From Candidatus Obscuribacterales bacterium (lineage in GTDB: Bacteria; Cyanobacteriota; Vampirovibrionia; Obscuribacterales; Obscuribacteraceae), in assembly GCA_965228855.1 (NCBI GenBank), contig CBDDIJ010000002.1, positions 352,001 to 416,000 of the forward strand: DNA of 64,000 bases, read 5' to 3'. Shown here piece after piece: positions 1-64,000 of the stretch (position 1 is the first letter of the stretch; each line of letters opens with the position of its first letter). The notes beneath the pieces were generated by a model. It was not told where the DNA came from. It saw only the letters and a list, made by a program, of their open reading frames with translations, and did no database searches. The position numbers and the translations under genes were made by a program.

Positions 1-453
1 ACCGAACTTCACCGTGTTGGTGATGTTCAGCACCTTGCCGGCGCCGTCCATCGAGACGTGCACGTAGCCGCCACGAACGGGAATGTCCTGTTCGCCGATG
101 CGGACGACCTGCTGCATCTCGACACGGTTGAGCTGGGTGCCGCCGAAGTTGAAGTTGTCCGTCTTGCCGTCGACCAGCGAAACATTGCGCAGACCGAGGG
201 CCTGCTCGATGGACGGCTGGGCGAGGAAGTTCTTGGCGTGACCGAGCGGGTCGCCGGAGAACGGCAGCGGCAGGATACCCGCCGGCGAGCCGGACATCAG
301 GGTGCGGACGCGACCATCGCGGCTGTAGGTGGCTTCCACCGAATTGCCGGTCTTGGCGAGACGCGCGACCGCGTTGGTGTAAAAAGACTTGGGCTGCTGG
401 AACGCATTGCCAGCAACCACCGAACGAACGTTCAGCTGAGGATTCTTACGCAT
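1..453 (-). CDS. Partial CDS running off the window start; N-terminus resembles the FTP propeptide of M4/M36 metallopeptidases
   Basis: Manual translation from ATG at 453 (AGGAG RBS at 461-465): MRKNPQLNVR...LNRVEMQQVVRIGEQDIPVRGGYVHVSMDGAGKVLNIT, open to position 1. Absent from the ORF track because there is no stop in the window. Confidence 0.6.
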   Translation of the reverse strand, partial: MRKNPQLNVRSVVAGNAFQQPKSFYTNAVARLAKTGNSVEATYSRDGRVRTLMSGSPAGILPLPFSGDPLGHAKNFLAQPSIEQALGLRNVSLVDGKTDNFNFGGTQLNRVEMQQVVRIGEQDIPVRGGYVHVSMDGAGKVLNITNTVKFG

Positions 454-1424
454 GTTTAGGCTCCTTTGCGATGGCATACACCCGGAGACATTCCGTGTGC
501 GTGTCCATCTGGTTAGAAAAAAATCGAGTCTTTTGAACTCAACGGTTAACTCACCGGCCGTCCAATACCAGGGCAGTCAAACATGTGTTCTCCAGCAGAA
601 TGCGGATGCATTCGATACAAGGCTTTGATTTTGCCGAGCTGCTGAAAAATTTAGTGTTTGAGGTTGCCTTTGATACGTAGTGAAGCCGAATGTATACATA
701 AGCTATATCTACAGACTTGGCAAAAGCAATGAAAATAGAGAGCCTGGACGCTTCTCAGAAAAAGTGAGATTCGCCCTCATGGGAGGAAACAGAGGCAGGC
801 ACTGGCATACGCATATTGCGGAGCCTCGCCAACCTTCCTCTTTACAACTAACGCAAGCCAAGCCAGCCGAGAACGCAGATGAAAACAAGCAAACCGGAGG
901 AGGATATCATGAGACGGAATTCATTCGTTCGCATAACTGCGCTAGCCCAATATCGGTGCCGAAATAGCAGATTTTAGGTTTAAAAACCTAGCGCAAGACA
1001 GTTAAGAATCAGATAAACACCTGGCTGTTTAGTCTTGAAACCATGGCCAGATAAGAGTTTCAGGGTTACCAAAATAAGACCAGGCTAATATAACGTCTGT
1101 TCTACACAAAGCTTGCTTGACAACACCCCTGTTCCATAGGGTGGATGGCGTTCATTCTTCTTTCTTTCGCTTCAGGAAATCGCCTCCCCCGAACCACTAC
1201 CTACGTTTCCAATCACAGCCAACTCAACAAACCCAGAGTCTTCGACTCCGGGGGCTTTATCGCCACAGGCTGCTCGAACGGTTACTGGAAGTTGTTCGCA
1301 GGAGAGGCGGTGTAACAGCGCGACTGCGCTCGTTCCGATCAACCCCTCCACCGTGCTTGTCCGTTCAACCAAGCGCGGTATTCCACCTGCTCGCAAGAGT
1401 GGGAGTAAAGGACAGGTACTTCGA

Positions 1425-2123
1425 ATGAAAAAGCTTGCTCAGAAGTCGGGCTTCACCACTTGCCCGGTCTGCATGATTCTCGGAATCGGACAGGAGCCGT
1501 ACATGGCCTGCCCGACCACCGATGACCGCGTCTACTGCCACGCGTGCAACCACGTCGCCCACCCCGTCGCGCAGATCGCGCACAAGGGCGAAGCGGCCAC
1601 GCTGTGGAAGGCGGTCGAATCTCTCCGCGAGCTGCCCAAGCCGCTCTTCGACCTGGTCGTGGACCTCATGGTTCACAAGGTCGGCGACGACATGACGACG
1701 CTCGAAACGTACTTCCTCGCGTCCGTCGGCTCCAAGGGCCTCGGGTTCTCCAATCCGATGACCGAAGCCGACACGGCGCGCGCTTCTGCTGCGGTGGCGT
1801 GCGGCAATGCCGACGTCCTCATCAGCGAAGCGAACCGCGTGCACATCGCTCTCGCCAACGGCAAGTACGCGTTCTCGACCCTGCGGCTGTCCTACCAGCC
1901 CGAGGACCTCGACGACGCGCTGCGCGCCGATGAAGACCGCACGGACCAGGTCCGCGCCCTGCTGGATCGACTGCCGGAAGCTCAGGCTACCGCCGTCGCC
2001 AAGCTGGCCAAGCGCGGGTTCTCGCTCGGTCACGTCAACATCGACGAGAGCATCAAGCACGTGCACATGCACAAAGGCTCGGCCGGCAAGGGTATCGCCG
2101 CCGAGTTCAGCTGGATCGTCTAA
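1425..2123 (+). CDS. Hypothetical protein with N-terminal Cys-rich putative Zn-binding motif
   Basis: CPVC...C...CHAC near the N-terminus; strong codon bias; ATG 1425 preferred over the track start 1353. Confidence 0.7.
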   Translation: MKKLAQKSGFTTCPVCMILGIGQEPYMACPTTDDRVYCHACNHVAHPVAQIAHKGEAATLWKAVESLRELPKPLFDLVVDLMVHKVGDDMTTLETYFLASVGSKGLGFSNPMTEADTARASAAVACGNADVLISEANRVHIALANGKYAFSTLRLSYQPEDLDDALRADEDRTDQVRALLDRLPEAQATAVAKLAKRGFSLGHVNIDESIKHVHMHKGSAGKGIAAEFSWIV

Positions 2124-2325
2124 CCCACTCCTATCGGCTGCGGAGCTATCAAAAGCGGCCATCAACGTAAGGGTAAACCGTCATTCCAAGAACAACGAAC
2201 CTGCGCCAGTGGAGTGTGACGAGCTCCCGAGTGCTGGCCTGGTCTGTCGACTTGTGACGGCTCCTTCACAACGGAACCGGCCCCGTTTCACGACGGGCGC
2301 CGGACTTCCAAGGAGCATATAGGCT

Positions 2326-3021
2326 ATGAAACGCAACTACAAACTTGTGCTGCTCGACCTCTGGAAGACGCTGGTCACCTCGCATTGCGCGGAACCGGTG
2401 TGGACGCTTCAGAAGTCGCTCGGGCACAAACTTTGGACGCCATCGGATGGCGCGCCAGAAGCTTTCGAACCGGACGACGAGTTCCTCCGGTTTTGTCTTA
2501 CGACTCCAATCACCGACCCCGACGAGTTTGTGCGAGAAGCTGGGAAGCGCTTCGGCCGCCCGGTGACTTCGCGCACGCTCGAGGAGTTCGATCGGATCAT
2601 CAAGGGCGAGGCGGGCTGCGTCGCCAGGTTCGAGGACGTCAACGCGACGCTCGTCGGACTGGAGCAGCGCGGCATCGAGAAAGGTGTCCTCAGCAACCTG
2701 TGGCCCTTCCCCGCCCCGCAAATCTTCGATGCTAACGGACTCGGGAAGTTCTTCGACCCGAAGCACCGTTACTACTCGTACGAACTCCGGCATCGCAAGC
2801 CGGAGCCGGAGATCTTCCTTGCAGTGTGCGAACGCGCAGGGGTGAGCCCGGAAGACGTTCTCATGATCGGTGACAACCCCGAGGCAGACGTTGCCGGCGC
2901 TATGGCTGTCGGCATGGACGCTGCCCTCATCGACCGGCCTGGCATGTTCTCAGCGAAGGACATTCCGGAAGGCGCGATTTACCTCCGGACGCTGACGGAC
3001 ATCCTTCCCATCCTCGACTAA
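2326..3021 (+). CDS. HAD-superfamily hydrolase (subfamily IA-like)
   Basis: Motifs LLDLWKTL, LSN, RKPEPEIF and MIGDNPEAD; AAGGAG RBS. Confidence 0.9.
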   Translation: MKRNYKLVLLDLWKTLVTSHCAEPVWTLQKSLGHKLWTPSDGAPEAFEPDDEFLRFCLTTPITDPDEFVREAGKRFGRPVTSRTLEEFDRIIKGEAGCVARFEDVNATLVGLEQRGIEKGVLSNLWPFPAPQIFDANGLGKFFDPKHRYYSYELRHRKPEPEIFLAVCERAGVSPEDVLMIGDNPEADVAGAMAVGMDAALIDRPGMFSAKDIPEGAIYLRTLTDILPILD

Positions 3022-3180
3022 GGAGATGTGAACGAGCTTCATCTGCGCGTCTCTCAGAGAGGCGTAACAGTGCTCACCTCATTGGCATGACCCCCTGCAA
3101 CACAGGTCAGGTCTTGTCTGTATTCACGCAAGCGGGCGACAGGATCACCCTGCCGTCTGCCAAACTGTTGGAGACTAACA

Positions 3181-4578
3181 ATGAACCTGGAACTTGCTAA
3201 GTCGAGCGGTCACCTGTTCCTCCCGGACTCCGTCTCAGAGTTCATGGGCAAGTGGTCGCGTGCGGCTGCACGTCTCAAGACGCAGCCCAAGTTCTTTCGG
3301 GTCGAGGAGCAGTCCACGGACGCGCTCCGGTGCACGGCCTCTACCGAATCCGATATCGGTGCCGGCCGCCTCTTCGGAGGCGACGGCAACGGTGAGCTGG
3401 TCGCGGCGACGCTGGTCAAGAAGTGCCTCACCACGCCTTCTGCCATCGACAAAGCGATCGGTCTGATCGGCTCGGCTGACGACCGTCACCGGGTGCGCAT
3501 CTCGTACGCTGGTCTCAAGGATCGCTGGGCGGTCACCGCTCAGCGCGTCGTCATCGACGGCGCCAGCTACGCGGACGTCGTTCGGGCGTGCATGCCCGAC
3601 GAGTCGCAACTCGACGACATCGGTATTTTCCTTAAGGACCCGGAGCGCACGAACAAGCGCCTCGCGCGGGGACACCTCGTCGGCAACAACTTCACCATCA
3701 AGGTGATTGTGCCGGGTATGTCGGCAGCTGAGCTGCAGGCGTACGTGGACCCTCGCGTCGCGCACCTCACGCGCGGCGGGCGAATCATCATCCCCAACGC
3801 TTTCGGACGGCAACGTCTGGGCAAGCGCCAGAACCTCTTCGGCGTCGGGCACGACTTCATCGTGCACGGACCCGAGGTGGCGATCAAGCGCTTCCTGACG
3901 GAGACTTCGCCGAACGAGAGCCCCTGGGCCGCGGAGGTCCGCAACCGGCTCCTCTCCGAATGGGAGTCGGCAGAGCAACGGGCGGCCGCCACCGGTGGGT
4001 GCGTCGCCAATCAGATGCTGCACCTGCAGGGCATGCGCCAGATTCTGGAGCAGGGCGGTCACGACCGCGCTGCCTACCGGAAGCTGAACATGACCATCGA
4101 GCACCGGATCGTGTGCCAGCTGCTTCAGACGCTGGATTACGCGAAGACGCTGAAGAATCTCTACGAAGACTTCTCGCTGTGGACGGGCGCAGTGCAGGGC
4201 TTCTGGTTCAACCAGGTCCTTGCGCGCGTGCTCAACGGCGACGTCACGCTCGACAATCAGGACGACCCCGAGGCGCACATCCCGCTCTTCATGGACGAGA
4301 AGCGCGCCATCAACTTCTACCGCAGATACGCGCCGGAGGCGATTCCGCAGCAGATCGACCCGCTGGTGCGCAAGATGTTCCTGACCCCGCAGCGTCCGAA
4401 GGACCGTGGTCCCCGGCGCCCGCTGTTCGTGCCCGTCACGAATCTCGACTACGACGTCGAGGACGGTGCCGTGAACATGCGGTTCCGTCTGCGGAAGGGT
4501 GCATACGCCACCACTTTCCTCGGCATCCTCTTCAACCTCGAAGGGGACCAGGACCCCGTCCCGACCGCCAAGGACTAG
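3181..4578 (+). CDS. truD: TruD-family tRNA pseudouridine synthase
   Basis: YAGLKDRWAVTAQ (GxKD catalytic motif), GNNFTI, PNAFGRQRLG, FRLRKGAYATT. Confidence 0.85.
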   Translation: MNLELAKSSGHLFLPDSVSEFMGKWSRAAARLKTQPKFFRVEEQSTDALRCTASTESDIGAGRLFGGDGNGELVAATLVKKCLTTPSAIDKAIGLIGSADDRHRVRISYAGLKDRWAVTAQRVVIDGASYADVVRACMPDESQLDDIGIFLKDPERTNKRLARGHLVGNNFTIKVIVPGMSAAELQAYVDPRVAHLTRGGRIIIPNAFGRQRLGKRQNLFGVGHDFIVHGPEVAIKRFLTETSPNESPWAAEVRNRLLSEWESAEQRAAATGGCVANQMLHLQGMRQILEQGGHDRAAYRKLNMTIEHRIVCQLLQTLDYAKTLKNLYEDFSLWTGAVQGFWFNQVLARVLNGDVTLDNQDDPEAHIPLFMDEKRAINFYRRYAPEAIPQQIDPLVRKMFLTPQRPKDRGPRRPLFVPVTNLDYDVEDGAVNMRFRLRKGAYATTFLGILFNLEGDQDPVPTAKD

Positions 4579-4738
4579 TGACTGCAGAAGAAGTGCAACA
4601 CCGTTCGTAGCGGTGAAGCAAAACGCAGGCGGCACCGTGATGAACAGTCGCGGTGCTGCTTGCGGCCGACCCTGGAACGGCATCAGGAACTTCCTGGTGC
4701 CGTTCTTCCCAACAAAATGAGCATCTGGAGTGAATGTG

Positions 4739-4942
4739 ATGAGGAACTTCGCGGAAATCCCCGGCGGCGGCAAGAGCAATCGCTTCCCGACCCGCAAGGA
4801 CGGCAACCAAGACCGTCACGAGGATCACGAAGACAGCTTCTTCAAGGGCGACCGCCAGCAGGACAAGCGCAGGGAGCGTCGTGAATCGCGGCAGCTCATG
4901 CGCAACATCTGCGCCGGCGGCTACGACCCGACCGAGGACTAA
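4739..4942 (+). CDS. Small charged hypothetical protein (about 67 aa)
   Basis: GGAG at 4727-4730 then ATG 4739; codon bias matches the operon. Confidence 0.55.
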   Translation: MRNFAEIPGGGKSNRFPTRKDGNQDRHEDHEDSFFKGDRQQDKRRERRESRQLMRNICAGGYDPTED

Positions 4943-5053
4943 GCCCCCCCCCCGGGTCCGCCATACCTCACAACTTTAGATAGGAGAACTGCCTAGTTTC
5001 AGGAAACCCCTTAAGCCGACAACGCTTTCGGGGTTTCCGCCTTCCAATCCCAT

Positions 5054-5370
5054 CTACTATATTCCAGCGTATACGTATTTTCGACAGACTCCCACGAGCT
5101 CTGGTTTTCCGAGAACCGTTCCAACTGTTTACTCCCCAAATTGGCAGTTTGTCTACGGCTCGTTGCCGGATTTCGCAAATTCCGGCAATGCCACGTAGAC
5201 ATCGCTCTTAAGCGATATTGATTTCGCAAATTCCGGCAACGAGGCGTAGACAAAGCTCATGAGCGACGCCGATTTCAAGTCGCCTTCTCACGGAAGCTCC
5301 CCCACAGGCAATGGCGGCGAAATCGTCTTCCAGTTTCGCTAGTGCCCCGACAGCCGAAACGCGATAGTAG
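5054..5370. repeat. Arm-core-arm intergenic element, locus 1 (core 5150-5201, extra half core 5221-5252)
   Basis: CTACTATA at 5054; core TGTCTACG-GCTCG-TTGCCGGA-TTTCGCAAAT-TCCGGCAA-TGCCA-CGTAGACA; GATAGTAG at 5363-5370. Confidence 0.9.
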
Positions 5371-6072
5371 TTTCACGCACCTTCATGGCACCATCAGCGG
5401 TACCGCCTCCCAGTTACCGCGACTTCCGTACGTGGACTATTGATCTATGTAGTGTTTTGCATGAAGTCGCGGCAGAGCGTGACAACAACGTGACTGATAG
5501 CAGGAGTCGCGCAAGTTCAATTTTTGAAAACCCTGTTTTTGCGCGCACAAAATTTGCGCCAAGACAAATTTCCACAAGCTGGAGAAACATACTGTCACCC
5601 TCAAGAAGCGCTCCAACAGACACGTTTCAACATATGCATATCCGATGCGGAAAGACGCGATACACTCCGTTACGACATAACTTACGAAACTTAGTTTAGA
5701 AGATGAACTCGGAATCGGTAGATTGATTGGTATCAACACATCCCATGTAGTCATCACTTAGACACTCCTCGACCTTTGCCAGATGCAGCCAAACCGTTTC
5801 CGCAGCTCACTTTATTGTGGCTCGGTCGGTCTCGCATCCGGAAGGCAGGCGTGTGATGGGTTGATTGGGTCAAGGCTGCACGACCGGCTTGCCGCTCGCT
5901 GACGGTACCTTGACGCAAATAGCGACTTCCACCGCGACAGGCGAAACCTGCCGCTAAGGAGCTATTTGCAATGAAGAGTCTGGACACGAACTATCATCTA
6001 GACTTTCGTGGCAACAATTGGCCTTCTTTAGCTGTTCATGTGTGCCTGCGCGAGAGCAAAGGTACAACCATT

Positions 6073-6789
6073 ATGAACACGCTCAACAATGCCAATCACG
6101 CCGCTGCCTCTTCCCACAAGAACTCCAAGAAGAGCTTCTCCGTCTATCTCGCTGGCGACCTCTGGACGCACAAGGATCTGATCGGTAATGCTCTTCTCGG
6201 CGACTACATCAAGAAAGTCTCGCGGGGGCGCTATGAATGCGTTCTGCCGCAGGACCTGGAAGAACCCGTCCATCGCACTGTCGACATTCGCAACGTCGAC
6301 CTGAAACACGTAATGATGTGCGATATGGCAATCTTCAACTTCGACGGTTCCAATCTCGATTCCGGAACCGTGGTCGAGTTCATCTACGCCAAGATGATCG
6401 ATGTTCCGTGCGTCATCCTCCGCACCGACTTCCGGGCTTCCGGCGAGGGCGCAGAGGGACAGGATCCGTGGAACCTGATGGCTTCGCACTGGCCGCGTTC
6501 CAAAGTCGTTAAGCTGCACGGCATGGCCGAGTACCAGAGCGCCAAAGCAGGCACTCTGGGCAGAACCATCGAAAAGCTGTACAAGAAGATGTCCAGCCAG
6601 ATCGTCGAAGGTCTCGATGCCGTGAGACAGGAAGCGCCGCTCGTGGCAAATCCGGCTCGCATGGCGATGCTGTACGACTGGGCTATTGAGTGCCCCGGTG
6701 CCGGTTACAGCAACCTCTTTGAGAAAGCGGACCTGCAGCAGCTCCTCGCCGCCAAGATGGCGAAGGGTCTTCTCGCTAAGCATTCGTAG
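6073..6789 (+). CDS. Nucleoside 2-deoxyribosyltransferase / N-glycosidase family protein
   Basis: VYLAG, D..IFNFDG and DSGTVVE motifs of the NDT fold. Confidence 0.85.
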   Translation: MNTLNNANHAAASSHKNSKKSFSVYLAGDLWTHKDLIGNALLGDYIKKVSRGRYECVLPQDLEEPVHRTVDIRNVDLKHVMMCDMAIFNFDGSNLDSGTVVEFIYAKMIDVPCVILRTDFRASGEGAEGQDPWNLMASHWPRSKVVKLHGMAEYQSAKAGTLGRTIEKLYKKMSSQIVEGLDAVRQEAPLVANPARMAMLYDWAIECPGAGYSNLFEKADLQQLLAAKMAKGLLAKHS

Positions 6790-6896
6790 CCAATTCTAGC
6801 GGTTTCGAATCAACAGGTACTTCTAAGTTTTGAAACGCGCTGCCGGCGATCGAAACTACGGTTGCCGGCAGCCATCCCAATTCAAGGGAGGCTCAC

Positions 6897-7712
6897 ATGA
6901 AACAAGCAGAGAGACCGTTACCTGACTGGATGCAGAAGGCAGCAGCTGCCAATGCTCCTTTCAATGAAGAGAACACGCCGCTACTCCGACTATGGAAGGG
7001 CCTGGCCAATAAAGCTCAAGGGTTCGAGACCCTGGTCACCACCATGAAACAGGTTCAGGACCGTATGGCTCTGCTCGATACCGCGCCTCGCCACGACACG
7101 ATTCTAAGCGACGAACTCCTGCGGCAAGTAGCGCACAACAGCTATCACTGGCCGTTGCATGCCGCTCGAAATCGGCTCGAGCACTCACTAACGACAATCG
7201 ATGAAGCTTTCGCCAAGCTTCAGCACGTATTCCGCGGAGATCTGAAAGTCGCCTATTACGATCGCCTGGCACGCCATCGCGCTGAGGCTCAGAATCTGAT
7301 CGAACTGTTTTCAAAAATGCCATTCGACAAGGCTGTACAGCCTTTTACGATCCGGCAGCAAAACATGGCCAACCTCTATCACCAAATCAACGACTTCGTT
7401 GGTATCATCACGCCCCTGCGGCGGAGGTTCAAACCTGGAGAACTGCCCGAGGGAGTCTTAGAGGATCTTAAAGAAGTCGAGGCGGAGATTTATCGTCTAA
7501 GGTCGTCATTCGCGCGCTGGCGCGACAATCCCAGTCAAAAGCTGGGACGCAAGATGGCTGACGCACACGCTCGCTGCCATAAGATGTACATGACCGTCTC
7601 ACGTATCGCGCACAATGCGCGGTACGAATGCCAGCAACTCGGCATGATCTTCTGGGGGCGAGGCGGTCAGATCACCCTCCGGCCGTGGACACCGCCGACG
7701 CCGCTTCTGTAG
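6897..7712 (+). CDS. Hypothetical helical protein
   Basis: 271-aa ORF with GGAGG RBS; no family recognised. Confidence 0.65.
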   Translation: MKQAERPLPDWMQKAAAANAPFNEENTPLLRLWKGLANKAQGFETLVTTMKQVQDRMALLDTAPRHDTILSDELLRQVAHNSYHWPLHAARNRLEHSLTTIDEAFAKLQHVFRGDLKVAYYDRLARHRAEAQNLIELFSKMPFDKAVQPFTIRQQNMANLYHQINDFVGIITPLRRRFKPGELPEGVLEDLKEVEAEIYRLRSSFARWRDNPSQKLGRKMADAHARCHKMYMTVSRIAHNARYECQQLGMIFWGRGGQITLRPWTPPTPLL

Positions 7713-7923
7713 AAGATCGTGCAATTTAACAGAAAGTCGCAAAGCAGTGAGCCGACCAACTTCGACCGGTGAACGAATGTATATTCGCTCGCCGCAAAAC
7801 AGAATATCGACACTGCCCGCGGTGTCGATATTTTGAGAAAACATTCACGACGAGCCGGTGTTCATCGCCGACTCGTCATATCGGCTTATCGACCGGCCGC
7901 AACAACGACAATTGGAGTCCAGC

Positions 7924-8571
7924 ATGCCAGCAGTCTATCTGTTCGACCTGTGGCTGACTCTTGTCTTCGGTCTCACGACGGACCCGATCCTGACACTTCA
8001 GGAACAACTCGGGCTCGGAGTGAGAGTGGGTCATGTCACCACCATGAACGACGGCTTCCTGAACACCTGCCTGACGACCAACATTCCCGACGAACGCGAG
8101 TTTCTGCGGAACATCGCGCGAAGGCACGGCATTAAGGTGAACAGGAAGCACCACCGGCAGTTCCGCGAGCTCACCGCTCTGGAACAGCAAAAAGTGACTC
8201 TCTATCCCGAAACGCTCGCCGTCTTGACTGAACTCAAGGCACGCGGCGCGCGCATCGGTCTGATCTCGAATCTCTGGCCGTTCCCAGTGCAACGAGTCTT
8301 CGACGAAATGGGTCTGGCTGTTCACTTCGAACACCGGCTCTACTCATTCGAGGTGGGTAGCCGCAAACCCGATGGTCGCATCTTCCTGGAAGCGTGTCGG
8401 CGTTTCGGCGTCACGCCTGCCGACTGCCTGATGGTGGGCGATAGCTTGAGCTCCGACATCGCCGGCGCCCTGAGCGTTGGCATGCCGGCGGCTTTCGTGA
8501 ACCGCTCCGGCAAGACCGTTTCCAGTCCTCCAGGCGTGAAGCAAATCGTGTCGCTCAACGACTTGCTCTAG
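7924..8571 (+). CDS. HAD-superfamily hydrolase, paralog of 2326..3021
   Basis: FDLWLTL, ISNLWPFP, RKPDGRIF and MVGDSLSSD; GGAG before ATG 7924. Confidence 0.9.
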   Translation: MPAVYLFDLWLTLVFGLTTDPILTLQEQLGLGVRVGHVTTMNDGFLNTCLTTNIPDEREFLRNIARRHGIKVNRKHHRQFRELTALEQQKVTLYPETLAVLTELKARGARIGLISNLWPFPVQRVFDEMGLAVHFEHRLYSFEVGSRKPDGRIFLEACRRFGVTPADCLMVGDSLSSDIAGALSVGMPAAFVNRSGKTVSSPPGVKQIVSLNDLL

Positions 8572-8586
8572 GCCAGAAATAGTCCG

Positions 8587-8617
8587 GAAAGAAGGGGCAC
8601 CGCTCGCCCCTTCTTTC
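8587..8617 (+). terminator. Probable intrinsic terminator hairpin
   Basis: GAAAGAAGGGGC-N7-GCCCCTTCTTTC just after the stop at 8571. Confidence 0.7.
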
Positions 8618-8652
8618 GGCGAATCGCCCCACTTTCCAATTGCCCAGCCTCT

Positions 8653-8799
8653 CTACGATAGCGAACAGTAGAAACGATTCACGCGTTCCCGCGCCAGCCT
8701 GGCTTTCAGGACACTGGTCTCGAATACTTCCTCAAAATTCTGCTCGTTGTCTATGCCACATTGCCGGAATTCGCAAATTTCGTCAATGCTGCATAGACA
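8653..8799. repeat. Arm-core element, locus 2 (core 8748-8799; right arm not seen)
   Basis: CTACGATA at 8653; core TGTCTATG-CCACA-TTGCCGGA-ATTCGCAAAT-TTCGTCAA-TGCTG-CATAGACA. Confidence 0.85.
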
Positions 8800-8962
8800 T
8801 CGTTCGACTTCCGTCCGCGCTCTGTCGACGGAACACGTCATGCTCCTTACGGTATGGACGATTGACCACTTTCATACCGCGAACGGAAACGGCGCCCCGG
8901 AATTCCTCAGAAGGAATAGGACCTCGCCAACTTTCATATCTCGAAAGGAATACTGAACTTCA

Positions 8963-9062
8963 TTGAATTGAATTGAATTGAATTGAATTGAATCGAATCG
9001 AATTGGACTGAACTGAATTGAACTGAACTGGACTGGACTGGACTGGACTGGACTGGACTGGA
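8963..9062. repeat. Pentanucleotide tandem repeat, 20 units
   Basis: (TTGAA)6 (TCGAA)2 TTGGA (CTGAA)2 TTGAA CTGAA (CTGGA)7. Confidence 0.95.
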
Positions 9063-9528
9063 CACCGCCGATGGTGTCACTCGAATTTCAAGGCGCGCAA
9101 ACGGTTTAGCAAACAGAGTCAAAAACGCTCACAGTATGAGCGTTTGATAAGGTTGAAAAGAGGTCTTAGCGCAAGCTCGGTGAGGTCACGTTCAGCTTGA
9201 TTTGCACGAGCGCGCTTCAAACTTCAAAATATACGTTATCTAAGAAACGCGGGAAGTAAGAGAGCACGGACTGAAGCAGAAAGCCAAGGCTGAGAGCTAT
9301 CTTTGAATTTTCTACGCGATAAGTTCTAGGGTCCGTTGTCCCCTATCAAATCCGCGTGAGATTGCCAAACCACCAGAAAGTCCGCCTTGTAGCCCTTCCG
9401 CATCCCTGTTCAGCTGACGCTCAGGTTTTTCCTGGACGGTAGTTGCTCAGTGCAGATATTGAGCGCAACTGGCTGGCGCTGGCAATCGACGCGAATTCAA
9501 ACCTAAACCGCAAGGAGATTCTTGCTAA

Positions 9529-10533
9529 ATGTCTCTTGAAATTTGGAAGGACATCCTGGAATACGGACGTTGGGCGCCGTCGCCGCACAACATCCAATCC
9601 TGGCGTTTCCGGCTGGAAGCGGACGAGTCGTGCACGCTGCTGTACGATCCGACGCGCCTCCTGCCCGACACCGACCCGACTGGTCGCTTCTGCACCGTCG
9701 GCTTCGGCATTCTCCTCGAGATGCTCTCCATTGCAGCCGCTCCGCACGGGCTGGCAGTGAAGACCGACTACATCACGCGACATCTGGACCCTAACGTTCC
9801 AGGTGCCACGCCCTTCGCCCGACTCACACTCGTGCCGCGCGAAGACAAGGAAAAGCTCGACCGCCAGCTCATTCTCGACCGTCGCACCTCGCGACTGCCG
9901 TACGACGAGGTGCCGGTTTCCGACTCGGTTCTGAATGAACTCGCGGCAGTCGCCGACGGTTTCGGCCACAAACTCGAGTTCTCCTCTGACCCCAAAGAAG
10001 TGGCTTGGGTTGTGCGTCTCAACGCCGACACCATGTTCTTCGACATGTCGGACCCGGTCGCGCGCAACGAGGTCGGCGGCTGGATACGCTTCAGCTACGC
10101 CGAAGCCAAACGTCGCGCCGATGGTCTGGCGGCCTACGCCATGCACTTTCCGGGGCTGCTCATGAAGCTCTTCGTGCATGCCAACTACCTCTTCCGCATC
10201 CCCGGCATCTACCAGGGAGTGCGCTGGTTCTACGAGCGGAGCATGCGCGGCACGCGCACTGTCGCCTGGCTCTCCGGTCCATTCGAGAAGCACGAAGACT
10301 GGGACAACACCGGGCGGATGATGGCGCGGCTCTGGCTCACCATGACGAAGCACGGTGTTTACCTGCACCCGTTCGGGTCGGTGATCACGAATCCGAAGGC
10401 GCATGCGCGTCTCGCGGAGCACTTCGACGACGGCACACGCAAGCACGACCTCTGGCTGCTTCTGCGGCTCGGGCACAGCGACTTGCCTCCGTCGGCTCAA
10501 CGTCTCACCCTCGAGCAGCTGCTCGAGAAGTAG
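9529..10533 (+). CDS. Acg-like / nitroreductase-fold FMN-binding protein
   Basis: WAPSPHNIQSW N-terminal motif, RRTSR, C-terminal LLRLG; AAGGAG RBS. Confidence 0.8.
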   Translation: MSLEIWKDILEYGRWAPSPHNIQSWRFRLEADESCTLLYDPTRLLPDTDPTGRFCTVGFGILLEMLSIAAAPHGLAVKTDYITRHLDPNVPGATPFARLTLVPREDKEKLDRQLILDRRTSRLPYDEVPVSDSVLNELAAVADGFGHKLEFSSDPKEVAWVVRLNADTMFFDMSDPVARNEVGGWIRFSYAEAKRRADGLAAYAMHFPGLLMKLFVHANYLFRIPGIYQGVRWFYERSMRGTRTVAWLSGPFEKHEDWDNTGRMMARLWLTMTKHGVYLHPFGSVITNPKAHARLAEHFDDGTRKHDLWLLLRLGHSDLPPSAQRLTLEQLLEK

Positions 10534-10579
10534 GCGGTCAGCTCATTTCGAAATGGAACTCTCAAAGGAGAAATTCAAA

Positions 10580-12133
10580 ATGCGGAAGCATCTGATCTTC
10601 GCATTCGTCGTCTTCGCAGCGTTCGTTCGCTCGCTGCTCGAGAAAACCGACCTGGGATACAAGCTTCTGTTCCTGCCAGGAACAGGCGGGTTCCGCACTG
10701 TGATGGGACTCTGGAAAGCCTGGTACACCTTCGAGAAGGCGCGCAAGGAGTGCCCGGCCTATGAGGACTTCTGTCGGAAAAACAGCTGCGAGGTCACGCT
10801 CGACGGCTGGATTCCGGACTTCTCGAAAGTCGTGCCGATCGACAAGCCGAACTTCATCAAGGTCTACGACATGGCTTCGCGCTGCATCGGCGGCAAGATC
10901 CCGACCCGTGGAGCAGTCATCGACCAATCCTCCGGCTCCACCGGCAAGCCCACCAACTGGGTGCGGGGAGACGCGGAACGTCGAGCGGTCGCGCGCACCA
11001 TGCAGCTCGCACTGCGCGAGTTCGTCGGTCGCGACAAGAAGATTCTCTTCGTTAACGCTTTCGCGCTTGGTCCCTGGGCGACCGGGATGTGCGTCAGCTA
11101 CTCGATCTCCGACGAATGCCTGCTCATCTCGACCGGTCCCGACATCGACAAGATCATCGGCACGCTCGAGGACTTCGGCTCGGAAGGCTGGCTCTACGTT
11201 ATCTCGGGATACCCACCCTTCCTCAAGATGCTCGCGGACTCGAAGCGGCTCGACTGGAGCAAGTACCAGGCGATCGGCTTCTACGGCGGAGAGGGCATGT
11301 CGGAAGGCATGCGCAGCTACCTGATGGGCACGTTCAAAGAGGTCTACGGCGACTACGGCGCCAGCGACCTCGAGATCAACATCGGCGCGGAGAACGCTTT
11401 CACGGTCGCCGTGCGGCGTCTCATGGTTTCCAACGAGAAGCTCCGCCGGCGCATCAATGCGCCGCTGTCGCAACTCAAAGGACTGGAGCGGGTTCAGGAC
11501 CACCTGCCGCACATCTTCCAGTACAACCAGCTCGATTATGTCGTCGAGACGAACGCCGAAGGCGAGCTTGTCATCACGCTCACGCGCTCGACGAATGTCT
11601 CGCCGAGAATCAAGTACAACATCCACGACAACGGTCATGTGATGTCGTACGGCGAGCTGTGCCGCATGCTTGAAGCCGAGGGCATCAGCGTGAGCTCGCT
11701 TCCGCCGGCGATTGCCAATCTGCCGATCATGCTGCACTACGGTCGCTCGGACCTCGCAGCCTCGTACTACGGCTGCAAGATTCCGCCGACCGACATCGAG
11801 AAGATCTGCTTTGAGATTCCGGAGCTGGCAAAGATCTTCAACTCGTTCCGTCTGATCACGAGCGAGGACGCCGAGCACAACAAGCACCTGGAACTCGCCA
11901 TCGAACTCGGCGACGGGCAGCCCATCCCGGCCACCGCCGATGCCGAAGCGATCGAGAAGCGCGTGTTCGAGCTGCTCATGCACCACAACCAGGACTACCG
12001 CGAGTCGTCGCGCATCGCGGCGCAGAAAGGCATCTACGCCAAGGTGGTCTTCTACGGTTTCCGCCAGGGACCGTTCGTGGGCTCCGACATCCGCCTCAAG
12101 AACAAGTACACCGAAGAAGGCGGCAAGAAGTAA
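10580..12133 (+). CDS. Phenylacetate-CoA ligase (PaaK)-like adenylate-forming enzyme
   Basis: SSGSTGKP P-loop, YGASD, PRIKYNIHD and GRSD motifs; AAGGAG before ATG 10580. Confidence 0.8.
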   Translation: MRKHLIFAFVVFAAFVRSLLEKTDLGYKLLFLPGTGGFRTVMGLWKAWYTFEKARKECPAYEDFCRKNSCEVTLDGWIPDFSKVVPIDKPNFIKVYDMASRCIGGKIPTRGAVIDQSSGSTGKPTNWVRGDAERRAVARTMQLALREFVGRDKKILFVNAFALGPWATGMCVSYSISDECLLISTGPDIDKIIGTLEDFGSEGWLYVISGYPPFLKMLADSKRLDWSKYQAIGFYGGEGMSEGMRSYLMGTFKEVYGDYGASDLEINIGAENAFTVAVRRLMVSNEKLRRRINAPLSQLKGLERVQDHLPHIFQYNQLDYVVETNAEGELVITLTRSTNVSPRIKYNIHDNGHVMSYGELCRMLEAEGISVSSLPPAIANLPIMLHYGRSDLAASYYGCKIPPTDIEKICFEIPELAKIFNSFRLITSEDAEHNKHLELAIELGDGQPIPATADAEAIEKRVFELLMHHNQDYRESSRIAAQKGIYAKVVFYGFRQGPFVGSDIRLKNKYTEEGGKK

Positions 12134-12323
12134 GCACCGCCTGCGGTGCCGGCAATGTTTTCCGGATGGCGAGGTCAACGCGATTTGACCTCGCCGACCA
12201 TTCTCTGCTCCAGGGTCTGAACCTGGCTCCGTCAATCCAGCAGCGACGGTTTTAGCGAATTCCGTCGCTGTCTCATTGATGGACGGTCTCGTTCAACACA
12301 CCGATTGTTCGAAAAGGAACGAT

Positions 12324-13448
12324 ATGAAAAACTTCGATTCCATGGCCGCGCACGTAAGCGCTCCGCTCATGCGAGCGCGCGCGCGGCTCTATCAAGTCTC
12401 CGGCGGCAGCCCGCTTTCCGGAGATGTTCGTGCGGCGCGCCTGACCACGGCACAGCGCATCGAGTACTTCAAATCTTCGGAGTTCCGAGATTGGGTCGCC
12501 TACGAGAAGTCCTTTGGACGCCAGGTTTTCTGGCTCAAGGACGTCGACAAGACGCAAGCATCGGGCGACATTTTCACATTCTTCTTCAAGTGGCGCGCCG
12601 ACAATGGCAAGTTCACGAAGCCGCAACTCAACGCGGTTTCGCAATACCTGCTGAAACGCCAGAGCCTGGCAAGCGCGGCCGGCGTGCGCATCACCCATGG
12701 TGCCCTCGCCCTGGTCAACGGCTTCGGCGCGGCGATCAAACCGCCCGCCTTCGCCGACCTCAGCCCCTACGAGGTGCTGCGCCTCTGGGATAGCAAGGAG
12801 CGCGGCGGCAGCGGCATCGGCTTGCTGGACTTCTGGGCGCAGGTCTACTGGCCGTCGCAACGCGGTCTGACTCGCGAAGAGAAGCTTCGGCAAGTCCAGG
12901 CGTTCGCACCGACATACGCGGACCGCGTCTATCCGGGTGTCAAGGAAGAGAATCTGGCGCTGACTGACGCGGGCGTCGAGGTTGTGATCGTCACGAACGG
13001 CGACCAGGAGCTAGCCACAGCGGCGGCGCCGTACATGGGCATCAAGCCCGAGAATGTCGTGGGCTCACACCTCATCTATGAAGGCGAAGAGTCCACCGGC
13101 GAAAATCACGCCTACGAAATCTTCGCAGAGGATTGGGCAGAGCGTCCGCAGCCAGGCAAGCCGCTGAGCTTCCACTACTGGATCTACATCAACCGGTCGC
13201 GCTGGGGCTGGGACCACCTGGACGAACATCTGATCCTCATCGCCGGGCGCGATGGCGACTCGGCTTCGTCCGACGGCGGCATGATGATTTTCCTGCCCAC
13301 GCCTGCGATCGGCAACTTCATGGTCGACACGCCCGGCGAGCCAGCCAGGCTGCAAAAGTTCCATTCCGTGACCTCGAAGTACGGATGGACGCGCGGTCAG
13401 TTCTTCACGCTCGTGCAGGAGCAGTCGAAACTCGGCGCCAAGCCTTAA
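12324..13448 (+). CDS. Divergent HAD-like phosphatase
   Basis: KDVDKT (DxD), VYPGV, VIVTNG and GDSASSD motifs. Confidence 0.65.
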   Translation: MKNFDSMAAHVSAPLMRARARLYQVSGGSPLSGDVRAARLTTAQRIEYFKSSEFRDWVAYEKSFGRQVFWLKDVDKTQASGDIFTFFFKWRADNGKFTKPQLNAVSQYLLKRQSLASAAGVRITHGALALVNGFGAAIKPPAFADLSPYEVLRLWDSKERGGSGIGLLDFWAQVYWPSQRGLTREEKLRQVQAFAPTYADRVYPGVKEENLALTDAGVEVVIVTNGDQELATAAAPYMGIKPENVVGSHLIYEGEESTGENHAYEIFAEDWAERPQPGKPLSFHYWIYINRSRWGWDHLDEHLILIAGRDGDSASSDGGMMIFLPTPAIGNFMVDTPGEPARLQKFHSVTSKYGWTRGQFFTLVQEQSKLGAKP

Positions 13449-13561
13449 CGTCTGCTGCGTTTGGATTTAAACCGTTTGAGCCCACGGCTCAGCGCGTTTA
13501 ATTGTCGGGGAGGTGATACTGGCAAATCGCCACGTCACCTCCCTCGGCTTCCACAGCCCGC

Positions 13562-13798
13562 CTACTATATTCTTCCGTATCGTTCAAACGAGCACATCGA
13601 CTGCCCAGTCACGGTTTTCGCGGATCATTCAAGTTCATCCTCCGGAAGAAGGCTGTGTTTGTCTACGACAGAATGCCGGATTTCGCCAAAAGCGTCATTC
13701 CAGGATAGACAAAATGACTTACGGCTTTTACATAACAACCGCTAAACCAGCGCCATTGGGCATCCCGAGACCATCACAGAAACGATATCCTATAGTAG
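13562..13798. repeat. Arm-core-arm element, locus 3 (core 13660-13711)
   Basis: CTACTATA at 13562; core TGTCTACG-ACAGA-ATGCCGGA-TTTCGCCAAA-AGCGTCAT-TCCAG-GATAGACA; TATAGTAG at 13791-13798; lies between convergent genes. Confidence 0.9.
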
Positions 13799-13856
13799 CT
13801 AATTCGACAGGAGAAACCGGCTCGGAGAGCCGGTTTCGGAGAGAGCGAGAGAGTGG

Positions 13857-14204
13857 TCAGTCGAACTCGCTCGCGGGACGCGGCGGGACCGGACCCATCG
13901 TGACATAGAGCACGATGTTCGCGACCAGGGCGAAAACGATCGCGCCGACGCAGGCGAGAGCCGCGGTGCCGATCGAGGGAGCGGCGAAGCAGCAGAACAG
14001 CGCCCAGATGCCGCCGAAGATGCCGGCACCGATCAGGGCGTCACCGTCCTGGTAGCGACCGGTGCGGAACGCATCCTGAATCTCCCAGGCGGTGCCGCCG
14101 AAGAGACCGACGAAGTAGGTCGTCATCGCGATGAGAAAGAGCCCGAGCACCGACATGCCGGCGTAATAGAGCAGATTGAGGATGCCTTCGATGATCCAGT
14201 ACAT
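13857..14204 (-). CDS. Small membrane protein
   Basis: About three hydrophobic segments; AGGAAGGA upstream of ATG 14204. Confidence 0.65.
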   Translation of the reverse strand: MYWIIEGILNLLYYAGMSVLGLFLIAMTTYFVGLFGGTAWEIQDAFRTGRYQDGDALIGAGIFGGIWALFCCFAAPSIGTAALACVGAIVFALVANIVLYVTMGPVPPRPASEFD

Positions 14205-14349
14205 GACAAAATTCCTTCCTGTCATAGCTTGTGAAATTCGGCAGGCTGAAGGAGTTTAAAACCCCATCGCCCACCAGCGGACCGACACCACTTGTAGTAT
14301 CAACACAAGTGGTGCCGGTTTGTGGCTCATTCACGAACCACCAGCTTTG

Positions 14350-14841
14350 CTACCCCTCACTTTCGGGAGTGGCAGTCTTTCCGGGACAGCCGACGCATGT
14401 GCAGGTTGCACAAACACGCGGGCAAGCCGAATCGGTTTCGTCAGGCGAACCGTTCGACCCAGTCGCAACGGGAGAAGCAGCGGTCTCCTCAACGGCTTTC
14501 GCCGAGCGAGCGCGGTCTCTGGCCGTTGCGCGCTGCCAGTCTCGAGCGCGGACTAGCGCCGAGTCGGCAGAACCACGCGTGCGCGCGGTCGTGACGGGAG
14601 CGTCGGCAGTCGACACCTCCGAAGATTCGCCTGCACCATCAGCGGTGGCACTGATATTGCCGGCGGCGATCTCCTCATTCAAGATCTTGTAGAACAGCTC
14701 TTTGGCCTGGCGACCGCAGATACCACACTGGGTGGCAAGTCCGGTCGTTTTCGCCATTTGAGCGAACGTCTTCACCTTGCCGGACCGGATGAGAGCGCGC
14801 ATGGCTCCGTCGGTCACGGCGTGACAGCTGCAGATATACAT
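14350..14841 (-). CDS. bfd: Bfd-like [2Fe-2S] protein with long C-terminal extension
   Basis: MYICSCHAVTD...CGICG signature; AAGGAGG RBS; tail contains CPRVCATCTCVGC. Confidence 0.75.
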   Translation of the reverse strand: MYICSCHAVTDGAMRALIRSGKVKTFAQMAKTTGLATQCGICGRQAKELFYKILNEEIAAGNISATADGAGESSEVSTADAPVTTARTRGSADSALVRARDWQRATARDRARSAKAVEETAASPVATGSNGSPDETDSACPRVCATCTCVGCPGKTATPESEG

Positions 14842-15165
14842 CGTGACCTCCTTTCGGTCATGAGCACCGAATTAAATCCGGCATGGTTGTTGGTGTTTGA
14901 AAGAAGCGCGAGTGGCGTCTTCGCAGGTCGACGCGCACAGCCGTTCAAGCTGATGCACGCCGCATGGTGGCGCCGACTTGCTTCTTCTATTTTTCTTGGA
15001 AGTCGGGAGCCGTCGCGAGGGAAACCGAGGCGGACAGCGCCTGCGGTTTCCACCTCACAGGAAGCGAGGGTGCCGGCACAGCTGGGTTTCAGGGACGAAA
15101 CCCAGAGCGTCGGCAGCGACGATATTGAACCGGCTACGTTCCCGGCGTACCGGCAGGTGCCTGGT

Positions 15166-16017
15166 TTAGAGGCACTCGGGTCCGAACGAGTCGGGCAGGG
15201 CGGCGTCGAGCGTGGTGCGCACGACGGTCTTGTCGGTGCCGACGTAGAGAATCTCGGCGGTCAGACCACCGAACTCGCGCAGCACTTGCAGGCATTCGCC
15301 GTCGATCGGGTCAGCACCCGCGACAGCAAGCTTGCTGACGTTGGTGTAACCGGCGCTCACGGCGGCGAAGATGGCGGCGCGCTCGGCGCTGACACTGCCG
15401 CCGTAGCTGGCGTTGTCGATCTGGGCGCCGGCGAAACGACGACGGTCACCCGACTTGTTCGCTGCCACGACGACGGCGCCGCGCGGCTGCTGCGAGTACG
15501 GGACGTGCGACTTGCCGACCATGCCGAGGACGCGGTCGACGATCTGGCGCTCCGTGTAGTGCAGACCGGCGTAGGCTTCCGCATTCGCGGTCGGTCCGGG
15601 CAGCAGGTCGGCGACGGTGGCGCGCAGCACGTTGCTCTCGCGATCGCAGATGTTGAGCAGAACGGCGTCGCCGCCGAACTGTCGCAACACCTGACGGCAG
15701 AGCCCGCACGGCGAACCGCCGGGGTGCTTGGCGCAGACGACGGCGACCGCGCGGAAGCGCGTGTAGCCCTGCTCGACAGCAGTCGTGGCCGCGTTGCGCT
15801 CGGCGCAGATGGTCGCGGCGAAGGAAGCGTTCTCGACGTTGCAACCGCTGAACAGCTTGGTCTCGCCCTTGCCGTTCTCCGCGAAGATCGCGGCGCCGAC
15901 AGGGAAGTTCGACCGGAAGCAGTGCGCGTTCTCGGAAGAACGCCAGGCGGCCTCGACGCACAGTGCTTCGACGGCGGTGAGGTCAGCCTTCTTGGTGAAA
16001 ACTCCGAGTGTGCTCAT
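15166..16017 (-). CDS. cdd: Cytidine deaminase with two tandem deaminase domains
   Basis: Domain 1: GCNVENAS, CAERNA, SPCGLCRQ. Domain 2 degenerate: SAERAA, PIDGECLQ. Confidence 0.85.
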   Translation of the reverse strand: MSTLGVFTKKADLTAVEALCVEAAWRSSENAHCFRSNFPVGAAIFAENGKGETKLFSGCNVENASFAATICAERNAATTAVEQGYTRFRAVAVVCAKHPGGSPCGLCRQVLRQFGGDAVLLNICDRESNVLRATVADLLPGPTANAEAYAGLHYTERQIVDRVLGMVGKSHVPYSQQPRGAVVVAANKSGDRRRFAGAQIDNASYGGSVSAERAAIFAAVSAGYTNVSKLAVAGADPIDGECLQVLREFGGLTAEILYVGTDKTVVRTTLDAALPDSFGPECL

Positions 16018-16749
16018 ATTGTGCCTTTCGAAAGTTTGCAGAAACAGCCCTTTGGGGTGAAGCGCGCGCCAAGTGGGCTTGTAACCCGGCGCGTGCACCT
16101 TATGGTTTCAGCCAGCCCAAGCAATCGATTCGCCGCCCAGACCCATCTCCGTGTCCCACCACCGCATAATGTGCGAAGAGGCAGGGGAGGATTGCGTCTG
16201 TTTTTCGGTGGGCGGGTTCTCGAATGCAGTGAGTGAGGCAAGTACAAATCTTTGGTATCAAAAAGATGACAGCCGAGACAATCACCGCGAGCATTAGTAT
16301 TTGGAAATAAGAACTTTCGCGCATCATGAACCGAATGTGAAAAGAGCCGAATTCTTGATCAGTTCTACTGCGACCACGCGCGTGATAAAGCTCCGCGCAC
16401 CTAGCGCTAGCTCGCTTGTAAAGAGGATCGTTACACAGTAACCATGCGTAACCTCCCCTGTCGAAAAACCATCCGAGCTGGCACAACATCGTGATATTTT
16501 GCCATTTCACACAAAGCTCTTCACCTGCATACTTTCTCAGGAGCTAAACCGTTTACAGCCTCGCACCGCATACGGTGCACAGATGTCTCGCCAAAACCGT
16601 CGCTCTCTCATTGACAGGGCTTGAGACTCATTTATGACAAGCTCGGATGCCTTGCCTCGCAGGTCTTTATCAATTAAACTGTTCGCTATGAAAGGCTCCG
16701 CTTTCGCGTAGAAGCCTTTCATCCTTTTTCAAATGAAACGGACTGTCTT

Positions 16750-16886
16750 TGTCTATCCTACGATGCCGGAATTCGGAAATTTCGTCGCTCTCCGATAGCC
16801 AAAAAAACTCTCCGCCTCGAAGCGATCCGGAGAACCCCGACCGCATCAAGGTTTCCGGAATCCACTTTTCCTATGTTTTATAGTAG
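16750..16886. repeat. Core-arm element, locus 4 (core 16750-16801; left arm not seen)
   Basis: TGTCTATC-CTACG-ATGCCGGA-ATTCGGAAAT-TTCGTCGC-TCTCC-GATAGCCA; TATAGTAG at 16879-16886. Confidence 0.85.
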
Positions 16887-16901
16887 CAAAGATCGAGAAA
16901 C

Positions 16902-16928
16902 GAAGCGCAAGCGGTGGGCTTGCGCTTC
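16902..16928 (-). terminator. Probable terminator of the 16980..17303 gene
   Basis: GAAGCGCAAGC-N5-GCTTGCGCTTC, followed by a T-rich tract on the minus strand. Confidence 0.65.
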
Positions 16929-16979
16929 TACGGGTGGATGTTAATCCACTAACATCCATGCGACTCGGCTACGCGCCAC

Positions 16980-17303
16980 TCACCAGCCCCGCTGGGGGTA
17001 GCCAGGGTAGTAGCGCGGCGTGTTGTAGCGCGGGTAGTTGTACCGGTTGCCGTAAGGGTTCCCGTAGGGGCGGTTGTACGGATTGCCGTACGGGTTGTAG
17101 CGGTTGCCGTAAGGATTCCCGTAAGGGTAGCCGTACGGGTTTCCGTAGGGACGGTAGTACGGGCTGTACCGATAGTGCGGATTCCCGATATCGATGTGGA
17201 TGCCGCCGGGACCGACGTGAACGCCACCGGCTTGCGCCTGCGAAGCGCCGACGGAGAAGAAGAGGGCGACACCGACGATTGCGGACAGGATCATGGTCTT
17301 CAT
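16980..17303 (-). CDS. Small secreted Tyr/Gly/Asn/Pro-rich repeat protein
   Basis: Signal peptide ending in AQA; repeated YGNP units. Confidence 0.75.
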   Translation of the reverse strand: MKTMILSAIVGVALFFSVGASQAQAGGVHVGPGGIHIDIGNPHYRYSPYYRPYGNPYGYPYGNPYGNRYNPYGNPYNRPYGNPYGNRYNYPRYNTPRYYPGYPQRGW

Positions 17304-17828
17304 AGGTTTCTTTCGTTTGTTGTTGTTGTTCTGGAAAGAGCTTCTCGCCGAACCCCTCCGAAAACCGGCTCACGACCTGCCACTACGGTGCAGCAGAGAA
17401 AACGTGAGAAGAAAGCGTGCTTGTGTTTCTAGTTAGAGAATTCCGGAAAATCAGATAGGGTCGAGAAGTACACCGAGACTATCGATCCAACGACAGCAAC
17501 ACAAGGTTTGATTATTACATATAAAGGCAAAGGTTCATCGAAAGAAACGCTGATAACCAGGCACTCTTCGAAGGTTTCAATAATGCGAGCCGCTCGCAAC
17601 TGTTTCACTCCGGACGAAAAACATTCGCACATTCGGATCGGGTAGCTCGCCGCTTTGATATTGCAGAAAACTTTTTGATGCTTGGAAACACTGATAGGTT
17701 CGGCATTCCCGCCCCTATCGTAATTTTCCCATGAAAACGGTACAGAATGTTCACACAATATCCCTAGGGTATTCGTGTCGGGACTCCGCAATATCAATCC
17801 CGATTCGAGTCAAACAAAAGGTTGGGTT

Positions 17829-18713
17829 ATGGTCATGGTTAAAACTGCACTTCCGCAAGAGCTTTCAAATCTAATCGGCGAGTACGAGCGCAGCCTCAAT
17901 AGTAAGGAATTCTCCGCTCACACGAAGCGCGCCTATATCTCAAGAAACAAAAAATTTCTTTCCTACCTACATGAGTCCGAGGGAATCTCCTCGATGACGA
18001 ACTTCGACAAAGGCTGGTCAGAAGTCATCAATAATTACAGAGAATTTCTCAAGAGCGAGCATCAAGCATCTCTGAATTCAATCAATAACAGCTTGACCGC
18101 AATCGAAGACATCTTTTCTTTCATCGGCGTCGACATGGGTCGGGTCGAGCGCGAAGCATGGCCGAAATCGACTCCGCGCTGTCTGACGCAGCATGAACAG
18201 GAGCTGTTCATAAACGCTGTTTACCGTACAAAATCGTCTAAAGATAAAGCGATTGTTCTACTGATTTTGTTTACCGGTATTAAAATCGGAGAATGCGCAT
18301 CGTTAGATATAGACGACATCTTCATCAGCGCACACACAGGTCGAATCACTGTAAAAGACGGTCGCATCATACCACTGAATACGGTGGCACGCCGGGCCCT
18401 TATTCAATGGCTTATCGACCGCCACAAAAAATTTGGCGAAACCGCTGAGCGCGCATTATTCCTCAATCCTCAAGGAAAACGTATTTCAACGGTCGGCATC
18501 GATCTTATCGTCCGCAAGATCGGACACAAGGCTCACCTCAATATCTCAGCACAAGTTCTTCGTGACACCTGCTTGAGCAACCTGGTGAGAAACGGAAACG
18601 ACCTCTTGCTCGTCGCACAGATCGGCGGACATAGAACGATTGAAACCACAAGACGCTATACCAGCTCCCGGAGCTTTGATGCTCACGAGGCGATGGAAGC
18701 GCTCGGTCACTAA
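17829..18713 (+). CDS. XerC/D-like tyrosine recombinase-family protein with atypical catalytic residues
   Basis: N-terminal SAHTKRAY; box I KDKAIVLLILFTGIKIGE; box II SAQVLRDT...GGHRTIETTRRY. Confidence 0.85.
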   Translation: MVMVKTALPQELSNLIGEYERSLNSKEFSAHTKRAYISRNKKFLSYLHESEGISSMTNFDKGWSEVINNYREFLKSEHQASLNSINNSLTAIEDIFSFIGVDMGRVEREAWPKSTPRCLTQHEQELFINAVYRTKSSKDKAIVLLILFTGIKIGECASLDIDDIFISAHTGRITVKDGRIIPLNTVARRALIQWLIDRHKKFGETAERALFLNPQGKRISTVGIDLIVRKIGHKAHLNISAQVLRDTCLSNLVRNGNDLLLVAQIGGHRTIETTRRYTSSRSFDAHEAMEALGH

Positions 18714-18982
18714 ACCCAGTTTTCAAACCGCACACATAGTTCAAACCCACACCCAGTCAGGTCCGGCGAAGGTTATCCGATGCCGGACCTGCCTATTTGA
18801 ATCGCGCTTTCGCTGGCCGGCAGTACGTTACATCGCGGTCACCTCTAGCGCGAAAACAACTCCTGTGCAATAGTGGAATTAGAGGGGCGATAAAACCCTG
18901 ATGAACAGCCAACTGTTCCAAGTCCACAGATTTACGACGCCCCGGCGAGCTTACGGGCGGCGCAACAACAGCAGACGAAGCA

Positions 18983-20212
18983 GTGAAAAACGCAAAGAGA
19001 TTCTCAACCGTTTCGGCGGGCAGTTTTCTGACCCTGGGTTTTCTTCTGATGATTTTCCAGATGGCTGCACCCGCAACCGCTCTGGCAGCAGGTTCGACAA
19101 CGGACCTTAGCGAGATGGACCTCGCTGAGCTGGTGGAGGAAAACGACCGCGCCTACGACGAGATCTGGTCACTGGTGGAAGCCAACTTTCTCTATCGAGA
19201 ACGGCTTCAGAACTGGAATTTGTGGCGGCACAAGTTCGATCACAAAATGAAAAATCGCGCCGAAGCCGAGAAAGCGATTAACTCAATGATCGAATCTCTC
19301 AAAGATGAATACACATTTTTCCGAGACGAGCCCACGACTGAAGAGCGCAAGAATCTGCGCCAGAAGACGAAAGTAGTCGATTACAAAATGCTCGAGGGTC
19401 AAATAGGCTACGTCCACATCAGTACGTTTAACTCAATGTTCTGCGTGCCTGAAACACGGAATGCGCTGATTGAGTTAAATCAGGCCCACGGCTTGATCAT
19501 CGACTTGCGCGATAACTGGGGCGGTTCCATTACGACCACATTCGATGTCTTTTCTCTGCTGACCGGCAGCGGAAAGTTCGTCAGCATGAAAGGCACCACA
19601 GATGATGCCGAATATACGGAGGAGATGACTTTATCGGAGAATTCCGCGATTACGAATACGGACGGAATTGAAACTTCAAGCGTCCGAGAATTCAATTTGA
19701 CCGCCGGGAAACCGCTTGTAGTGCTCGTAAACGAGACCACAAAATCCGCGGCGGAGATGCTGGCAGGGGCACTCAGGGATAATGGCAGAGCATTAGTGCT
19801 TGGCAGTCGCACCTTCGGAAAAGGCATCGTGCAAAGAGTTTGGGAGTTCCCAAACAATACGTCCATCAAGATTTCCTCGGCTCGCTACTATTTGCCGAAC
19901 GGCGAATACGTTCATCGAGTGGGTTTAACTCCCGATTTGATCGTCCCCAACGACGGTACTTTGAAACGAAAAGGCGTGGAAAAACAGCGCAACAGTGAGG
20001 CACCGCCCGTCGATGCCTGCATGAGTTTACTGCGAAAAAAATGCGGCGGGAAACGAACATATTCCATGGTGATGCAGTTGCAGATGGACAAAATCGCGCA
20101 TGAACAGAGCGCCTCAGCGTCCGTTGACACAGGTTTCGCTAACGGCGATCGTCAACTCAGCGAAGCGCAGGTAGTACTGCGCAGAAAGTTAGTATCGCTA
20201 GCGAAGCCTTGA
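18983..20212 (+). CDS. S41 family C-terminal processing peptidase (no obvious PDZ domain)
   Basis: IGYVHISTF, DLRDNWGG, TKSAAE, TFGKG and GLTPD motifs; signal peptide. Confidence 0.85.
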   Translation: MKNAKRFSTVSAGSFLTLGFLLMIFQMAAPATALAAGSTTDLSEMDLAELVEENDRAYDEIWSLVEANFLYRERLQNWNLWRHKFDHKMKNRAEAEKAINSMIESLKDEYTFFRDEPTTEERKNLRQKTKVVDYKMLEGQIGYVHISTFNSMFCVPETRNALIELNQAHGLIIDLRDNWGGSITTTFDVFSLLTGSGKFVSMKGTTDDAEYTEEMTLSENSAITNTDGIETSSVREFNLTAGKPLVVLVNETTKSAAEMLAGALRDNGRALVLGSRTFGKGIVQRVWEFPNNTSIKISSARYYLPNGEYVHRVGLTPDLIVPNDGTLKRKGVEKQRNSEAPPVDACMSLLRKKCGGKRTYSMVMQLQMDKIAHEQSASASVDTGFANGDRQLSEAQVVLRRKLVSLAKP

Positions 20213-20573
20213 ACCGAGCCCCCCACCGACACCACATGACAATTCCAAATTTCTCGCATACCAATAAGCGCGAACGGTTTGTTCCTGGGGGCTAAAAGCG
20301 ATCGTTCGCAAGGCCCGACGCAGGAGGCGCACCTTAGTGTGAACTAGAAATTAGATCTCAAGATAGATGTACCGAGTTGTCATTGTTGTTTGGCTATCAA
20401 GACTTCTAATATCATTCGGCGTTTCTTTTACACGGACCATTTGAAAGCTCTAGAACTCGAATTCTAAGCTGTGCAGCTTTTGTAGGACTCTGACTCGTGC
20501 TCTTGAGCATGCGAAATCTCACGCGTTCAGCCAAACGCCGCGAGCACGATCTGTCCGCAGCCCCTGGGTTCAA

Positions 20574-21122
20574 ATGAAAATCATGGCATTAGCGCTGGCT
20601 GGTCTGGCGGTTCTTGCGGCGGTGTTCCTCTTCGGCATCAACCATATCGTCGACCTCAGCAACCCGCCTCTCGCGATCGTCGGCACCACTGGTAGTGTCG
20701 TCGCGGATCCCGATGACCTGAAAGTCATCATTCCCGACGGCACTGAGATGTCTTTCGACGAATTCAAACAGAAGGCGCCGGACGTCGCGAAACTGTTGAC
20801 ACCGCTCAACCCGACCAAGATTCGGCGAGACGGCGATCTGTTCACGCTCACCGGTACTCCGACGACGATCGCAAAACAAGGCGTCACCGTGTACATAGCC
20901 GGGAAGGTCTCGTCCGAGGTCACGAGGTCCGGCAATGTGATTACGCTCAAGAAAATCGACGGAATCGACGTCGACACAGGCATCGGCAGGGCGAAACTGC
21001 GAGAAGCGGTTATCACACCGGGTGCGAACAACACGGCGACAATCGACGGGAAACTTGAGCTCAGCCGCTGGCTGCCCTGGATCTCGTTCTCCGTCACCGT
21101 CGACACGACCCAGACACCCTGA
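20574..21122 (+). CDS. Hypothetical exported or membrane-anchored protein
   Basis: N-terminal hydrophobic segment; biased codons. Confidence 0.7.
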   Translation: MKIMALALAGLAVLAAVFLFGINHIVDLSNPPLAIVGTTGSVVADPDDLKVIIPDGTEMSFDEFKQKAPDVAKLLTPLNPTKIRRDGDLFTLTGTPTTIAKQGVTVYIAGKVSSEVTRSGNVITLKKIDGIDVDTGIGRAKLREAVITPGANNTATIDGKLELSRWLPWISFSVTVDTTQTP

Positions 21123-21259
21123 CGGCAACAGCCGTTTCCCGAGTGTCCCTGAACAAGCATCTTTTACCCGCGTGAACGCTGTCGACTCGATTGCCATCGC
21201 TGCTTGCAGTGAGCAATCGACTCGGCTGTCGCCGCGCACAACTTTCGAAGGACGGAATC

Positions 21260-21859
21260 ATGCGCCATCTAGGCATCATGGGCGGAACCTTCAACCCGCC
21301 GCACAACCTCCACTTGCTGGTCGCGCAGCTCGCTGCCGAACAGTTCGACATGGAGAAAGTTTTGTTCGTCCCTTCGGGACAACCGCCTCACAAGAAGGCG
21401 GATCTGCTTCCCAAGGAAGTCAGGTTCGAACTGACCGCCGCTGCCGTTCAAGGCAACGAGATGTTCGAAGCATCGCGCATCGAAGTCGATCGCCCGGGAG
21501 TCACCTGGTCGATTGACACTCTGCGCGCATTGAGCCGGATTCACGGTCCGGATGTCCGTTTGAATTTCATAATCGGCGATGACAATCTTCCGGTCATCCG
21601 GGATTACGAAAAGCGTGATGAACTCTTGAGCTTGGCTCGACTGGTCGTCTGCCCCCGCAAGCGCGTCGGCAACAAGGCGAACATTCGCAGCTGGCGCAAG
21701 GTCATTCCGAACGCCGATATGGTCTTCGTCGATTGCCCGCAGTTTCCTTTCTCCAGCACGCTGGTTCGCGACTGGCTGGCGCAGGGGCGTGACGTTCGAT
21801 ACCTGGTCCCCGAGCCGGTTCTCGACATCATCAAGACGCGCGGCTATTTCACGAAGTAG
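21260..21859 (+). CDS. nadD: Nicotinate-nucleotide adenylyltransferase
   Basis: GGTFNPPHNLH, PPHK, FIIGDD, SSTLVR, YLVPEPV. Confidence 0.9.
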   Translation: MRHLGIMGGTFNPPHNLHLLVAQLAAEQFDMEKVLFVPSGQPPHKKADLLPKEVRFELTAAAVQGNEMFEASRIEVDRPGVTWSIDTLRALSRIHGPDVRLNFIIGDDNLPVIRDYEKRDELLSLARLVVCPRKRVGNKANIRSWRKVIPNADMVFVDCPQFPFSSTLVRDWLAQGRDVRYLVPEPVLDIIKTRGYFTK

Positions 21860-21943
21860 CGACTTATATCTTTGGCGGCGGCGGCGTCTTTGACAGGACG
21901 CCCGCCTCCGAGTACAAACGGTGTAGAAACACCTGGGAAATAT

Positions 21944-22900
21944 ATGCGACGAAAAATTCTCAGCACACTTTTACGCATCGCCACGGCGCCGTATACCCTC
22001 ATGCCGGGGCGGTCCTGGAAAGGTGCTTTGCCGCAGCTCTCTGCGCAACAGACGTCGCTGTCTCAACTGATACGGCGACATGTTCACGAGCTGTCGGTAG
22101 TCATCGGCGAGCGCCACATCGGACGCCCCGACGCACTGACGAAAACGGTTGATTATATCCTCGCCGATTTGTTCGACTCTGGATACGAGCCCAAGCTGCA
22201 CGACTTCCCGCTTGAGGGCACAACGCAGCAGAACGTCGAAGCAGTCTTGCCAGGCAAAAGCAAACGCGTGCTCGTCATAGGCGCTCACTACGACTCGGTT
22301 CCGGGCTCTGCAGGCGCCGACGACAACGCCTCTGGCGTGGCAGCTGTTCTTGCACTAGCCCGTCTCTTGCGAGACTACGAGCCGAACGACACGATTCGTT
22401 TCGTTCTCTTCGCAAATGAAGAACACGTTGGTTTGCCGGCAGAAACCATGGGCAGCTACCACTACGCCAGGATGTGCAGTGAAAGCGGAGACCAGGTTCG
22501 CATGCTGGTTATGGAGATGCTCGGCTTTTTCAAAGACGAAGAAGACACGCAGCATTACCCGCCACCGCTCAATCTTGTCTATCCGACCAAGGGCAACTTT
22601 GTCGGTTTCGTCGGCAACTGGAAGTCGCGCTCGCTCGTTCACGACTGCATCCGCGCGTTCCGCAAAACCGCAAAATTTCCGTCGGACGGCGTCGCGGCAC
22701 CGGACAAGCTGAAAGACATCGGTCGCTCCGATCACTGGGGCTTCTGGCAGTTTGGCTATCCGGCGATCATGATCACGGACACCGCGAATTTCAGAAACCC
22801 CCACTATCACACCGAACACGACACCCCCGAAACACTCAACTATGAATCAATGAGTCGCGTCGTGAGCGGTTTGGCAACAATGGTGCGCACCATCGCCTGA
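21944..22900 (+). CDS. M28 family metallopeptidase
   Basis: IGAHYDS, GADDNASG, FANEE, SDH and YHT..D motifs. Confidence 0.9.
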   Translation: MRRKILSTLLRIATAPYTLMPGRSWKGALPQLSAQQTSLSQLIRRHVHELSVVIGERHIGRPDALTKTVDYILADLFDSGYEPKLHDFPLEGTTQQNVEAVLPGKSKRVLVIGAHYDSVPGSAGADDNASGVAAVLALARLLRDYEPNDTIRFVLFANEEHVGLPAETMGSYHYARMCSESGDQVRMLVMEMLGFFKDEEDTQHYPPPLNLVYPTKGNFVGFVGNWKSRSLVHDCIRAFRKTAKFPSDGVAAPDKLKDIGRSDHWGFWQFGYPAIMITDTANFRNPHYHTEHDTPETLNYESMSRVVSGLATMVRTIA

Positions 22901-22903
22901 CCC

Positions 22904-22934
22904 GAAACCTGGAAGGTCCCACCTTCCAGGTTTC
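22904..22934 (+). terminator. Probable terminator hairpin
   Basis: GAAACCTGGAAGGT-CCC-ACCTTCCAGGTTTC perfect stem right after the stop. Confidence 0.75.
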
Positions 22935-22948
22935 ACCGCCAAGCTCGC

Positions 22949-23381
22949 CTACTATATTCCGGCGTATTCACATTTCCCGGAGAATGATTGACCAGTGGAG
23001 GTTTGCGGCGTTCATCCTTCCAAACCAGTGTGCATTCTTGCCAGTTTGTCTACGCCTCATTGCCGGATTTCGAGAAAAGCGGCAATGGCTCGTAGCCACC
23101 GCTCACTACTATATTCCGGCGTATACGCCTTTTTCGGACAACCCTCTCCCCTTGGAGCTTTCGGGCATCACCCATCCGGATCGGAGTCAATTTTTGCAGG
23201 CTTGTCTACGCCTCATTGCCGGATTTCGCGAAAAGCGGCAATGGCTCGTAGACAGAGCCCAGCCAAAAGCTGGTCATAAAACCTGAAAGCCCGCTCGGTG
23301 CTTAAACCACCTTTGATATGATCTAGTAGTAGTCCTGAAAGCCAGACCGGTGCTTAAACCGCCTTTAAAACGATCTAGTAG
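22949..23381. repeat. Tandem double element, locus 5 (cores 23047-23098 and 23203-23254; duplicated right arm)
   Basis: CTACTATATTCCGGCGTAT at 22949 and 23106; two near-identical 52-bp cores; TCTAGTAG at 23322 and 23374 inside a 52-bp-period duplication. Confidence 0.92.
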
Positions 23382-23456
23382 ACAAGCTTTCGAAAGAAGC
23401 CCTCGTTGCGGAGACGAGGGCTTCGGGAAGAGGCGGATTGGATTGGGTTGGATGAT

Positions 23457-24125
23457 TTATTCGCCGCAGGTTCCGGGCGCTCTGAGGGCGCGACCGTTTG
23501 CGAGATCTTTCGGCATCGGGAACTTCGACCACTTGCCGTCGCTTCGCATTCCGTAGACCTGTCCATCTTCAGCCTGGACATAAATGCGCTGACCGCCAGG
23601 TACGCGGTCGCCGATGATTACGTCCCCGGGCTGACTTTCACTAACTGGTTTCTGTTCGAAACCGGAATTTTTCATGTCTTGCTCGAGTCCACGAATGCTG
23701 GCGTTATCGAGGTGGGTGTAACCGGACTGTTGAAGCAGGACGGAGACCGATGCAGCCGCGCCAAGCTTCCCATCCTGAGTGATGTCGGCGTGCTTGCTGT
23801 CTCTCCAGAGGTCTTTTCCAAGACCGGCGTCAGCGCTATCTAACATTGCCTCCTGCGAATCGCTCAGCATCGGGCTGTCTGAAACTTGTTCTGCCGATTT
23901 GTTAGTGCTGTCGCTAAACTGATTGAGGCTATCAACTTTAGAGTTTTTCCAGTCAGACGTATCAATTTGGGGAAGATTGTTGGCGGCGCTTGAGTCGCTT
24001 GACGGAGGCACGATCTGAATCGGAGCAGACTCTGGAGGACCAGCAGGTATGTACTGATTAAGACTCGAATGTACTTCTTCGTGCGGTGCGGGTTTTACAG
24101 CGACGCCGTCATTAATGTCTGCCAT
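23457..24125 (-). CDS. Hypothetical protein with low-complexity N-terminus and possible degenerate NlpC/P60-like C-terminal domain
   Basis: GAGGAAG RBS; GKLGAAASVS...QPGDVIIG pattern. Confidence 0.6.
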   Translation of the reverse strand: MADINDGVAVKPAPHEEVHSSLNQYIPAGPPESAPIQIVPPSSDSSAANNLPQIDTSDWKNSKVDSLNQFSDSTNKSAEQVSDSPMLSDSQEAMLDSADAGLGKDLWRDSKHADITQDGKLGAAASVSVLLQQSGYTHLDNASIRGLEQDMKNSGFEQKPVSESQPGDVIIGDRVPGGQRIYVQAEDGQVYGMRSDGKWSKFPMPKDLANGRALRAPGTCGE

Positions 24126-24417
24126 GAGAAACTTCCTCTTATATACGTGGGAGGGGGGTAGAGTGCGAGCTTGAACACCATAACTTTCCATCGTGACTTC
24201 TGCGTGACGGCCTTCACTGACGTACGCGGTCACATCAGAACAGCAAACCACTCCCGTGACCTGAACAATTCACTCTAATAGGCAAAAAACGGTTATTATT
24301 ACCGCGTCGTCTCCACGAACTTGAGCCGGACTGCTAAAGTTTTCCCGTCCGCAACGTCAAAAAATCAATTTAAGTCGTTAGTCAGCATACGTTCACAAGC
24401 CCTCACCTCACAGAACG

Positions 24418-27400
24418 ATGTATCACCTGGTCGACAAACTCGTTAACGGCGCACTCAAGGGGCGCTACTTGACACTGATTGCAACGCTGATCATTATCAT
24501 CGCTGGTGTCGTGGCGTTGAAACGTTTACCGCTTGAAGCATACCCGGAACTCTCAAATCCTCAGGTCCGAATAATCACTTTGTATCCCGGCAAGGGTCCG
24601 GAGGAAGTCGAAAAGCTGGTAACCATTCCGCTGGAAAAAGAACTCTACGGAATTCCTGCGGAAACAGACCTGCGCTCGCTATCGCTGTACGCCCTTTCGG
24701 TGATTACCGTGACTTTTGCGGATGGCACGGACACAACGCTGGCTCGACAGCGAGTTCTGGAACGAATCACCCAAGCCGATATCCCGCACGATGCGGAACC
24801 CGGACTGGAACCGGATGTCGGTTCCTTGAGAGAAATTTATCGCTACTGCCTGCACAGTCACTACTACTCGCCTATGGGTCTGCGCTCAATCGAGCAGTGG
24901 GACCTGGAGAAGATTGTTCGCCAGGTTCCCGGAGTAATCGGTATCGTCAGCGAAGGCGGTCCGACTAAAACATATCAAATCCAGCTAAACCCTCACCGTT
25001 TGCAGGCTTACGACGTAACCTTACAAGAAGTGTTTACCGCAATTCAAAAATCCAATGCCACTTCAGGTGGTGGCTTCATGGAACGAGACGGACAGGCAAT
25101 GATCGTCCGCCAATTAGGTTTGCTAAACGGAATCGACGATATAAAAGAGGTTGTCGTAAAGGAAAACGAGCAGGGAATCCCGATTCGAATCAAGGACGTC
25201 GCTACTATTGAGATCGCGCCAATGGTGCGTCGAGGGCAGGTCGGAAAGAACTACGAGGACGACGTTGTGGAAGGCATCGTCCTTCTTCGCAGAGGCGAGA
25301 ACGTCACCCGTGTTCTCAACGCATTCAAAGAACGAATCCCGGACTTGATTTCCAGACTACCGGAAGGCGTAACTTTCGAGACACTGTACGATCGGTCAGG
25401 TCTTGTAGATCAAACTTTGAAAACGGTTGGGAAGAACGTCGCCATCGGAATTGGGCTTGTTCTGCTGTTCCTCGTGCTTTTCCTCTTCGACATTCCGGCC
25501 GCCTTCATCACTGCAATCGTGATTCCCCTTTCAATTCTGATTGCGTTCATCTATCTGACCTTGTTCGATATTCCCGCTAATTTACTCAGCCTCGGCGCGA
25601 TCGACTTCGGAATTCTCGTCGACAGCGCAGTGGTCATGACGGAAAATATAATTCGCCGACTCTCCGAGGAAGGAAAAGATCTCAGCCCGACAGAACGCTT
25701 GATTCTACTTGGAGAATCAGCCCGGGAAGTTGCCGGTCCAATTGTATCCGGGATAGCCGTAATCATCGCGACATTCGTGCCCATTTTTACTTTCAGCGGC
25801 GTGGAAGGAAAACTGTTTCGCCCGCTCGCAATTACAATGGTCACTGCTCTGATAGGCGCAGCCATCACCGCGCTCACAGTAATTCCGGTGCTCCTCTCGT
25901 TCTGGTATGCAAAGAGACCTCCGACCGAGCGCCTGAGCCCGCTGTTGAAAGTCTCCGGTTTTCTCTATGCCCCAAGCCTGCGCTGGTCACTTCGCCACCC
26001 GATTCTGGTGATCGCTGTCGCGGTAGCGGCTTTTGCGGGTTCCGTACAAATGTTTCTCAATCTCGGTTCGGAATTTTTACCGCACCTGGAAGAGGGAAAC
26101 ATCTGGCTAAGAGCGACAGTAAAACCGGGCAGCGTAACTCTCGATGAGTCGGTCAAAATCGCGCACGAAATACGCGCGCGCGTGATCAAATATCCGGAGG
26201 TCACAACCGTTCTCTCTCAAGTCGGCGGACCGGACGACGGTACAGATCCGGCTCGCTTTGCCGATCAAGAGTTCTACATCGGACTTAAACTGCCCGAGGA
26301 GTGGCGCGAAAGGTTTCACCAGAATAAAGAATTGCTGATTGAGGATATGCGCAAGGACCTCGAACAGTTGCCCAACGTCAGCTATTACTTCACTCAATAC
26401 ATCCAAACAACACTCGACGAAGCACTCTCGGGCGTGCAGGGCTCCCTCGTGGCCAAAGTCTCCGGTCCGGATCTGGTTATGCTCGAAAAGAAGGGTCAAG
26501 AAGTCGGACGAGTGATGAATCAAACGCCAGGAATCGTTGACGTAATTGTAGATCCGCTCATTGGACAACCTCAGGTTTCAGTACAGATCGATCGAGCAAA
26601 AGCAGCGAGGTATGGTTTAAACGTTGGCGACTTGCGCGATCTCGTCGAAATCGCAGTCGGCGGAATGCCGGCAACGACGGCAATTGAAGATGAACGCCGA
26701 TACCAAGTCATCTTGCGCCTGGAACAAGCCTATCGGGACACGCCGCAAGCCCTGGAGCAGATTCTCGTGGATACGCCGTCCGGCGAACGCATCCCCCTTT
26801 CTCAGGTCGCCGAGGTTCAAGAGACAATCGGCGCAACCCAGATCTGGAGAGACGCGGGCTCTCGCCTCGCCACAATTCGAGCCAATGTAAGAGGACGAGA
26901 CCTGGCCACTGCGGTTCACGAAGCGCAAGAAAAGGTGAAAGCCTCGGTGAAATTACCATCCGGATATCGTGTCGAATGGACGGGCGAATTCCAGCGCCAG
27001 CAAGAGGCGTCTCACCAACTGGCAATAGTCGTTCCGGTGACGCTCGCCTTGATTATCATCATTCTCTATCTAGCCTGCGGTACGCTTTCAGGCGCGCTCG
27101 TCATGTTCTCCGTAGTACCGCTAGCCGCTATCGGAGCCATTCTCGCGCTGAGATTGACCGGAACATACATGTCTATTTCGGCCGGCGTCGGGTTTATCGC
27201 ACTCTTCGGTCTGGCTGTTAAGAACGGCATCTTGCTGGTTTCATTTGTCAACGAGCTACGCCACGAAGGCTTATCACTGGCAGAGGCCGTTTACCAGGGC
27301 GCAGTGACACGATTGCGTCCCGTGCTTATGACCGCAACGATAGCGACAGTCGGTTTATTACCGGCAGCATTGTCAAACGAAATCGGAGCCCAAACACAAA

Positions 27401-27519
27401 AGCCATTCGCTATCGTCATAATCGGTGGACTAATCTCGTGTACTTTTCTTACACTGTATGTGTTGCCCGCAATCTATCTGAGGTTCTCACCCAACCCGGG
27501 CAGAAAACGAAAGAGCTGA
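24418..27519 (+). CDS. CusA/CzcA-family heavy-metal efflux RND permease
   Basis: 1033 aa; SLGAIDFGILVDSAVV.ENI, EGKLFRPLA, GSEFLPHLEEG, RLRPVLMTA. Confidence 0.95.
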   Translation: MYHLVDKLVNGALKGRYLTLIATLIIIIAGVVALKRLPLEAYPELSNPQVRIITLYPGKGPEEVEKLVTIPLEKELYGIPAETDLRSLSLYALSVITVTFADGTDTTLARQRVLERITQADIPHDAEPGLEPDVGSLREIYRYCLHSHYYSPMGLRSIEQWDLEKIVRQVPGVIGIVSEGGPTKTYQIQLNPHRLQAYDVTLQEVFTAIQKSNATSGGGFMERDGQAMIVRQLGLLNGIDDIKEVVVKENEQGIPIRIKDVATIEIAPMVRRGQVGKNYEDDVVEGIVLLRRGENVTRVLNAFKERIPDLISRLPEGVTFETLYDRSGLVDQTLKTVGKNVAIGIGLVLLFLVLFLFDIPAAFITAIVIPLSILIAFIYLTLFDIPANLLSLGAIDFGILVDSAVVMTENIIRRLSEEGKDLSPTERLILLGESAREVAGPIVSGIAVIIATFVPIFTFSGVEGKLFRPLAITMVTALIGAAITALTVIPVLLSFWYAKRPPTERLSPLLKVSGFLYAPSLRWSLRHPILVIAVAVAAFAGSVQMFLNLGSEFLPHLEEGNIWLRATVKPGSVTLDESVKIAHEIRARVIKYPEVTTVLSQVGGPDDGTDPARFADQEFYIGLKLPEEWRERFHQNKELLIEDMRKDLEQLPNVSYYFTQYIQTTLDEALSGVQGSLVAKVSGPDLVMLEKKGQEVGRVMNQTPGIVDVIVDPLIGQPQVSVQIDRAKAARYGLNVGDLRDLVEIAVGGMPATTAIEDERRYQVILRLEQAYRDTPQALEQILVDTPSGERIPLSQVAEVQETIGATQIWRDAGSRLATIRANVRGRDLATAVHEAQEKVKASVKLPSGYRVEWTGEFQRQQEASHQLAIVVPVTLALIIIILYLACGTLSGALVMFSVVPLAAIGAILALRLTGTYMSISAGVGFIALFGLAVKNGILLVSFVNELRHEGLSLAEAVYQGAVTRLRPVLMTATIATVGLLPAALSNEIGAQTQKPFAIVIIGGLISCTFLTLYVLPAIYLRFSPNPGRKRKS

Positions 27520-27523
27520 TGAC

Positions 27524-28783
27524 ATGTTAGAGAAGGACCATGTTACGGCAATAAAGCGAGCCAGACATCTGGCTCTGGTTTTGTTTGCTGTATTGCTGAC
27601 AGGCTGCGCCGAAAAAACGAATTCGCATGAAACGCCGAAGAATTTCATAGAGCATGGCGGCCCGCGACTACTTAAGTTATCGCCAACCCAGATTCGCGAT
27701 CTGCAGGTCACAACAGCACCGGTACTGGATAAAGTAATTCCGGATGAGATTGAACTGGTCGGTCAGATCGACGAAAACAGCACACTGTCCACCCCTGTTC
27801 TATCCCTTGTCCCCGGTCGCGTCGAAAAGGTACACGTACAGGTCGGCGATCACGTCAGACTGGGTCAGCATCTTGCTGAAATACGAAGTGATGAAGTGGC
27901 GCGCATCGAGGCGGATCTTCTGCATGAGTTTCTCACGCTTGAGGTTGACGTGGAAAGAACCAAAGTCAAACTGGAACTCGCTCAGAAAGCCAGAGATCGT
28001 CAGCAAATGCTCTTCAATGAGGGCATCGGCGCACGAGCACAATTGGAGACCGCCGAGGGCGAATATCGAATGGCGGAAGCTGAACTTAAGGCTTTCAGAG
28101 AAAAACGCAGATCCGCTATCGAAACCACACGCGAACGCTTAAAGCTCTTCGGCATTACGGCAAACGAAATAGATCGATTGCTCAGAACACGAGTTACGGA
28201 CAATTTGGTCGAAGTGACATGTCCGCGCGCTGGTGTCATAGTTCAGCGCGACGTAGACCTTGGACAGATGGTTGAAGCCACCCACGCCATGTTTACGGTT
28301 TCCGATCTATCTCAAGTGTGGGTAAACGCTCAAGCGTTTGAGAAGGATATTCACTCAATCCAGCTCGGTGAGCCAATCTACCTTACCGTGGAAAGTTATC
28401 CGGGCAGAGTTTTTAAAGGGCGCGTGGACTATATTGGTGAAACGCTAGACCAAAAAACCAGGACGCTGGCTGTCCGCGCCACGGTTCCAAATCCGGACGG
28501 CAAGCTCCATCCGCATATGTACGCTCGAGTCACTCTCAAGGTCGGCGAGCGAAAGGCATTGCTCGTGCCCGCTGCGGCGGTCAGGAAAACAGGCGAGACC
28601 TTTCTCGCATACGTAATGTCCAGACCCGGCCAGTACGAAGAGCGCAAAGTCGAAATCGGTGAAAATAAGAATCACGATATCGTCATCACACAGGGACTGA
28701 AAGCTGGCGAGACGGTCGTCGTAAAAGGAAGCCTCGAACTGAATGGGCTTGCCATAAAACAAGCGAGCGAGGCGGCGGAGTAA
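27524..28783 (+). CDS. RND efflux periplasmic adaptor (CusB/CzcB-like)
   Basis: Lipobox-like LTGC; biotinyl-lipoyl halves, coiled coil, DLSQVWV, TRTLAVR. Confidence 0.92.
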   Translation: MLEKDHVTAIKRARHLALVLFAVLLTGCAEKTNSHETPKNFIEHGGPRLLKLSPTQIRDLQVTTAPVLDKVIPDEIELVGQIDENSTLSTPVLSLVPGRVEKVHVQVGDHVRLGQHLAEIRSDEVARIEADLLHEFLTLEVDVERTKVKLELAQKARDRQQMLFNEGIGARAQLETAEGEYRMAEAELKAFREKRRSAIETTRERLKLFGITANEIDRLLRTRVTDNLVEVTCPRAGVIVQRDVDLGQMVEATHAMFTVSDLSQVWVNAQAFEKDIHSIQLGEPIYLTVESYPGRVFKGRVDYIGETLDQKTRTLAVRATVPNPDGKLHPHMYARVTLKVGERKALLVPAAAVRKTGETFLAYVMSRPGQYEERKVEIGENKNHDIVITQGLKAGETVVVKGSLELNGLAIKQASEAAE

Positions 28784-28785
28784 GA

Positions 28786-29106
28786 ATGAAACTGGTTTCG
28801 GCGATTATTCAACCTTACATGTTCGACAAACTATCCAGAGCGTTGCGCAAACAAAAGCTCACTCGATTTACAATGTGCGCGGTCAAAAGTTACGGCGTTC
28901 CAGACGGCGAGTCTTCCATAGATTTGATGTCGGATAAAGTCCGTATCGATTTGTTCGTTCACGACGATCAGGCGATTGAGGTTTCGGAGCTCATAGCAAA
29001 AACGGTGGGAACGCACCAGGAGGGCGATGGGTTGATATTTGTCTCCGAGTTAACTCATGTTATCAACATCGACACCGGCAAATACGACTCCCAGGCGTTT
29101 TCCTGA
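28786..29106 (+). CDS. PII-family signalling protein
   Basis: MKLVSAIIQP, KVRIDL, TxxxGDGLIFVS; shortened T-loop. Confidence 0.85.
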   Translation: MKLVSAIIQPYMFDKLSRALRKQKLTRFTMCAVKSYGVPDGESSIDLMSDKVRIDLFVHDDQAIEVSELIAKTVGTHQEGDGLIFVSELTHVINIDTGKYDSQAFS

Positions 29107-29168
29107 CAAAATTGAATTGGCAACCTCTAATGAGGGATAATGTCCGAGTCACCGCTCCAATCCTTACC

Positions 29169-29786
29169 ATGTCCGACCCCATTCGCATTGTCGTTATTGA
29201 AGATCATCACGTCACACTCGACGGGTTAATTCACGGATTGGCACGGGAAGCGGATTTCGAAGTCGTGGGCAGTTCCGATAATTCGGAGGATGGGTTGCGC
29301 GTCTGTGAAGAAGCACGCCCCGACGTCATTGTTTTAGACCTGCACCTTCCTGGGCGCCTGGGACCGGTCGGCATGATCAAGGAATTTCTACGCTTCCCCG
29401 ACGTGCGTCTGGTGATTTTTTCGGCGGAGAGCCGGCAAGCCTTTATCCAGGAAGTTTTAAACATGGGCGTGAGCGCCTATCTGCTCAAGTCTGAAAGAGT
29501 TTCGAAAGTGGCCGATGTGATTCGGCGCGTGCACAAAGGCGAAAAAGGGCTTGTAACCGAGGATATAACAACTGATCGCAAGAAGTTAACACCTTCGGAA
29601 CAAGAAGTGCTGCACATGCTTGGACGGGGAATGAAGTATCAGGAGATCGCCGAACAGCGCTTCACGTCGGTCGCGACCGCAAGAAAGCAATGCGAAGTTT
29701 TACTGTTGAAACTGGGATTGGAAAACCGCGAACAACTGATCGCATGGGCGGTACAAAACGGATACGGCAGCGAGGAGCTTAGCTAG
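29169..29786 (+). CDS. NarL/LuxR-family response regulator
   Basis: IEDH, LDLHLP and YLLK receiver motifs; LTPSEQEVL helix-turn-helix. Confidence 0.9.
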   Translation: MSDPIRIVVIEDHHVTLDGLIHGLAREADFEVVGSSDNSEDGLRVCEEARPDVIVLDLHLPGRLGPVGMIKEFLRFPDVRLVIFSAESRQAFIQEVLNMGVSAYLLKSERVSKVADVIRRVHKGEKGLVTEDITTDRKKLTPSEQEVLHMLGRGMKYQEIAEQRFTSVATARKQCEVLLLKLGLENREQLIAWAVQNGYGSEELS

Positions 29787-29841
29787 AGCGGCTTTCGTTC
29801 TGTCTAAACGGAATAAAACGGCTCCACGTTCACGAGGCATC

Positions 29842-31488
29842 ATGACTCAGCAACCGACTATCACAGTTGCAGACCTGCTCTACCGAGCACAAGTCATCTC
29901 GCAAGACCAGCTCGCCCGAGCTGTCGCCACGTCCATAAGAACGAAAGAGTCGATCGCCAAAGCGCTTGTTAAAAACGGAACATCCGCTGAGGTGGTGAGA
30001 ACAGGAACGCTTGCGCATTCACTGTTCATCGACAATTTAATCGTGCTCGACATGGCCATAGATGCGGTGCGCAAATCAGTAGAAGAGAGAGTCAATCTAG
30101 AGGAATCGCTGGAACGCCTCGGCTGGAAGACCGATTACAGGCTGATTGTAGGACGCCTGTGTCAACTACTCACGGATTCGGGAACAGTTTCCGAAGCAGA
30201 TATAAATAACGCTGTCGAGGCGAGCACAGCCAGTGGACTGCCTCTCGGCCGAGTTCTTGTAGTGCGGCGAGTGGTTCCCGAGGCATTGGTTTACGCTGCA
30301 TTGACCGGGCAGGTTTTAATCAAGGAAGGTCGCATAACCGCTGAGCAAGCCATTGCCGGACTGAAGCTGGCGACAAAACAACAATCGAGCATGGAACTAG
30401 CACTATCCCAACTCGGTGCGCTGCCGATGGAACGGAAGGACCCGATTCGGCTTGGTGAGCTGCTTAGCGCAGCGGGAATGGTTTCAGAAATAGACTTGTT
30501 GTCGGCCGTGGAAAAGGGCATGGGTCACGATGTGCCCATCGGGCAGGTGCTTTTGAAACACGGCTTGCTGCCGCAGCACGTGCTCGACAAAGCGCTGACG
30601 CTGCAGTTTATGGTGAACAACCGCTCTCTGACTCCGAATGACGCGATCGCTCAGTTGCAACGAATCACCAGAACGCCCAGAGAGGAGCCCGCACAGGACA
30701 CCGCCCGTGGTATCGATCACAATTACCGCAATAGCTCGAGAACGGCTCTCAACGATGATTATTCAGAGGCGCCGGACCCGAACAAGATTATGGGTCTTTA
30801 CAAAAAAGAAGACTGGATGAGAACCATTCAGGAACTCACGCTGGAGAAACAAAACCTCGCATATAAGGTGGTAAGCCAGCAAGAGGAGATGAAGTATCGG
30901 CTGGCGCGTGAATTGCATGACACCATAATCGCAGACCTTATGATGCTTAAGCGCTATCTCGGCGGCGACCGCAAATTGTCGACCGATGAAACGATAGAGA
31001 TCGTTGATCATATAGTTATGCAATTAAGAGACATTTGCAGCGACTTCGCGCCAAGGAATTTCAAAGAGTGGGGCTTGAAGATGACGCTCAAAGACACACT
31101 TGATCGGATGAGCGAGCGCACCGGAATTCAGTCGACTTTTCTGTGCGAATTCGAGATTCCGGAACTGCCTGATCCTGTGGGTTTGCACACTTACCGTATT
31201 ATCCAGGAAGGTTTGAACAACGTCGAGAAATATTCGGGAGCAAGCGAAGTGTCGCTCATCATCGAGCGTCCGCGCGAGAAGTCGCTGCGTTTTCGGCTCT
31301 CGGATAACGGCAAAGGTTTTACTACTGAAGGAAACAGCTCGCCGCGCAGAACCGGCGACTCGGGCGGAATGGGCATGGGCGGTATGAAGGAGCGCGCCGA
31401 TCTTATCCGTTGTTTCTTTCCGACAAGCCTCTCTGTGGACTCGTCTCCGGGTCACGGGTCAACAGTCACGCTAGAAATTGATTTGTAA
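29842..31488 (+). CDS. Cytoplasmic HisKA_3 sensor kinase with N-terminal MshEN-like repeats
   Basis: LARELHD, IIQEGLNN, DNGKGF, GMGMGGM; RLGELLSAAG, PLGRVLV and PIGQVLL repeats. Confidence 0.88.
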   Translation: MTQQPTITVADLLYRAQVISQDQLARAVATSIRTKESIAKALVKNGTSAEVVRTGTLAHSLFIDNLIVLDMAIDAVRKSVEERVNLEESLERLGWKTDYRLIVGRLCQLLTDSGTVSEADINNAVEASTASGLPLGRVLVVRRVVPEALVYAALTGQVLIKEGRITAEQAIAGLKLATKQQSSMELALSQLGALPMERKDPIRLGELLSAAGMVSEIDLLSAVEKGMGHDVPIGQVLLKHGLLPQHVLDKALTLQFMVNNRSLTPNDAIAQLQRITRTPREEPAQDTARGIDHNYRNSSRTALNDDYSEAPDPNKIMGLYKKEDWMRTIQELTLEKQNLAYKVVSQQEEMKYRLARELHDTIIADLMMLKRYLGGDRKLSTDETIEIVDHIVMQLRDICSDFAPRNFKEWGLKMTLKDTLDRMSERTGIQSTFLCEFEIPELPDPVGLHTYRIIQEGLNNVEKYSGASEVSLIIERPREKSLRFRLSDNGKGFTTEGNSSPRRTGDSGGMGMGGMKERADLIRCFFPTSLSVDSSPGHGSTVTLEIDL

Positions 31489-31745
31489 TCGAAGCGGACT
31501 AACACCAAGCTTTCAAAGTCGGGGCAAGCGTTCGCGGTTTTAGCTCCGTGAAAACGTCAACGTCAAACACGCTGGCAATCTTGCGATTTAATCTTGCTGC
31601 TTGGAACGCCCAGCGCCGCTGTTCATCTGCATCTTAGTAGTTTTATACACGATTGTGCTAAATGCTTTTCGCGAATTCCTTTATGCCGACATCGAACCTA
31701 TGATGTAAGCATCCCCGACGAAGCCTTTGCAACGGAGTTTCCGCC

Positions 31746-33341
31746 ATGCAACCCGTAAAAGATACATTTACCAGCCGAGTGATACCACTGAGAGCAAGCC
31801 AGACCGGCATGAAACCTGCCGTTCCAATGGCTCATGCCAAACGCTCGCGACAGCTCCGCATCGGCAGAATACTTTTAGCAGCCGACTTGATTTCGCAAGA
31901 TTGCCTCCAGGAAGCACTTACCATCGCTCAAGAACTTCAACAACCAATCGGCAAAGTACTTACCAGCACGCAACAAGTTTCGCAACTCGACTTGCAATCC
32001 GCACTTCTGGCGCAGTCCATGCTCGCAGAAGGTCTGGTTGAAGAACAAACCGCGCTGGAAACATTGAAGATTGCCAATCGCGAAAGAATGGCTTTTGGTC
32101 AAGCTTTAGAGATGGTAAACAGCGTCAGCTATAAATCACCTGTCGCAGCGGACCTCGAAGAGTTGCTGGTTTCCTCCGGAATGGTTCAACAGCCAGTCGT
32201 CGACGAAGCCAAAAGACAAAGTCTGGAAACCGGTCTCAGCCTTGGAAGCAGCCTGATGGCGACCCGCGCGATCGTCTTCGCACACCTCGACTATGCATTC
32301 GAGTGCATCACGCTCATCGGTCAAGGTCGCATCACCAAACAAATCGCGGTGAGAGCACTTGCCGACGTCAAACGCGAAAATCTCGACCTCGGCCAAGCAC
32401 TCCAGAGACAGCGCGTTTCGCCGAAGAGCACTCTATCGCAGTTGAAACTCGGCGACCTTCTCACCGCCGGTAGTATCATAACCGAAAAAGACAATTTGAA
32501 CGCGATCGAGCAAGCACTGTCTGAAAAGCGCTTGATTGGCGACATTCTCGTAAGATCCGGCTTGGTCTCAAGCGAACATCTACAGAATGCTCTCGACATG
32601 CAAAACCTGGTCCTCAAAGGTGTCGTGTCCAGGGACGAGGCAGCTTTCGTCCTCCGCCAAGTTGTCAGCGAAAACAAAGCTCTCACGAATGTTTTGAGAG
32701 ACCGGAAGTCGCTCCAGGATGATCCGTCAACAGCAGGTTTCGCACTCGATCTTTTGATTCAGGCGAAACTTGTCGAAGTGCAAGCCGTTCCGCAGGCAAT
32801 GGCTGCTCAAGGGCGTTTCGAAATGGATGCGCTTAAAAGTCTGGTCGCGTCAAATCTCGTAGCAGGCAACGTCTGCAGAGCAGCGATTGAGAACGCCAAA
32901 CGCGTCACCATCGGCGAATTGACGCAGCAAGAAGCAGTCGCTGTTTTACATCACTGTGACCGCACCCGCTGCGAAGTCGAGCAAGCGACCAGAGAACTTG
33001 GTCTCAGTGCCGCAGAGAAAGCGAAGAAAGCACAGGAAGCAACCCAAGAATCGCCAATTCAACTTCCATCGTGGAAAAAATCAGCCGAGTGCATCCTGGC
33101 TATCGTAGCCGTTGTAGCCGGAATCGCAGGCGGTGTGGCGACATTCCTTATCCATCCGAGTTCAGTAGCCGGTTATCTTATCTGCGCCGTGGTTCTGGCT
33201 GTAGGAGTCACTTTCCTGGCTCTGGGCAAATTCTGGGAAGGTCGCGTTCAAGAGAAAAAACGCGAAATCAAACGTCAGGAAGAATCAGCCAAACAGCAAG
33301 TCAACAGGCTTGTGAAGATCAGAGCGAAAGAAACTTACTAA
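31746..33341 (+). CDS. MshEN-like repeat protein with C-terminal membrane anchor
   Basis: RIGRILL, PIGKVL, KLGDLLTAG, LIGDILVRSG repeats; two C-terminal TM helices. Confidence 0.75.
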   Translation: MQPVKDTFTSRVIPLRASQTGMKPAVPMAHAKRSRQLRIGRILLAADLISQDCLQEALTIAQELQQPIGKVLTSTQQVSQLDLQSALLAQSMLAEGLVEEQTALETLKIANRERMAFGQALEMVNSVSYKSPVAADLEELLVSSGMVQQPVVDEAKRQSLETGLSLGSSLMATRAIVFAHLDYAFECITLIGQGRITKQIAVRALADVKRENLDLGQALQRQRVSPKSTLSQLKLGDLLTAGSIITEKDNLNAIEQALSEKRLIGDILVRSGLVSSEHLQNALDMQNLVLKGVVSRDEAAFVLRQVVSENKALTNVLRDRKSLQDDPSTAGFALDLLIQAKLVEVQAVPQAMAAQGRFEMDALKSLVASNLVAGNVCRAAIENAKRVTIGELTQQEAVAVLHHCDRTRCEVEQATRELGLSAAEKAKKAQEATQESPIQLPSWKKSAECILAIVAVVAGIAGGVATFLIHPSSVAGYLICAVVLAVGVTFLALGKFWEGRVQEKKREIKRQEESAKQQVNRLVKIRAKETY

Positions 33342-33426
33342 ATTCACTTTTGCAAAAACAGTTTTTCTCCAGGTAAGGGATAAAGCGAGACGGGCGCCGA
33401 CAAGGCGCCTTCTCTCTCCTAATTTC

Positions 33427-33721
33427 CTACTACATCCCGGAGTATCTTGGAATTACTACTATAGTAGACAGTCTAAATTTCCTACCAGAAGAATCCCGAG
33501 ACGCAGCAATAGCAGCCCTTTCAAGATTTAAAACATATCCCACGTCAATTCAAATTCTATTTTGTCGCTGTCAGATAGCCGGATTTTCAGGAAAGCGTCA
33601 TACTGGGATAGACACGGCTCGTCCAGAAAAAGGGAACAGATGTCGAAGATGCGCTGCTGCCCCACCACATCGCAACTTCAGCATTTCGGACTTTTATAGT
33701 AGACACGGTTGCTTATAGTAG
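33427..33721. repeat. Arm-core-arm element, locus 6 (core 33563-33614; multiple arm sites)
   Basis: CTACTACA at 33427; CTACTATAGTAG at 33456-33467; core TGTCGCTG-TCAGA-TAGCCGGA-TTTTCAGGAA-AGCGTCAT-ACTGG-GATAGACA; TATAGTAG at 33695 and 33714. Confidence 0.88.
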
Positions 33722-33817
33722 AGAAAGTTGGGAGACGAGAGCCCCAACTTAATGGGGCTCTCGAAACTCCGCTTCTGATGAACGTTTCCGTTCCGTTCAA
33801 TCAGTCGCGAACTGGGC

Positions 33818-34693
33818 TCACTTCCCCTTGCGCGGGTCGAGATTGATGAACGGGATCTCGCCTTCGCTCATGTACTCGGGGACTTCGCCATCCCACTTCT
33901 CCGCCCGGCGCAGCTCGAGGAGGCCGGCGGCATCCTTGAGCGCCTCGCCCTTCAGCTGGATAGCCGTCGCGCGCGCCTTGGAGAGAAGTTCGGTTTCGTA
34001 CGCGCGGGCATCGGCGATCTTCTTCTTCACGTCACCGGACGCGCGAGCGATCGTAGCCTTCTGGAGAGCTTCGCTCTCGGCCTGCTGCGCACGCTGCTCG
34101 GCCTCGACCTTCGAGTCGATGGAGTCGTTGAACTCCTTCGAGAAATCGAAGTCGGTGATCGCCACCATGTTGATGACGATGGCGCCGGCGAGACCCTTTT
34201 CAGCCAGGGCACCTTCGATCGCCTTGGTGAGCTCCTGAACGACGCGGTCCTTGACCTCGGGTCGCTTCTGGATGAGCTCCTCGGCGAGGTAGCCGCCGGT
34301 GACCTGCTTCAGCGCCTGCTGCACGTTGTTGTCGAAGTACGCGGCATTGATGGCGGCGACACCACCCACGGTGGCATACACGCGCGGCCACATATCGTCC
34401 TTGATCGAGTAGGCGACGGTGATCTCCGTCGGCGCCGACTGACCCTTCACGGTCGCGGCAGCAGCCTTGATGTGGTGGACGAGCTGCGTGGTCGGCAGCT
34501 GCACGACGCTCTTCAGGGGGCTGATGATCATGGGACCATCGCCGCTCTTGACCGGGGTGGGCTCGACCGAGCCGAACTGCGTGACGACGCCGACGTAGCC
34601 CGGGTTGACCCAGGTGACAGTCCGCGCAAGGAAACCGAGGCCGATGACCGCGGCGACGCCCACACCGATGAGGGCAATCTTCTTGGTGTTCAT
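33818..34693 (-). CDS. SPFH/prohibitin-family membrane protein
   Basis: N-terminal TM, VNPGYVGVV..FG, FSKEFNDSIDSKVEAEQ, KWDG. Confidence 0.9.
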   Translation of the reverse strand: MNTKKIALIGVGVAAVIGLGFLARTVTWVNPGYVGVVTQFGSVEPTPVKSGDGPMIISPLKSVVQLPTTQLVHHIKAAAATVKGQSAPTEITVAYSIKDDMWPRVYATVGGVAAINAAYFDNNVQQALKQVTGGYLAEELIQKRPEVKDRVVQELTKAIEGALAEKGLAGAIVINMVAITDFDFSKEFNDSIDSKVEAEQRAQQAESEALQKATIARASGDVKKKIADARAYETELLSKARATAIQLKGEALKDAAGLLELRRAEKWDGEVPEYMSEGEIPFINLDPRKGK

Positions 34694-34716
34694 GTCCGTA
34701 ATTCCTTCTCGCTCGA

Positions 34717-35613
34717 TTACTTCGACGGGGTCAGCATGGGAACAGGCATCGTGCCGGAATACTTCGGCAGCTTGCCCTTCCAGCGGCTGATCGCGGTGAG
34801 TTCGACCAGGTCGGGATTCTCGCGCAGAGCGGCAGCCTCGCGCTTGATGGCGTCGGCTTCCTTCTTGGCCAGCTCGACGGTCGAGTAGGCTTCGGCTTCC
34901 GCGCTGGCGCGAATGCTCTGAGCCTCACCCTCAGCCTCGGCGACCATCTTGGCGCCCTCGTTGCGAGCACGCTCAGCGTCCTGGCCGGCCTTCACCTTCG
35001 CCTCGATGGCAGCGGCGAACTTCGGCGTGAAGTCGAGGTTGTCCAGGGTGGCGCGGCCGATCTGGATCGAGCCCGGAGCGCCCTTGGACGTCATCGAAGC
35101 GGCGACGTGCGCGCGAATTGTGGACTCGATTTCATCGCGAACGGTTTCGCGCCTCTTCACGAGGTCGGTGGCCGAGAAGTTGGCCGTCACAGCCTTGACC
35201 GATTCCTGGATGGCAGGATCGAGAATGGCAGCCTCGAAGTTTTCGATCGTGCCATATTCGCGGTAGAAAACCGGCGCCTGGGTGTCGATCAGGTTGTACG
35301 GGACGGTGACCACGGTCGTGACCTTCTGCAGGTCATGCGAGCCGGAATTGGCGGTCGCCTTCTTGGGATTGACGAACGTCTGCAGCAGGTCGACCCGCGA
35401 GAGCGGATTGACGATGTTGAACCCGGGGGCCAGCGGCTGCGGATTCATCACGCCGAACAGCGACGTCGCACCCACGTAGCCACGCGGCACGATCTGCACC
35501 GAGTTCCAGCCGGCGATCACCAGAGGGATCGCGATGAGCGCGTACTTGATCAGGCTCAGGGGGTTGAACGGAGCGGCTCCATCCGAACGCCCGTTGAGGA
35601 AGGGAATCTTCAT
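34717..35613 (-). CDS. SPFH/prohibitin-family membrane protein (second paralog)
   Basis: IVPRGYVG, SHDLQ, FTPKFAAAIEAKVKA, RWKGKLP; start at ATG 35613. Confidence 0.9.
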   Translation of the reverse strand: MKIPFLNGRSDGAAPFNPLSLIKYALIAIPLVIAGWNSVQIVPRGYVGATSLFGVMNPQPLAPGFNIVNPLSRVDLLQTFVNPKKATANSGSHDLQKVTTVVTVPYNLIDTQAPVFYREYGTIENFEAAILDPAIQESVKAVTANFSATDLVKRRETVRDEIESTIRAHVAASMTSKGAPGSIQIGRATLDNLDFTPKFAAAIEAKVKAGQDAERARNEGAKMVAEAEGEAQSIRASAEAEAYSTVELAKKEADAIKREAAALRENPDLVELTAISRWKGKLPKYSGTMPVPMLTPSK

Positions 35614-35984
35614 CACATCATCCTTGAAGTTGGTTGCGTTGATGCCTGCTCGATTACATTCATTCCAACCCGAAACCGTTCGCGATTCCCTCCACGCAAG
35701 CCGATCTGAGCTCGCGTAAAGGAAATTCGGCTGTCGCAAAGGGGAATTCGGGGTGCGGAAACTTATGCAAATGAGAAACAAGGCATGCCCGTATGTTATG
35801 AAAGTCGCTCTTGGCTAGTTTGCAAAATCGTATTAACTCGGACGGTTTACCCTCCTTTACATCCTTCAAACAGCCCCGCCCCTCGAAACCATTAAGCGAT
35901 TCAAATCCGGCACATGAACCACCTCTCAGCTCGCTAAGCTCACGCAAACAGAGCCTTCCTCCAATATGACTTCTTAGAACCTTT

Positions 35985-36274
35985 CTACTATACATTTTCG
36001 TATCACCAAAATACTGCAAACGACTGCTGCGATGGTCTTTCGAGAATTACGCAGCAAGCAGAACGGGCTTCAAGAACCCGTTTGGCAACGACAGATAGAC
36101 GGAATTTCAAGAAAGCGTCATTCCAGGATAGACAAGAAGCGACTAGACTTGGGTCACATCCCCCGGAAGCTAGACGGGCGCACGAACATGACCCTATCTT
36201 CTATAGTAGCACTTCGGACCATCTACCCCGGAAGCTGGACGGGCGCACGAACATGACCCTATCTTCTATAGTAG
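35985..36274. repeat. Arm-core-arm element, locus 7 (core 36083-36134; right arm duplicated with 65-bp period)
   Basis: CTACTATA at 35985; core TGGCAACG-ACAGA-TAGACGGA-ATTTCAAGAA-AGCGTCAT-TCCAG-GATAGACA; 49-bp repeats 36161-36209 and 36226-36274 both end in TATAGTAG. Confidence 0.9.
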
Positions 36275-36322
36275 TCACTCGTGGGAGACGCGGGGCGGTG
36301 AGGCACCACCCCGCTTTGGAAA

Positions 36323-37348
36323 CTATCGCCTCGATTCGAACTCGCGCTTGTCGTCTTCCGTGAGGAGACGGAACGCGGGATCGCTGAGGAAGCGCACCGG
36401 CATGATCGGGTCGAGTAGACCGGTTCCAAGCCCGAGCAGCCCCGTTCCGTAATCGTTGGTCTTGATGCCGAGCCGATGATAGAACTCGAGACAGACGCCG
36501 ACGCAGGTCCAGTGGTCGGTGTGGCGCTGACCCGCGAAGAGACCGACCCAGTCGTAGCCGGTGACACGGAACTTCGCGCGCAGTTTCTCCTTCCAGGAGG
36601 TCGGCAGCGGCAAGCGGTTGATAAACCGATCACGCCCAGCCTGCGCCTGACAGCGCCAGGCCTCGTTCTGCGCGAGAAGAACCTTGACCAGGTGCGGAAT
36701 CATCGCCTTCTGGTCGTCCGTCAGCGTTGCATTGAGCCGAAGCACAATGTAGTGCCCCTTGCTCGCCAGGCTGCCGGCGACGCGCGACGCTTCCTGCAGC
36801 ACCGTGCCCTTCTCCATGTAAGAGCTGAGCAGGTAAACAGTTCCGTCCGGCATCCTCACCGCCACTTCGCCATGCCCGACAGTCTCGCGCAGGCGATTGG
36901 CCATGTTGCCGGAGGTGAGAATGAGCTCAAGGTTTCCGGTGAGCGCCTCGACGGGCGGGTTGACCCATGCGCCTTTCGGCAACGGACCATGCCCCTGCAC
37001 CCTGTACTTCTGCCGGTTGCGACGGTAGAGAACATAGATGGTGAGCCAGGCCGCGAGTTCCACACCCGCGACGATCTGGAGCTCAAAAACACCCTGCCAG
37101 AGCGCAAGTCCCGACATGACCACGCCGAGCGTGATCGGAATCGTCATTTTTAGACGGGAGAAGACATCGAAATACGTGCGAAACAGATGACCGAGTTCGG
37201 AAGCGGTCAACGCAATCCAGAACGCGCTCACCAGAACACAACTCAGGCTGAAGCCCCAGGAAAGATTGCCGTGGAACCACTCCCAGGTCAGCCAGATCAA
37301 AGCCAGGTACGCGAACGACGTCGCGACCTTTTTGAGCCGATAGAGCAT
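36323..37348 (-). CDS. Membrane protein with C-terminal permuted papain-like (YiiX/YebB-type NlpC/P60) domain
   Basis: Four N-terminal TM segments; His (VGHGEV) precedes GYDW and Cys (WTCVGVC..FY). Confidence 0.65.
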   Translation of the reverse strand: MLYRLKKVATSFAYLALIWLTWEWFHGNLSWGFSLSCVLVSAFWIALTASELGHLFRTYFDVFSRLKMTIPITLGVVMSGLALWQGVFELQIVAGVELAAWLTIYVLYRRNRQKYRVQGHGPLPKGAWVNPPVEALTGNLELILTSGNMANRLRETVGHGEVAVRMPDGTVYLLSSYMEKGTVLQEASRVAGSLASKGHYIVLRLNATLTDDQKAMIPHLVKVLLAQNEAWRCQAQAGRDRFINRLPLPTSWKEKLRAKFRVTGYDWVGLFAGQRHTDHWTCVGVCLEFYHRLGIKTNDYGTGLLGLGTGLLDPIMPVRFLSDPAFRLLTEDDKREFESRR

Positions 37349-37843
37349 ACGATTATCCCTTCAGGTGAGAGATTTGAGCCGTTATGAACGAAACCACAGC
37401 TACTTGCGATTGCGCCCAACGACTGGAGTCAAACTCGACACGAACTTCTCCGCCTGCCTGGAAACAGAATCGAAGCGACGAAGTTAGTGAGGAGGAGTTC
37501 TTTGAAAAGTTCAGGTAACGGTGGCTAAAAGAACAGTGATAACGCACGTTATGAATTCAAGAGACCTAGAGTCAATCGAAACTAGTTTAATTGCTGTCAA
37601 GAGTTCGATCGCGTTGCTCGACCGGCACACAGACTAGTCTCAAGATCAAAACAACAAACCTTCAGACAAAAACCGCAAACGCCCGCCAGCAATGCGTCCT
37701 CGAATCAGCACCCACAATTTCCCGAGATGATAGCTGCGCTAGCGAAAGCCAAACGTTGAACCGATTTAAGCGAAACCGCGCTCTCTTCCTGCCGAGATCG
37801 GGTAAGTTATCCAGAGGAATCCTCGAATGCCGGAGTGGAAAAA

Positions 37844-38494
37844 ATGCGCGCACCATTACTACTTGCCGTCGCAGCAGCGATACTACCCCTGGTATCAGCT
37901 TGCCAGAAGCCGCCAGAGAAAATCGTCGTAAAACTCGAGCCAACGACAAAAGCGGATTACGGCTTTTCAATCGACATGCCCGTCCCATACGTCGAAAGAG
38001 ACATTTCCTGCGGAAAGTGTCTCTACTACAACACACCACTTGGAACGTACAAAGTCGTAGTGAATATGTTCACGATGGCGATGTCCAATTCCTCGACCGC
38101 TCAAGCGCGAATGAATCGAGACCGAATGCAACTTCAGTCTCTTCAAGCACATGCGGGTACTTACGTTGACGCACTAAGTTCGCGTGGTTCCAAGACTATT
38201 TTGTTGAACTACAAACATCAGGGGTTCGAAGACAAAGGCAGCACAAACATCATCCCAAGTCCTGATGGACACCGGCGCTTGCGCACGAAGTGGGCAGACA
38301 ACGAAATTATTCTGAACGACTCGAATCCTGTCGGCGAGTACATAATCCGAGGCTACGTCGGAGAAAACGCCATCTACACAACATCCGTAGAAGGACGACC
38401 GGAATTCGTCAACACGCCGGAAGCCACACAGTTCCTGGATTCCTTCAAGATCGTCGGCTCATCGGCCCTGCCGCCAGGCAAAGCCGCGCCGTAA
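37844..38494 (+). CDS. Hypothetical lipoprotein
   Basis: Lipobox LVSAC; C-terminal FLDSFKI. Confidence 0.7.
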   Translation: MRAPLLLAVAAAILPLVSACQKPPEKIVVKLEPTTKADYGFSIDMPVPYVERDISCGKCLYYNTPLGTYKVVVNMFTMAMSNSSTAQARMNRDRMQLQSLQAHAGTYVDALSSRGSKTILLNYKHQGFEDKGSTNIIPSPDGHRRLRTKWADNEIILNDSNPVGEYIIRGYVGENAIYTTSVEGRPEFVNTPEATQFLDSFKIVGSSALPPGKAAP

Positions 38495-38506
38495 GGCGAC
38501 AAATCC

Positions 38507-38748
38507 TGTCTACTATAAGACAAAGTATCCACAAAGTCCGAAAGGCCTTGTTCTACAATGCTTCCCGCTCTGCGACGTCCAATTACTGCGTCACTTGTCT
38601 ATCTGGCTATGACGGATTTGCCGAAATCCGTCGCTCTCCCGTAGCCAAGCAAGCAGGTTTCGCGCACACTCCGACGACGCACTCGCTGGAAACCCATCTC
38701 TCCCAGACCTTTCGAGGATCGCTATATACCCACTCTTTATAGTAGACA
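38507..38748. repeat. Arm-core-arm element, locus 8 (core 38596-38647)
   Basis: TGTCTACTATAA...TTATAGTAGACA outer inverted repeat; core TGTCTATC-TGGCT-ATGACGGA-TTTGCCGAAA-TCCGTCGC-TCTCC-CGTAGCCA; fills the gap between convergent genes. Confidence 0.92.
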
Positions 38749-38756
38749 ATCCGGAG

Positions 38757-40109
38757 CTAGAAGCGGGTCACTTCGGTGAAATTGAAATCAGCAACTTTCA
38801 TCGCCGGCACCACCTGGGGAACACCCTCTTCACCAGCCGTTCGCCGAGGTTTACCGGATGAAACGATGTTGTTCAGCAATTCGATCAAGCTGACGTTGAA
38901 TCGCAAGTTCTTGATTCCGCGCGTGACTTCGCCGTTCTCCACAAGGAAAGTGCCATCGCGTGTCATACCAGTCACGATTTTGCGCGCCGGATCAACCTGA
39001 CGAACATACCAGACCCGTGTGAGGAGAATGCCTTTCTCAGTGCTTTTTACAAGATCATCGACACTTTTGCCTTCGCCAGCGATCACGAGATTCATAGGAT
39101 TATCGCCGAGCGAATTCGGCTCCGGAAGACCGTGTCCGGTAGGCGCAACACCCATGCGGTTAGCACTTCGGCGACCGTAAACCAGATTTCTCAAGACACC
39201 TTCTTCTACAATTTTGACTTTTTTGCGCGCCAGACCCTCGCCGTCAAACGGGCATCCAGCCTGCTGCGGATGGTAGACGTCATCCTCGATGGTGACATTG
39301 CTGCCGAACACTTTATCGCCCACTCGATCGAGCAAAGAAGAGCGTTTATCAAGATGGCTCGTTCCCGTAAAGTCCCACCAGAGGTACGAAAGCAGGTCGA
39401 GAAACGCGGAATGTTCCAAAATCACAGTGTAGCGCCCGGGCGTTATTCCTTCCGGACTGCTCGACGCCTTCGCCTTAAAAGCAGCTCTGCGAGCCAACTC
39501 CAGCGTATCGACCATCTGAAGGTTCGGACCTTGCGCTTTCGCCCAACCCGTCGAATCTTGCCCGCACATCGTCACAGAGCACTCTACATGCGTCTCACGG
39601 TGATAGCTGAATAAACCCTTTGAATTGCCCAGCGCCTCAAAAGCAGTTCCACTGGCATAAACACCTGCAGCTGACAGCTGACTCTCGCTGGCAACCGCAA
39701 TCATGCGCGAAATCGCAGCGGCTCGATCGGCGGCGGTGACGCTCAACACATTCGCCTCATACCGGTCCGGGTAAGAATGCCACTCTCCATCGTTGTCGGA
39801 AACAGTCAACGGAAGCAGACACTGATCCTTTTCCATCAGCTTTACAGCGCTAATAGCACCATCCACAACAGCGCATACGCCGGTCGTCGACAAATCATCT
39901 GTTTCCAATCGAATCTGGCGACCGTTGGACAGCACTCGCACAGCCAGCTTATCAATGGTATTCGCTTGATGCTGCGTCATCTCATTGTTAGCGAAGCGGG
40001 ACGTTTCGACGTCGGTGCCCAGCAAATGTACTTCGATTCCCTCGACGCTCTTACCAGCGTGGTGAATCGCAAGGTCGACAATCTTACGGGCTGATTGCTC
40101 AGTTAACAT
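38757..40109 (-). CDS. pmbA: TldE/PmbA-family protein
   Basis: PFDGEG, TGHG, TGMTRDGTFLVENG; lacks HExxH; downstream of tldD. Confidence 0.85.
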   Translation of the reverse strand: MLTEQSARKIVDLAIHHAGKSVEGIEVHLLGTDVETSRFANNEMTQHQANTIDKLAVRVLSNGRQIRLETDDLSTTGVCAVVDGAISAVKLMEKDQCLLPLTVSDNDGEWHSYPDRYEANVLSVTAADRAAAISRMIAVASESQLSAAGVYASGTAFEALGNSKGLFSYHRETHVECSVTMCGQDSTGWAKAQGPNLQMVDTLELARRAAFKAKASSSPEGITPGRYTVILEHSAFLDLLSYLWWDFTGTSHLDKRSSLLDRVGDKVFGSNVTIEDDVYHPQQAGCPFDGEGLARKKVKIVEEGVLRNLVYGRRSANRMGVAPTGHGLPEPNSLGDNPMNLVIAGEGKSVDDLVKSTEKGILLTRVWYVRQVDPARKIVTGMTRDGTFLVENGEVTRGIKNLRFNVSLIELLNNIVSSGKPRRTAGEEGVPQVVPAMKVADFNFTEVTRF

Positions 40110-40118
40110 TCCCTTCTC

Positions 40119-41567
40119 CTAAGTCAAATTTGCGATGCCGACCTGAACATTACGGAAGCGAGCCGGGCTCGCACCATGTCCGGTCCACATCGTCTGACAG
40201 GGCTGCCCTTTTCCACAATTAGGCTCACCCCACTCCACATACTCATCGGCACCACATATAGCATCACATAAATTCCAGAACTCAGGCGTAATGCCGCTGT
40301 AGCTCGGGTTCTTAAACATCCGACCGCGCTTGCCGTTTTTAATCTCCCAGGCAATTTCAGTAGAGAATTGGAAGTTGTAACGCATTTGATCGATTGACCA
40401 GGACTGGTTCGTCTCCATCAAAATGCCATCTTCCGTGTCTGAAATCAGATCTTCCAGTGAGCCGGCATTGCCTGGAACAATCGAAATATTCGTCATCCGA
40501 ATAATCGGAGCGTGGCTCCAGGACTGCGCCCTCATGGCACCGCCCGATCGCTCCAGCCCCACCATATGCGCTGTATCACGCGAACTCAGATAGCCCTGAA
40601 ACATACCATCCTTGACGAGAAAAACCTTTTGCGCCGCCACACCCTCATCGTCGAAACCAAAGGAGCCAAGCGCTCCTTGAGCGGTCGCGTCCGCAACCAG
40701 GTTTACTATTGGAGAACCATATTTCAGCTCATTCAGTTTCTCAGGCGTGAGAAAAGATGCACCGGCGAAATTGATTTCCTGACCTAGCGCGCGGTCGAGT
40801 TCGCTCGGATGCCCGCATGACTCGTGGATTTGCAAGCCGAGCTGCGACGCACCGAGTATCAAGTCCTTCTTGCCGGACGGACATTGTGGTGAGGAAAGAA
40901 GCGCCACCGCTTCTTCTGCGACGCGCTGCGCGTTTCCGGGCAGATCCCAATCCAGCACCATCTCCCAACCGGACAACTCGAATTGCCCGACATGCTTGGG
41001 ATAGCTGCGACGCTGCCGCTCATCGGCACTGGTGGCAAACGCTTCGATGCAGCAACCGGAACGCACAAATGTTTGTTCCAGGCGGGTTCCCAGCGTACTG
41101 CCGAATCTCTTTCTCTCACGCACAAAGGACAACCGTCCCTGCGCAAGTGCTACACCCTTGACGGCAAGCATGGTTTTCGCTGATGAAAACAGGACCTCGA
41201 GCTTATCCTCAGTGCTCACCGAAAACGGATCGATAAGGTGAGGCGAGGCCCAAACTGCGTTATACACCGGTTCATCCGCCATCGTCACCGGCTTCTTCAT
41301 GCACGACGAGCTGGCGGCGGCAATATCCACTGCGCGTTTTGCCGCTTTATCGATCTCCGTTTTGGTAATTTTCTGCGTAGCCGCAAAGCCCCAGCCGCCG
41401 TCCTTCAACACCCGGATGCCCATTCCGCGACTGACACCTTTGTTGAAACCGGAAACGAGAAGGTCCTTGGTTTGAATGTACTCGTACTGCTCTTCGATCA
41501 GCCTGACGTCTGCATAGTCTGCGCCTGCCTTCTGTGCCGAGTCGAGGGCGTATTGAACTAATGGCAT
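40119..41567 (-). CDS. tldD: TldD-family metalloprotease
   Basis: HESCGH, FDDEG, IRMTN, CGKGQP. Confidence 0.92.
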   Translation of the reverse strand: MPLVQYALDSAQKAGADYADVRLIEEQYEYIQTKDLLVSGFNKGVSRGMGIRVLKDGGWGFAATQKITKTEIDKAAKRAVDIAAASSSCMKKPVTMADEPVYNAVWASPHLIDPFSVSTEDKLEVLFSSAKTMLAVKGVALAQGRLSFVRERKRFGSTLGTRLEQTFVRSGCCIEAFATSADERQRRSYPKHVGQFELSGWEMVLDWDLPGNAQRVAEEAVALLSSPQCPSGKKDLILGASQLGLQIHESCGHPSELDRALGQEINFAGASFLTPEKLNELKYGSPIVNLVADATAQGALGSFGFDDEGVAAQKVFLVKDGMFQGYLSSRDTAHMVGLERSGGAMRAQSWSHAPIIRMTNISIVPGNAGSLEDLISDTEDGILMETNQSWSIDQMRYNFQFSTEIAWEIKNGKRGRMFKNPSYSGITPEFWNLCDAICGADEYVEWGEPNCGKGQPCQTMWTGHGASPARFRNVQVGIANLT

Positions 41568-41690
41568 ATCTCTCACTTGAATTGGGCTGTGCCGCGCGCA
41601 ACTTCGTGCTCGAAGCCAAGACCATCCAACAGGACGGCGCACGCGACCCTATTAGACCACGCCAAAAAAACAGGCCCATCTGCCACAAGG

Positions 41691-42335
41691 CTAATCAGGA
41701 CGGTCGTTAGATGATCCTGGAGATTTAACGGCGTTCATTTTGTCGTAATGTACAGGCTTAAAGTAGTCGGGACTTCCCGCCTTGGCAGCTATATCCTTGA
41801 GCTCAGTCTTCTGCTTGACGTCGAGGACAGCAAGGATATCCGAGTGAAATTTTTCGGACTCTTTTACCATGGACATAAACAGCGTGCGACGCAAGTTAGA
41901 AGTCGAAGATTCCATGCCCTTTTCAGCTATCTCACGTTTCTTCTCTTCTCTGCTTTTCGGCGCGCCGACGTTCTCATTAGGTTTCTCATCGCGAGGATAC
42001 TCACCACGCAACTTGCCGATCACGTCCATGCGATTGCGAGACTTGGTGCGATAGGCAAAGTAGATCGATCGAATCTTGCCTTGCTGCGCTTTAGTCAAAC
42101 TTGGGACTAAAAGCGCATCCGTGACGATCGAAGGCGTAATTGAATTACCGTTGGAGAAACCGCTCCAGCCACCGCCGAAGCCACCATGCCATTCGCCGTG
42201 GTGATGCCTGCCACGTTCACCGAAGTGGGATGATGATCCGGAACCGGCAGCATCCTCGCCTTTCACCGCATGAGGAATGGAGAGCGCCAAAATAGTGAGG
42301 AATATAAATCCGATGAAGAAACGATTCGTTTTCAA
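41691..42335 (-). CDS. Hypothetical secreted helical protein (Spy/CpxP-like pattern possible)
   Basis: Signal peptide; His/Gly-rich segment; LTKAQQ and VLDVKQK motifs. Confidence 0.6.
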   Translation of the reverse strand: MKTNRFFIGFIFLTILALSIPHAVKGEDAAGSGSSSHFGERGRHHHGEWHGGFGGGWSGFSNGNSITPSIVTDALLVPSLTKAQQGKIRSIYFAYRTKSRNRMDVIGKLRGEYPRDEKPNENVGAPKSREEKKREIAEKGMESSTSNLRRTLFMSMVKESEKFHSDILAVLDVKQKTELKDIAAKAGSPDYFKPVHYDKMNAVKSPGSSNDRPD

Positions 42336-42375
42336 TTCATCTCCACGCCGGTGAGCCAGCCGATTGAACCGGTTT

Positions 42376-43842
42376 CTAGTACGAACGTGCGAAGATTACT
42401 TTGCGGTTCGTCTTGCGACCGGTAAGCATGCATTCACCTTCCTCGCTCTGATCGAACGGAATGCAGCGCACGGTAGCCTTGGTTTCATCCTTGATGCGAC
42501 CTTCGTCTTCGCCCGTACCGTCAAAGAACGTTTCGATGAAAACGTTTTTGTCTTTGAGAGCATCCTTCAGCTCATCGTAGGTCTTCACGCTCACCGTATT
42601 TTTCTTTCTAAATTCCAGCGCGTTATTGAAGATCTGCTTTTGGATTTGATCGAGCAAGCCGGAGAGTTCGTTGACAAGCCCGGCTTGACGCACTCCTCGA
42701 ATTTTTTCGCGAGTGTCGCGACGCGCAATCTCAACGACTTCATTGGCAATATCTTTTGGTCCCAGATTGATGCGCACAGGCACACCCTTTTGCTCCCAGT
42801 GGTTGAACTTGAAACCAGGTGTGTAGTTGTCGCGATCGTCGTACTGAACCCGGAAGTGCTCTTTCAATTCTTTCTCGATGCGGCGAGCATGCTCGTCTAC
42901 GAGCTTCTTCTCCTCATCGGTTTTGTAAATAGGAACGATCACAATTTGAATGGGAGCGATTTTAGGCGGAAGAATGAGGCCTTTCTCATCGCCGTGGCCA
43001 AGCACGATTGCGCCGACCAGACGAGTGGATACGCCCCAGCTTGTTTGCCAGGCGAATTCTAAGTTTCCGTCCTTATCTTGAAACTGAATCTCGAATGCCT
43101 TTGCAAAATTCTGTCCTAAGAAGTGCGATGTACCGGCTTGCAGAGCCTTTCCATCTCGCATCATTGCTTCGATACAGTAGGTATCCACGGCACCGGCGAA
43201 GCGCTCGCGCTCCGTCTTCAATCCTGTAAGAACGGGCAATGCCAGCCAATCTTCAGCGAGCTCGCGATACTTTTCAAGCATCAATTTCGCTTCGTCTTCA
43301 GCTTCTTCTTTGGTGGCGTGAGCAGTGTGACCTTCCTGCCAGAGAAATTCCGCAGTTCGCAAGAAGAGCCTGGTGCGCATCTCCCAGCGCACGACGTTTG
43401 CCCATTGATTGCACAAAATCGGCAGGTCTCTCCACGACTGAACCCATTTGGCGAACATAAAGTTGATGATGGTTTCTGAAGTCGGTCTTACGATATACGG
43501 CTCCTCAAGCTTCTTTCCACCGCCATGAGTGACAACGGCGCATTCAGGCGCAAAACCTTCAACGTGTTCTTTTTCTTTGTTGAGAAACGATTCGGGAATG
43601 AAAAGCGGGAAGTAAGCGTTCTGGTGACCGGTGTCCTTGATCATCTTATCGAGCGCTTTTTGAATGTTTTCCCAGAGCGCATAGCCGTACGGTCGAATCA
43701 CCATGCAACCCTTGACCGGTGCGTAATCGGCAAGCTCTGTCTGAAGAATGGTGTCGGTGTACCATTTCGAGCGATCGTTTTCCTTATCGTCGCCCTCCAG
43801 GCTGTCATCGATTTCGTTCACTTCGTTTTCCTTGACTGTCAT
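42376..43842 (-). CDS. proS: Proline--tRNA ligase (archaeal/eukaryotic-type)
   Basis: HVEGFAPE, RPTSE, QWANVVRWE, FLWQEGHT, SWGVSTR; C-terminal ARSY. Confidence 0.97.
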   Translation of the reverse strand: MTVKENEVNEIDDSLEGDDKENDRSKWYTDTILQTELADYAPVKGCMVIRPYGYALWENIQKALDKMIKDTGHQNAYFPLFIPESFLNKEKEHVEGFAPECAVVTHGGGKKLEEPYIVRPTSETIINFMFAKWVQSWRDLPILCNQWANVVRWEMRTRLFLRTAEFLWQEGHTAHATKEEAEDEAKLMLEKYRELAEDWLALPVLTGLKTERERFAGAVDTYCIEAMMRDGKALQAGTSHFLGQNFAKAFEIQFQDKDGNLEFAWQTSWGVSTRLVGAIVLGHGDEKGLILPPKIAPIQIVIVPIYKTDEEKKLVDEHARRIEKELKEHFRVQYDDRDNYTPGFKFNHWEQKGVPVRINLGPKDIANEVVEIARRDTREKIRGVRQAGLVNELSGLLDQIQKQIFNNALEFRKKNTVSVKTYDELKDALKDKNVFIETFFDGTGEDEGRIKDETKATVRCIPFDQSEEGECMLTGRKTNRKVIFARSY

Positions 43843-44071
43843 GGTGAGACTGTACTCTCTTTTATCGGTGATTGATGCGGCTCCAATCGGTTTAAACCTA
43901 GTACTTAAACACGATTAAATCCAGAGGGGTCAGTATATCGCGTGGCAAAAGATTATGCCTTTTCTTTTTGCCTGGTGTTAAGGCCTTGGCTATACTAGGT
44001 GAGAAAGTTCGGCTTCGCGGCCATGCGACGCGTCGTACTTTCGTCGCACCTCATCGGATCAAGGAGACCAC

Positions 44072-45100
44072 GTGCAGCTTTCAGGCGAACTCGCCAAAGT
44101 AAACCTTGCCAATTTGCTTCAACTCGTCAAGACCGGCGGATTGACAGGCAAGCTCACCTTCTCGCAAGGAGCGCGTACAGCAAGCGTCTTCGTCAATGAC
44201 GGCGAACCGATTCACGCCGAGCTCGAAGGTGAAGAAGGTGCCGAAGCGTTGATGGAATTGTTTCTCTGGACGTCCGGCACCTTTTCCTTCAGCGAGGAAT
44301 CAACAGAAGGCGTCTTCTGGACTATCGATGATGAGGACCCCGACCAGTCGTTCGAGCGACTTTTGAAAGAAGGAATAGCCTATCAAGAAGCGAAGCACTA
44401 CCTTGACGTCTTCGAGATCACGCCGCGGTCTATTTTGAAACCGACCGGCACGGCAGTGAGTTTCGCGAAACAGGTCCTGGCGATGCCAGGACTGGAGCGT
44501 CTCGACGGCAAACTTACAATCGCAGAGGCGCTCTCAGACCTGGAGTTGACGAAACGCGAGTATGTGAAAACAGTTTCGAGCTGGTTGCTTGACGGTCTGG
44601 CCGACATTGCCGAGCCGGTTTTGCTCGAAGAGATGAATGGAGTCGACCTGCCGGCGTGGGTTGTGTCGCGCTTGAGACAGGACAATCCGGACATCTCGCA
44701 GGCGATTGTCGACATGGTCATATGGGTCGACCGGGTCAAATGTTGGATGTTCCAGGTCGATGTCGATTTCTACAAACTTCGCAAACGCATTGAGCAATCC
44801 ACCGGCGGGAGCGGTGAATTGGATGATTTCGACGATAACGCTGATGACGACGAGGACGACGGCAGCACATTCGGTCCGCCGGCGCCACCGCCGGGTCTCG
44901 ACATCTACTCGCCGAATTCATACGGAGATCAGCCCTACTGGCGACCTCCCAACTACTACCAGGGCGGCACGCTATTCCGCCCATCGGTACTGGACAACAT
45001 TGCCGAAGACCGCCCAGCTCTCGGAGGTCAAGGCGCAGAGCCGGACAAGAAGAAACAGTCGGACTCGGATTCTACGGGAACCCGATCGATCGAATTTTAG
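44072..45100 (+). CDS. DUF4388-domain protein
   Basis: LSGELAKVNLANLLQL...TGKL...W.SGTFSF N-terminal pattern. Confidence 0.75.
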   Translation: MQLSGELAKVNLANLLQLVKTGGLTGKLTFSQGARTASVFVNDGEPIHAELEGEEGAEALMELFLWTSGTFSFSEESTEGVFWTIDDEDPDQSFERLLKEGIAYQEAKHYLDVFEITPRSILKPTGTAVSFAKQVLAMPGLERLDGKLTIAEALSDLELTKREYVKTVSSWLLDGLADIAEPVLLEEMNGVDLPAWVVSRLRQDNPDISQAIVDMVIWVDRVKCWMFQVDVDFYKLRKRIEQSTGGSGELDDFDDNADDDEDDGSTFGPPAPPPGLDIYSPNSYGDQPYWRPPNYYQGGTLFRPSVLDNIAEDRPALGGQGAEPDKKKQSDSDSTGTRSIEF

Positions 45101-45106
45101 TGCGAT

Positions 45107-46120
45107 TTACAGTTTCAGTCCCCGTGCGGGTTCTTCGTTCTTGAGCGGAGGGCCGAGTTTGCGTCCAGGGTTCTCTTCATTTACAGTTTGCCAAACTTGA
45201 GTTTCAACATCAATCGCGAGATCGCCCGTGACAGGGATATGCGACTCGTCGCCTTCATTTCCGTGAAACATGAATTTCTCTGCGATTAGTTTGGGCTTCT
45301 GATTAGTGAGCACCGAATACAGAGCCGCTGCGGCTAACCATGCGCCTATAGAAGAGACATGGTGTTTATCTGCGACGTAGGGGTGAATCTCTTTGTGTTT
45401 GTTTGATACGGCAAAAAGTACGTCTCCGGCAGGCGCAATATCGATGGAAAGCCGCTCGGCAAGCTTTCGGGAGACGGCACTTAAAACTTCCTGGCGCTTA
45501 TTCTCGCCGGAGTCAGCCCAGGGAACAAACAACACGACGCGACTTCCTCGGTCGCGAGCGGTTTTAGAAAGTGTGCGAACAGAATCCAACATTCCGGCCG
45601 GATCCTGGAGAGGCTGGAGCCAACGGTCTTGAAGAACCACGAAATCCCAGCGCTGCTCCTTAATTAATGCCTCAGCATCCTTTTCCTGGAGATGCTGCGC
45701 CAGGCTGTAGTCCTCCTTAGCAAGACATGTTACTTCAAGCGGACGCCAGGACTTTGACATGTTCGCGACTTCGCGAAGCATGTTTGGAACGTCATTGATG
45801 TGGAGCGTGTCGTTGCCGATGATTAGAACTTTAATCGGTTTTTCTTCATCAGGTACATCGACCTGTGCATTCGGAAACATCAAATACCAGACACCACCGA
45901 TGATGGCAACCAGAATAAGAAAAACGGATGTGTACAAGAGCGCGATTCGCGGACCGCGCCTGGTGGGAGCGGAATCGGAACCGTTGGCGAAATGATTTTT
46001 TAGACCGGAATTTTCGGCAGCTCGGGAGGTGGAACCGGATTCAATTCCGTTCCGCGATGAGACCGCATCTTCGACATCGTCATCATCGTACTCAGGTATT
46101 GATGAACCATCCTCAACCAC
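45107..46120 (-). CDS. Membrane-anchored SGNH-hydrolase-like protein
   Basis: VLIIGNDT, WDFVVLQD, IAPAG and DKHH motifs. Confidence 0.7.
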   Translation of the reverse strand: MVEDGSSIPEYDDDDVEDAVSSRNGIESGSTSRAAENSGLKNHFANGSDSAPTRRGPRIALLYTSVFLILVAIIGGVWYLMFPNAQVDVPDEEKPIKVLIIGNDTLHINDVPNMLREVANMSKSWRPLEVTCLAKEDYSLAQHLQEKDAEALIKEQRWDFVVLQDRWLQPLQDPAGMLDSVRTLSKTARDRGSRVVLFVPWADSGENKRQEVLSAVSRKLAERLSIDIAPAGDVLFAVSNKHKEIHPYVADKHHVSSIGAWLAAAALYSVLTNQKPKLIAEKFMFHGNEGDESHIPVTGDLAIDVETQVWQTVNEENPGRKLGPPLKNEEPARGLKL

Positions 46121-46126
46121 TACCGT

Positions 46127-46933
46127 CTACCTGACTGCGTTGACAACATTCAAAAGACTTCTGACACGCTCGACATCCACCGGATTTTCAAGAACGCCCT
46201 GTCGCTTCAACGAGCTGGCAACGATGATACCATCAGCAGTACCAAGCAACGACTTGACGTTCTCTTGAGTCGACCCACTTCCAATTAGAATAGGCGTGGT
46301 GGGAACAGCCTTGCGGACGGTTTCGATATCCTCCTGCGAAGGCGCGTCGCCAGTGGCGACACCACTGACAATGACAGCGTCGGCAAGTGAACGTTTTACA
46401 GTGTCTTTTGCGACTTGCCCGATGTCATAGCCGATAGCAAGCGGATAGGCATGTTTCACCATCACGTCGGCGAAAACTTTCACGCTATCTTTCGCCATCA
46501 ATTCCCGGCGATACATATGAAGCTCGCGCGCCGCACTCTCGATAATGCCCTGATCGGTCACCATGGCGCCGCTGAGAATATTTACACGGATAAACTTCGC
46601 GCCACTGGAAACAGCGACAGCAAGCGCAGTCAGCGCATCGTTGCGTAGAACATTCACGCCAATCGGCAGATCCGTAACGCTCATTATTCGCTTAACCGCA
46701 AGAGTAAGAGCGCATGCGGTAGAGACGTCCACGCGACCTTTAGCGAACGGCGCATCAAAGAAGTTTTCGACAACTATGCCATCAACCCCGCCCGAAGACA
46801 AAGCGACCGCTTCTTGCTCTGCCCTGGCGAAGACTTCTTCAAGATCGCCGGCCCACTGGCAAGAGCCCGGAAGAGGCAGAAGGTGTACGACACCAATGAC
46901 AGGTTTGTTTGTGCCAAAAAGATTTTCGAGCAT
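46127..46933 (-). CDS. btpA: BtpA/SgcQ-family protein
   Basis: IGVVHLLPLPGS, ENFFDAPF, GVNVLRND, DVMVKHA. Confidence 0.92.
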   Translation of the reverse strand: MLENLFGTNKPVIGVVHLLPLPGSCQWAGDLEEVFARAEQEAVALSSGGVDGIVVENFFDAPFAKGRVDVSTACALTLAVKRIMSVTDLPIGVNVLRNDALTALAVAVSSGAKFIRVNILSGAMVTDQGIIESAARELHMYRRELMAKDSVKVFADVMVKHAYPLAIGYDIGQVAKDTVKRSLADAVIVSGVATGDAPSQEDIETVRKAVPTTPILIGSGSTQENVKSLLGTADGIIVASSLKRQGVLENPVDVERVRSLLNVVNAVR

Positions 46934-47840
46934 ACGGTTTAGTAAAAGTCCTGAAGCGATGAATGCGAATGCACATAGAAGTCTACTAGATGCCCGTCGA
47001 CACGGAGAACCATAAAAGCGCCCGCTTGACATCAAGGCACCATTGACGCCACCAGACACACAACCACAGCCCTCATCTTCTTGACATCAAGGGCGCAGTT
47101 CGCCAGATTTTCATCGACCTCTCACACTTGCGCAAACCGTTGCGCAGCAAGCGTTTCAGCCCCTAATTGTCAAGCGCTCGCGCAGCATCGCAAAACAATA
47201 CAATTTCAGCTATCTAAGACAAGTCTTTTCTACATAGATGTCATATAGTCCAGATTTGGTTTATTTCGAGTTGTCATGAAACTCGTCTTGTAGAGAGCGT
47301 TTCCAAAGGGAACTTACTCTCATCTTTTCTGGGTCCGATGGTCATTGAGTTGATATGGCGTTTGTATCTAATCTTTGAGTTAACCCTTCCTTTAGATTTG
47401 CTCAGAGCTAAACACCCAGTTATTTAGCCGTTCGAAATAGAAACCGAACCTACCTGTCCCGCTTCCGCGCGACTTGTAGCTGAGCATCCCGTTTCTCAGA
47501 GCAAAGGCGATCAGGTCCACCAGGTTGTTCTGGAGCGAAAGCTTCCGAGCGCCTCGGTTTCGTACCTGAGATCGCAGATGTCCCGAACGGGTTTCCGCGC
47601 AGAATTTACCACCAGAAGCAACCTGTTGCAGAACACTTCGCACGCCCTCTCGTGCGAAGCCGGTTGAACGACTCCGAGCGCTCCCCAAGCACTCCTCGGT
47701 GGCGTTGTCGTGTGGTTCCCCGGTTAAGGGTCCCGGGCTGCCGATTTTCAGCATGAGCCGCAAGGCGAGTGCTCGTCTCATACCGTGCGCATGTCGCGCC
47801 GGTAGACCAACAAGCTCAAAACCATAAAAGGAGCACCACA

Positions 47841-48395
47841 ATGGCAAATCAAAACAACACCGCAGGCGACCGCAGCCTCCAGAAGCGCAAGGGCATGGCG
47901 ATCAAGGGTCTCAAGGCCTGGATCAAGGCGCTTGAGCTCAACGAAGGCGTCAAGGTCAGCGCTCACAGCTACCGCTACGAAATCGCCGCCAACGGCGAGA
48001 CCGCTCGCATCTACCTGGCAGCCACCGGCGCCACGGTCGACGGCACCGAGCGCACGCTGACCGAATGGGCCGACAGTGGCAAGCCCTGCCGCCTGGCTCT
48101 CATCGGTCTGCGCTACACCAAGGACCAGCTCGAGCGCGATGGCGACCGTGTCCTGTACACGATGAACGTCATCACCCGCGAAGCCTACCTGTCCCGCCGT
48201 GGCGAGCGCCTGACGGACCAGCCCGCGACCATCGAAGCGTGGGCCGAGGTCGGCAAGCCCATCGAGAAGCGCGAATTCGAAAGCCTTCGCGTGGCGATGG
48301 ACTACCACAACGAGGAAGCGGCTGCCAGCGTCAAGGCGAACATGATTCGCTGGGGCATCATCCGTCCGGCGAAGGACGGCCAGGACGCCGCCTGA
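47841..48395 (+). CDS. Hypothetical protein
   Basis: AAGGAG RBS; strong codon bias; no family recognised. Confidence 0.75.
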   Translation: MANQNNTAGDRSLQKRKGMAIKGLKAWIKALELNEGVKVSAHSYRYEIAANGETARIYLAATGATVDGTERTLTEWADSGKPCRLALIGLRYTKDQLERDGDRVLYTMNVITREAYLSRRGERLTDQPATIEAWAEVGKPIEKREFESLRVAMDYHNEEAAASVKANMIRWGIIRPAKDGQDAA

Positions 48396-48553
48396 GAATT
48401 CCGGGACACGCGGGGCGCCATAAAGTCGAGGGACCTCGACCAGGCGCTCCGCGTACCTTCCGGTTTTTCATTCATCCAACTCAGAGTCGTTTAATTCCGG
48501 ATGTAGAAAAACCAAAAAGGTGCCCGCCGCAAGGTGGGTAGTGAGTACGACAA

Positions 48554-50554
48554 ATGAACAAAAAAGGCTTCATTTGGTTCGTGGCGCTCGTCTTCATCGG
48601 CCTCTTCCTGTTCCAGGGAAGCAACAACAACGGCGGCCAGTCTGCTGCCGAGGTGGTGAAGCCGGAAGTCGTCTCCTTCGACCAGGTGCGCAAGACGGTT
48701 GAGACCAACCCGACTGCCGTGGAGAAGGTGACCTTCGTGAAGGACGCCAACGGAACCGTTCAGGAGGTTCTCCTTACGTTCAAGGAGAGCTCCCAGAAAT
48801 CGCTCTCGGCGCAGATTCCCGGCGACGCCGGCAGTTCGCGCCTCCTTGCTGCAGCTGAAAGCGCCGGTGTTCCCACCGACGCGAAGGGCTACGAGCCGCC
48901 ACCGGTCAGTCCGTGGCAGCCGCTGTTCTCGATCCTGGGATGGATCCTGCCGTTCGTCATCATCTTCTTCCTGTTCCAGTGGCTCATGAAGGGTGCTGCG
49001 AACGCTCAGAACGGCATGCGAGACAAGCTGGCCAGCGCGAACGCCACCAAGTTCGAGCCGCAGAAGGACCGCAAGACGTTCAAGGACGTCGCGGGATGCG
49101 ATGAAGCCAAGCAGGAGCTGCAGGAAGTCATCGACTACCTGCGCAACCCCGGACTGCTGGCCGAACTCGGTGGCAAGCCTCCCAAGGGCGTGCTGCTGGT
49201 GGGCGGACCCGGTACGGGCAAGACGCTCCTCGCCAAGGCAGTCGCCGGCGAAGCCAACGCTGCGTTCTTCTCGATCTCTGCTTCGCAGTTCGTCGAGATG
49301 TTCGTCGGCGTCGGTGCCGCCCGCGTGCGCGACCTCTTCAACCAGGCGCGTGAACACAAGCCCGCCATCGTGTTCATCGACGAACTCGATGCGGTCGGTC
49401 GCCAGCGTGGCACCGGCCTCGGTGGCGGCAATGATGAGCGCGAACAGACGCTCAACCAGCTGCTGGTCGAGATGGACGGTTTCAAGGTCAATGACGGCAT
49501 CATCCTGATGGCCGCGACCAACCGCCCGGATGTTCTCGATCCGGCGCTCATCCGTCCGGGTCGTTTCGACCTCCAGGTGCTGGTCGACAACCCGGACAGG
49601 GTCGGTCGTCAGGACATCCTGAAGATCCACTCCCGCAACAAGAAGCTGGCTCCGGAAGTCAACCTCGACATCATCGCCACCAACACGCCCGGCTTCTCCG
49701 GCGCTGAGCTCGAAGGTGCCGTCAACAACGGTGCCATCGTCGCTGCTCGCCGCATCAAGGAAGAAGTAGCCGCGCTTCGTGCCAAGGGCGTTTCGGAAGC
49801 CGACATCAAGAAGCAGGTGCCGCACCACATCACCATTGCCGACCTCGACGAAGGCGTTGATCGCGTTCAGATGGGTCCGGCGAAGGAGAACGCGGCCAAG
49901 CGCATGTCCAGGGTCGACATGGAGAACACGGCCTATCACGAGCTCGGGCACGCCTGGGTCTCGCAGGTCATGTTCGAGAAGGGCCAGGGCGGCGACCCCG
50001 TCACCAAGATCACCATCGTGCCCCGCGCTCGCGCGCTCGGGTACACGCAGGCTCTGCCGCGCGGTGACCGCTTCAACATGACGAGGGACAACCTCAAGGC
50101 TCGCATCATGATGGCGATGGGCGGTCGCGCGGCTCAGGAAATCTTCCTGAACACGATCGACACCGGCGCCTCCAACGACTTCAAGCAGGCGAAAGCCTGG
50201 GCCCACCGCATGGTCACCGAATTCGGCATGTCCGATCTCGGTCCGATCTCGGTCGGTGAGGGCGGTCCCAATCCGTTCCTCGGCCGTTCGATGGCTTCCA
50301 ACCACGAGACCGGTCCTGCCCTCCAGGATCGCATCGACGAAGCCTGGGTGAAGATCGTCAACGAGTGCTACAAGGAGACCGTGGAACTCCTCAAGGCAGA
50401 CGCCGAGTGCATCCGCAAGATCGCCGACGTTCTGCTCGAGAAGGAAACCATCCTCGGTCCCGAGTTCGAGCAGCTCCGCAACGAGTCGAAATGCGCCATC
50501 AAGCCCTGCAGCGACTGCGAAGTCGACCAGGACGGCGGCGACAACGACAAGTAG
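48554..50554 (+). CDS. ftsH: ATP-dependent zinc metalloprotease FtsH
   Basis: Two TM helices; [43 protein letters not shown]. Confidence 0.97.
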
Positions 50555-50833
50555 CTTCCGGTCGCTATTCGCGACAAGTCTATTCGTGCCGGTCGATGGC
50601 GCCATCACCAGTGGTGACTCGACCGGCACGGTAGTTTTCCGTACGACACGCTAACACGGTCTCCCGGGCAACCTTGCCAGCCTGGGAGACACGCGTGCAG
50701 TTGAACCGCTGCTGTCTGGGATAGTTCGTGACCCACTCAGCCGGCAAGGTATTCCTCGAAGCGAAGGCGTCAAATCCGTTCCGCGCGGACGTCTCTCGCT
50801 CGAACACTGCGCGGGTTAGAAGGAGTAACCACC

Positions 50834-51232
50834 ATGCAAAAGCAACAAACTGCGATCTACGTGCCTGTTACCGCGGGCAAGGTTCAGTGGTACTTCCTCA
50901 ATCGGACCGAGGCGTTCCGCCTCAAGTTCGACGCTGGCACCGACGCACTGATCGGCTACAAGCACTACGACGACGCGGTCAAAGCCGGCCGCGTCCGTTT
51001 TGCTGATCAGGACTGCTTCGCGGTCCTGTCGATCAGCTGCGACGACCGCGTGCGCGAAGCGCTCGCGATGTCCAAGCAGTTCGACGAGTCCATCGAGGAC
51101 AAGACCAATGCGCCCGTCTGGCGCGTGCTTTCGAAGGGTGCCGAGATTCTCGCGAAACCCGAGAACGCCGCCATGTGGGCTCAGTTTATCTCCAAGGTCG
51201 ACCAGAAGAAGACCGAAGAGAAGAAGGCCTAA
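50834..51232 (+). CDS. Hypothetical protein
   Basis: AAGGAG RBS; biased codons. Confidence 0.75.
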   Translation: MQKQQTAIYVPVTAGKVQWYFLNRTEAFRLKFDAGTDALIGYKHYDDAVKAGRVRFADQDCFAVLSISCDDRVREALAMSKQFDESIEDKTNAPVWRVLSKGAEILAKPENAAMWAQFISKVDQKKTEEKKA

Positions 51233-51239
51233 TCGCCGT

Positions 51240-51285
51240 GGAGACCCTCGCTGCGCCTTTACAGCGCAGCGAGGTTTCTCCTTTT
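51240..51285 (+). terminator. Terminator-like hairpin between the hypothetical gene and rseP
   Basis: GGAGACCCTCGCTGCGC...GCGCAGCGAGGTTTCTCC followed by TTTT. Confidence 0.6.
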
Positions 51286-51397
51286 CGTCATTTCAACGTC
51301 ATCCGTTTCCACTCTGGCGGCATCACCTGCGGTGGCGCCACCAGTTCGGCAACCAACAAGGCAAGCCTGTGAAAGGGCTTGAATCGGTACCACACAC

Positions 51398-52522
51398 ATG
51401 GATTTAGCATCGCTCTACGTCGCCGCGGCAGGCGCCCTTCCGGGCATTCTGTCGATGGTGCTCGGGATCATGTTTCTAATTCTGATTCACGAGTTCGGTC
51501 ACTGGATCGTGGCACGCACACTCGGGTTTCAGACTCCCGTATTTTCGATCGGCTTCGGCAAGAGAAGCTGGTCTCTCGTTCTCGGTAAATTCTGGGATAC
51601 CGAGTTCCGACTCAGCCCCATTCTCCTGGGCGGCTACGTCAGCATTCCTGAACTTCAGGACGAGACGACCGCCAAGGAATCGCAGGGCGACGAGTTCAAG
51701 AGCTACACGTTCTTCCCAGTCTGGAAGCGCATGTCTGTCGCCGTTGCCGGCGTGGTCATGAACGTCCTCTTCGCCATCGTGGCAATCGCGATGTTGTTTG
51801 CGTTCATCGGCAAGCCGACGGACAGCATCACCGCGACCCGCATCGGCGGTTTCGACCCGGCGGTTTCCATCGCTCAAGACTCCGGTCTCAAGGCTGGCGA
51901 CAAATTCGTTTCCATCGATGGCAACAAGGTCGTCGTGCCGAACGATTTGCTGCACGCCGTGCAGTCGAAGAAGGGTCAGCCCATCGACATCATCGTCGAC
52001 CGGCAAGGACAGCCCGTCTCTGTGACCGTCACCCCCAACGCGGACGGGCGCATCGGTGTGCAAATCGCCGTCGACGCCGCCCGCACGTACGAGAAGCAGG
52101 ACGCCTGGACTGCCACCAAGGAAGGTGTCACGACCTCCTTCTCCTCGATGTGGGGAATGCTCAAGGGTTTCGGCATGATGCTCGGCATCGTCGAGAAGCC
52201 GGCGAACATTCCTGACGGCGCGCTGGAGATGCACGGCATCGTCGGCATCGTCCAGGTAGGCGCACAGGCTTTCGACATGGGCATCTTCGCCTTCGTCTGG
52301 ATGGTCTCGATGATCAGCCTCAACCTGGCTATCATCAACATTCTTCCGATTCCGATGCTCGATGGCGGACACATGCTGTTCTTCACCATCGAGAAAATCC
52401 GTGGCAAGCCGATCGCTCTGGAAACGCGCAACCGCATCTCGAGCATCTTCGCGCTTCTGCTCTTCGGATTGATGTTCTGGGGTCTGTTCAACGACATCGT
52501 GAAACCGATCCAGCTTCCGTAA
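51398..52522 (+). CDS. rseP: RIP metalloprotease RseP (M50, PDZ)
   Basis: HEFGH, FSIGFG, GGYV, PDZ segment, NILPIPMLDGG. Confidence 0.93.
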   Translation: MDLASLYVAAAGALPGILSMVLGIMFLILIHEFGHWIVARTLGFQTPVFSIGFGKRSWSLVLGKFWDTEFRLSPILLGGYVSIPELQDETTAKESQGDEFKSYTFFPVWKRMSVAVAGVVMNVLFAIVAIAMLFAFIGKPTDSITATRIGGFDPAVSIAQDSGLKAGDKFVSIDGNKVVVPNDLLHAVQSKKGQPIDIIVDRQGQPVSVTVTPNADGRIGVQIAVDAARTYEKQDAWTATKEGVTTSFSSMWGMLKGFGMMLGIVEKPANIPDGALEMHGIVGIVQVGAQAFDMGIFAFVWMVSMISLNLAIINILPIPMLDGGHMLFFTIEKIRGKPIALETRNRISSIFALLLFGLMFWGLFNDIVKPIQLP

Positions 52523-52587
52523 TAGCTTTCTGGAACGGCGTCGCTAGCACAAAACCGCTACCGATGCCGTTCTTCTCAAATGCCATA

Positions 52588-53046
52588 CTACTATATGATC
52601 CCGTTTTTCCCGCCGCCCTACTATATGATCTCGTTTCTTTTCAACGACCGCTGACACCCGGCTAGCCTTGTGGCGCAACCAAGGACAGCCTCGCTCCCGT
52701 CCAGGGCACTCGTCGCAAGGCACTTTTGGCTACGTAGCGTAGACGGATTTTCAAAAATCCGGCAACGCCACAGCGCCAAAACGCAGTTGATCTCACTTTA
52801 AAACGCAACCAAAGCGGACTAAAAACCAGACGAACTCTGACTTCTAGCGCATCCACGCTATCCTACGGCATCTAGTAGCTATGCAACAGGCACTTTTGGC
52901 TACGCTGCGTAGACGGAATTTTCAAAAATCCGGCAACGCCACAGCGCCAAAACGCAGTTCGCAAACCTCAAACTGAAATCAAACGCCCAAGAACTAGTCT
53001 CACTAGGTCCTTTCAAGGAACGAGCTTATACGTCGGCTTATAGTAG
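52588..53046. repeat. Tandem double element, locus 9 (cores 52727-52778 and 52897-52949)
   Basis: CTACTATATGATC at 52588 and 52618; cores TGGCTACG-N5-TAGACGGA-N10/11-TCCGGCAA-CGCCA-CAGCGCCA; TCTAGTAG at 52871; TATAGTAG at 53039. Confidence 0.9.
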
Positions 53047-53091
53047 CCATGGTATGATCATCGCATTTCCTAGAATGAAAGGGGTATATGC

Positions 53092-54201
53092 ATGTCCAGA
53101 CTGGCTCTCGTTCGTGACGAGAAATTTCGCGAACACCTGACACCGGAGGAGCATCCCGAGTCACCCGCCCGTCTTGTCGCAATCGATAAACGATTGAAGT
53201 CTATGGCACTGGAAACCGCGTTCAAACAGCTGGCACCGCGTGCGGCATCAGAAGACGAAATTGCCATAATCCATTCGCAGTCCTATATAGAGATGTTGAA
53301 GGAGGACTCCGAAGCAGCAAACAATCGTAAGAGTTTTATTCCACTGGACGGCGACACATTCATGAGTCCAAGAACTTACGATATTGCCAAGCTCGCTGCT
53401 GGAGCGGGTTTAGTAGGAGTCGAAGCGGTAAGCGGCGAGGAGCACGACAGTTCCTTCGTCGCAGTGCGACCTCCCGGGCACCATGCTCTGGTTGATAAAC
53501 CGATGGGATTCTGCCTCTTCAACAACGTAGCCATAGCGGCTCGCCATGCGCAAAAGAAGTTGAATGCCAAACGTGTCATGATTATCGACTGGGATGTGCA
53601 TCACGGAAACGGAACCCAGGACATATTCTACGATGACCCATCCGTTCTATTTTGCTCGCTCCACCAATACCCTTTCTGGCCGCCGGATTCCGGCTGGTTC
53701 ATGGAAGACGGCAAAGGCGAGGGACGCGGATACAACATCAACATTCCGCTGCCGAACGGTACAGGCGACCGCGGATACTTCGCCGCGTTCGATCGGCTTG
53801 TAAAGCCGGTTTGTGCAGAATATGCACCGGACGTAATCATGTTATCGGCTGGATACGACGCGCATGAACTTGACCCGCTCGCCCAGCAACGCATAACCAC
53901 GCTGGGTTTTGCGATGCTCTCCCAGAGAATTGCGGATTTGCGCGATATGACTGGAGCTAAATTGGTTTGCTTCCTCGAAGGCGGCTATAACACTCAATCG
54001 CTCTCGGAATCAGCGTTGGCGACGATGCAAATTTTGAATGCCGACAGCGCCGAAGCCTCTGCCGTCGTTCAAACTTCATATGCAATGCCGGCCGCATCCG
54101 GAGAAAAACCCATCAACCAAGACAAATCGCCGGACCGGGTGGACGAGCGCATTGAAGATATAAGGCAACACTTTTCGAAGTACTGGAAAAACTTGCGATA
54201 A
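53092..54201 (+). CDS. Histone deacetylase-family (class II-like) amidohydrolase
   Basis: HPESPAR, RPPGHHA, GFCLFNN, DWDVHHGNGTQ, LEGGY. Confidence 0.95.
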   Translation: MSRLALVRDEKFREHLTPEEHPESPARLVAIDKRLKSMALETAFKQLAPRAASEDEIAIIHSQSYIEMLKEDSEAANNRKSFIPLDGDTFMSPRTYDIAKLAAGAGLVGVEAVSGEEHDSSFVAVRPPGHHALVDKPMGFCLFNNVAIAARHAQKKLNAKRVMIIDWDVHHGNGTQDIFYDDPSVLFCSLHQYPFWPPDSGWFMEDGKGEGRGYNINIPLPNGTGDRGYFAAFDRLVKPVCAEYAPDVIMLSAGYDAHELDPLAQQRITTLGFAMLSQRIADLRDMTGAKLVCFLEGGYNTQSLSESALATMQILNADSAEASAVVQTSYAMPAASGEKPINQDKSPDRVDERIEDIRQHFSKYWKNLR

Positions 54202-54211
54202 CGATGACTCG

Positions 54212-55261
54212 ATGAACAGAATGTTCACGCTTAAAAACAGCACAGCGCTGCTCGTCGCGCTGATGCTAACAGCGTGCGCGCAAGAAACGCGAACTGAAGT
54301 ATCGTGGAAAACAAACTTCGATGACGCCAAGTATCTGGACATTCAACAAGATCGAGACAAGGCAAAGGAGCAGTACAAGCTCGCCCTGGCAAAGCTTCCG
54401 AAGGAAGAATTGCCGGACTGGCGCGCTGAAATTTTAGCGCGCCTGGCACGGCTTGAAGTTATTGACGGAAATCTGGAAGAAGCAAACAAACTCGCCGACG
54501 AAGCCTTGAAGCTGACCCTCGATCCCAAAGCTCAAGGTGAAAACCATGGCGAGGTTCTCATTGCCATCGATGACCTCGCCGAAGCCTACAGCGAGCGTTC
54601 CTACAAAGCCAAAAGCGACAGGGCATCCTGTCTGGCGATGGCAATAAAGTTGCTCGACGGGCCGTTCAAGCGTCCCAGCAAAGTTTTGAGCAGGAGCCGA
54701 GTGCAACTCGCCGCAATCTATCTTGTCAACGGCGAAAAACAGAAGGCAGAACCTCTGGCAAAAATTCTCATCGAAAGAGCTAAGGCAACCAAGACCCACA
54801 GGTCACTGCGCGAGTTAGCCGCGGGTTATAAAATTGCCGGTGACGAAAAACGATGCAAGGAAATTCTTGCAATCGAAAAGTCCCTTTTGAAGGAGCCCGG
54901 AAGAGAGGGTCCGATGCTTGCGCTCTTCACAGGCGAGGTCGCAAAACTCTACGCCGACAACGGGAAATATGAAGAAGCCGCCAAAACCATCACCGACTTG
55001 GAAGCGAAGATCAAACCTAAGAAGTTAACGGCGGCCTTCTACGAGCAGCTTGCCACCATATATGAGGCACAAGGGAAAGTCAAAGAAGCAGACGCCAGCT
55101 TTGAGGACGCCATCGAGGTTGACCGACCGAATCCCGCCCACAGAAAGGATCTCAGAAAACGCATGGAAGCCTACGCCCGCTATCTGCGCAGAACGCATCG
55201 CCAGCAAAAGGCCGATGAGATGCAAGCAAAAGCTGATGCGTTGCGCGATCAGAACTATTAA
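54212..55261 (+). CDS. TPR-like lipoprotein
   Basis: Lipobox LTAC; helical TPR-like repeats. Confidence 0.75.
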   Translation: MNRMFTLKNSTALLVALMLTACAQETRTEVSWKTNFDDAKYLDIQQDRDKAKEQYKLALAKLPKEELPDWRAEILARLARLEVIDGNLEEANKLADEALKLTLDPKAQGENHGEVLIAIDDLAEAYSERSYKAKSDRASCLAMAIKLLDGPFKRPSKVLSRSRVQLAAIYLVNGEKQKAEPLAKILIERAKATKTHRSLRELAAGYKIAGDEKRCKEILAIEKSLLKEPGREGPMLALFTGEVAKLYADNGKYEEAAKTITDLEAKIKPKKLTAAFYEQLATIYEAQGKVKEADASFEDAIEVDRPNPAHRKDLRKRMEAYARYLRRTHRQQKADEMQAKADALRDQNY

Positions 55262-55277
55262 TTAGTTTCAAAAACAC

Positions 55278-56246
55278 CTACCGAGCAGAGAACAAAGCAA
55301 GCGAAGTCTTTCTCTCCTTCGCCTGTGCAAGCGCCTTTTCGCAGGCGGCAAGCACGATTCCAGGATGCTCGCATGTGTCAGGGATGCTCGCCACGCCGGC
55401 GCAGAATATGCCCTGATTGGCGTCAAGACCAGGCTGAAGAGGACCTTCCATCAAAACCTTTTCGACTTTCTGACCAAATTGAATGGCGTCGTTAGAAGTG
55501 CTGCCAGGCAATATGAAGGCGAATTGTCGTTCTTTGTAATGCGAAACGATATCAACGCCTTTCATCACTGATTGAAATCGACGAAAAGCCTCTTTCAATG
55601 CGCGTTCCGGCATCGGCATGATCTTGTCGCCGCCGTAGTTAGCAAGGAGTTCAAAAACGATGACAGCCATAGGGGTCTTGAAAGCCTCATAACGAGAGTA
55701 CTCTCTCGCCATGAAGTAGAAGAAGCCCGCACGTGTGATAAAGCCGGTCTCCGGATTTCGAAGGTTTCGGTCGATTTCGTCCACCAGAGCCCGGTCGAAC
55801 TCCACCGGAGGCGGCAAGTTCAACTGCGGCACCGCCGGCGGTGCTGACAATCCTCCACCCTGCAAGCCTCCGTTAGGACCAGACAATTGGCTCACCGTCT
55901 GGCTTTTCGCTGGCAACGCAGCAGTTACGGAACGTTCGGCGCCACACTCGGCGACAATGAGACTCTCGATCAAAGTGGTATCATCACTGTCGAAGCTCCA
56001 GAGAACAGCAGCATCAGCGGTTTCACCCTGATATAAAACCCAGTTGGCGTCATCTTCGCCGGGGAAGCAAGAGACTTTCAGCAAAAAGGTCGGACTGGAC
56101 TGGCTCTTCCAGGGCAATTCGATGACCGCACTGGTGTTCTTTTTGGCTTGCTCAAGAGCAAAATCCAAATCTGCAGTGCCTGGAATATTGCTTAGCTTTC
56201 CCAGGCGCAGACTGGCGCCAGAGCTCGAATTATCATCTAGTGGCAT
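55278..56246 (-). CDS. Degenerate GGDEF-domain protein
   Basis: NPETGF...REYSR...DIVSHYKERQFAFILP...CAGVA; the GGDEF signature is replaced by KERQF. Confidence 0.7.
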   Translation of the reverse strand: MPLDDNSSSGASLRLGKLSNIPGTADLDFALEQAKKNTSAVIELPWKSQSSPTFLLKVSCFPGEDDANWVLYQGETADAAVLWSFDSDDTTLIESLIVAECGAERSVTAALPAKSQTVSQLSGPNGGLQGGGLSAPPAVPQLNLPPPVEFDRALVDEIDRNLRNPETGFITRAGFFYFMAREYSRYEAFKTPMAVIVFELLANYGGDKIMPMPERALKEAFRRFQSVMKGVDIVSHYKERQFAFILPGSTSNDAIQFGQKVEKVLMEGPLQPGLDANQGIFCAGVASIPDTCEHPGIVLAACEKALAQAKERKTSLALFSAR

Positions 56247-56831
56247 GTTTCAGGGAGTCCATTTACACAGCAAAACGGATTGGAAGAATGCGCGCACCTC
56301 GCAGTCGAGGCGTCAGCACCCTGCCATAAACTCTCTACCCACTGACGAGAACAAAATCACCCGGATCGATCGAGGACAGGAGCTGAAGCCGATCTCGCCT
56401 ACTGACAACCCGGAATTACCGAAAGAAACTCCTGAAATGACACTATGAAGAATACCTCACGTTAGCTATTTGCAGAGCTAGCGAAGCATCGCCAAAACCC
56501 GCACCTGTTGGCGTTCGCCCCGATCCGTATGTCCTGTTCCGGTCGAGCTCGGTATAGCTTTCCGAATCCAGAACCTTTCAAGCTAGTTATTATTAAACTC
56601 TTCGCGGTTGTCATCAAATACCGCCTATTACTACTTTAAAAGCATCATTAGTTTTTCTTTTGACCATCCAAACGCAAGCACTGTTATAGCTAGATTTTTC
56701 ACGCGACATTTTCCTCTACCCGAGGATAAATTCAACTCGCGCTGAGAACCTCGCTCTAGCTGTGCGCGTCACTGCTGTCGGCGTCTCGCGATGTCGACAT
56801 CACAGGCGTTAGCCTCCATAGGACAGGGAAT

Positions 56832-57851
56832 ATGATTCTCGCAAATCCACTATGGCTCTTGCTTGTGCTGCTGCTGCCAATCCCGTGGTTGGTGGCGCGA
56901 CGCAAGGGCTACGTCGGTCTACCCGGCGTCGGCAGAATCGCCCCCATTAAGGGCGGCTGGATTCTGCATCTGATTCCTGTTTTGCTTCTTGTCGCTGGTT
57001 TCGCAAGTTTGTCCATCGCACTGGCACGCCCTCAGAAGCTGCATGTTGTAACGACCAACTCGTTCAAGTCTCGCGACATTTTGATTGGCGTGGACATCTC
57101 CGGCTCGATGGCAGGACACTTCGGCAAACCGCCCGAGAGTGTCGTCGGCCAGACCGAGCTGGATAAGGACTTCCCAGGACGTCCCGATCGCCAGCCCAAG
57201 GGCAAGCAGGACCCGTTTAGCGGGATTGGTGAGCGGCGCATCGACAACGCGCAAGCAGCCACTCTCGACTTCATTCGCAACCGTTATCTCGCCAAAGCCG
57301 GCGACCGCGTCGGACTTTTCGTGTTCGACACCGAGCAGTACTGGCACTGGCCGCTGACGCATGACCTCAAGATGATCTACCGGAAAGTGCACTTTGCAGA
57401 CGAAGGTCTGGGCGGCGGCACCAATTTCGGCAGTTATCCTCCCGGTCCGCTCGACGCAGCTGCTGAGCATCTCGATGACATGGGTCGCGCCGCCACGCGC
57501 GTGCTGATCATGGTCACCGACTGCGAAGACAGCGTCTACGGCGACACTTTCAATCGCCTGGAAGCGCTCGCAGCAAAATACAGGTTGAAACTGTATGTCG
57601 TGGTCGTCGGCTCGTCGCAGGCGGACCCGGACATCATCCGGCTCGCCGAAGCGACCGGCGGAAAAGGTTTTCGCGCCGACAACCCTCAGGACCTCAAGGA
57701 CTGCTTTCAGACCATCGACAAGATGGAGCAGTCTACGGTCACTGTGGAGACTTCGGAGAACCGCGAAGAGCTTTTCTTCTACTTCGCCTGGGCGGCAATC
57801 GGTCTCTTTCTTCTCGGCACCATCGGCGAGGCACTCGTCCTCAACCGATAG
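56832..57851 (+). CDS. VWA-domain membrane protein (MxaC/BatA-like)
   Basis: N-terminal P.WLLL, ALARPQ, MIDAS DISGSM, DRVGLFVF, VTD. Confidence 0.88.
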   Translation: MILANPLWLLLVLLLPIPWLVARRKGYVGLPGVGRIAPIKGGWILHLIPVLLLVAGFASLSIALARPQKLHVVTTNSFKSRDILIGVDISGSMAGHFGKPPESVVGQTELDKDFPGRPDRQPKGKQDPFSGIGERRIDNAQAATLDFIRNRYLAKAGDRVGLFVFDTEQYWHWPLTHDLKMIYRKVHFADEGLGGGTNFGSYPPGPLDAAAEHLDDMGRAATRVLIMVTDCEDSVYGDTFNRLEALAAKYRLKLYVVVVGSSQADPDIIRLAEATGGKGFRADNPQDLKDCFQTIDKMEQSTVTVETSENREELFFYFAWAAIGLFLLGTIGEALVLNR

Positions 57852-57924
57852 TTCGATTGGCAGCAGGGTGAACAACTCCCGCCGGGAGTCGCTACTGCCG
57901 CCTGGAATCAGGAGTTAGCACACG

Positions 57925-58461
57925 ATGACAAATCTAGCAGATTTCATCCGTGCTTATCGTGTTCAGGCTATGACCCTACTGATGGTGGCAAGCATCTGCG
58001 CGTCGCTGTACGGGGTTTACCGCCTGGTTTCTTATTCGGTACCGATGGCGTCTGAGGATTTCGTTGGCGCAGTCGAATCGCCGGTTGCGGATCGTCCGCT
58101 GGTTCTCTACAACTTGGGGCTGCAAGCCTACAAGATGGAGAACCACGACATCGCCAAGCAGATTCTGACTGATGCGTTCAATGAGCTCACCAGGAACACG
58201 GGCGTGGTTCCTCCCGACAGGAAGGAACTCGCCGGCCAGATCCAGTTCATGCTGGGTGTGGTCAACGAACACGAAAAGCAGTTTCGCGTTGCGATCACGG
58301 CGTACGAAGATTGTCTTCGTCAGACGCCGGAGAATCTCAATGCCAAGTACAACCTCGAGCGGCTGAAGCAGCAATTTCCCGACATGGGCAAGGGCGGCTC
58401 ACCGCAAGATCCGTCCGGAGATCCCTCCTCCGGCAAACGCAATGACAAGAAGGGCATCTAG
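57925..58461 (+). CDS. TPR protein (MxaK/BatC-like)
   Basis: YNLG, A...Y..LR..P.NLNAKYNLE. Confidence 0.78.
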   Translation: MTNLADFIRAYRVQAMTLLMVASICASLYGVYRLVSYSVPMASEDFVGAVESPVADRPLVLYNLGLQAYKMENHDIAKQILTDAFNELTRNTGVVPPDRKELAGQIQFMLGVVNEHEKQFRVAITAYEDCLRQTPENLNAKYNLERLKQQFPDMGKGGSPQDPSGDPSSGKRNDKKGI

Positions 58462-58472
58462 GAGAGATAACT

Positions 58473-59600
58473 ATGCATCTCATCAATCCGACGGTGCTCT
58501 GGCTGCTCGTGGCGATTCCGCCGCTGGCAGGCTTGGCACTGTGGTTCGCCTGGAAACAGAACGAAAGTTTCCAGGATCGTTTCGGTGACAGAAAGCTGTT
58601 CGGGCGGCTCTCCGAGTTCGTCACGTCCGGCACTTACGCGGTCAAGGCAGTCTGCCTGATCGTGGGATTGTCACTACTAGTGGTGGCGCTCGCGCGTCCG
58701 TCGATTAAGAACGGTACCGCTGAGTTCCCGCACGGTAACATCGATGTGATTGCCATCGTCGACGTCAGTCGCTCGATGGCGGTGCCTGACTACAAAGGCA
58801 CACTCGATGGCACCACCTATGCCGAAGGGCGCAGGCTGGATATGGCGCGGCATCTTATCCTCACGGACATGATTCCGTCGCTCAACTACAACCGGCTCGG
58901 CATCGTATCCTACGCCGGCTCCGGTTTCCCGATGGCCTTCCTGTCGGACGACATGCTGGCACTGGACTGGATGCTGAAACGCGCGCTCGTCATGGGCAGC
59001 GCTCCGGGCGAAAACTCGGAACTCGGCAAAGCCTTCCAGATGGCAAACACGCTGTTCGACCTCGACTCGAAGCCGGGGAATCGGCGCATCGTCGTGCTGT
59101 TCTCGGATGGTGGCAACGACACGGAACTGCCGGAATTGCATGAGGCGATTGCCGAAATGCAAAAGCGCGGTGTCGAGCTCATCATCGTCGGTCTCGGCAA
59201 GCCAGTCGGACAGCCCATCCCGGTGAAGCTTCTGAGCAGAGCGGACCAAAACCGCTTCTCCGACTCGGAGTTCTACCAGCACGAGGGACAAACGGTCACG
59301 TCCAAGCTCGAGGAGAACACGCTTCTTCTCATGCGCAACATGACAGGCGCGCGCTATGTTCGCGTCGTCAATCCGTCCGACTTCAAGATTGGCAATCTGA
59401 TTTCGCGGGCCGATGTAAAATTCAAAGATGGTGAACAGGAACTGTTCGTCTGGCCGCTCATGTTGGCGGCGCTGTTCCTGATGGCCACTCTGTTCATCCC
59501 ACGCACTCGCAAGAGCGGTAATTTGTCGCAATACAAGTTCCGCCGAGACGAGAAGCATAAGTCTCCTGGTCGAGCGCAACGCGACCGGGCGAACGAATGA
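58473..59600 (+). CDS. VWA-domain membrane protein (MxaL/BatB-like)
   Basis: ALARP, DVSRSM, LFSDG. Confidence 0.88.
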   Translation: MHLINPTVLWLLVAIPPLAGLALWFAWKQNESFQDRFGDRKLFGRLSEFVTSGTYAVKAVCLIVGLSLLVVALARPSIKNGTAEFPHGNIDVIAIVDVSRSMAVPDYKGTLDGTTYAEGRRLDMARHLILTDMIPSLNYNRLGIVSYAGSGFPMAFLSDDMLALDWMLKRALVMGSAPGENSELGKAFQMANTLFDLDSKPGNRRIVVLFSDGGNDTELPELHEAIAEMQKRGVELIIVGLGKPVGQPIPVKLLSRADQNRFSDSEFYQHEGQTVTSKLEENTLLLMRNMTGARYVRVVNPSDFKIGNLISRADVKFKDGEQELFVWPLMLAALFLMATLFIPRTRKSGNLSQYKFRRDEKHKSPGRAQRDRANE

Positions 59601-59615
59601 GGCAAGGAGTTTTCC

Positions 59616-60596
59616 ATGAAAACAATCCTGACCAACCTCGTCGCGCTCGTCGTCTGCGTGTCCCTCGCACTCGGGGGTCTCGTGTGGCTGACCAAGAGCG
59701 ACTTGACGGCTTGGCCTGATTTCAGCGCCGCCTCGCAAAATCCGGAAGATCCCCTGTCACCGCAGGTGGTGTCGGATTTCGATCGCGATTTCGGCTGGCG
59801 CATCGGGGACATTGTTCCCGTTCAGCTCTACCTGCACCAGAAGCCCGGCACCATTGTGGACCTCCACAGCCTGGCGGTGGAAGGGGACTTCGACATTCTC
59901 GAAGAACCCACGATCGTCACTCGCGACTACGAAGACGGCTCGAAGGACATCGGCATCAAGTTCCGAATCCAGAGCATGTCTCCCGCGAAGAAGCTCAACC
60001 TGAAGGTGAGCATGCTCTACCGGCATCTCGCCGGCGGTGACGACAAGCTGATTTCGATTCCCGCATTCGAAGCATACACCTCGCCGACCTGGGATGGTCG
60101 CGACATCATCAAGGATGGCAAGCCGGATTTCATCCAGGAGCACCACATGCTCTGGACCCTGGCGTTCATCTTCGGTGGTATCGCCCTTGCCACCACTGCG
60201 CGCTCCATGCGCCGGCGGTTCGTCGCCGAGGTCGAGCGCGCAAAGAAGAAAGCCTGGGAGACGCGAAGGCAGACCGCCAGACGCGAATTCGACGAAGCCT
60301 GGGCGCGTTTCGAAGCCGGTGAATACCGAGTTGAAAACTACAAAGCGATTGTTCGATGCCTGCGCAAGCTGTTTCGCATCGAATCAAAGGTCCGGCGCGA
60401 GATCGAGCTGGAACTCGGAGGCGGTCATCCCTATCGGGAGCAGACGCTGAAGATTCTCGAGATCACCAGCCGGGTCCTGTACGAAGAACGCGTCCTCAGC
60501 CGGGACGAGCACCAATCCATCAAAGATCTGTTCGATCAGATCGTCCCACCTCAAGTGGGACCAGGAGCGGTCGCCGAAGGCCAGAACGCGAACTAG
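59616..60596 (+). CDS. MxaA/BatD-like membrane protein
   Basis: RDFGWRIGD motif, central TM, helical C-terminus; operon context. Confidence 0.6.
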   Translation: MKTILTNLVALVVCVSLALGGLVWLTKSDLTAWPDFSAASQNPEDPLSPQVVSDFDRDFGWRIGDIVPVQLYLHQKPGTIVDLHSLAVEGDFDILEEPTIVTRDYEDGSKDIGIKFRIQSMSPAKKLNLKVSMLYRHLAGGDDKLISIPAFEAYTSPTWDGRDIIKDGKPDFIQEHHMLWTLAFIFGGIALATTARSMRRRFVAEVERAKKKAWETRRQTARREFDEAWARFEAGEYRVENYKAIVRCLRKLFRIESKVRREIELELGGGHPYREQTLKILEITSRVLYEERVLSRDEHQSIKDLFDQIVPPQVGPGAVAEGQNAN

Positions 60597-60601
60597 CAGC
60601 C

Positions 60602-60658
60602 GAACGGACCGTCCGCGAAGGGGCTTGTAACCCTGGTTGCGGACGGTCCCGTTCTTTT
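60602..60658 (+). terminator. Probable intrinsic terminator
   Basis: GAACGGACCGTCCGC...GCGGACGGTCCGTTC followed by TTTT. Confidence 0.75.
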
Positions 60659-60713
60659 CACGCTTAGCCCGCGCGAGACAACTGCTCGTGCGGACTCCAA
60701 TCGAGTAACTGCC

Positions 60714-61577
60714 ATGACTAAAAGGACTTTCACCCTTCTCGTCGGAGTCCTCCTGCTGGTCGCATTTGCGCCAGTCTGGGCATCCTTGCAGTCCGGGAAG
60801 GGACAAACCATTTCAAATGAGAGGTCATCCTCACAAAAAACCGAATCCATTGCTCGCGGACGTTCGGCGAAAGCCGCTGTTCGCACCCATGAAAACTGCG
60901 TCGACGCGGAGGAAGCCTGCCTGCCGCCCGAAGCACCACCGGTGCTACCACTCAACGGCATCACGATCTTGCTGGACGCCGGTCACGGCGGCAGCGACAG
61001 CGGTGCCATTCGTGCCGGTGTCTACGAAAAGGACGTCAACCTGTCGGTGACCTTGAAGCTCCGCGACCTGCTGGTAAAGCAAGGCGCGACTGTTTATCTC
61101 ACGCGCAAGGACGATACTTTTCTGACACTCGACGAGCGCAAAGCGCTCATCGCGAAGTACGCCCCCACCCTCTTCTTGAGCATTCATTCGAATGCCAATG
61201 ACAAAACCGCAATCGACGGAATTGAGGCGTACTACTGGAATACCGTCAGTCCGACGCTCGCCCAGTCTATTTACCAGGCTGTCGCAGATGGCCTGGGCGA
61301 GCGAGGAAACTGGGTCCGCAAGCGCGAACTTGCCGTGGTACACCACGACTTCGCGCCAGCCGCCCTCATCGAAATCGGCTATTTGTCGAACGCACGCACG
61401 CGCAAGCTGCTCGCGGACGACAAATATCAAACTCGCGTTGCCGACTCGATTGAAGACGGAATCCTCGACTACGTTTCGAAACAGCGCCCTGGAGGCGCTG
61501 GTGGTCCTTCCGGAAACGGAAGCGACACCCCTACCGCTAAGCCTCCCGCGGACAAGTTGTCCGTGGTCGGCCTTTAG
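60714..61577 (+). CDS. N-acetylmuramoyl-L-alanine amidase (Amidase_3)
   Basis: LDAGHGG.D.GA, EKDVNL, SIHSN, LIEIGYLSN; signal peptide. Confidence 0.93.
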   Translation: MTKRTFTLLVGVLLLVAFAPVWASLQSGKGQTISNERSSSQKTESIARGRSAKAAVRTHENCVDAEEACLPPEAPPVLPLNGITILLDAGHGGSDSGAIRAGVYEKDVNLSVTLKLRDLLVKQGATVYLTRKDDTFLTLDERKALIAKYAPTLFLSIHSNANDKTAIDGIEAYYWNTVSPTLAQSIYQAVADGLGERGNWVRKRELAVVHHDFAPAALIEIGYLSNARTRKLLADDKYQTRVADSIEDGILDYVSKQRPGGAGGPSGNGSDTPTAKPPADKLSVVGL

Positions 61578-61610
61578 CGTTCGCAATCAACGAATAGGAG
61601 AAACAGAATC

Positions 61611-61973
61611 ATGGAATTTCTGATCAGCATCGCGCTGCAAGTCCTGGCCCTTCTCGTCGTCGTCCCCGCCGTCACCGGCAACGGCGTCGCTGTTCGCCAG
61701 GGCGGCTTCTTCCGTGGTCTGCTCGTGCTCTTCTGCATCGGGCTCACCAACATGATCCTCTGGTTCGGGCTCACGCTCGTGACCGTGGGCATGACCATCG
61801 TCACCCAGTGGCTGACCTTCGGTCTCGTCGGTCTCCTGATCAACGCGCTGGCGATCAAACTCGTCGGCAATGCCCTCAACGACGTCCTCTACGTCCGCAG
61901 CTACGGCTCGGCGTTCCTGGCGGCCATCGTGATGGTGCTGACCAACTGCGCCATCCGCTACTTCCTGTTCTAA
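61611..61973 (+). CDS. 4-TM phage-holin-family (YvlD-like) membrane protein
   Basis: Four hydrophobic segments; LTFGL..L.INA and SAFLAAIV motifs. Confidence 0.75.
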   Translation: MEFLISIALQVLALLVVVPAVTGNGVAVRQGGFFRGLLVLFCIGLTNMILWFGLTLVTVGMTIVTQWLTFGLVGLLINALAIKLVGNALNDVLYVRSYGSAFLAAIVMVLTNCAIRYFLF

Positions 61974-62047
61974 CGAACAGCCGCTGAGAAGCAGCACCCG
62001 GAACCGCTCACAAAGCGACTTCCGGGTGCTGCCCTCCTCCAGAATTC

Positions 62048-62297
62048 CTACTATAAAGCCCAGTGTTTCCGTTTCTTCCAAATCGCACTCTGACACAGGG
62101 TTTAGGATGCCACTATGTGCGAGCTCAATCGATTTTGTCTATCACACGATGACGAATTTCGCGAAAAGTGTCATCTTGTCGTAGACAGACTCAGAGTTTC
62201 CGCGGTCAAAGCACCCGGGACTCGTAGCAAAGAAGCGCTCACCCACTGCTTTTAAGAGCGGCAGGACGCTAGCCAAGTTTACTTGTCTTTATAGTAG
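62048..62297. repeat. Arm-core-arm element, locus 10 (core 62136-62187)
   Basis: CTACTATA at 62048; core TGTCTATC-ACACG-ATGACGAA-TTTCGCGAAA-AGTGTCAT-CTTGT-CGTAGACA; TATAGTAG at 62290; lies between convergent genes. Confidence 0.9.
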
Positions 62298-62423
62298 CAA
62301 AATTTGAAAAAAAAAACGGCGACGAAAGCGCCGTGTTCCAGTTTGTTTTCCTTTTGCGGACGTTCAGACAAGGGACAAGCCGGATTTCTCCGGCTTGTCC
62401 CTTTTCCGATGCGGCGATGGTGT

Positions 62424-63608
62424 TCAGTACTTACCGTACCCGTTCGGATAGATCGGGTCGTAGCCCGGGACCTTCTCCATCAGAGCCTTCAGTTCGGCGG
62501 CGCGCTTCTCCTTCTCAGCCGCAGCCTCGGCGCTCAGACGAACCTGCGCTTCCTCGAGGTCCTTGCTCGTGAACGGTCCAGCCACGCCGAACGTGCGCCG
62601 AACCTTCGCGATCGCGGACTCGCCGGCAGCTTCACGAACCTGAGCAGCGGTGAAACCGCTATCGAGGTCGAACATGCTGCGAACGATTCTGCCGGACTCC
62701 TCACCACGCGAGAGAGCGATGGCAGACTCGCTGCAGTTGTTCTCGTCAATACCTTTGACGAGGTACTCGGAGTCACGAGCTCCCAGAGCCTCCGACAGCG
62801 AAGTTTCGCTGATCGGTCCGTTCAGGGAGAGGTCTTCACGCTGCAAGCGCAGGCGCTTCTCGCCGAGTTTCATCGCGAGCTCGTCGAACGTCCAGGTCTC
62901 GGGCAGCTTCTTTTCCGCAGCGAAGACTTTCTGAAGATGGGCGGCGACTGCCCGCTTCATGTCCTCGTAGCCGGCATCGCGTTTGAAGTCGTATTCCGCG
63001 CGAAACCAGCCTGAAGTCTCCGGTCCGGCGACTTCGCGATACTGCTCGTAGGCGAAACGAGCCGACAGCCCCGGATAGATTTTGACCTTCTCCTGAAGAA
63101 GCGCCTCGGCTTCCCGCTGGAAGTATTCGGTCGAGTCCTTCGGATAGTTGGTCATAACCCCCTTGGAGAGGTCGTAGCCATTCATATGACCGAACATGAA
63201 ACGGAGTTCGTCGCGACCCAGAGCCATGATGTAATCGCGCTCAGTGAAGCCGGTCGCCAATCCGAGGTACTCCATCCGCTCCGCGAGCCGATTGGCACCG
63301 ACTGCGCGACGCAGATCAGCGCAAGTAAAATTCGGACCGATGCTGTACCGGCGCCGAAGTTCCTGAATGGACCGCTCGCCGCTTGAACGCACGATATCCG
63401 CCTCGGTGAAGGCTTCGCCGACGCGATATGACTTCTGGATGGACTCGACTGCGAGGTCGCCGGCGCTCTTGCGAATCATCTCCGCGTCGAACTTGGCGGG
63501 CAGGTTGTGAGTGGCGCGCAGCGATTCGAGAGCATTACGCTCGGCGAACGCACTGGTCGAGAGAACCGCGGTGAAAGCGACCGAGAGAAGGAGAGCCAAC
63601 TTGCGCAT
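62424..63608 (-). CDS. Secreted protein built from approximately 27-aa internal repeats
   Basis: Signal peptide MRKLALL...AFA; recurring L/V-x3-F-T-x2-D/E-x5-G motif. Confidence 0.75.
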   Translation of the reverse strand: MRKLALLLSVAFTAVLSTSAFAERNALESLRATHNLPAKFDAEMIRKSAGDLAVESIQKSYRVGEAFTEADIVRSSGERSIQELRRRYSIGPNFTCADLRRAVGANRLAERMEYLGLATGFTERDYIMALGRDELRFMFGHMNGYDLSKGVMTNYPKDSTEYFQREAEALLQEKVKIYPGLSARFAYEQYREVAGPETSGWFRAEYDFKRDAGYEDMKRAVAAHLQKVFAAEKKLPETWTFDELAMKLGEKRLRLQREDLSLNGPISETSLSEALGARDSEYLVKGIDENNCSESAIALSRGEESGRIVRSMFDLDSGFTAAQVREAAGESAIAKVRRTFGVAGPFTSKDLEEAQVRLSAEAAAEKEKRAAELKALMEKVPGYDPIYPNGYGKY

Positions 63609-64000
63609 TTGAAGACCTATCGATTTGAGGTTCAAGAATGCGAACCCAGCTATTCGACCGCAAGTCAAACCCAGAATTCCATCAAAGTCGTACACCCAGA
63701 CCAATCCCAGAAGCGTTGCGGCAACTGGCAGTGGTTTGGATTAGTGACGATGACGGTGTTCTGGTTTTGTGTACGACGCATAGATGAGTTCAGTGAAGGA
63801 CTTGAACCTACACGCGCAAACGGTTTAAACCTAAGAAAATCGGTTGCAAAACCGACACCACGCGCACCATCAGTGGTGCAATTACGCAATCGCATGCTCA
63901 CCAGTATCACGTGACCGGTAACGTTCCCGTCACGCCCTTCCGCCTCCTACTATGGAAAACCCAGTTCATTTTTCGAGCGTGTAATCGAAGGGTGGCGACC

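Follow-up and report, generated by a model that had tools for sequence, protein, structure and literature searches.

The window, which is the whole 64,000-nucleotide stretch of DNA analysed, contains dispersed copies of a repeat in which a core is accompanied by inverted CTACTATA and TATAGTAG arms (Table 1). All 12 cores that the initial annotation had listed are present, eleven of them 52 bp long and one (52897-52949) 53 bp, as are both types of arm and the partial core that stops at 5252; the core at 12230-12281 and the half core at 16593-16616 had been missed.

Table 1. Copies of the repeat in the window, with their state in related strains
Interval	Strand	Features	Related strains
5054..5252	.	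CTACTATA left arm 5054-5061, core 5150-5201, partial tandem core 5221-5252	
8653..8799	.	Variant left arm (8653), core 8748-8799	
12230..12281	.	TGTCAAT-subclass core, absent from the earlier list	
13562..13798	.	Complete arm-core-arm element, core 13660-13711, convergent genes either side	
16593..16886	.	TGTCAAT-subclass half core 16593-16616, core 16750-16801, right arm 16879-16886	
22949..23381	.	Two arm+core units in tandem (cores 23047-23098 and 23203-23254), 7-bp junction, right arm duplicated	A related strain has one unit less
33456..33721	.	Element with core 33563-33614, convergent genes either side	33420-33713 skipped in one contig of related strain X5, intervening letters not known
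35985..36274	.	Element with core 36083-36134, right arm duplicated	
38510..38745	.	Complete element, core 38596-38647, convergent genes either side	Entire intergenic stretch 38491-38754 missing from contig of related strain X5
52588..53046	.	Two cores in tandem, 52727-52778 and 52897-52949 (53 bp), arms present	
62048..62297	.	Complete element, core 62136-62187	

Architecture, number and placement of the repeat

The 52-bp core is a pair of 19-bp palindromes at a spacing of 33 bp, and is better described by an 8-3-8 / 14 / 8-3-8 parse than by the 8-5-8-10-8-5-8 originally assigned. A PWM built on 11 window cores gives 212 matches of at least 20 bits in the genome of the window (G000), that of a cyanobacterial relative without photosynthesis, and the refined PWM gives 210 cores at 161 loci (185 of the main subclass and 25 of the TGTCAAT class), with 0 matches in the reversed genome in each case. 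The full element is about 235 bp long with CTACTA..TAGTAG inverted ends, and its CTACTATA arms sit at helical steps from the core, the arm distances incrementing by ~11 bp; the arms reported initially do exist, but only 241 of 420 half-elements carry one. Tandem junctions of arm+core units number 29, and 15 of them have a gap of 6-10 bp. GTAG is present in the boxes of this family and not in those of the other families.

The N5 spacers, thought at first to vary freely, are fully complementary at 10 of 145 loci (2.9 expected), and the inner N3 at 22 of 145 (8.7 expected); within the core, only the 7-bp spacer and the central dinucleotide covary, and pairing at box positions 17, 20 and 21 falls below expectation. 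RNAalifold gives no consensus hairpin for 10 window cores (-1 kcal/mol, 3 pairs), and on this result together with the under-paired box positions a reading as an RNA or single-strand hairpin is rejected. The missing hairpin, the ~11-bp arm steps and the roughly fourfold stronger conservation of the boxes support the double-stranded, multi-subunit site of fixed geometry that the initial annotation had proposed.

Nearly all matches (211 of 212) are intergenic. Among 157 contexts, 66 are convergent, 78 co-directional and 13 divergent, against a background of 76, 214 and 110, respectively, and because divergent regions are avoided a reading as promoters or regulator sites is rejected. Of the order's 107 genomes, 2 have the window-type core pattern, and repeat sequences turn over within a genus. 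Among the matches listed from a scan for the core over 49 of the 64 parts of a genome collection, 61 of 64 stretches are Obscuribacterales records and 3 lie on one Acidobacteria-labelled contig, 92-94% identical to G000 and probably misbinned; viral contigs contain 0 matches to the core pattern.

Copying, conservation and insertion

Linkers of some distant loci are homologous, with 65-91% identity for the best pairs, and the repeats are therefore a copied family, whereas most linkers have no homology above null (median 44% in both real and null comparisons), such that spreading is mostly old. The earlier view of linkers as unalignable fails for these pairs, and selection on boxes and geometry alone, for which linker homology had itself been named as the contrary evidence, is not supported. 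Homology of distant copies stops at the arms, whole arm-to-arm units having been copied with fixed ends; many copies are one-armed or mosaic. At 39 orthologous copies the boxes have diverged by 2.4-2.7% and the spacers and flanks by 8.5-10.6%, and between sister genomes the boxes diverge about four times slower than the flanks.

No consistent target duplication is found at 58 two-armed loci over 36 offset/length cells, the best cells holding 9 against 3.6 and 5 against 1.4, and a candidate 4-bp duplication at 38510-38745 is not borne out by other loci. Strain comparisons give no clean, polarised insertion event; the empty allele of X5 may be a deletion, since outgroups carry 70-100 bp there, and the joints listed from four runs include no empty allele at the master locus.

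A PLD-HTH gene paired with the repeats

The co-distributed DNA-binding enzyme gene that the initial annotation advised seeking is found. It lies 249 kb from the window (G000:C2:103074-103847) in the order arm-core-gene-core-arm, and encodes a 257-aa PLD-family nuclease with an intact HKD motif, fused via a CxxC linker to an XRE helix-turn-helix (HTH) and devoid of a helicase. Thirteen G000 genes have cores on each side, and flanking alone is therefore insufficient to single out this gene. A sister protein with 54% identity has arrays of the TGTCAAT class to either side, both at a different locus of G043 and on a separate contig from a metagenome, so that the two proteins match the two subclasses of core (185 and 25 copies). 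In addition, the arrays of a second repeat family (44 copies in G000, 39 in G043, 0 in 105 other genomes) flank another paralogue on both sides. The XerC-like gene of the window (17775-18713) is rejected as partner, its distribution not tracking the repeats: the protein is 89-92% identical in six congeners that lack the family and, at E<=1e-40, is not found in G004, G006, G021, G072, G089, G092 or G096, all of which have repeat families.

The HxKxxxxD-x6-GSxN motif is complete in 67 of 72 complete ORFs, with HxKxxxxD kept in 4 more, and pN/pS of the gene is 0.011/0.152. By motif and fold the partner belongs to the PLD (HKD) superfamily: its structure model (pLDDT 94.6) matches NucT (Z 15.3, rmsd 2.2, 131 aligned), Nuc, BfiI (Z 13.4, rmsd 2.4, 132 aligned) and TrmBL2 (Z 12.4), and the HTH part of the model matches C-proteins and HipB. 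The PLD domain is nearest to the Mokosh defence proteins MkoB/MkoC, MkoC being matched by 64 of 65 family members. The family comprises 472 clusters at E<=1e-30, and a full-length gene is present in 30 of 107 genomes of the order, in up to 10 divergent copies each. The protein is not found in plasmids, nor in 400 further genomes of the phylum when six candidates are scored in each; viral contigs give a single PLD-only match, and the ESM Atlas returns generic HTH clusters only, below 0.9.

Homologues in Obscuribacteraceae adjoin paired palindromes in which the 32-34-bp spacing is kept and the letters differ. At a score of at least 22/24, paired dyads occur within 700 bp of 29 of 75 PLD-HTH loci, which are not independent because sister-genome duplicates are included, compared with 0 of 76 PLD-only relatives without the HTH, 5 of 150 random G000 genes and 1 of 62 tiles of relatives; the other 46 loci lack a dyad at this threshold, some of their flanks ending at contig ends. 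Over a scan range of 22-60 bp the dyad spacing peaks at 32-33 bp. For 6 of 7 patterns tested, the flanking repeats are dispersed in their own genome (58 copies in G019, 26 in G006, 11 in G092, 10 in G072, 8 in G004 and 6 in G021), and the ill-fitting G016 pattern has zero matches, its own flanking copy included. In genus g2, repeats are absent from G005, G008 and G009, all without the gene; G093 has 2 repeats and no gene match, and G100 one repeat match and a PLD-only gene match. Box sequence tracks protein similarity (Mantel r 0.26, 0 of 5000 permutations) across 26 loci that are not fully independent, with a protein tree made by a quick method. CTACT-type arms recur in the G004 family, not in sampled G006 or G019 copies, and the operators of several families are 18-bp TATG..CATA.

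Interpretation and comparison with known systems

As same-geometry repeats stand beside PLD-HTH genes in many genomes, the protein is likely to bind the repeats and is probably what spreads them, both activities being inferred. The repeats of the window would then be dispersed copies whose core is likely the binding site of a PLD-HTH protein that probably disperses them, a reading to which we assign a probability of roughly 0.55. Each palindrome would be bound by an HTH dimer, and a separation of three helical turns would bring two dimers onto one face of the DNA, bent by the A-tract spacer, whereby two single-HKD PLD domains could pair to form an active site. The weakest step is a putative nick, either close to the outer boundary of the core or at the CTACTA arm, via a phosphohistidine intermediate; strand transfer or repair synthesis from this nick would give rise to copies in tandem, mosaic copies and ectopic ones, none with a target duplication, and box conservation at each copy would follow from continued binding. 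BfiI is reported to join DNA through a phosphohistidine intermediate (PMC2475615). Tentatively, the system may represent a PLD-driven class of mobile element, in which an HKD site assembled only on two operators three turns apart would copy arm-core-arm units, and gene cassettes flanked by cores, around the origin by way of a phosphohistidine-DNA intermediate.

The slow divergence of the boxes would also be expected if the nuclease did harm except when sequestered on many paired operators, with copies kept and gained by the host via ordinary recombination and repair and no strand transfer by the enzyme. Such addiction or titration suits a PLD domain nearest to MkoB/MkoC and an HTH nearest to HipB antitoxins and C-proteins, and the same idea is raised for REP-RAYT by Bertels and Rainey (PMC3116915). 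We regard it as unlikely, given the 46 of 75 gene loci without a nearby dyad above threshold and the fixed-end copying of whole units, which ordinary recombination leaves unexplained.

Placement near the origin is what a host organiser of the chromosome would predict: 174 of 210 cores lie in the 1.05 Mb around dnaA (12.7% of the genome), and 8 of 8 G004 copies within 230 kb of dnaA (5.0-Mb single contig). The sites would mark an origin-proximal domain and the protein would be a nucleoid organiser akin to ParB on parS or MatP on matS, which are site/protein chromosome organisers, or to the archaeal chromatin protein TrmBL2, in line with the box constraint and the fold match. This appears improbable, since clade-wide conservation of site and protein, as for parS or matS, is not seen (core pattern in 2 and full-length gene in 30 of 107 genomes, the latter in up to 10 divergent copies), sequences turn over within a genus, the catalytic motif is retained and G046 has a GC-rich origin domain without the family. 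As G046 has the domain without the family, the repeats did not create it, and that role is rejected as well; a universal chromosome-organising role for the core is unlikely because the sequence family occurs in 2 of the order's 107 genomes.

There is still less to recommend a MITE-like family of old date, mobilised by a different transposase or by a tyrosine recombinase, with PLD-HTH an autoregulated passenger that acquired palindromes: the inverted ends, the length of about 235 bp, the graded linker homology, the 17 tyrosine-recombinase matches in G000 and a covariation in the 7-bp spacer and central dinucleotide that resembles strand-exchange regions would fit, but consistent target duplication is lacking at the 58 two-armed loci, RAYT, Y1 transposase, integron integrase and large serine recombinase are not found in G000 (95.3% complete), the XerC-like protein does not track repeat families, and repeats of unrelated sequence beside PLD-HTH genes share the geometry.

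If the PLD-HTH protein does bind and spread the repeats, the REP-RAYT strategy would have been invented independently, and hundreds of natural HTH-operator pairs would make a recognition code readable. To our knowledge, every enzyme that spreads DNA repeats is of the DDE, DEDD, HUH, tyrosine or serine family, and a PLD-family spreader would bring a new chemistry to mobile DNA. Even with binding only, a second, unrelated enzyme-repeat partnership would exist, and the reason that REP-like repeats are kept would therefore be testable by comparison. Since many members come with an operator that can be read, the family would supply compact, site-specific nucleases from nature whose candidate targets are already known. 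The claim of an undescribed family stands, with 0 Rfam matches in the window and nothing like the repeat or its PLD-HTH pairing in a literature search that covered few subscription papers, and the partnership is likely an undescribed parallel to that of REP repeats and their transposase.

Integron attC sites are box-spacer-box dyads, and lambda attP has a core and phased arms over ~240 bp. The repeat resembles the former in its dyad and the latter in its phased arms and length, but has hundreds of copies in both orientations between housekeeping genes, the 161 scattered loci having mixed gene contexts and no cassette array. The likeness to attC and attP drawn initially fails on the side of the enzyme: the best integron integrase match in G000 (TIGR02249) has 87 bits against a cut-off of 265, and the XerC-like gene does not follow the repeats. 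A serine-integrase attP geometry was dropped, as PF07508 (large serine recombinase) has 0 matches in G000. MITEs, for example of the Correia, ERIC and RUP types, likewise are short non-coding units with inverted ends and homologous copies throughout a genome, whereas here target duplication is missing, the interior core rather than the ends is most conserved, and many copies are one-armed or mosaic. Read by eye, the 13 core-flanked G000 genes include no autonomous IS that has these ends and a DDE transposase.

C proteins and HipB are dimers on palindromic operators, that of HipB being of the 18-bp TATG..CATA type. The HTH of the partner is nearest to C.BclI, C.AhdI and HipB, but is fused to a nuclease, and its putative operators, scattered in tens to hundreds of copies, tend not to lie in divergent promoter regions. 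The modelled single-HKD PLD fold is like that of Nuc, NucT, BfiI and the Mokosh PLD domain; the partner differs from these in its XRE HTH, the lack of a helicase and the pairing with dispersed repeats.

The closest parallel is REP-RAYT, like which the system works without being a member. In REP-RAYT systems, the enzyme gene is flanked by cognate repeats, of which >100 copies lie outside genes, chiefly where the neighbouring genes are convergent or co-directional, and also in tandem arrays, and lineage-specific repeats coevolve with the protein, with several pairs per genome (PMC2817692, PMC3116915, PMC3733652). The flanked enzyme, abundance, extragenic context, tandems, coevolution and multiple pairs per genome are all common to the window family, and its core is targeted by two IS110 families, as REP repeats reportedly are by IS110 elements (PMC1525189). 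RAYT is an HUH tyrosine transposase, for which PF01797 and NF047646 give 0 matches in G000 (95.3% complete), whereas the enzyme here is a PLD-HTH fusion; in place of a conserved single-strand hairpin with a GTAG/CGTC tag there is a helical geometry of two operators 32-34 bp apart with phased arms. Copies of the window family crowd around the origin, and the coevolution of repeat and enzyme is with PLD-HTH rather than with RAYT.

Anatomy and distribution of the core

The coordinates of all 12 cores that the initial annotation had placed in the window were confirmed, and a 13th was added (table below). Because each half is a palindrome of its own, the 52-bp core is parsed as 8-3-8 / 14-bp spacer / 8-3-8, with the halves 33 bp apart, centre to centre, and the spacer edged by A-tracts. 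Outside the core, the inverted CTACTATA arm starts 74–76, 84–89, 96–101 or 107–110 bp outward, distances that step by approximately one helical turn; the arm itself contains weaker motifs that are also phased. A stem-loop was rejected, as ten window cores gave no consensus hairpin and, across 145 loci, cross-core complementarity exceeds chance only at positions 7–14 and the central dinucleotide and is below chance at positions 17, 20 and 21. A promoter was likewise rejected, since cores avoid divergent intergenic regions: these make up 110 of the 400 on offer within the dense region but only 13 of the 157 that are occupied. The core thus fits a double-stranded protein site rather than either of these.

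Scanned with a refined PWM, the genome that contains the window (G000, 8.2 Mb) yielded 210 cores, distributed over 161 loci, and the reversed genome none; 211 of the 212 matches of the first PWM, built from 11 window cores, are intergenic. The stretch C2:77–1,122 kb, which includes dnaA and the GC-skew minimum, holds 174 of the 210 cores at ∼33 times the density of the rest of the genome. Among 107 genomes of the order the exact core pattern is present in two, and it was not found at the syntenic sites of five congeners.

Features associated with the repeats
Feature	Location	Strand	Remarks
13th window core	window 12230-12281		
IS110-family elements	G000:C2:774.7k, 858.6k, 1120.8k (L090, L092)		three identical, 1,254 bp; 320-aa DEDD transposase; same point of core's outer box
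Second IS110-like family	G000:C2:197k, 988k; C5:861k, 1,462k		four G000 copies, each within core's inner box
XerC-like tyrosine recombinase	window 17775-18713	+	paralogue at G000:C2:923k
Two SPFH/Band-7 genes	window 33818-35613	-	between elements at 33563 and 36083
Short-chain dehydrogenase-like ORF	L006:6366-7262		between two cores; sister genome only, by eye
ORF with patatin-like GISGG motif	L013:1626-2714		adjoins core; sister genome only, by eye
21 tRNA calls	G000:C3:724.5k-728.0k		one strand, within 3.5 kb; core at 729.3k
Second paired-operator family (TGCAA boxes)	G000:C2:145.6k, 169.9k, 218.9k, 318.2k, 572.6k, 907.9k, 1,040.8k, 1,043.7k, 1,488.9k; C5:885.5k, 1,605k		102-bp tandem unit; 44 copies; flanks another PLD-HTH paralogue

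The sister genome carries one copy of the second IS110-like family at another locus (L031), likewise within the inner box. The XerC-like recombinase is 89–92% identical genus-wide and patchy in the family. The SPFH/Band-7 pair is missing at the syntenic regions of five congeners, and the two genes beyond it are missing from two congeners and in reversed orientation in one.

Copying and constraint

The core repeats are a copied family under constraint. In most pairs, linker identity does not exceed that obtained after column shuffling (the median is 44% for real and null pairs alike), whereas the top pairs are 65–91% identical against a null maximum of 64%. For the copies at C2:1120499 and C5:1318273 homology spans arm to arm with none outside; other homologous pairs share only one arm plus the core, and many copies are therefore mosaics. 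Tandem spacing equals the arm plus core unit in 29 of 49 cases, 15 of these 29 junctions being 6–10 bp. The family has inverted ends and homologous copies, as MITEs do, but failed the MITE test of target duplication, with no duplication found at 58 two-armed loci. Among 140 cores examined between G000 and the sister genome, 57 had matched flanks and 39 were orthologous; the boxes of these 39 diverge by 2.4–2.7%, as against 8.5% for N3, 10.3% for the centre and 10.6% for the flank. Window positions 38491–38754 are cleanly absent in a contig of the related strain X5, gain and loss being indistinguishable there.

The PLD-HTH gene and its repeats

A gene for a PLD-family (HKD) nuclease domain with a C-terminal XRE helix-turn-helix (PLD-HTH) recurs at variable loci of the sister-genome comparison. 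All five G000 paralogues lie within C2:67–1,043 kb. That at C2:103 kb has the layout arm-core-gene-core-arm; a protein sharing 54% identity with it is enclosed by arrays of the minority TGTCAAT core subclass, both at another site in G043 and on a metagenome contig. A further G000 paralogue is flanked on both sides by arrays whose repeat differs from the core but keeps the 33-bp spacing. The gene is under purifying selection, and 67 of 72 ORFs retain the full HKD motif. The AlphaFold model (pLDDT 94.6) matches NucT, Nuc, SauUSI and BfiI over residues 3–157 (Z 13.4–15.3) and C.AhdI, C.BclI and HipB over residues 169–241; the closest PADLOC profile is Mokosh MkoC.

Full-length genes occur in 30 of the 107 genomes (any match in 58, the remainder PLD-only or partial). 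The profile retrieved 472 clusters at E ≤ 1e-30, both domains being spanned in 147 of the best 150, and the fusion was not found among 400 other genomes of the phylum, with six candidates scored per genome. One full-length homologue (P0085), on a 1.6-kb contig labelled Candidatus Saccharimonadales, may be a misbin or may indicate a wider range.

The association of PLD-HTH genes with repeats of the same geometry is well supported. When 75 PLD-HTH loci were scored for four agreeing boxes at 32–34 bp spacing, 29 reached the cut-off of 22/24. Among controls, it was reached by 5 of 150 randomly drawn G000 genes, by 1 of 62 tiles taken from relatives and by none of 76 relatives that are PLD-only. 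The most frequent spacings in a scan from 22 to 60 were 33, seen at 14 loci, and 32, seen at 11; no other exceeded 5. As predicted, the flanking repeat proved to be dispersed through the genome that carries it for six of the seven patterns (copies: G019, 58; G072, 10 and G071, 3; G021, 6; G092, 11, G096, 4 and G089, 4; G004, 8 and G006, 26; second G000 family, 44), the one failure, G016, being due to the search pattern itself; backward patterns gave 0, save 4 in G006. Three genomes of the genus g2 that lack the gene have no copies of the repeat. One or two repeat matches were seen in each of G093 and G100, neither of which gave a full-length gene match. Kindred proteins carry kindred boxes in a quick tree, and box and protein similarity correlate (Mantel r 0.26, 26 loci, four sister duplicates dropped), although kin inherit both through common descent. 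The G006 copies carry an asymmetric operator in the core as both direct and inverted pairs, and may undergo flipping.

Proposed mechanism and comparison with known systems

Beyond the repeat geometry, copying, box constraint and gene–repeat association, all directly observed, a catalytic role is predicted. XRE dimers bind 16–19-bp palindromes, and single-HKD nucleases require a dimer for their one active site. A pair of HTH dimers sharing one face of the core would draw the PLD domains together, the enzyme would nick close to the core edge or arm, and the unit would then be copied by strand transfer or repair, a reading to which we assign a probability of about 0.55. BfiI can join DNA ends through a phosphohistidine intermediate (PMC2475615). 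That the pair serves addiction or titration is unlikely, and that the cores organise the origin domain is less likely still. The origin-proximal domain (G000:C2:1–1,122,000) has a GC3 of 0.68 versus 0.54 elsewhere, with a step near 1.1 Mb; the same domain is seen in G046 orthologues (0.69 versus 0.54) and weakly in G004, where all 8 repeat copies are at most 230 kb away from dnaA. As this GC-rich domain is older than the repeat family, both routes to origin crowding are possible: it may arise by local hopping from origin-proximal genes, or by targeting of the domain. Mobilisation by an unrelated transposase is improbable.

Readings of the core as an integron attC site or a serine-recombinase att site failed their tests. 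The core repeats and PLD-HTH share their mode of working with REP-RAYT systems, as outlined in the published accounts (PMC2817692, PMC3116915, PMC3733652), and the likeness extends to parasitism by IS110 elements, seen here on the core. Unlike REP-RAYT, the core family has neither an HUH enzyme nor a hairpin, and is therefore not a member. No description of such a repeat–nuclease pairing was found in the papers searched.

What the first reader, a model, noticed from the sequence alone, without database searches (positions are those of the whole stretch)
5054..62297. Arm-to-core distances fall in steps of about one helical turn
Seen (hand-counted). Left arm start to core start: 96, 95, 98, 98, 97, 107, 98, 86, 109, 88 bp. 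Core end to right arm end: 87, 85, 75, 88 and 107, 75, 98, 100, 97, 110, and 118 from the half core. Values cluster near 75, 85-88, 95-100, 107-110 and 118, with gaps between. Established: about 10.5-bp phasing is the hallmark of DNA looping or wrapping between distant bound proteins, as in intasomes and resolvase synaptosomes. Inference: arms and core must lie on the same face of the double helix, so the element acts as bent dsDNA rather than as RNA or ssDNA.
Basis: partly seen in the sequence, partly recalled or inferred. Interest (0 to 1): 0.85.

Follow-up and report, generated by a model that had tools for sequence, protein, structure and literature searches.

The report
Helically phased origin-region DNA junction sites
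About 200 non-coding sites crowd around the replication origin of an Obscuribacterales bacterium, each pairing a short palindrome with a double palindrome 7, 8, 9 or 10 DNA turns away; the same ladder recurs with an unrelated double palindrome in another genus, so the sites likely form protein-held DNA loops that likely mark where foreign-looking gene blocks were cut and joined.

Summary
Confirmed and extended. All 21 hand-counted distances reproduce. Genome-wide, 216 arm-core distances form four peaks (74.5, 86.3, 97.7, 108.6 bp), none in the gaps (R=0.81); the step is about 11.4 bp, not 10.5. A second genus (G083) has the same arm, an unrelated core and its own ladder (79, 90.5, 102). The arm is a family-wide palindrome, TACTA-N7-TAGTA, concentrated around dnaA and typically 14 nt past a terminator-like hairpin, mostly of GC-rich gene blocks. 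The core is two 17-bp palindromes 33 bp apart and does not covary like a hairpin. Arm-to-core units are duplicated in tandem and copied to other loci with a sharp boundary at the arm. Best reading: a looped or wrapped dsDNA complex (well supported) that positions a cut-and-join point just outside the arm (inferred; no enzyme found). It works like res/cer sites but fails the membership tests for REP/RAYT, IS630 MITE and res. Not in the scan's earlier notes nor in my paper searches.

The parts
5002..5038 (+). terminator-like hairpin ending 15 nt before the first arm
   Evidence: sequence; family-wide spacing
5054..5370 (.). element 1: left arm 5054 (96 bp), core 5150-5201, extra half core to 5252, right arm ending 5370 (118 bp from the half core)
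5055..5071 (+). arm proper: degenerate TACTA-N7-TAGTA palindrome (here TACTA-N7-CGTA-type right half)
5150..5201 (.). 52-bp core: two 17-bp imperfect palindromes, centres 33 bp apart, A/T-tract linker
8653..8799 (+). element 2: one arm (95 bp) plus core 8748-8799
12230..12281 (.). armless core variant (type that forms 73-bp arrays elsewhere)
13562..13798 (.). element 3: arms at 98 and 87 bp, core 13660-13711
16595..16886 (-). element 4: half core 16595-16616, core 16750-16801, right arm at 85 bp
22949..23381 (.). element 5: tandem arm-core units (98, 97 bp; period 157, 7-nt junction), right arm at 75 bp with a 52-bp arm duplication
33456..33721 (.). element 6: left arm 107 bp, core 33563-33614, right arms at 88 and 107 bp
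35985..36274 (.). element 7: left arm 98 bp, core 36083-36134, right arm 75 bp with a 65-bp arm duplication
38510..38745 (.). element 8: arms at 86 and 98 bp, core 38596-38647
52588..53046 (.). element 9: left arms 52588 and 52618 (109 bp), core 52727-52778, right arm 100 bp, 53-bp core 52897-52949, right arm 97 bp
62048..62297 (.). element 10: arms at 88 and 110 bp, core 62136-62187
63947..63954 (+). left arm of the next element, whose core lies just past the window end

Best explanation
Each site is a double-stranded DNA module in which a family-wide 17-bp palindrome (arm) lies a quantised distance from a lineage-specific pair of palindromes (core), and proteins on the two likely close a loop or wrap that likely fixes a cut-and-join point about 7 nt outside the arm. 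Shown: the spacing ladder in two genera, phased A/T tracts between arm and core, clustering around dnaA, the fixed distance to upstream hairpins, tandem and dispersed copies bounded by the arm and the far edge of the core, raised divergence next to the arm. Inferred: a conserved factor binds the arm and a fast-changing dimer pair binds the core; only spacers that keep the phase stay functional; an unidentified DNA-level activity opens the DNA outside the arm and joins it imprecisely to a new partner end (the far core edge, a point in the spacer, or the terminator end of a GC-rich gene block). It would work like a crossover site with phased accessory sites (res, cer), but in about 200 copies. 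My odds: loop or wrap 0.85; cut-and-join role as the main function 0.45.
For: Ladder and empty gaps; independent ladder in G083; orthologous spacers differ by 0 (33), 1 (9) or 2 bp (3) of 45, never by 3-8, despite 10-15% substitutions. Cores in G083 and G041 differ in sequence but keep two palindromes 33-34 bp apart around an A/T-CG-A/T linker. Copies at unrelated loci share sequence from the arm to the core end: 0-2 outer bases shared in 48 of 59 pairs, 0-2 bases beyond the core in 42 of 59 (pairs share members). Tandem units join the core end to the next arm through 6-9 nt in 30 of 53 junctions (two genomes pooled); the linker matches the own outer flank at 48%, other flanks 30%, the template continuation 22%. 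Divergence between G000 and G007 is 20-31% at most positions -15..-1 and 42% at +20/+21, against 4-10% in distant flanks. An arm-adjacent deletion truncates a gene in G007. Duplications are as frequent with a gene end facing the arm (53 of 147) as with a gene start (22 of 58), and with or against the fork (32 of 92, 43 of 113): site-intrinsic, DNA-level. Core-to-core spacings in arrays keep a 10.4-bp phase.
Against: No enzyme tracks with the sites: no serine recombinase, Y1 transposase or IS630 transposase in G000/G007; the degenerate XerC-like pair is not found in complete G041; the conserved retron-like RT is not found in G083 at E<=1e-45. No target-site duplication. Loci are stable between strains: 62 of 65 G007 loci are filled in G000, and no clean empty site was found. 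192 of 216 distances lie in two classes, and no spacer family spans two classes, so few independent length changes may underlie the ladder. G041 gives no clean ladder. Homologous genes of G000 and G041 do not share the 3' site more often than chance (3 of 8 versus 6 of 30). No binding or cutting was tested.
Confidence: 0.45

Rival explanations
1. The arm is a bidirectional transcription roadblock or insulator placed after weak terminators of foreign gene blocks; looping to the core strengthens it, and the rearrangements are by-products of stalled complexes.
For: Hairpin base lies 12-16 nt before the arm in 79 of 153 sides with a hairpin in G000 and 12-18 nt in 66 of 141 in G041, flat in controls. 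A DNA-bound EcoRI mutant stops RNA polymerase 14 nt upstream (10.1101/100073, passage). Elements are enriched between convergent genes (67 of 161 versus 79 of 448 gaps). G041 sites are symmetric, 39 of 115 with T-tract left and A-tract right.
Against: A stall 14 nt upstream would leave the RNA end at the hairpin base, not 7-8 nt past it as intrinsic termination needs (own knowledge). Duplication frequency does not depend on incoming transcription or fork direction. It does not explain sharp-edged copies at unrelated loci.
Confidence: 0.25
2. The arm end captures RNA 3' ends by target-primed reverse transcription: terminator ends (hairpin + about 7 nt) and core-ended transcripts are both joined about 7 nt outside the arm.
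For: Hairpin-to-arm mode 14 nt equals a 7-nt tail plus 7 nt, and core end to next arm has mode 7. Partly scrambled linkers. A single-copy retron-like RT is kept in 36 of 104 family genomes.
Against: Duplications are not enriched where a transcript reads through the arm (p=0.87). The RT is not found in G083 or in palindrome-rich G102, G106, G112 (84-94% complete). GC-rich blocks of up to 39 genes in mixed orientation are not single transcripts.
Confidence: 0.1
3. The arm-to-core unit is a non-autonomous mobile element (MITE- or rolling-circle-like) whose length is quantised because both ends must meet in one complex, as for short IS50 derivatives or Paramecium IESs.
For: Sharp ends and unit lengths 126.5, 138, 150, 161 bp; occasional carry-over past the core (17 of 59 pairs); IES precedent (PMC3464196, passages).
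Against: No TSD, no IS630 or Y1 transposase; Y2 search uninformative. Arms without cores are common in the family. G083 units are half a turn off.
Confidence: 0.12
4. The sites are gyrase-wrapping or supercoil-handling sites, like BIME-2 or strong gyrase sites, with breaks from abortive cleavage.
For: Phased A/T and G/C tracts over about 60 bp; location after transcription units; gyrase motif is about 130 bp with 10-bp phased G/C (PMC6379681, passages).
Against: That motif is degenerate, whereas the arm has an almost invariant core and a 5-7-5 dyad; the lineage-specific double palindrome is unexplained.
Confidence: 0.05
5. The ladder is a founder effect: a few ancestral length variants were amplified and the 11-bp steps are chance.
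For: Two classes hold 192 of 216 values; no family spans two classes.
Against: Five steps in two genera all fall at 11.0-11.8 bp; 202 unrelated spacer families; 1-2 bp indels occur but 3-8 bp ones do not.
Confidence: 0.05
6. The core acts as an RNA or ssDNA hairpin (REP-like).
For: Some cores fold well (z -3.2); location after gene ends; two IS110 types target it, as for REPs (recalled).
Against: Observed pairing about equals expectation from column composition at most positions; other cores fold no better than shuffles; no Rfam match; a hairpin needs no helical phase.
Confidence: 0.03

Closest known systems
Tn3-family res sites (site I plus accessory sites II and III)
   Same: One outer dyad plus two accessory dyads; the outer-to-accessory distance varies by whole turns (4-7 turns, phasing required: PMC12217951, passage).
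   Different: 7-10 turns; about 200 dispersed copies; arm and core differ in sequence and the core is swapped between lineages; junctions are imprecise and outside the arm; no resolvase in G000/G007.
Xer cer/psi sites with PepA/ArgR accessory DNA; IMEX/pdif
   Same: Short dyad with a 6-8 bp centre next to about 100-180 bp of accessory DNA (PMC5357621, passages).
   Different: No dif-like sequence; no canonical dif found in G000; the 7-bp centre is variable in G041; scrambled junctions are not typical of tyrosine recombinases (own knowledge).
REP/BIME/REPIN repeats and their RAYT transposases
   Same: Intergenic palindromes after gene ends, tandem arrays, GTAG and CGTC words inside, targeted by IS110 elements.
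   Different: No RAYT, no hairpin covariation, a second distant phased site, confinement to the origin region. The REP survey (PMC3733652, passages) has no occurrence of 'helical'.
Paramecium internal eliminated sequences
   Same: Natural length ladder with about one-turn steps read as looping in a cut-and-join complex (PMC3464196, passages).
   Different: Eukaryotic, excised, TA-bounded, period about 10.2 bp; here two different sites are phased and the period is about 11.4 bp.
I-F CRISPR leader with IHF and upstream motifs
   Same: About 150 bp of host DNA folded by proteins to define where foreign DNA is integrated (10.1101/2023.05.26.542337, search listing and passages).
   Different: No repeat-spacer array; Cas1 was not searched; the neighbours are whole gene blocks.
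Domain-restricted chromosome sites (parS, matS, Noc/SlmA sites; recalled, not from a call)
   Same: Short palindrome restricted to one chromosome domain: 41 of 43 exact copies in G041 lie in the 800 kb around dnaA.
   Different: Fixed spacing to terminators, phased partner sites and arm-anchored rearrangements are not known for these (own knowledge).

Membership tests
Tn3-family res site | three dyads with whole-turn spacing | tested here: met
   6.9, 8.0, 9.0, 10.0 turns plus 33 bp; half-turn offset in G083
Tn3-family res site | cognate serine resolvase in the genome | tested here: not met
   PF00239: 0 matches in G000 and G007, control rang in 12 of 14
Tn3-family res site | precise crossover at the centre of the outer site | tested here: not met
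   shared sequence of dispersed copies includes the 7-bp centre; junction linkers outside the arm are scrambled
REP/REPIN-RAYT | RAYT (Y1) transposase present | tested here: not met
   0 in G000 and G007; control rang in 6 of 14
REP/REPIN-RAYT | conserved hairpin with compensatory changes | tested here: not met
   variable folding
IS630-type MITE (CTAG target, TA duplication) | whole two-armed element copied as a unit with conserved interior | tested here: not met
   copies are one-sided arm-to-core units; left and right spacers unrelated
IS630-type MITE (CTAG target, TA duplication) | IS630 transposase and empty CTAG sites | tested here: not met
   PF13358: 0 of 5 genomes, control rang in 5; no clean empty site
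IS91/Helitron-like rolling-circle element | one precise end, one leaky end, no TSD | tested here: met
IS91/Helitron-like rolling-circle element | HUH Y2 transposase | tested here: inconclusive
   PF04986: 0 of 12 genomes but the control rang nowhere; a crude HUH motif scan of G000 printed nothing
Tyrosine-recombinase (Xer/att) site | dyad with 6-8 bp centre | tested here: met
   TACTA-N7-TAGTA; N6 and N8 controls at background
Tyrosine-recombinase (Xer/att) site | a recombinase with intact catalytic residues that co-occurs with the site | tested here: inconclusive
   XerC-like pair has K and Q where R and H are expected (canonical residues recalled) and is not found in G041; housekeeping XerC/D binding not testable
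Sigma-54 enhancer (tandem UAS) plus promoter | sigma-54 activators in the genomes | tested here: not met
   PF00158 at E<=1e-10: none in 4 of 5 genomes, two partial matches in one G000 gene
Hairpin-telomere (ResT/TelK) site | telomere resolvase | tested here: not met
   PF16684: 0 of 5; control rang in 1 of 14
CRISPR leader / Cas1-type integration site | Cas1 and repeat-spacer array | not tested
   Cas1 not searched; no array seen in the repeat scan of the window
Strong gyrase site / BIME-2 | gyrase cleavage at the site | not testable with these tools
   needs Topo-Seq

The most novel reading that the evidence does not exclude
Obscuribacterales run an undescribed gene-capture system in their origin domain: a family-wide palindrome serves as a docking point to which GC-rich gene blocks are attached by their terminator ends, and in several lineages exchangeable operator pairs, held in helical phase, build the looped complex that licenses the cut and spreads itself. 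It would be a dispersed, integron-like platform that has brought in about 450 kb of this genome.
Probability: 0.3. Interest if true: 0.93.

Novelty: categorically new. Interest (0 to 1): 0.8.

Why it matters
It is a natural helical-twist experiment with over 200 largely unrelated spacers, repeated in a second genus with a different core, so the geometry of an unknown protein-DNA machine can be read from sequence alone. It also exposes a larger pattern: an origin-proximal domain of about 1 Mb in Obscuribacterales where GC-rich gene blocks end at one palindrome. If the site is a joining point, this is a route of gene acquisition and shuffling unlike integrons, transposons or CRISPR; if it is a looped roadblock, it is a sequence-specific insulator for foreign genes. 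Either is directly testable with short synthetic DNAs.

Tried and rejected
Rfam: 0 matches in the window. Hairpin covariation: absent at most positions; a few (4, 13, 14, 25) exceed expectation but belong to motif variants. TSD: none around 36 one-armed or 61 two-armed G000 elements; the script stopped before finishing G007. Neighbouring elements are no more alike than distant ones (0.49 versus 0.48), so no sequential array growth. Outward -10 promoter (TATAGT): rejected because the two bases it needs vary in G041 and no -35 appears. GC-rich genes as simply highly expressed genes: EF-Tu, EF-G and ribosomal proteins have GC3 0.46-0.64 (script looped, codon table not obtained). Viral contigs: no core or arm-core match and no close relative of two GC-rich genes. 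First G083 core pattern was mis-spaced and found nothing. Enzyme families not found. Atlas search of the XerC-like protein gave only generic integrases. No RNA holder listed; raw-read runs X21 and X22 laid 0 reads, so no test. L007-L051, the metagenome strain (65 of 67 distances in class) and G007 are close kin and were not counted as independent replication. Contigs C1, C4, C6 look like contaminants and hold no cores. Gene calls in G000 and G041 come from my own crude ORF caller. Supplementary files of papers were not opened.


Full report
Observation. The window (G000:C2:352001-416000) holds a repeated intergenic element: an arm starting CTACTATA, a spacer, and a 52-bp palindromic core. A profile finds 210 cores in the genome and none in a shuffled contig. 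Of 420 core sides 248 carry an arm, 10 of them outside 60-130 bp. The 216 unique sides within that range give R=0.813 at 11.6 bp (null 99.9%: 0.18), with class means 74.5, 86.3, 97.7 and 108.6 bp and 0 of 216 in the gaps; 202 spacer families give the same R. The step, 11.0-11.8 bp, is longer than 10.5; an 11-bp period is commonly read as the pitch of negatively supercoiled DNA (PMC4132750, abstract and passages).

Independence. G007 (94% identical, syntenic) and a metagenome strain (65 of 67 distances in class) are kin. Between G000 and G007, 33 of 45 orthologous spacers keep their length, 9 differ by 1 and 3 by 2 bp. The core pattern is found in 3 of 104 family genomes (198, 182 and 1 copies). 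Matching named records are Obscuribacterales. The real replication is G083, another genus: same arm, unrelated core, 25 copies. In the 21 cores I fetched, 20 of 22 arm distances lie at 78-80, 89-91 and 100-103 (R=0.80), half a turn off the G000 phase. G041 has a third core type (14 copies in 800 kb) with a peak at 81-86 but no clean ladder; G078 shows a fourth at one locus.

Anatomy. The G000 core is two 17-bp imperfect palindromes, centres 33 bp apart, around an A/T-tract linker; variable positions do not covary as a hairpin. G083 and G041 cores keep the 33-34 bp spacing and the linker. The spacer carries A/T tracts near +25, +33, +53, +62, +71 and, in the 98 class, +87. In G041 the arm is a clear dyad, TACTA-N7-TAGTA: 41 of 43 exact copies lie in the 800 kb around dnaA, and one-mismatch copies number 115 against 10 and 9 for N6 and N8. 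In G000, 178 of 210 cores are on C2, nearly all within 1.15 Mb around dnaA at 793 kb; sampled arms also lie near dnaA in G012, G078 and G083.

Context. With my crude gene calls, 428 genes with GC3 of 0.65 or more (450 kb) sit in this zone and few elsewhere; they are not the highly expressed class, and homologues occur in G005, G006 and G041. Arms face their 3' ends in 103 of 181 cases; in G041, 46 of 78 such junctions carry the dyad against 9 of 104 co-directional host junctions. Arm sides have an upstream hairpin (60% with z below -2, versus 9% of armless sides) whose base lies 12-16 nt before the arm in 79 of 153 cases.

Dynamics. Loci are stable (62 of 65 shared) but arm and core numbers differ between strains. 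Tandem copies start at or just outside the arm and end in the spacer or at the far core edge; 30 of 53 core-to-arm junctions are 6-9 nt. Linkers are partly scrambled copies of the outer flank. Copies at unrelated loci run from the arm to the core end with unrelated flanks, without TSD. Divergence peaks on both sides of the dyad. Duplication is independent of incoming transcription and of fork direction. Armless cores form 73- and 83-bp arrays, and core spacings keep a 10.4-bp phase.

Mechanism. The phase ladder, the tracts and the lack of covariation support a looped or wrapped dsDNA complex, as argued for res sites (PMC12217951, passage) and Paramecium IESs (PMC3464196, passages). That it positions a cut-and-join point outside the arm is inferred from the boundaries of copies. 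Against: no enzyme tracks with the sites, no empty site was caught, and homologous genes do not share the site across genera more often than chance. A looped transcription roadblock is the main rival; RNA-end capture fits the 7+7 geometry but not.

Novelty. Paper searches on the lineage and on the motif returned nothing relevant (listings of unrelated papers; 0 papers); the library lacks most subscription journals. The scan's notes hold no such element. For 10.1101/2021.12.07.471667 and PMC5357621, PMC6379681, PMC3733652, 10.1101/100073 and 10.1101/2023.05.26.542337 I saw passages only. parS/matS, canonical recombinase residues and terminator geometry are recalled.

Verdict. The phasing is real, strong and replicated; the dsDNA reading is supported; the system around it fits no family I tested. 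Interest 0.8.

Noticed in passing
G000:C2:774714-775673, 858575-859534, 1120784-1121743, 987926-988864, 197250-198188; C5:1461455-1462393, 861234-862172 (L096-L100): Two IS110-family elements (52% identical transposases); all 7 copies sit inside cores, one type at the outer subsite and the other at the inner one. Their target RNAs should match the core.
   Followed up: partly
window 17775-18713 and G000:C2:923144-924055: Pair of XerC-like proteins with K and Q at the usual R and H positions but H and Y kept; about 90% conserved in the genus, found in 16 of 41 relatives, both copies in the origin zone; not found in G041.
   Followed up: partly
G000:C3:2800508-2801395 (L137) and C2:944459-945628: A single-copy retron-like reverse transcriptase kept in 36 of 104 family genomes, below all family cut-offs; a second one with a C-terminal extension is truncated next to an arm in G007.
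   Followed up: partly
G000:C2:1-1150000; G041:C1:2.4-3.04 Mb; G012 and G078 origin regions: A GC-rich gene class (VWA operons, band-7, FtsH-like, HAD, TruD-like, NadE-like) confined to the origin region in G000 and present in the sampled origin regions of relatives; donor unknown.
   Followed up: partly
window 12230-12281; G007 L053-L055, L072, L081: Armless core variant forming 73-bp arrays (7 turns) of up to 6 units with a conserved 21-bp linker containing CTAG.
   Followed up: partly
genome-wide spacer lengths: Sub-peaks two bases apart inside classes (86 and 88; 96, 98, 100; in G083 78/80, 89/91, 100/102) are unexplained.
   Followed up: no
L012, L013: A contig filed as an Acidobacteria MAG carries these elements and resembles the G000:C2:562690 locus; probably mis-binned.
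   Followed up: partly
G000 contigs C1, C4, C6: Look like contaminants (eukaryote-like and proteobacterial genes).
   Followed up: no
G000:C3:1.83 Mb and 2.57-2.60 Mb: EF-G/S12 lie near the skew-defined terminus (C3:1.56 Mb) and the main ribosomal protein cluster far from dnaA, an unusual layout.
   Followed up: no
window 8954-9028 and 16980-17303: A TGAAT-type 5-bp microsatellite and a GC-rich gene with 12-bp repeats coding a Pro/Tyr/Gly/Asn-rich tail.
   Followed up: no
G041:C1:3008728 and 3039137: Arms followed by what looks like yet another core variant (ATGACG...CATCA-type pairs) at the edge of the fetched region.
   Followed up: no
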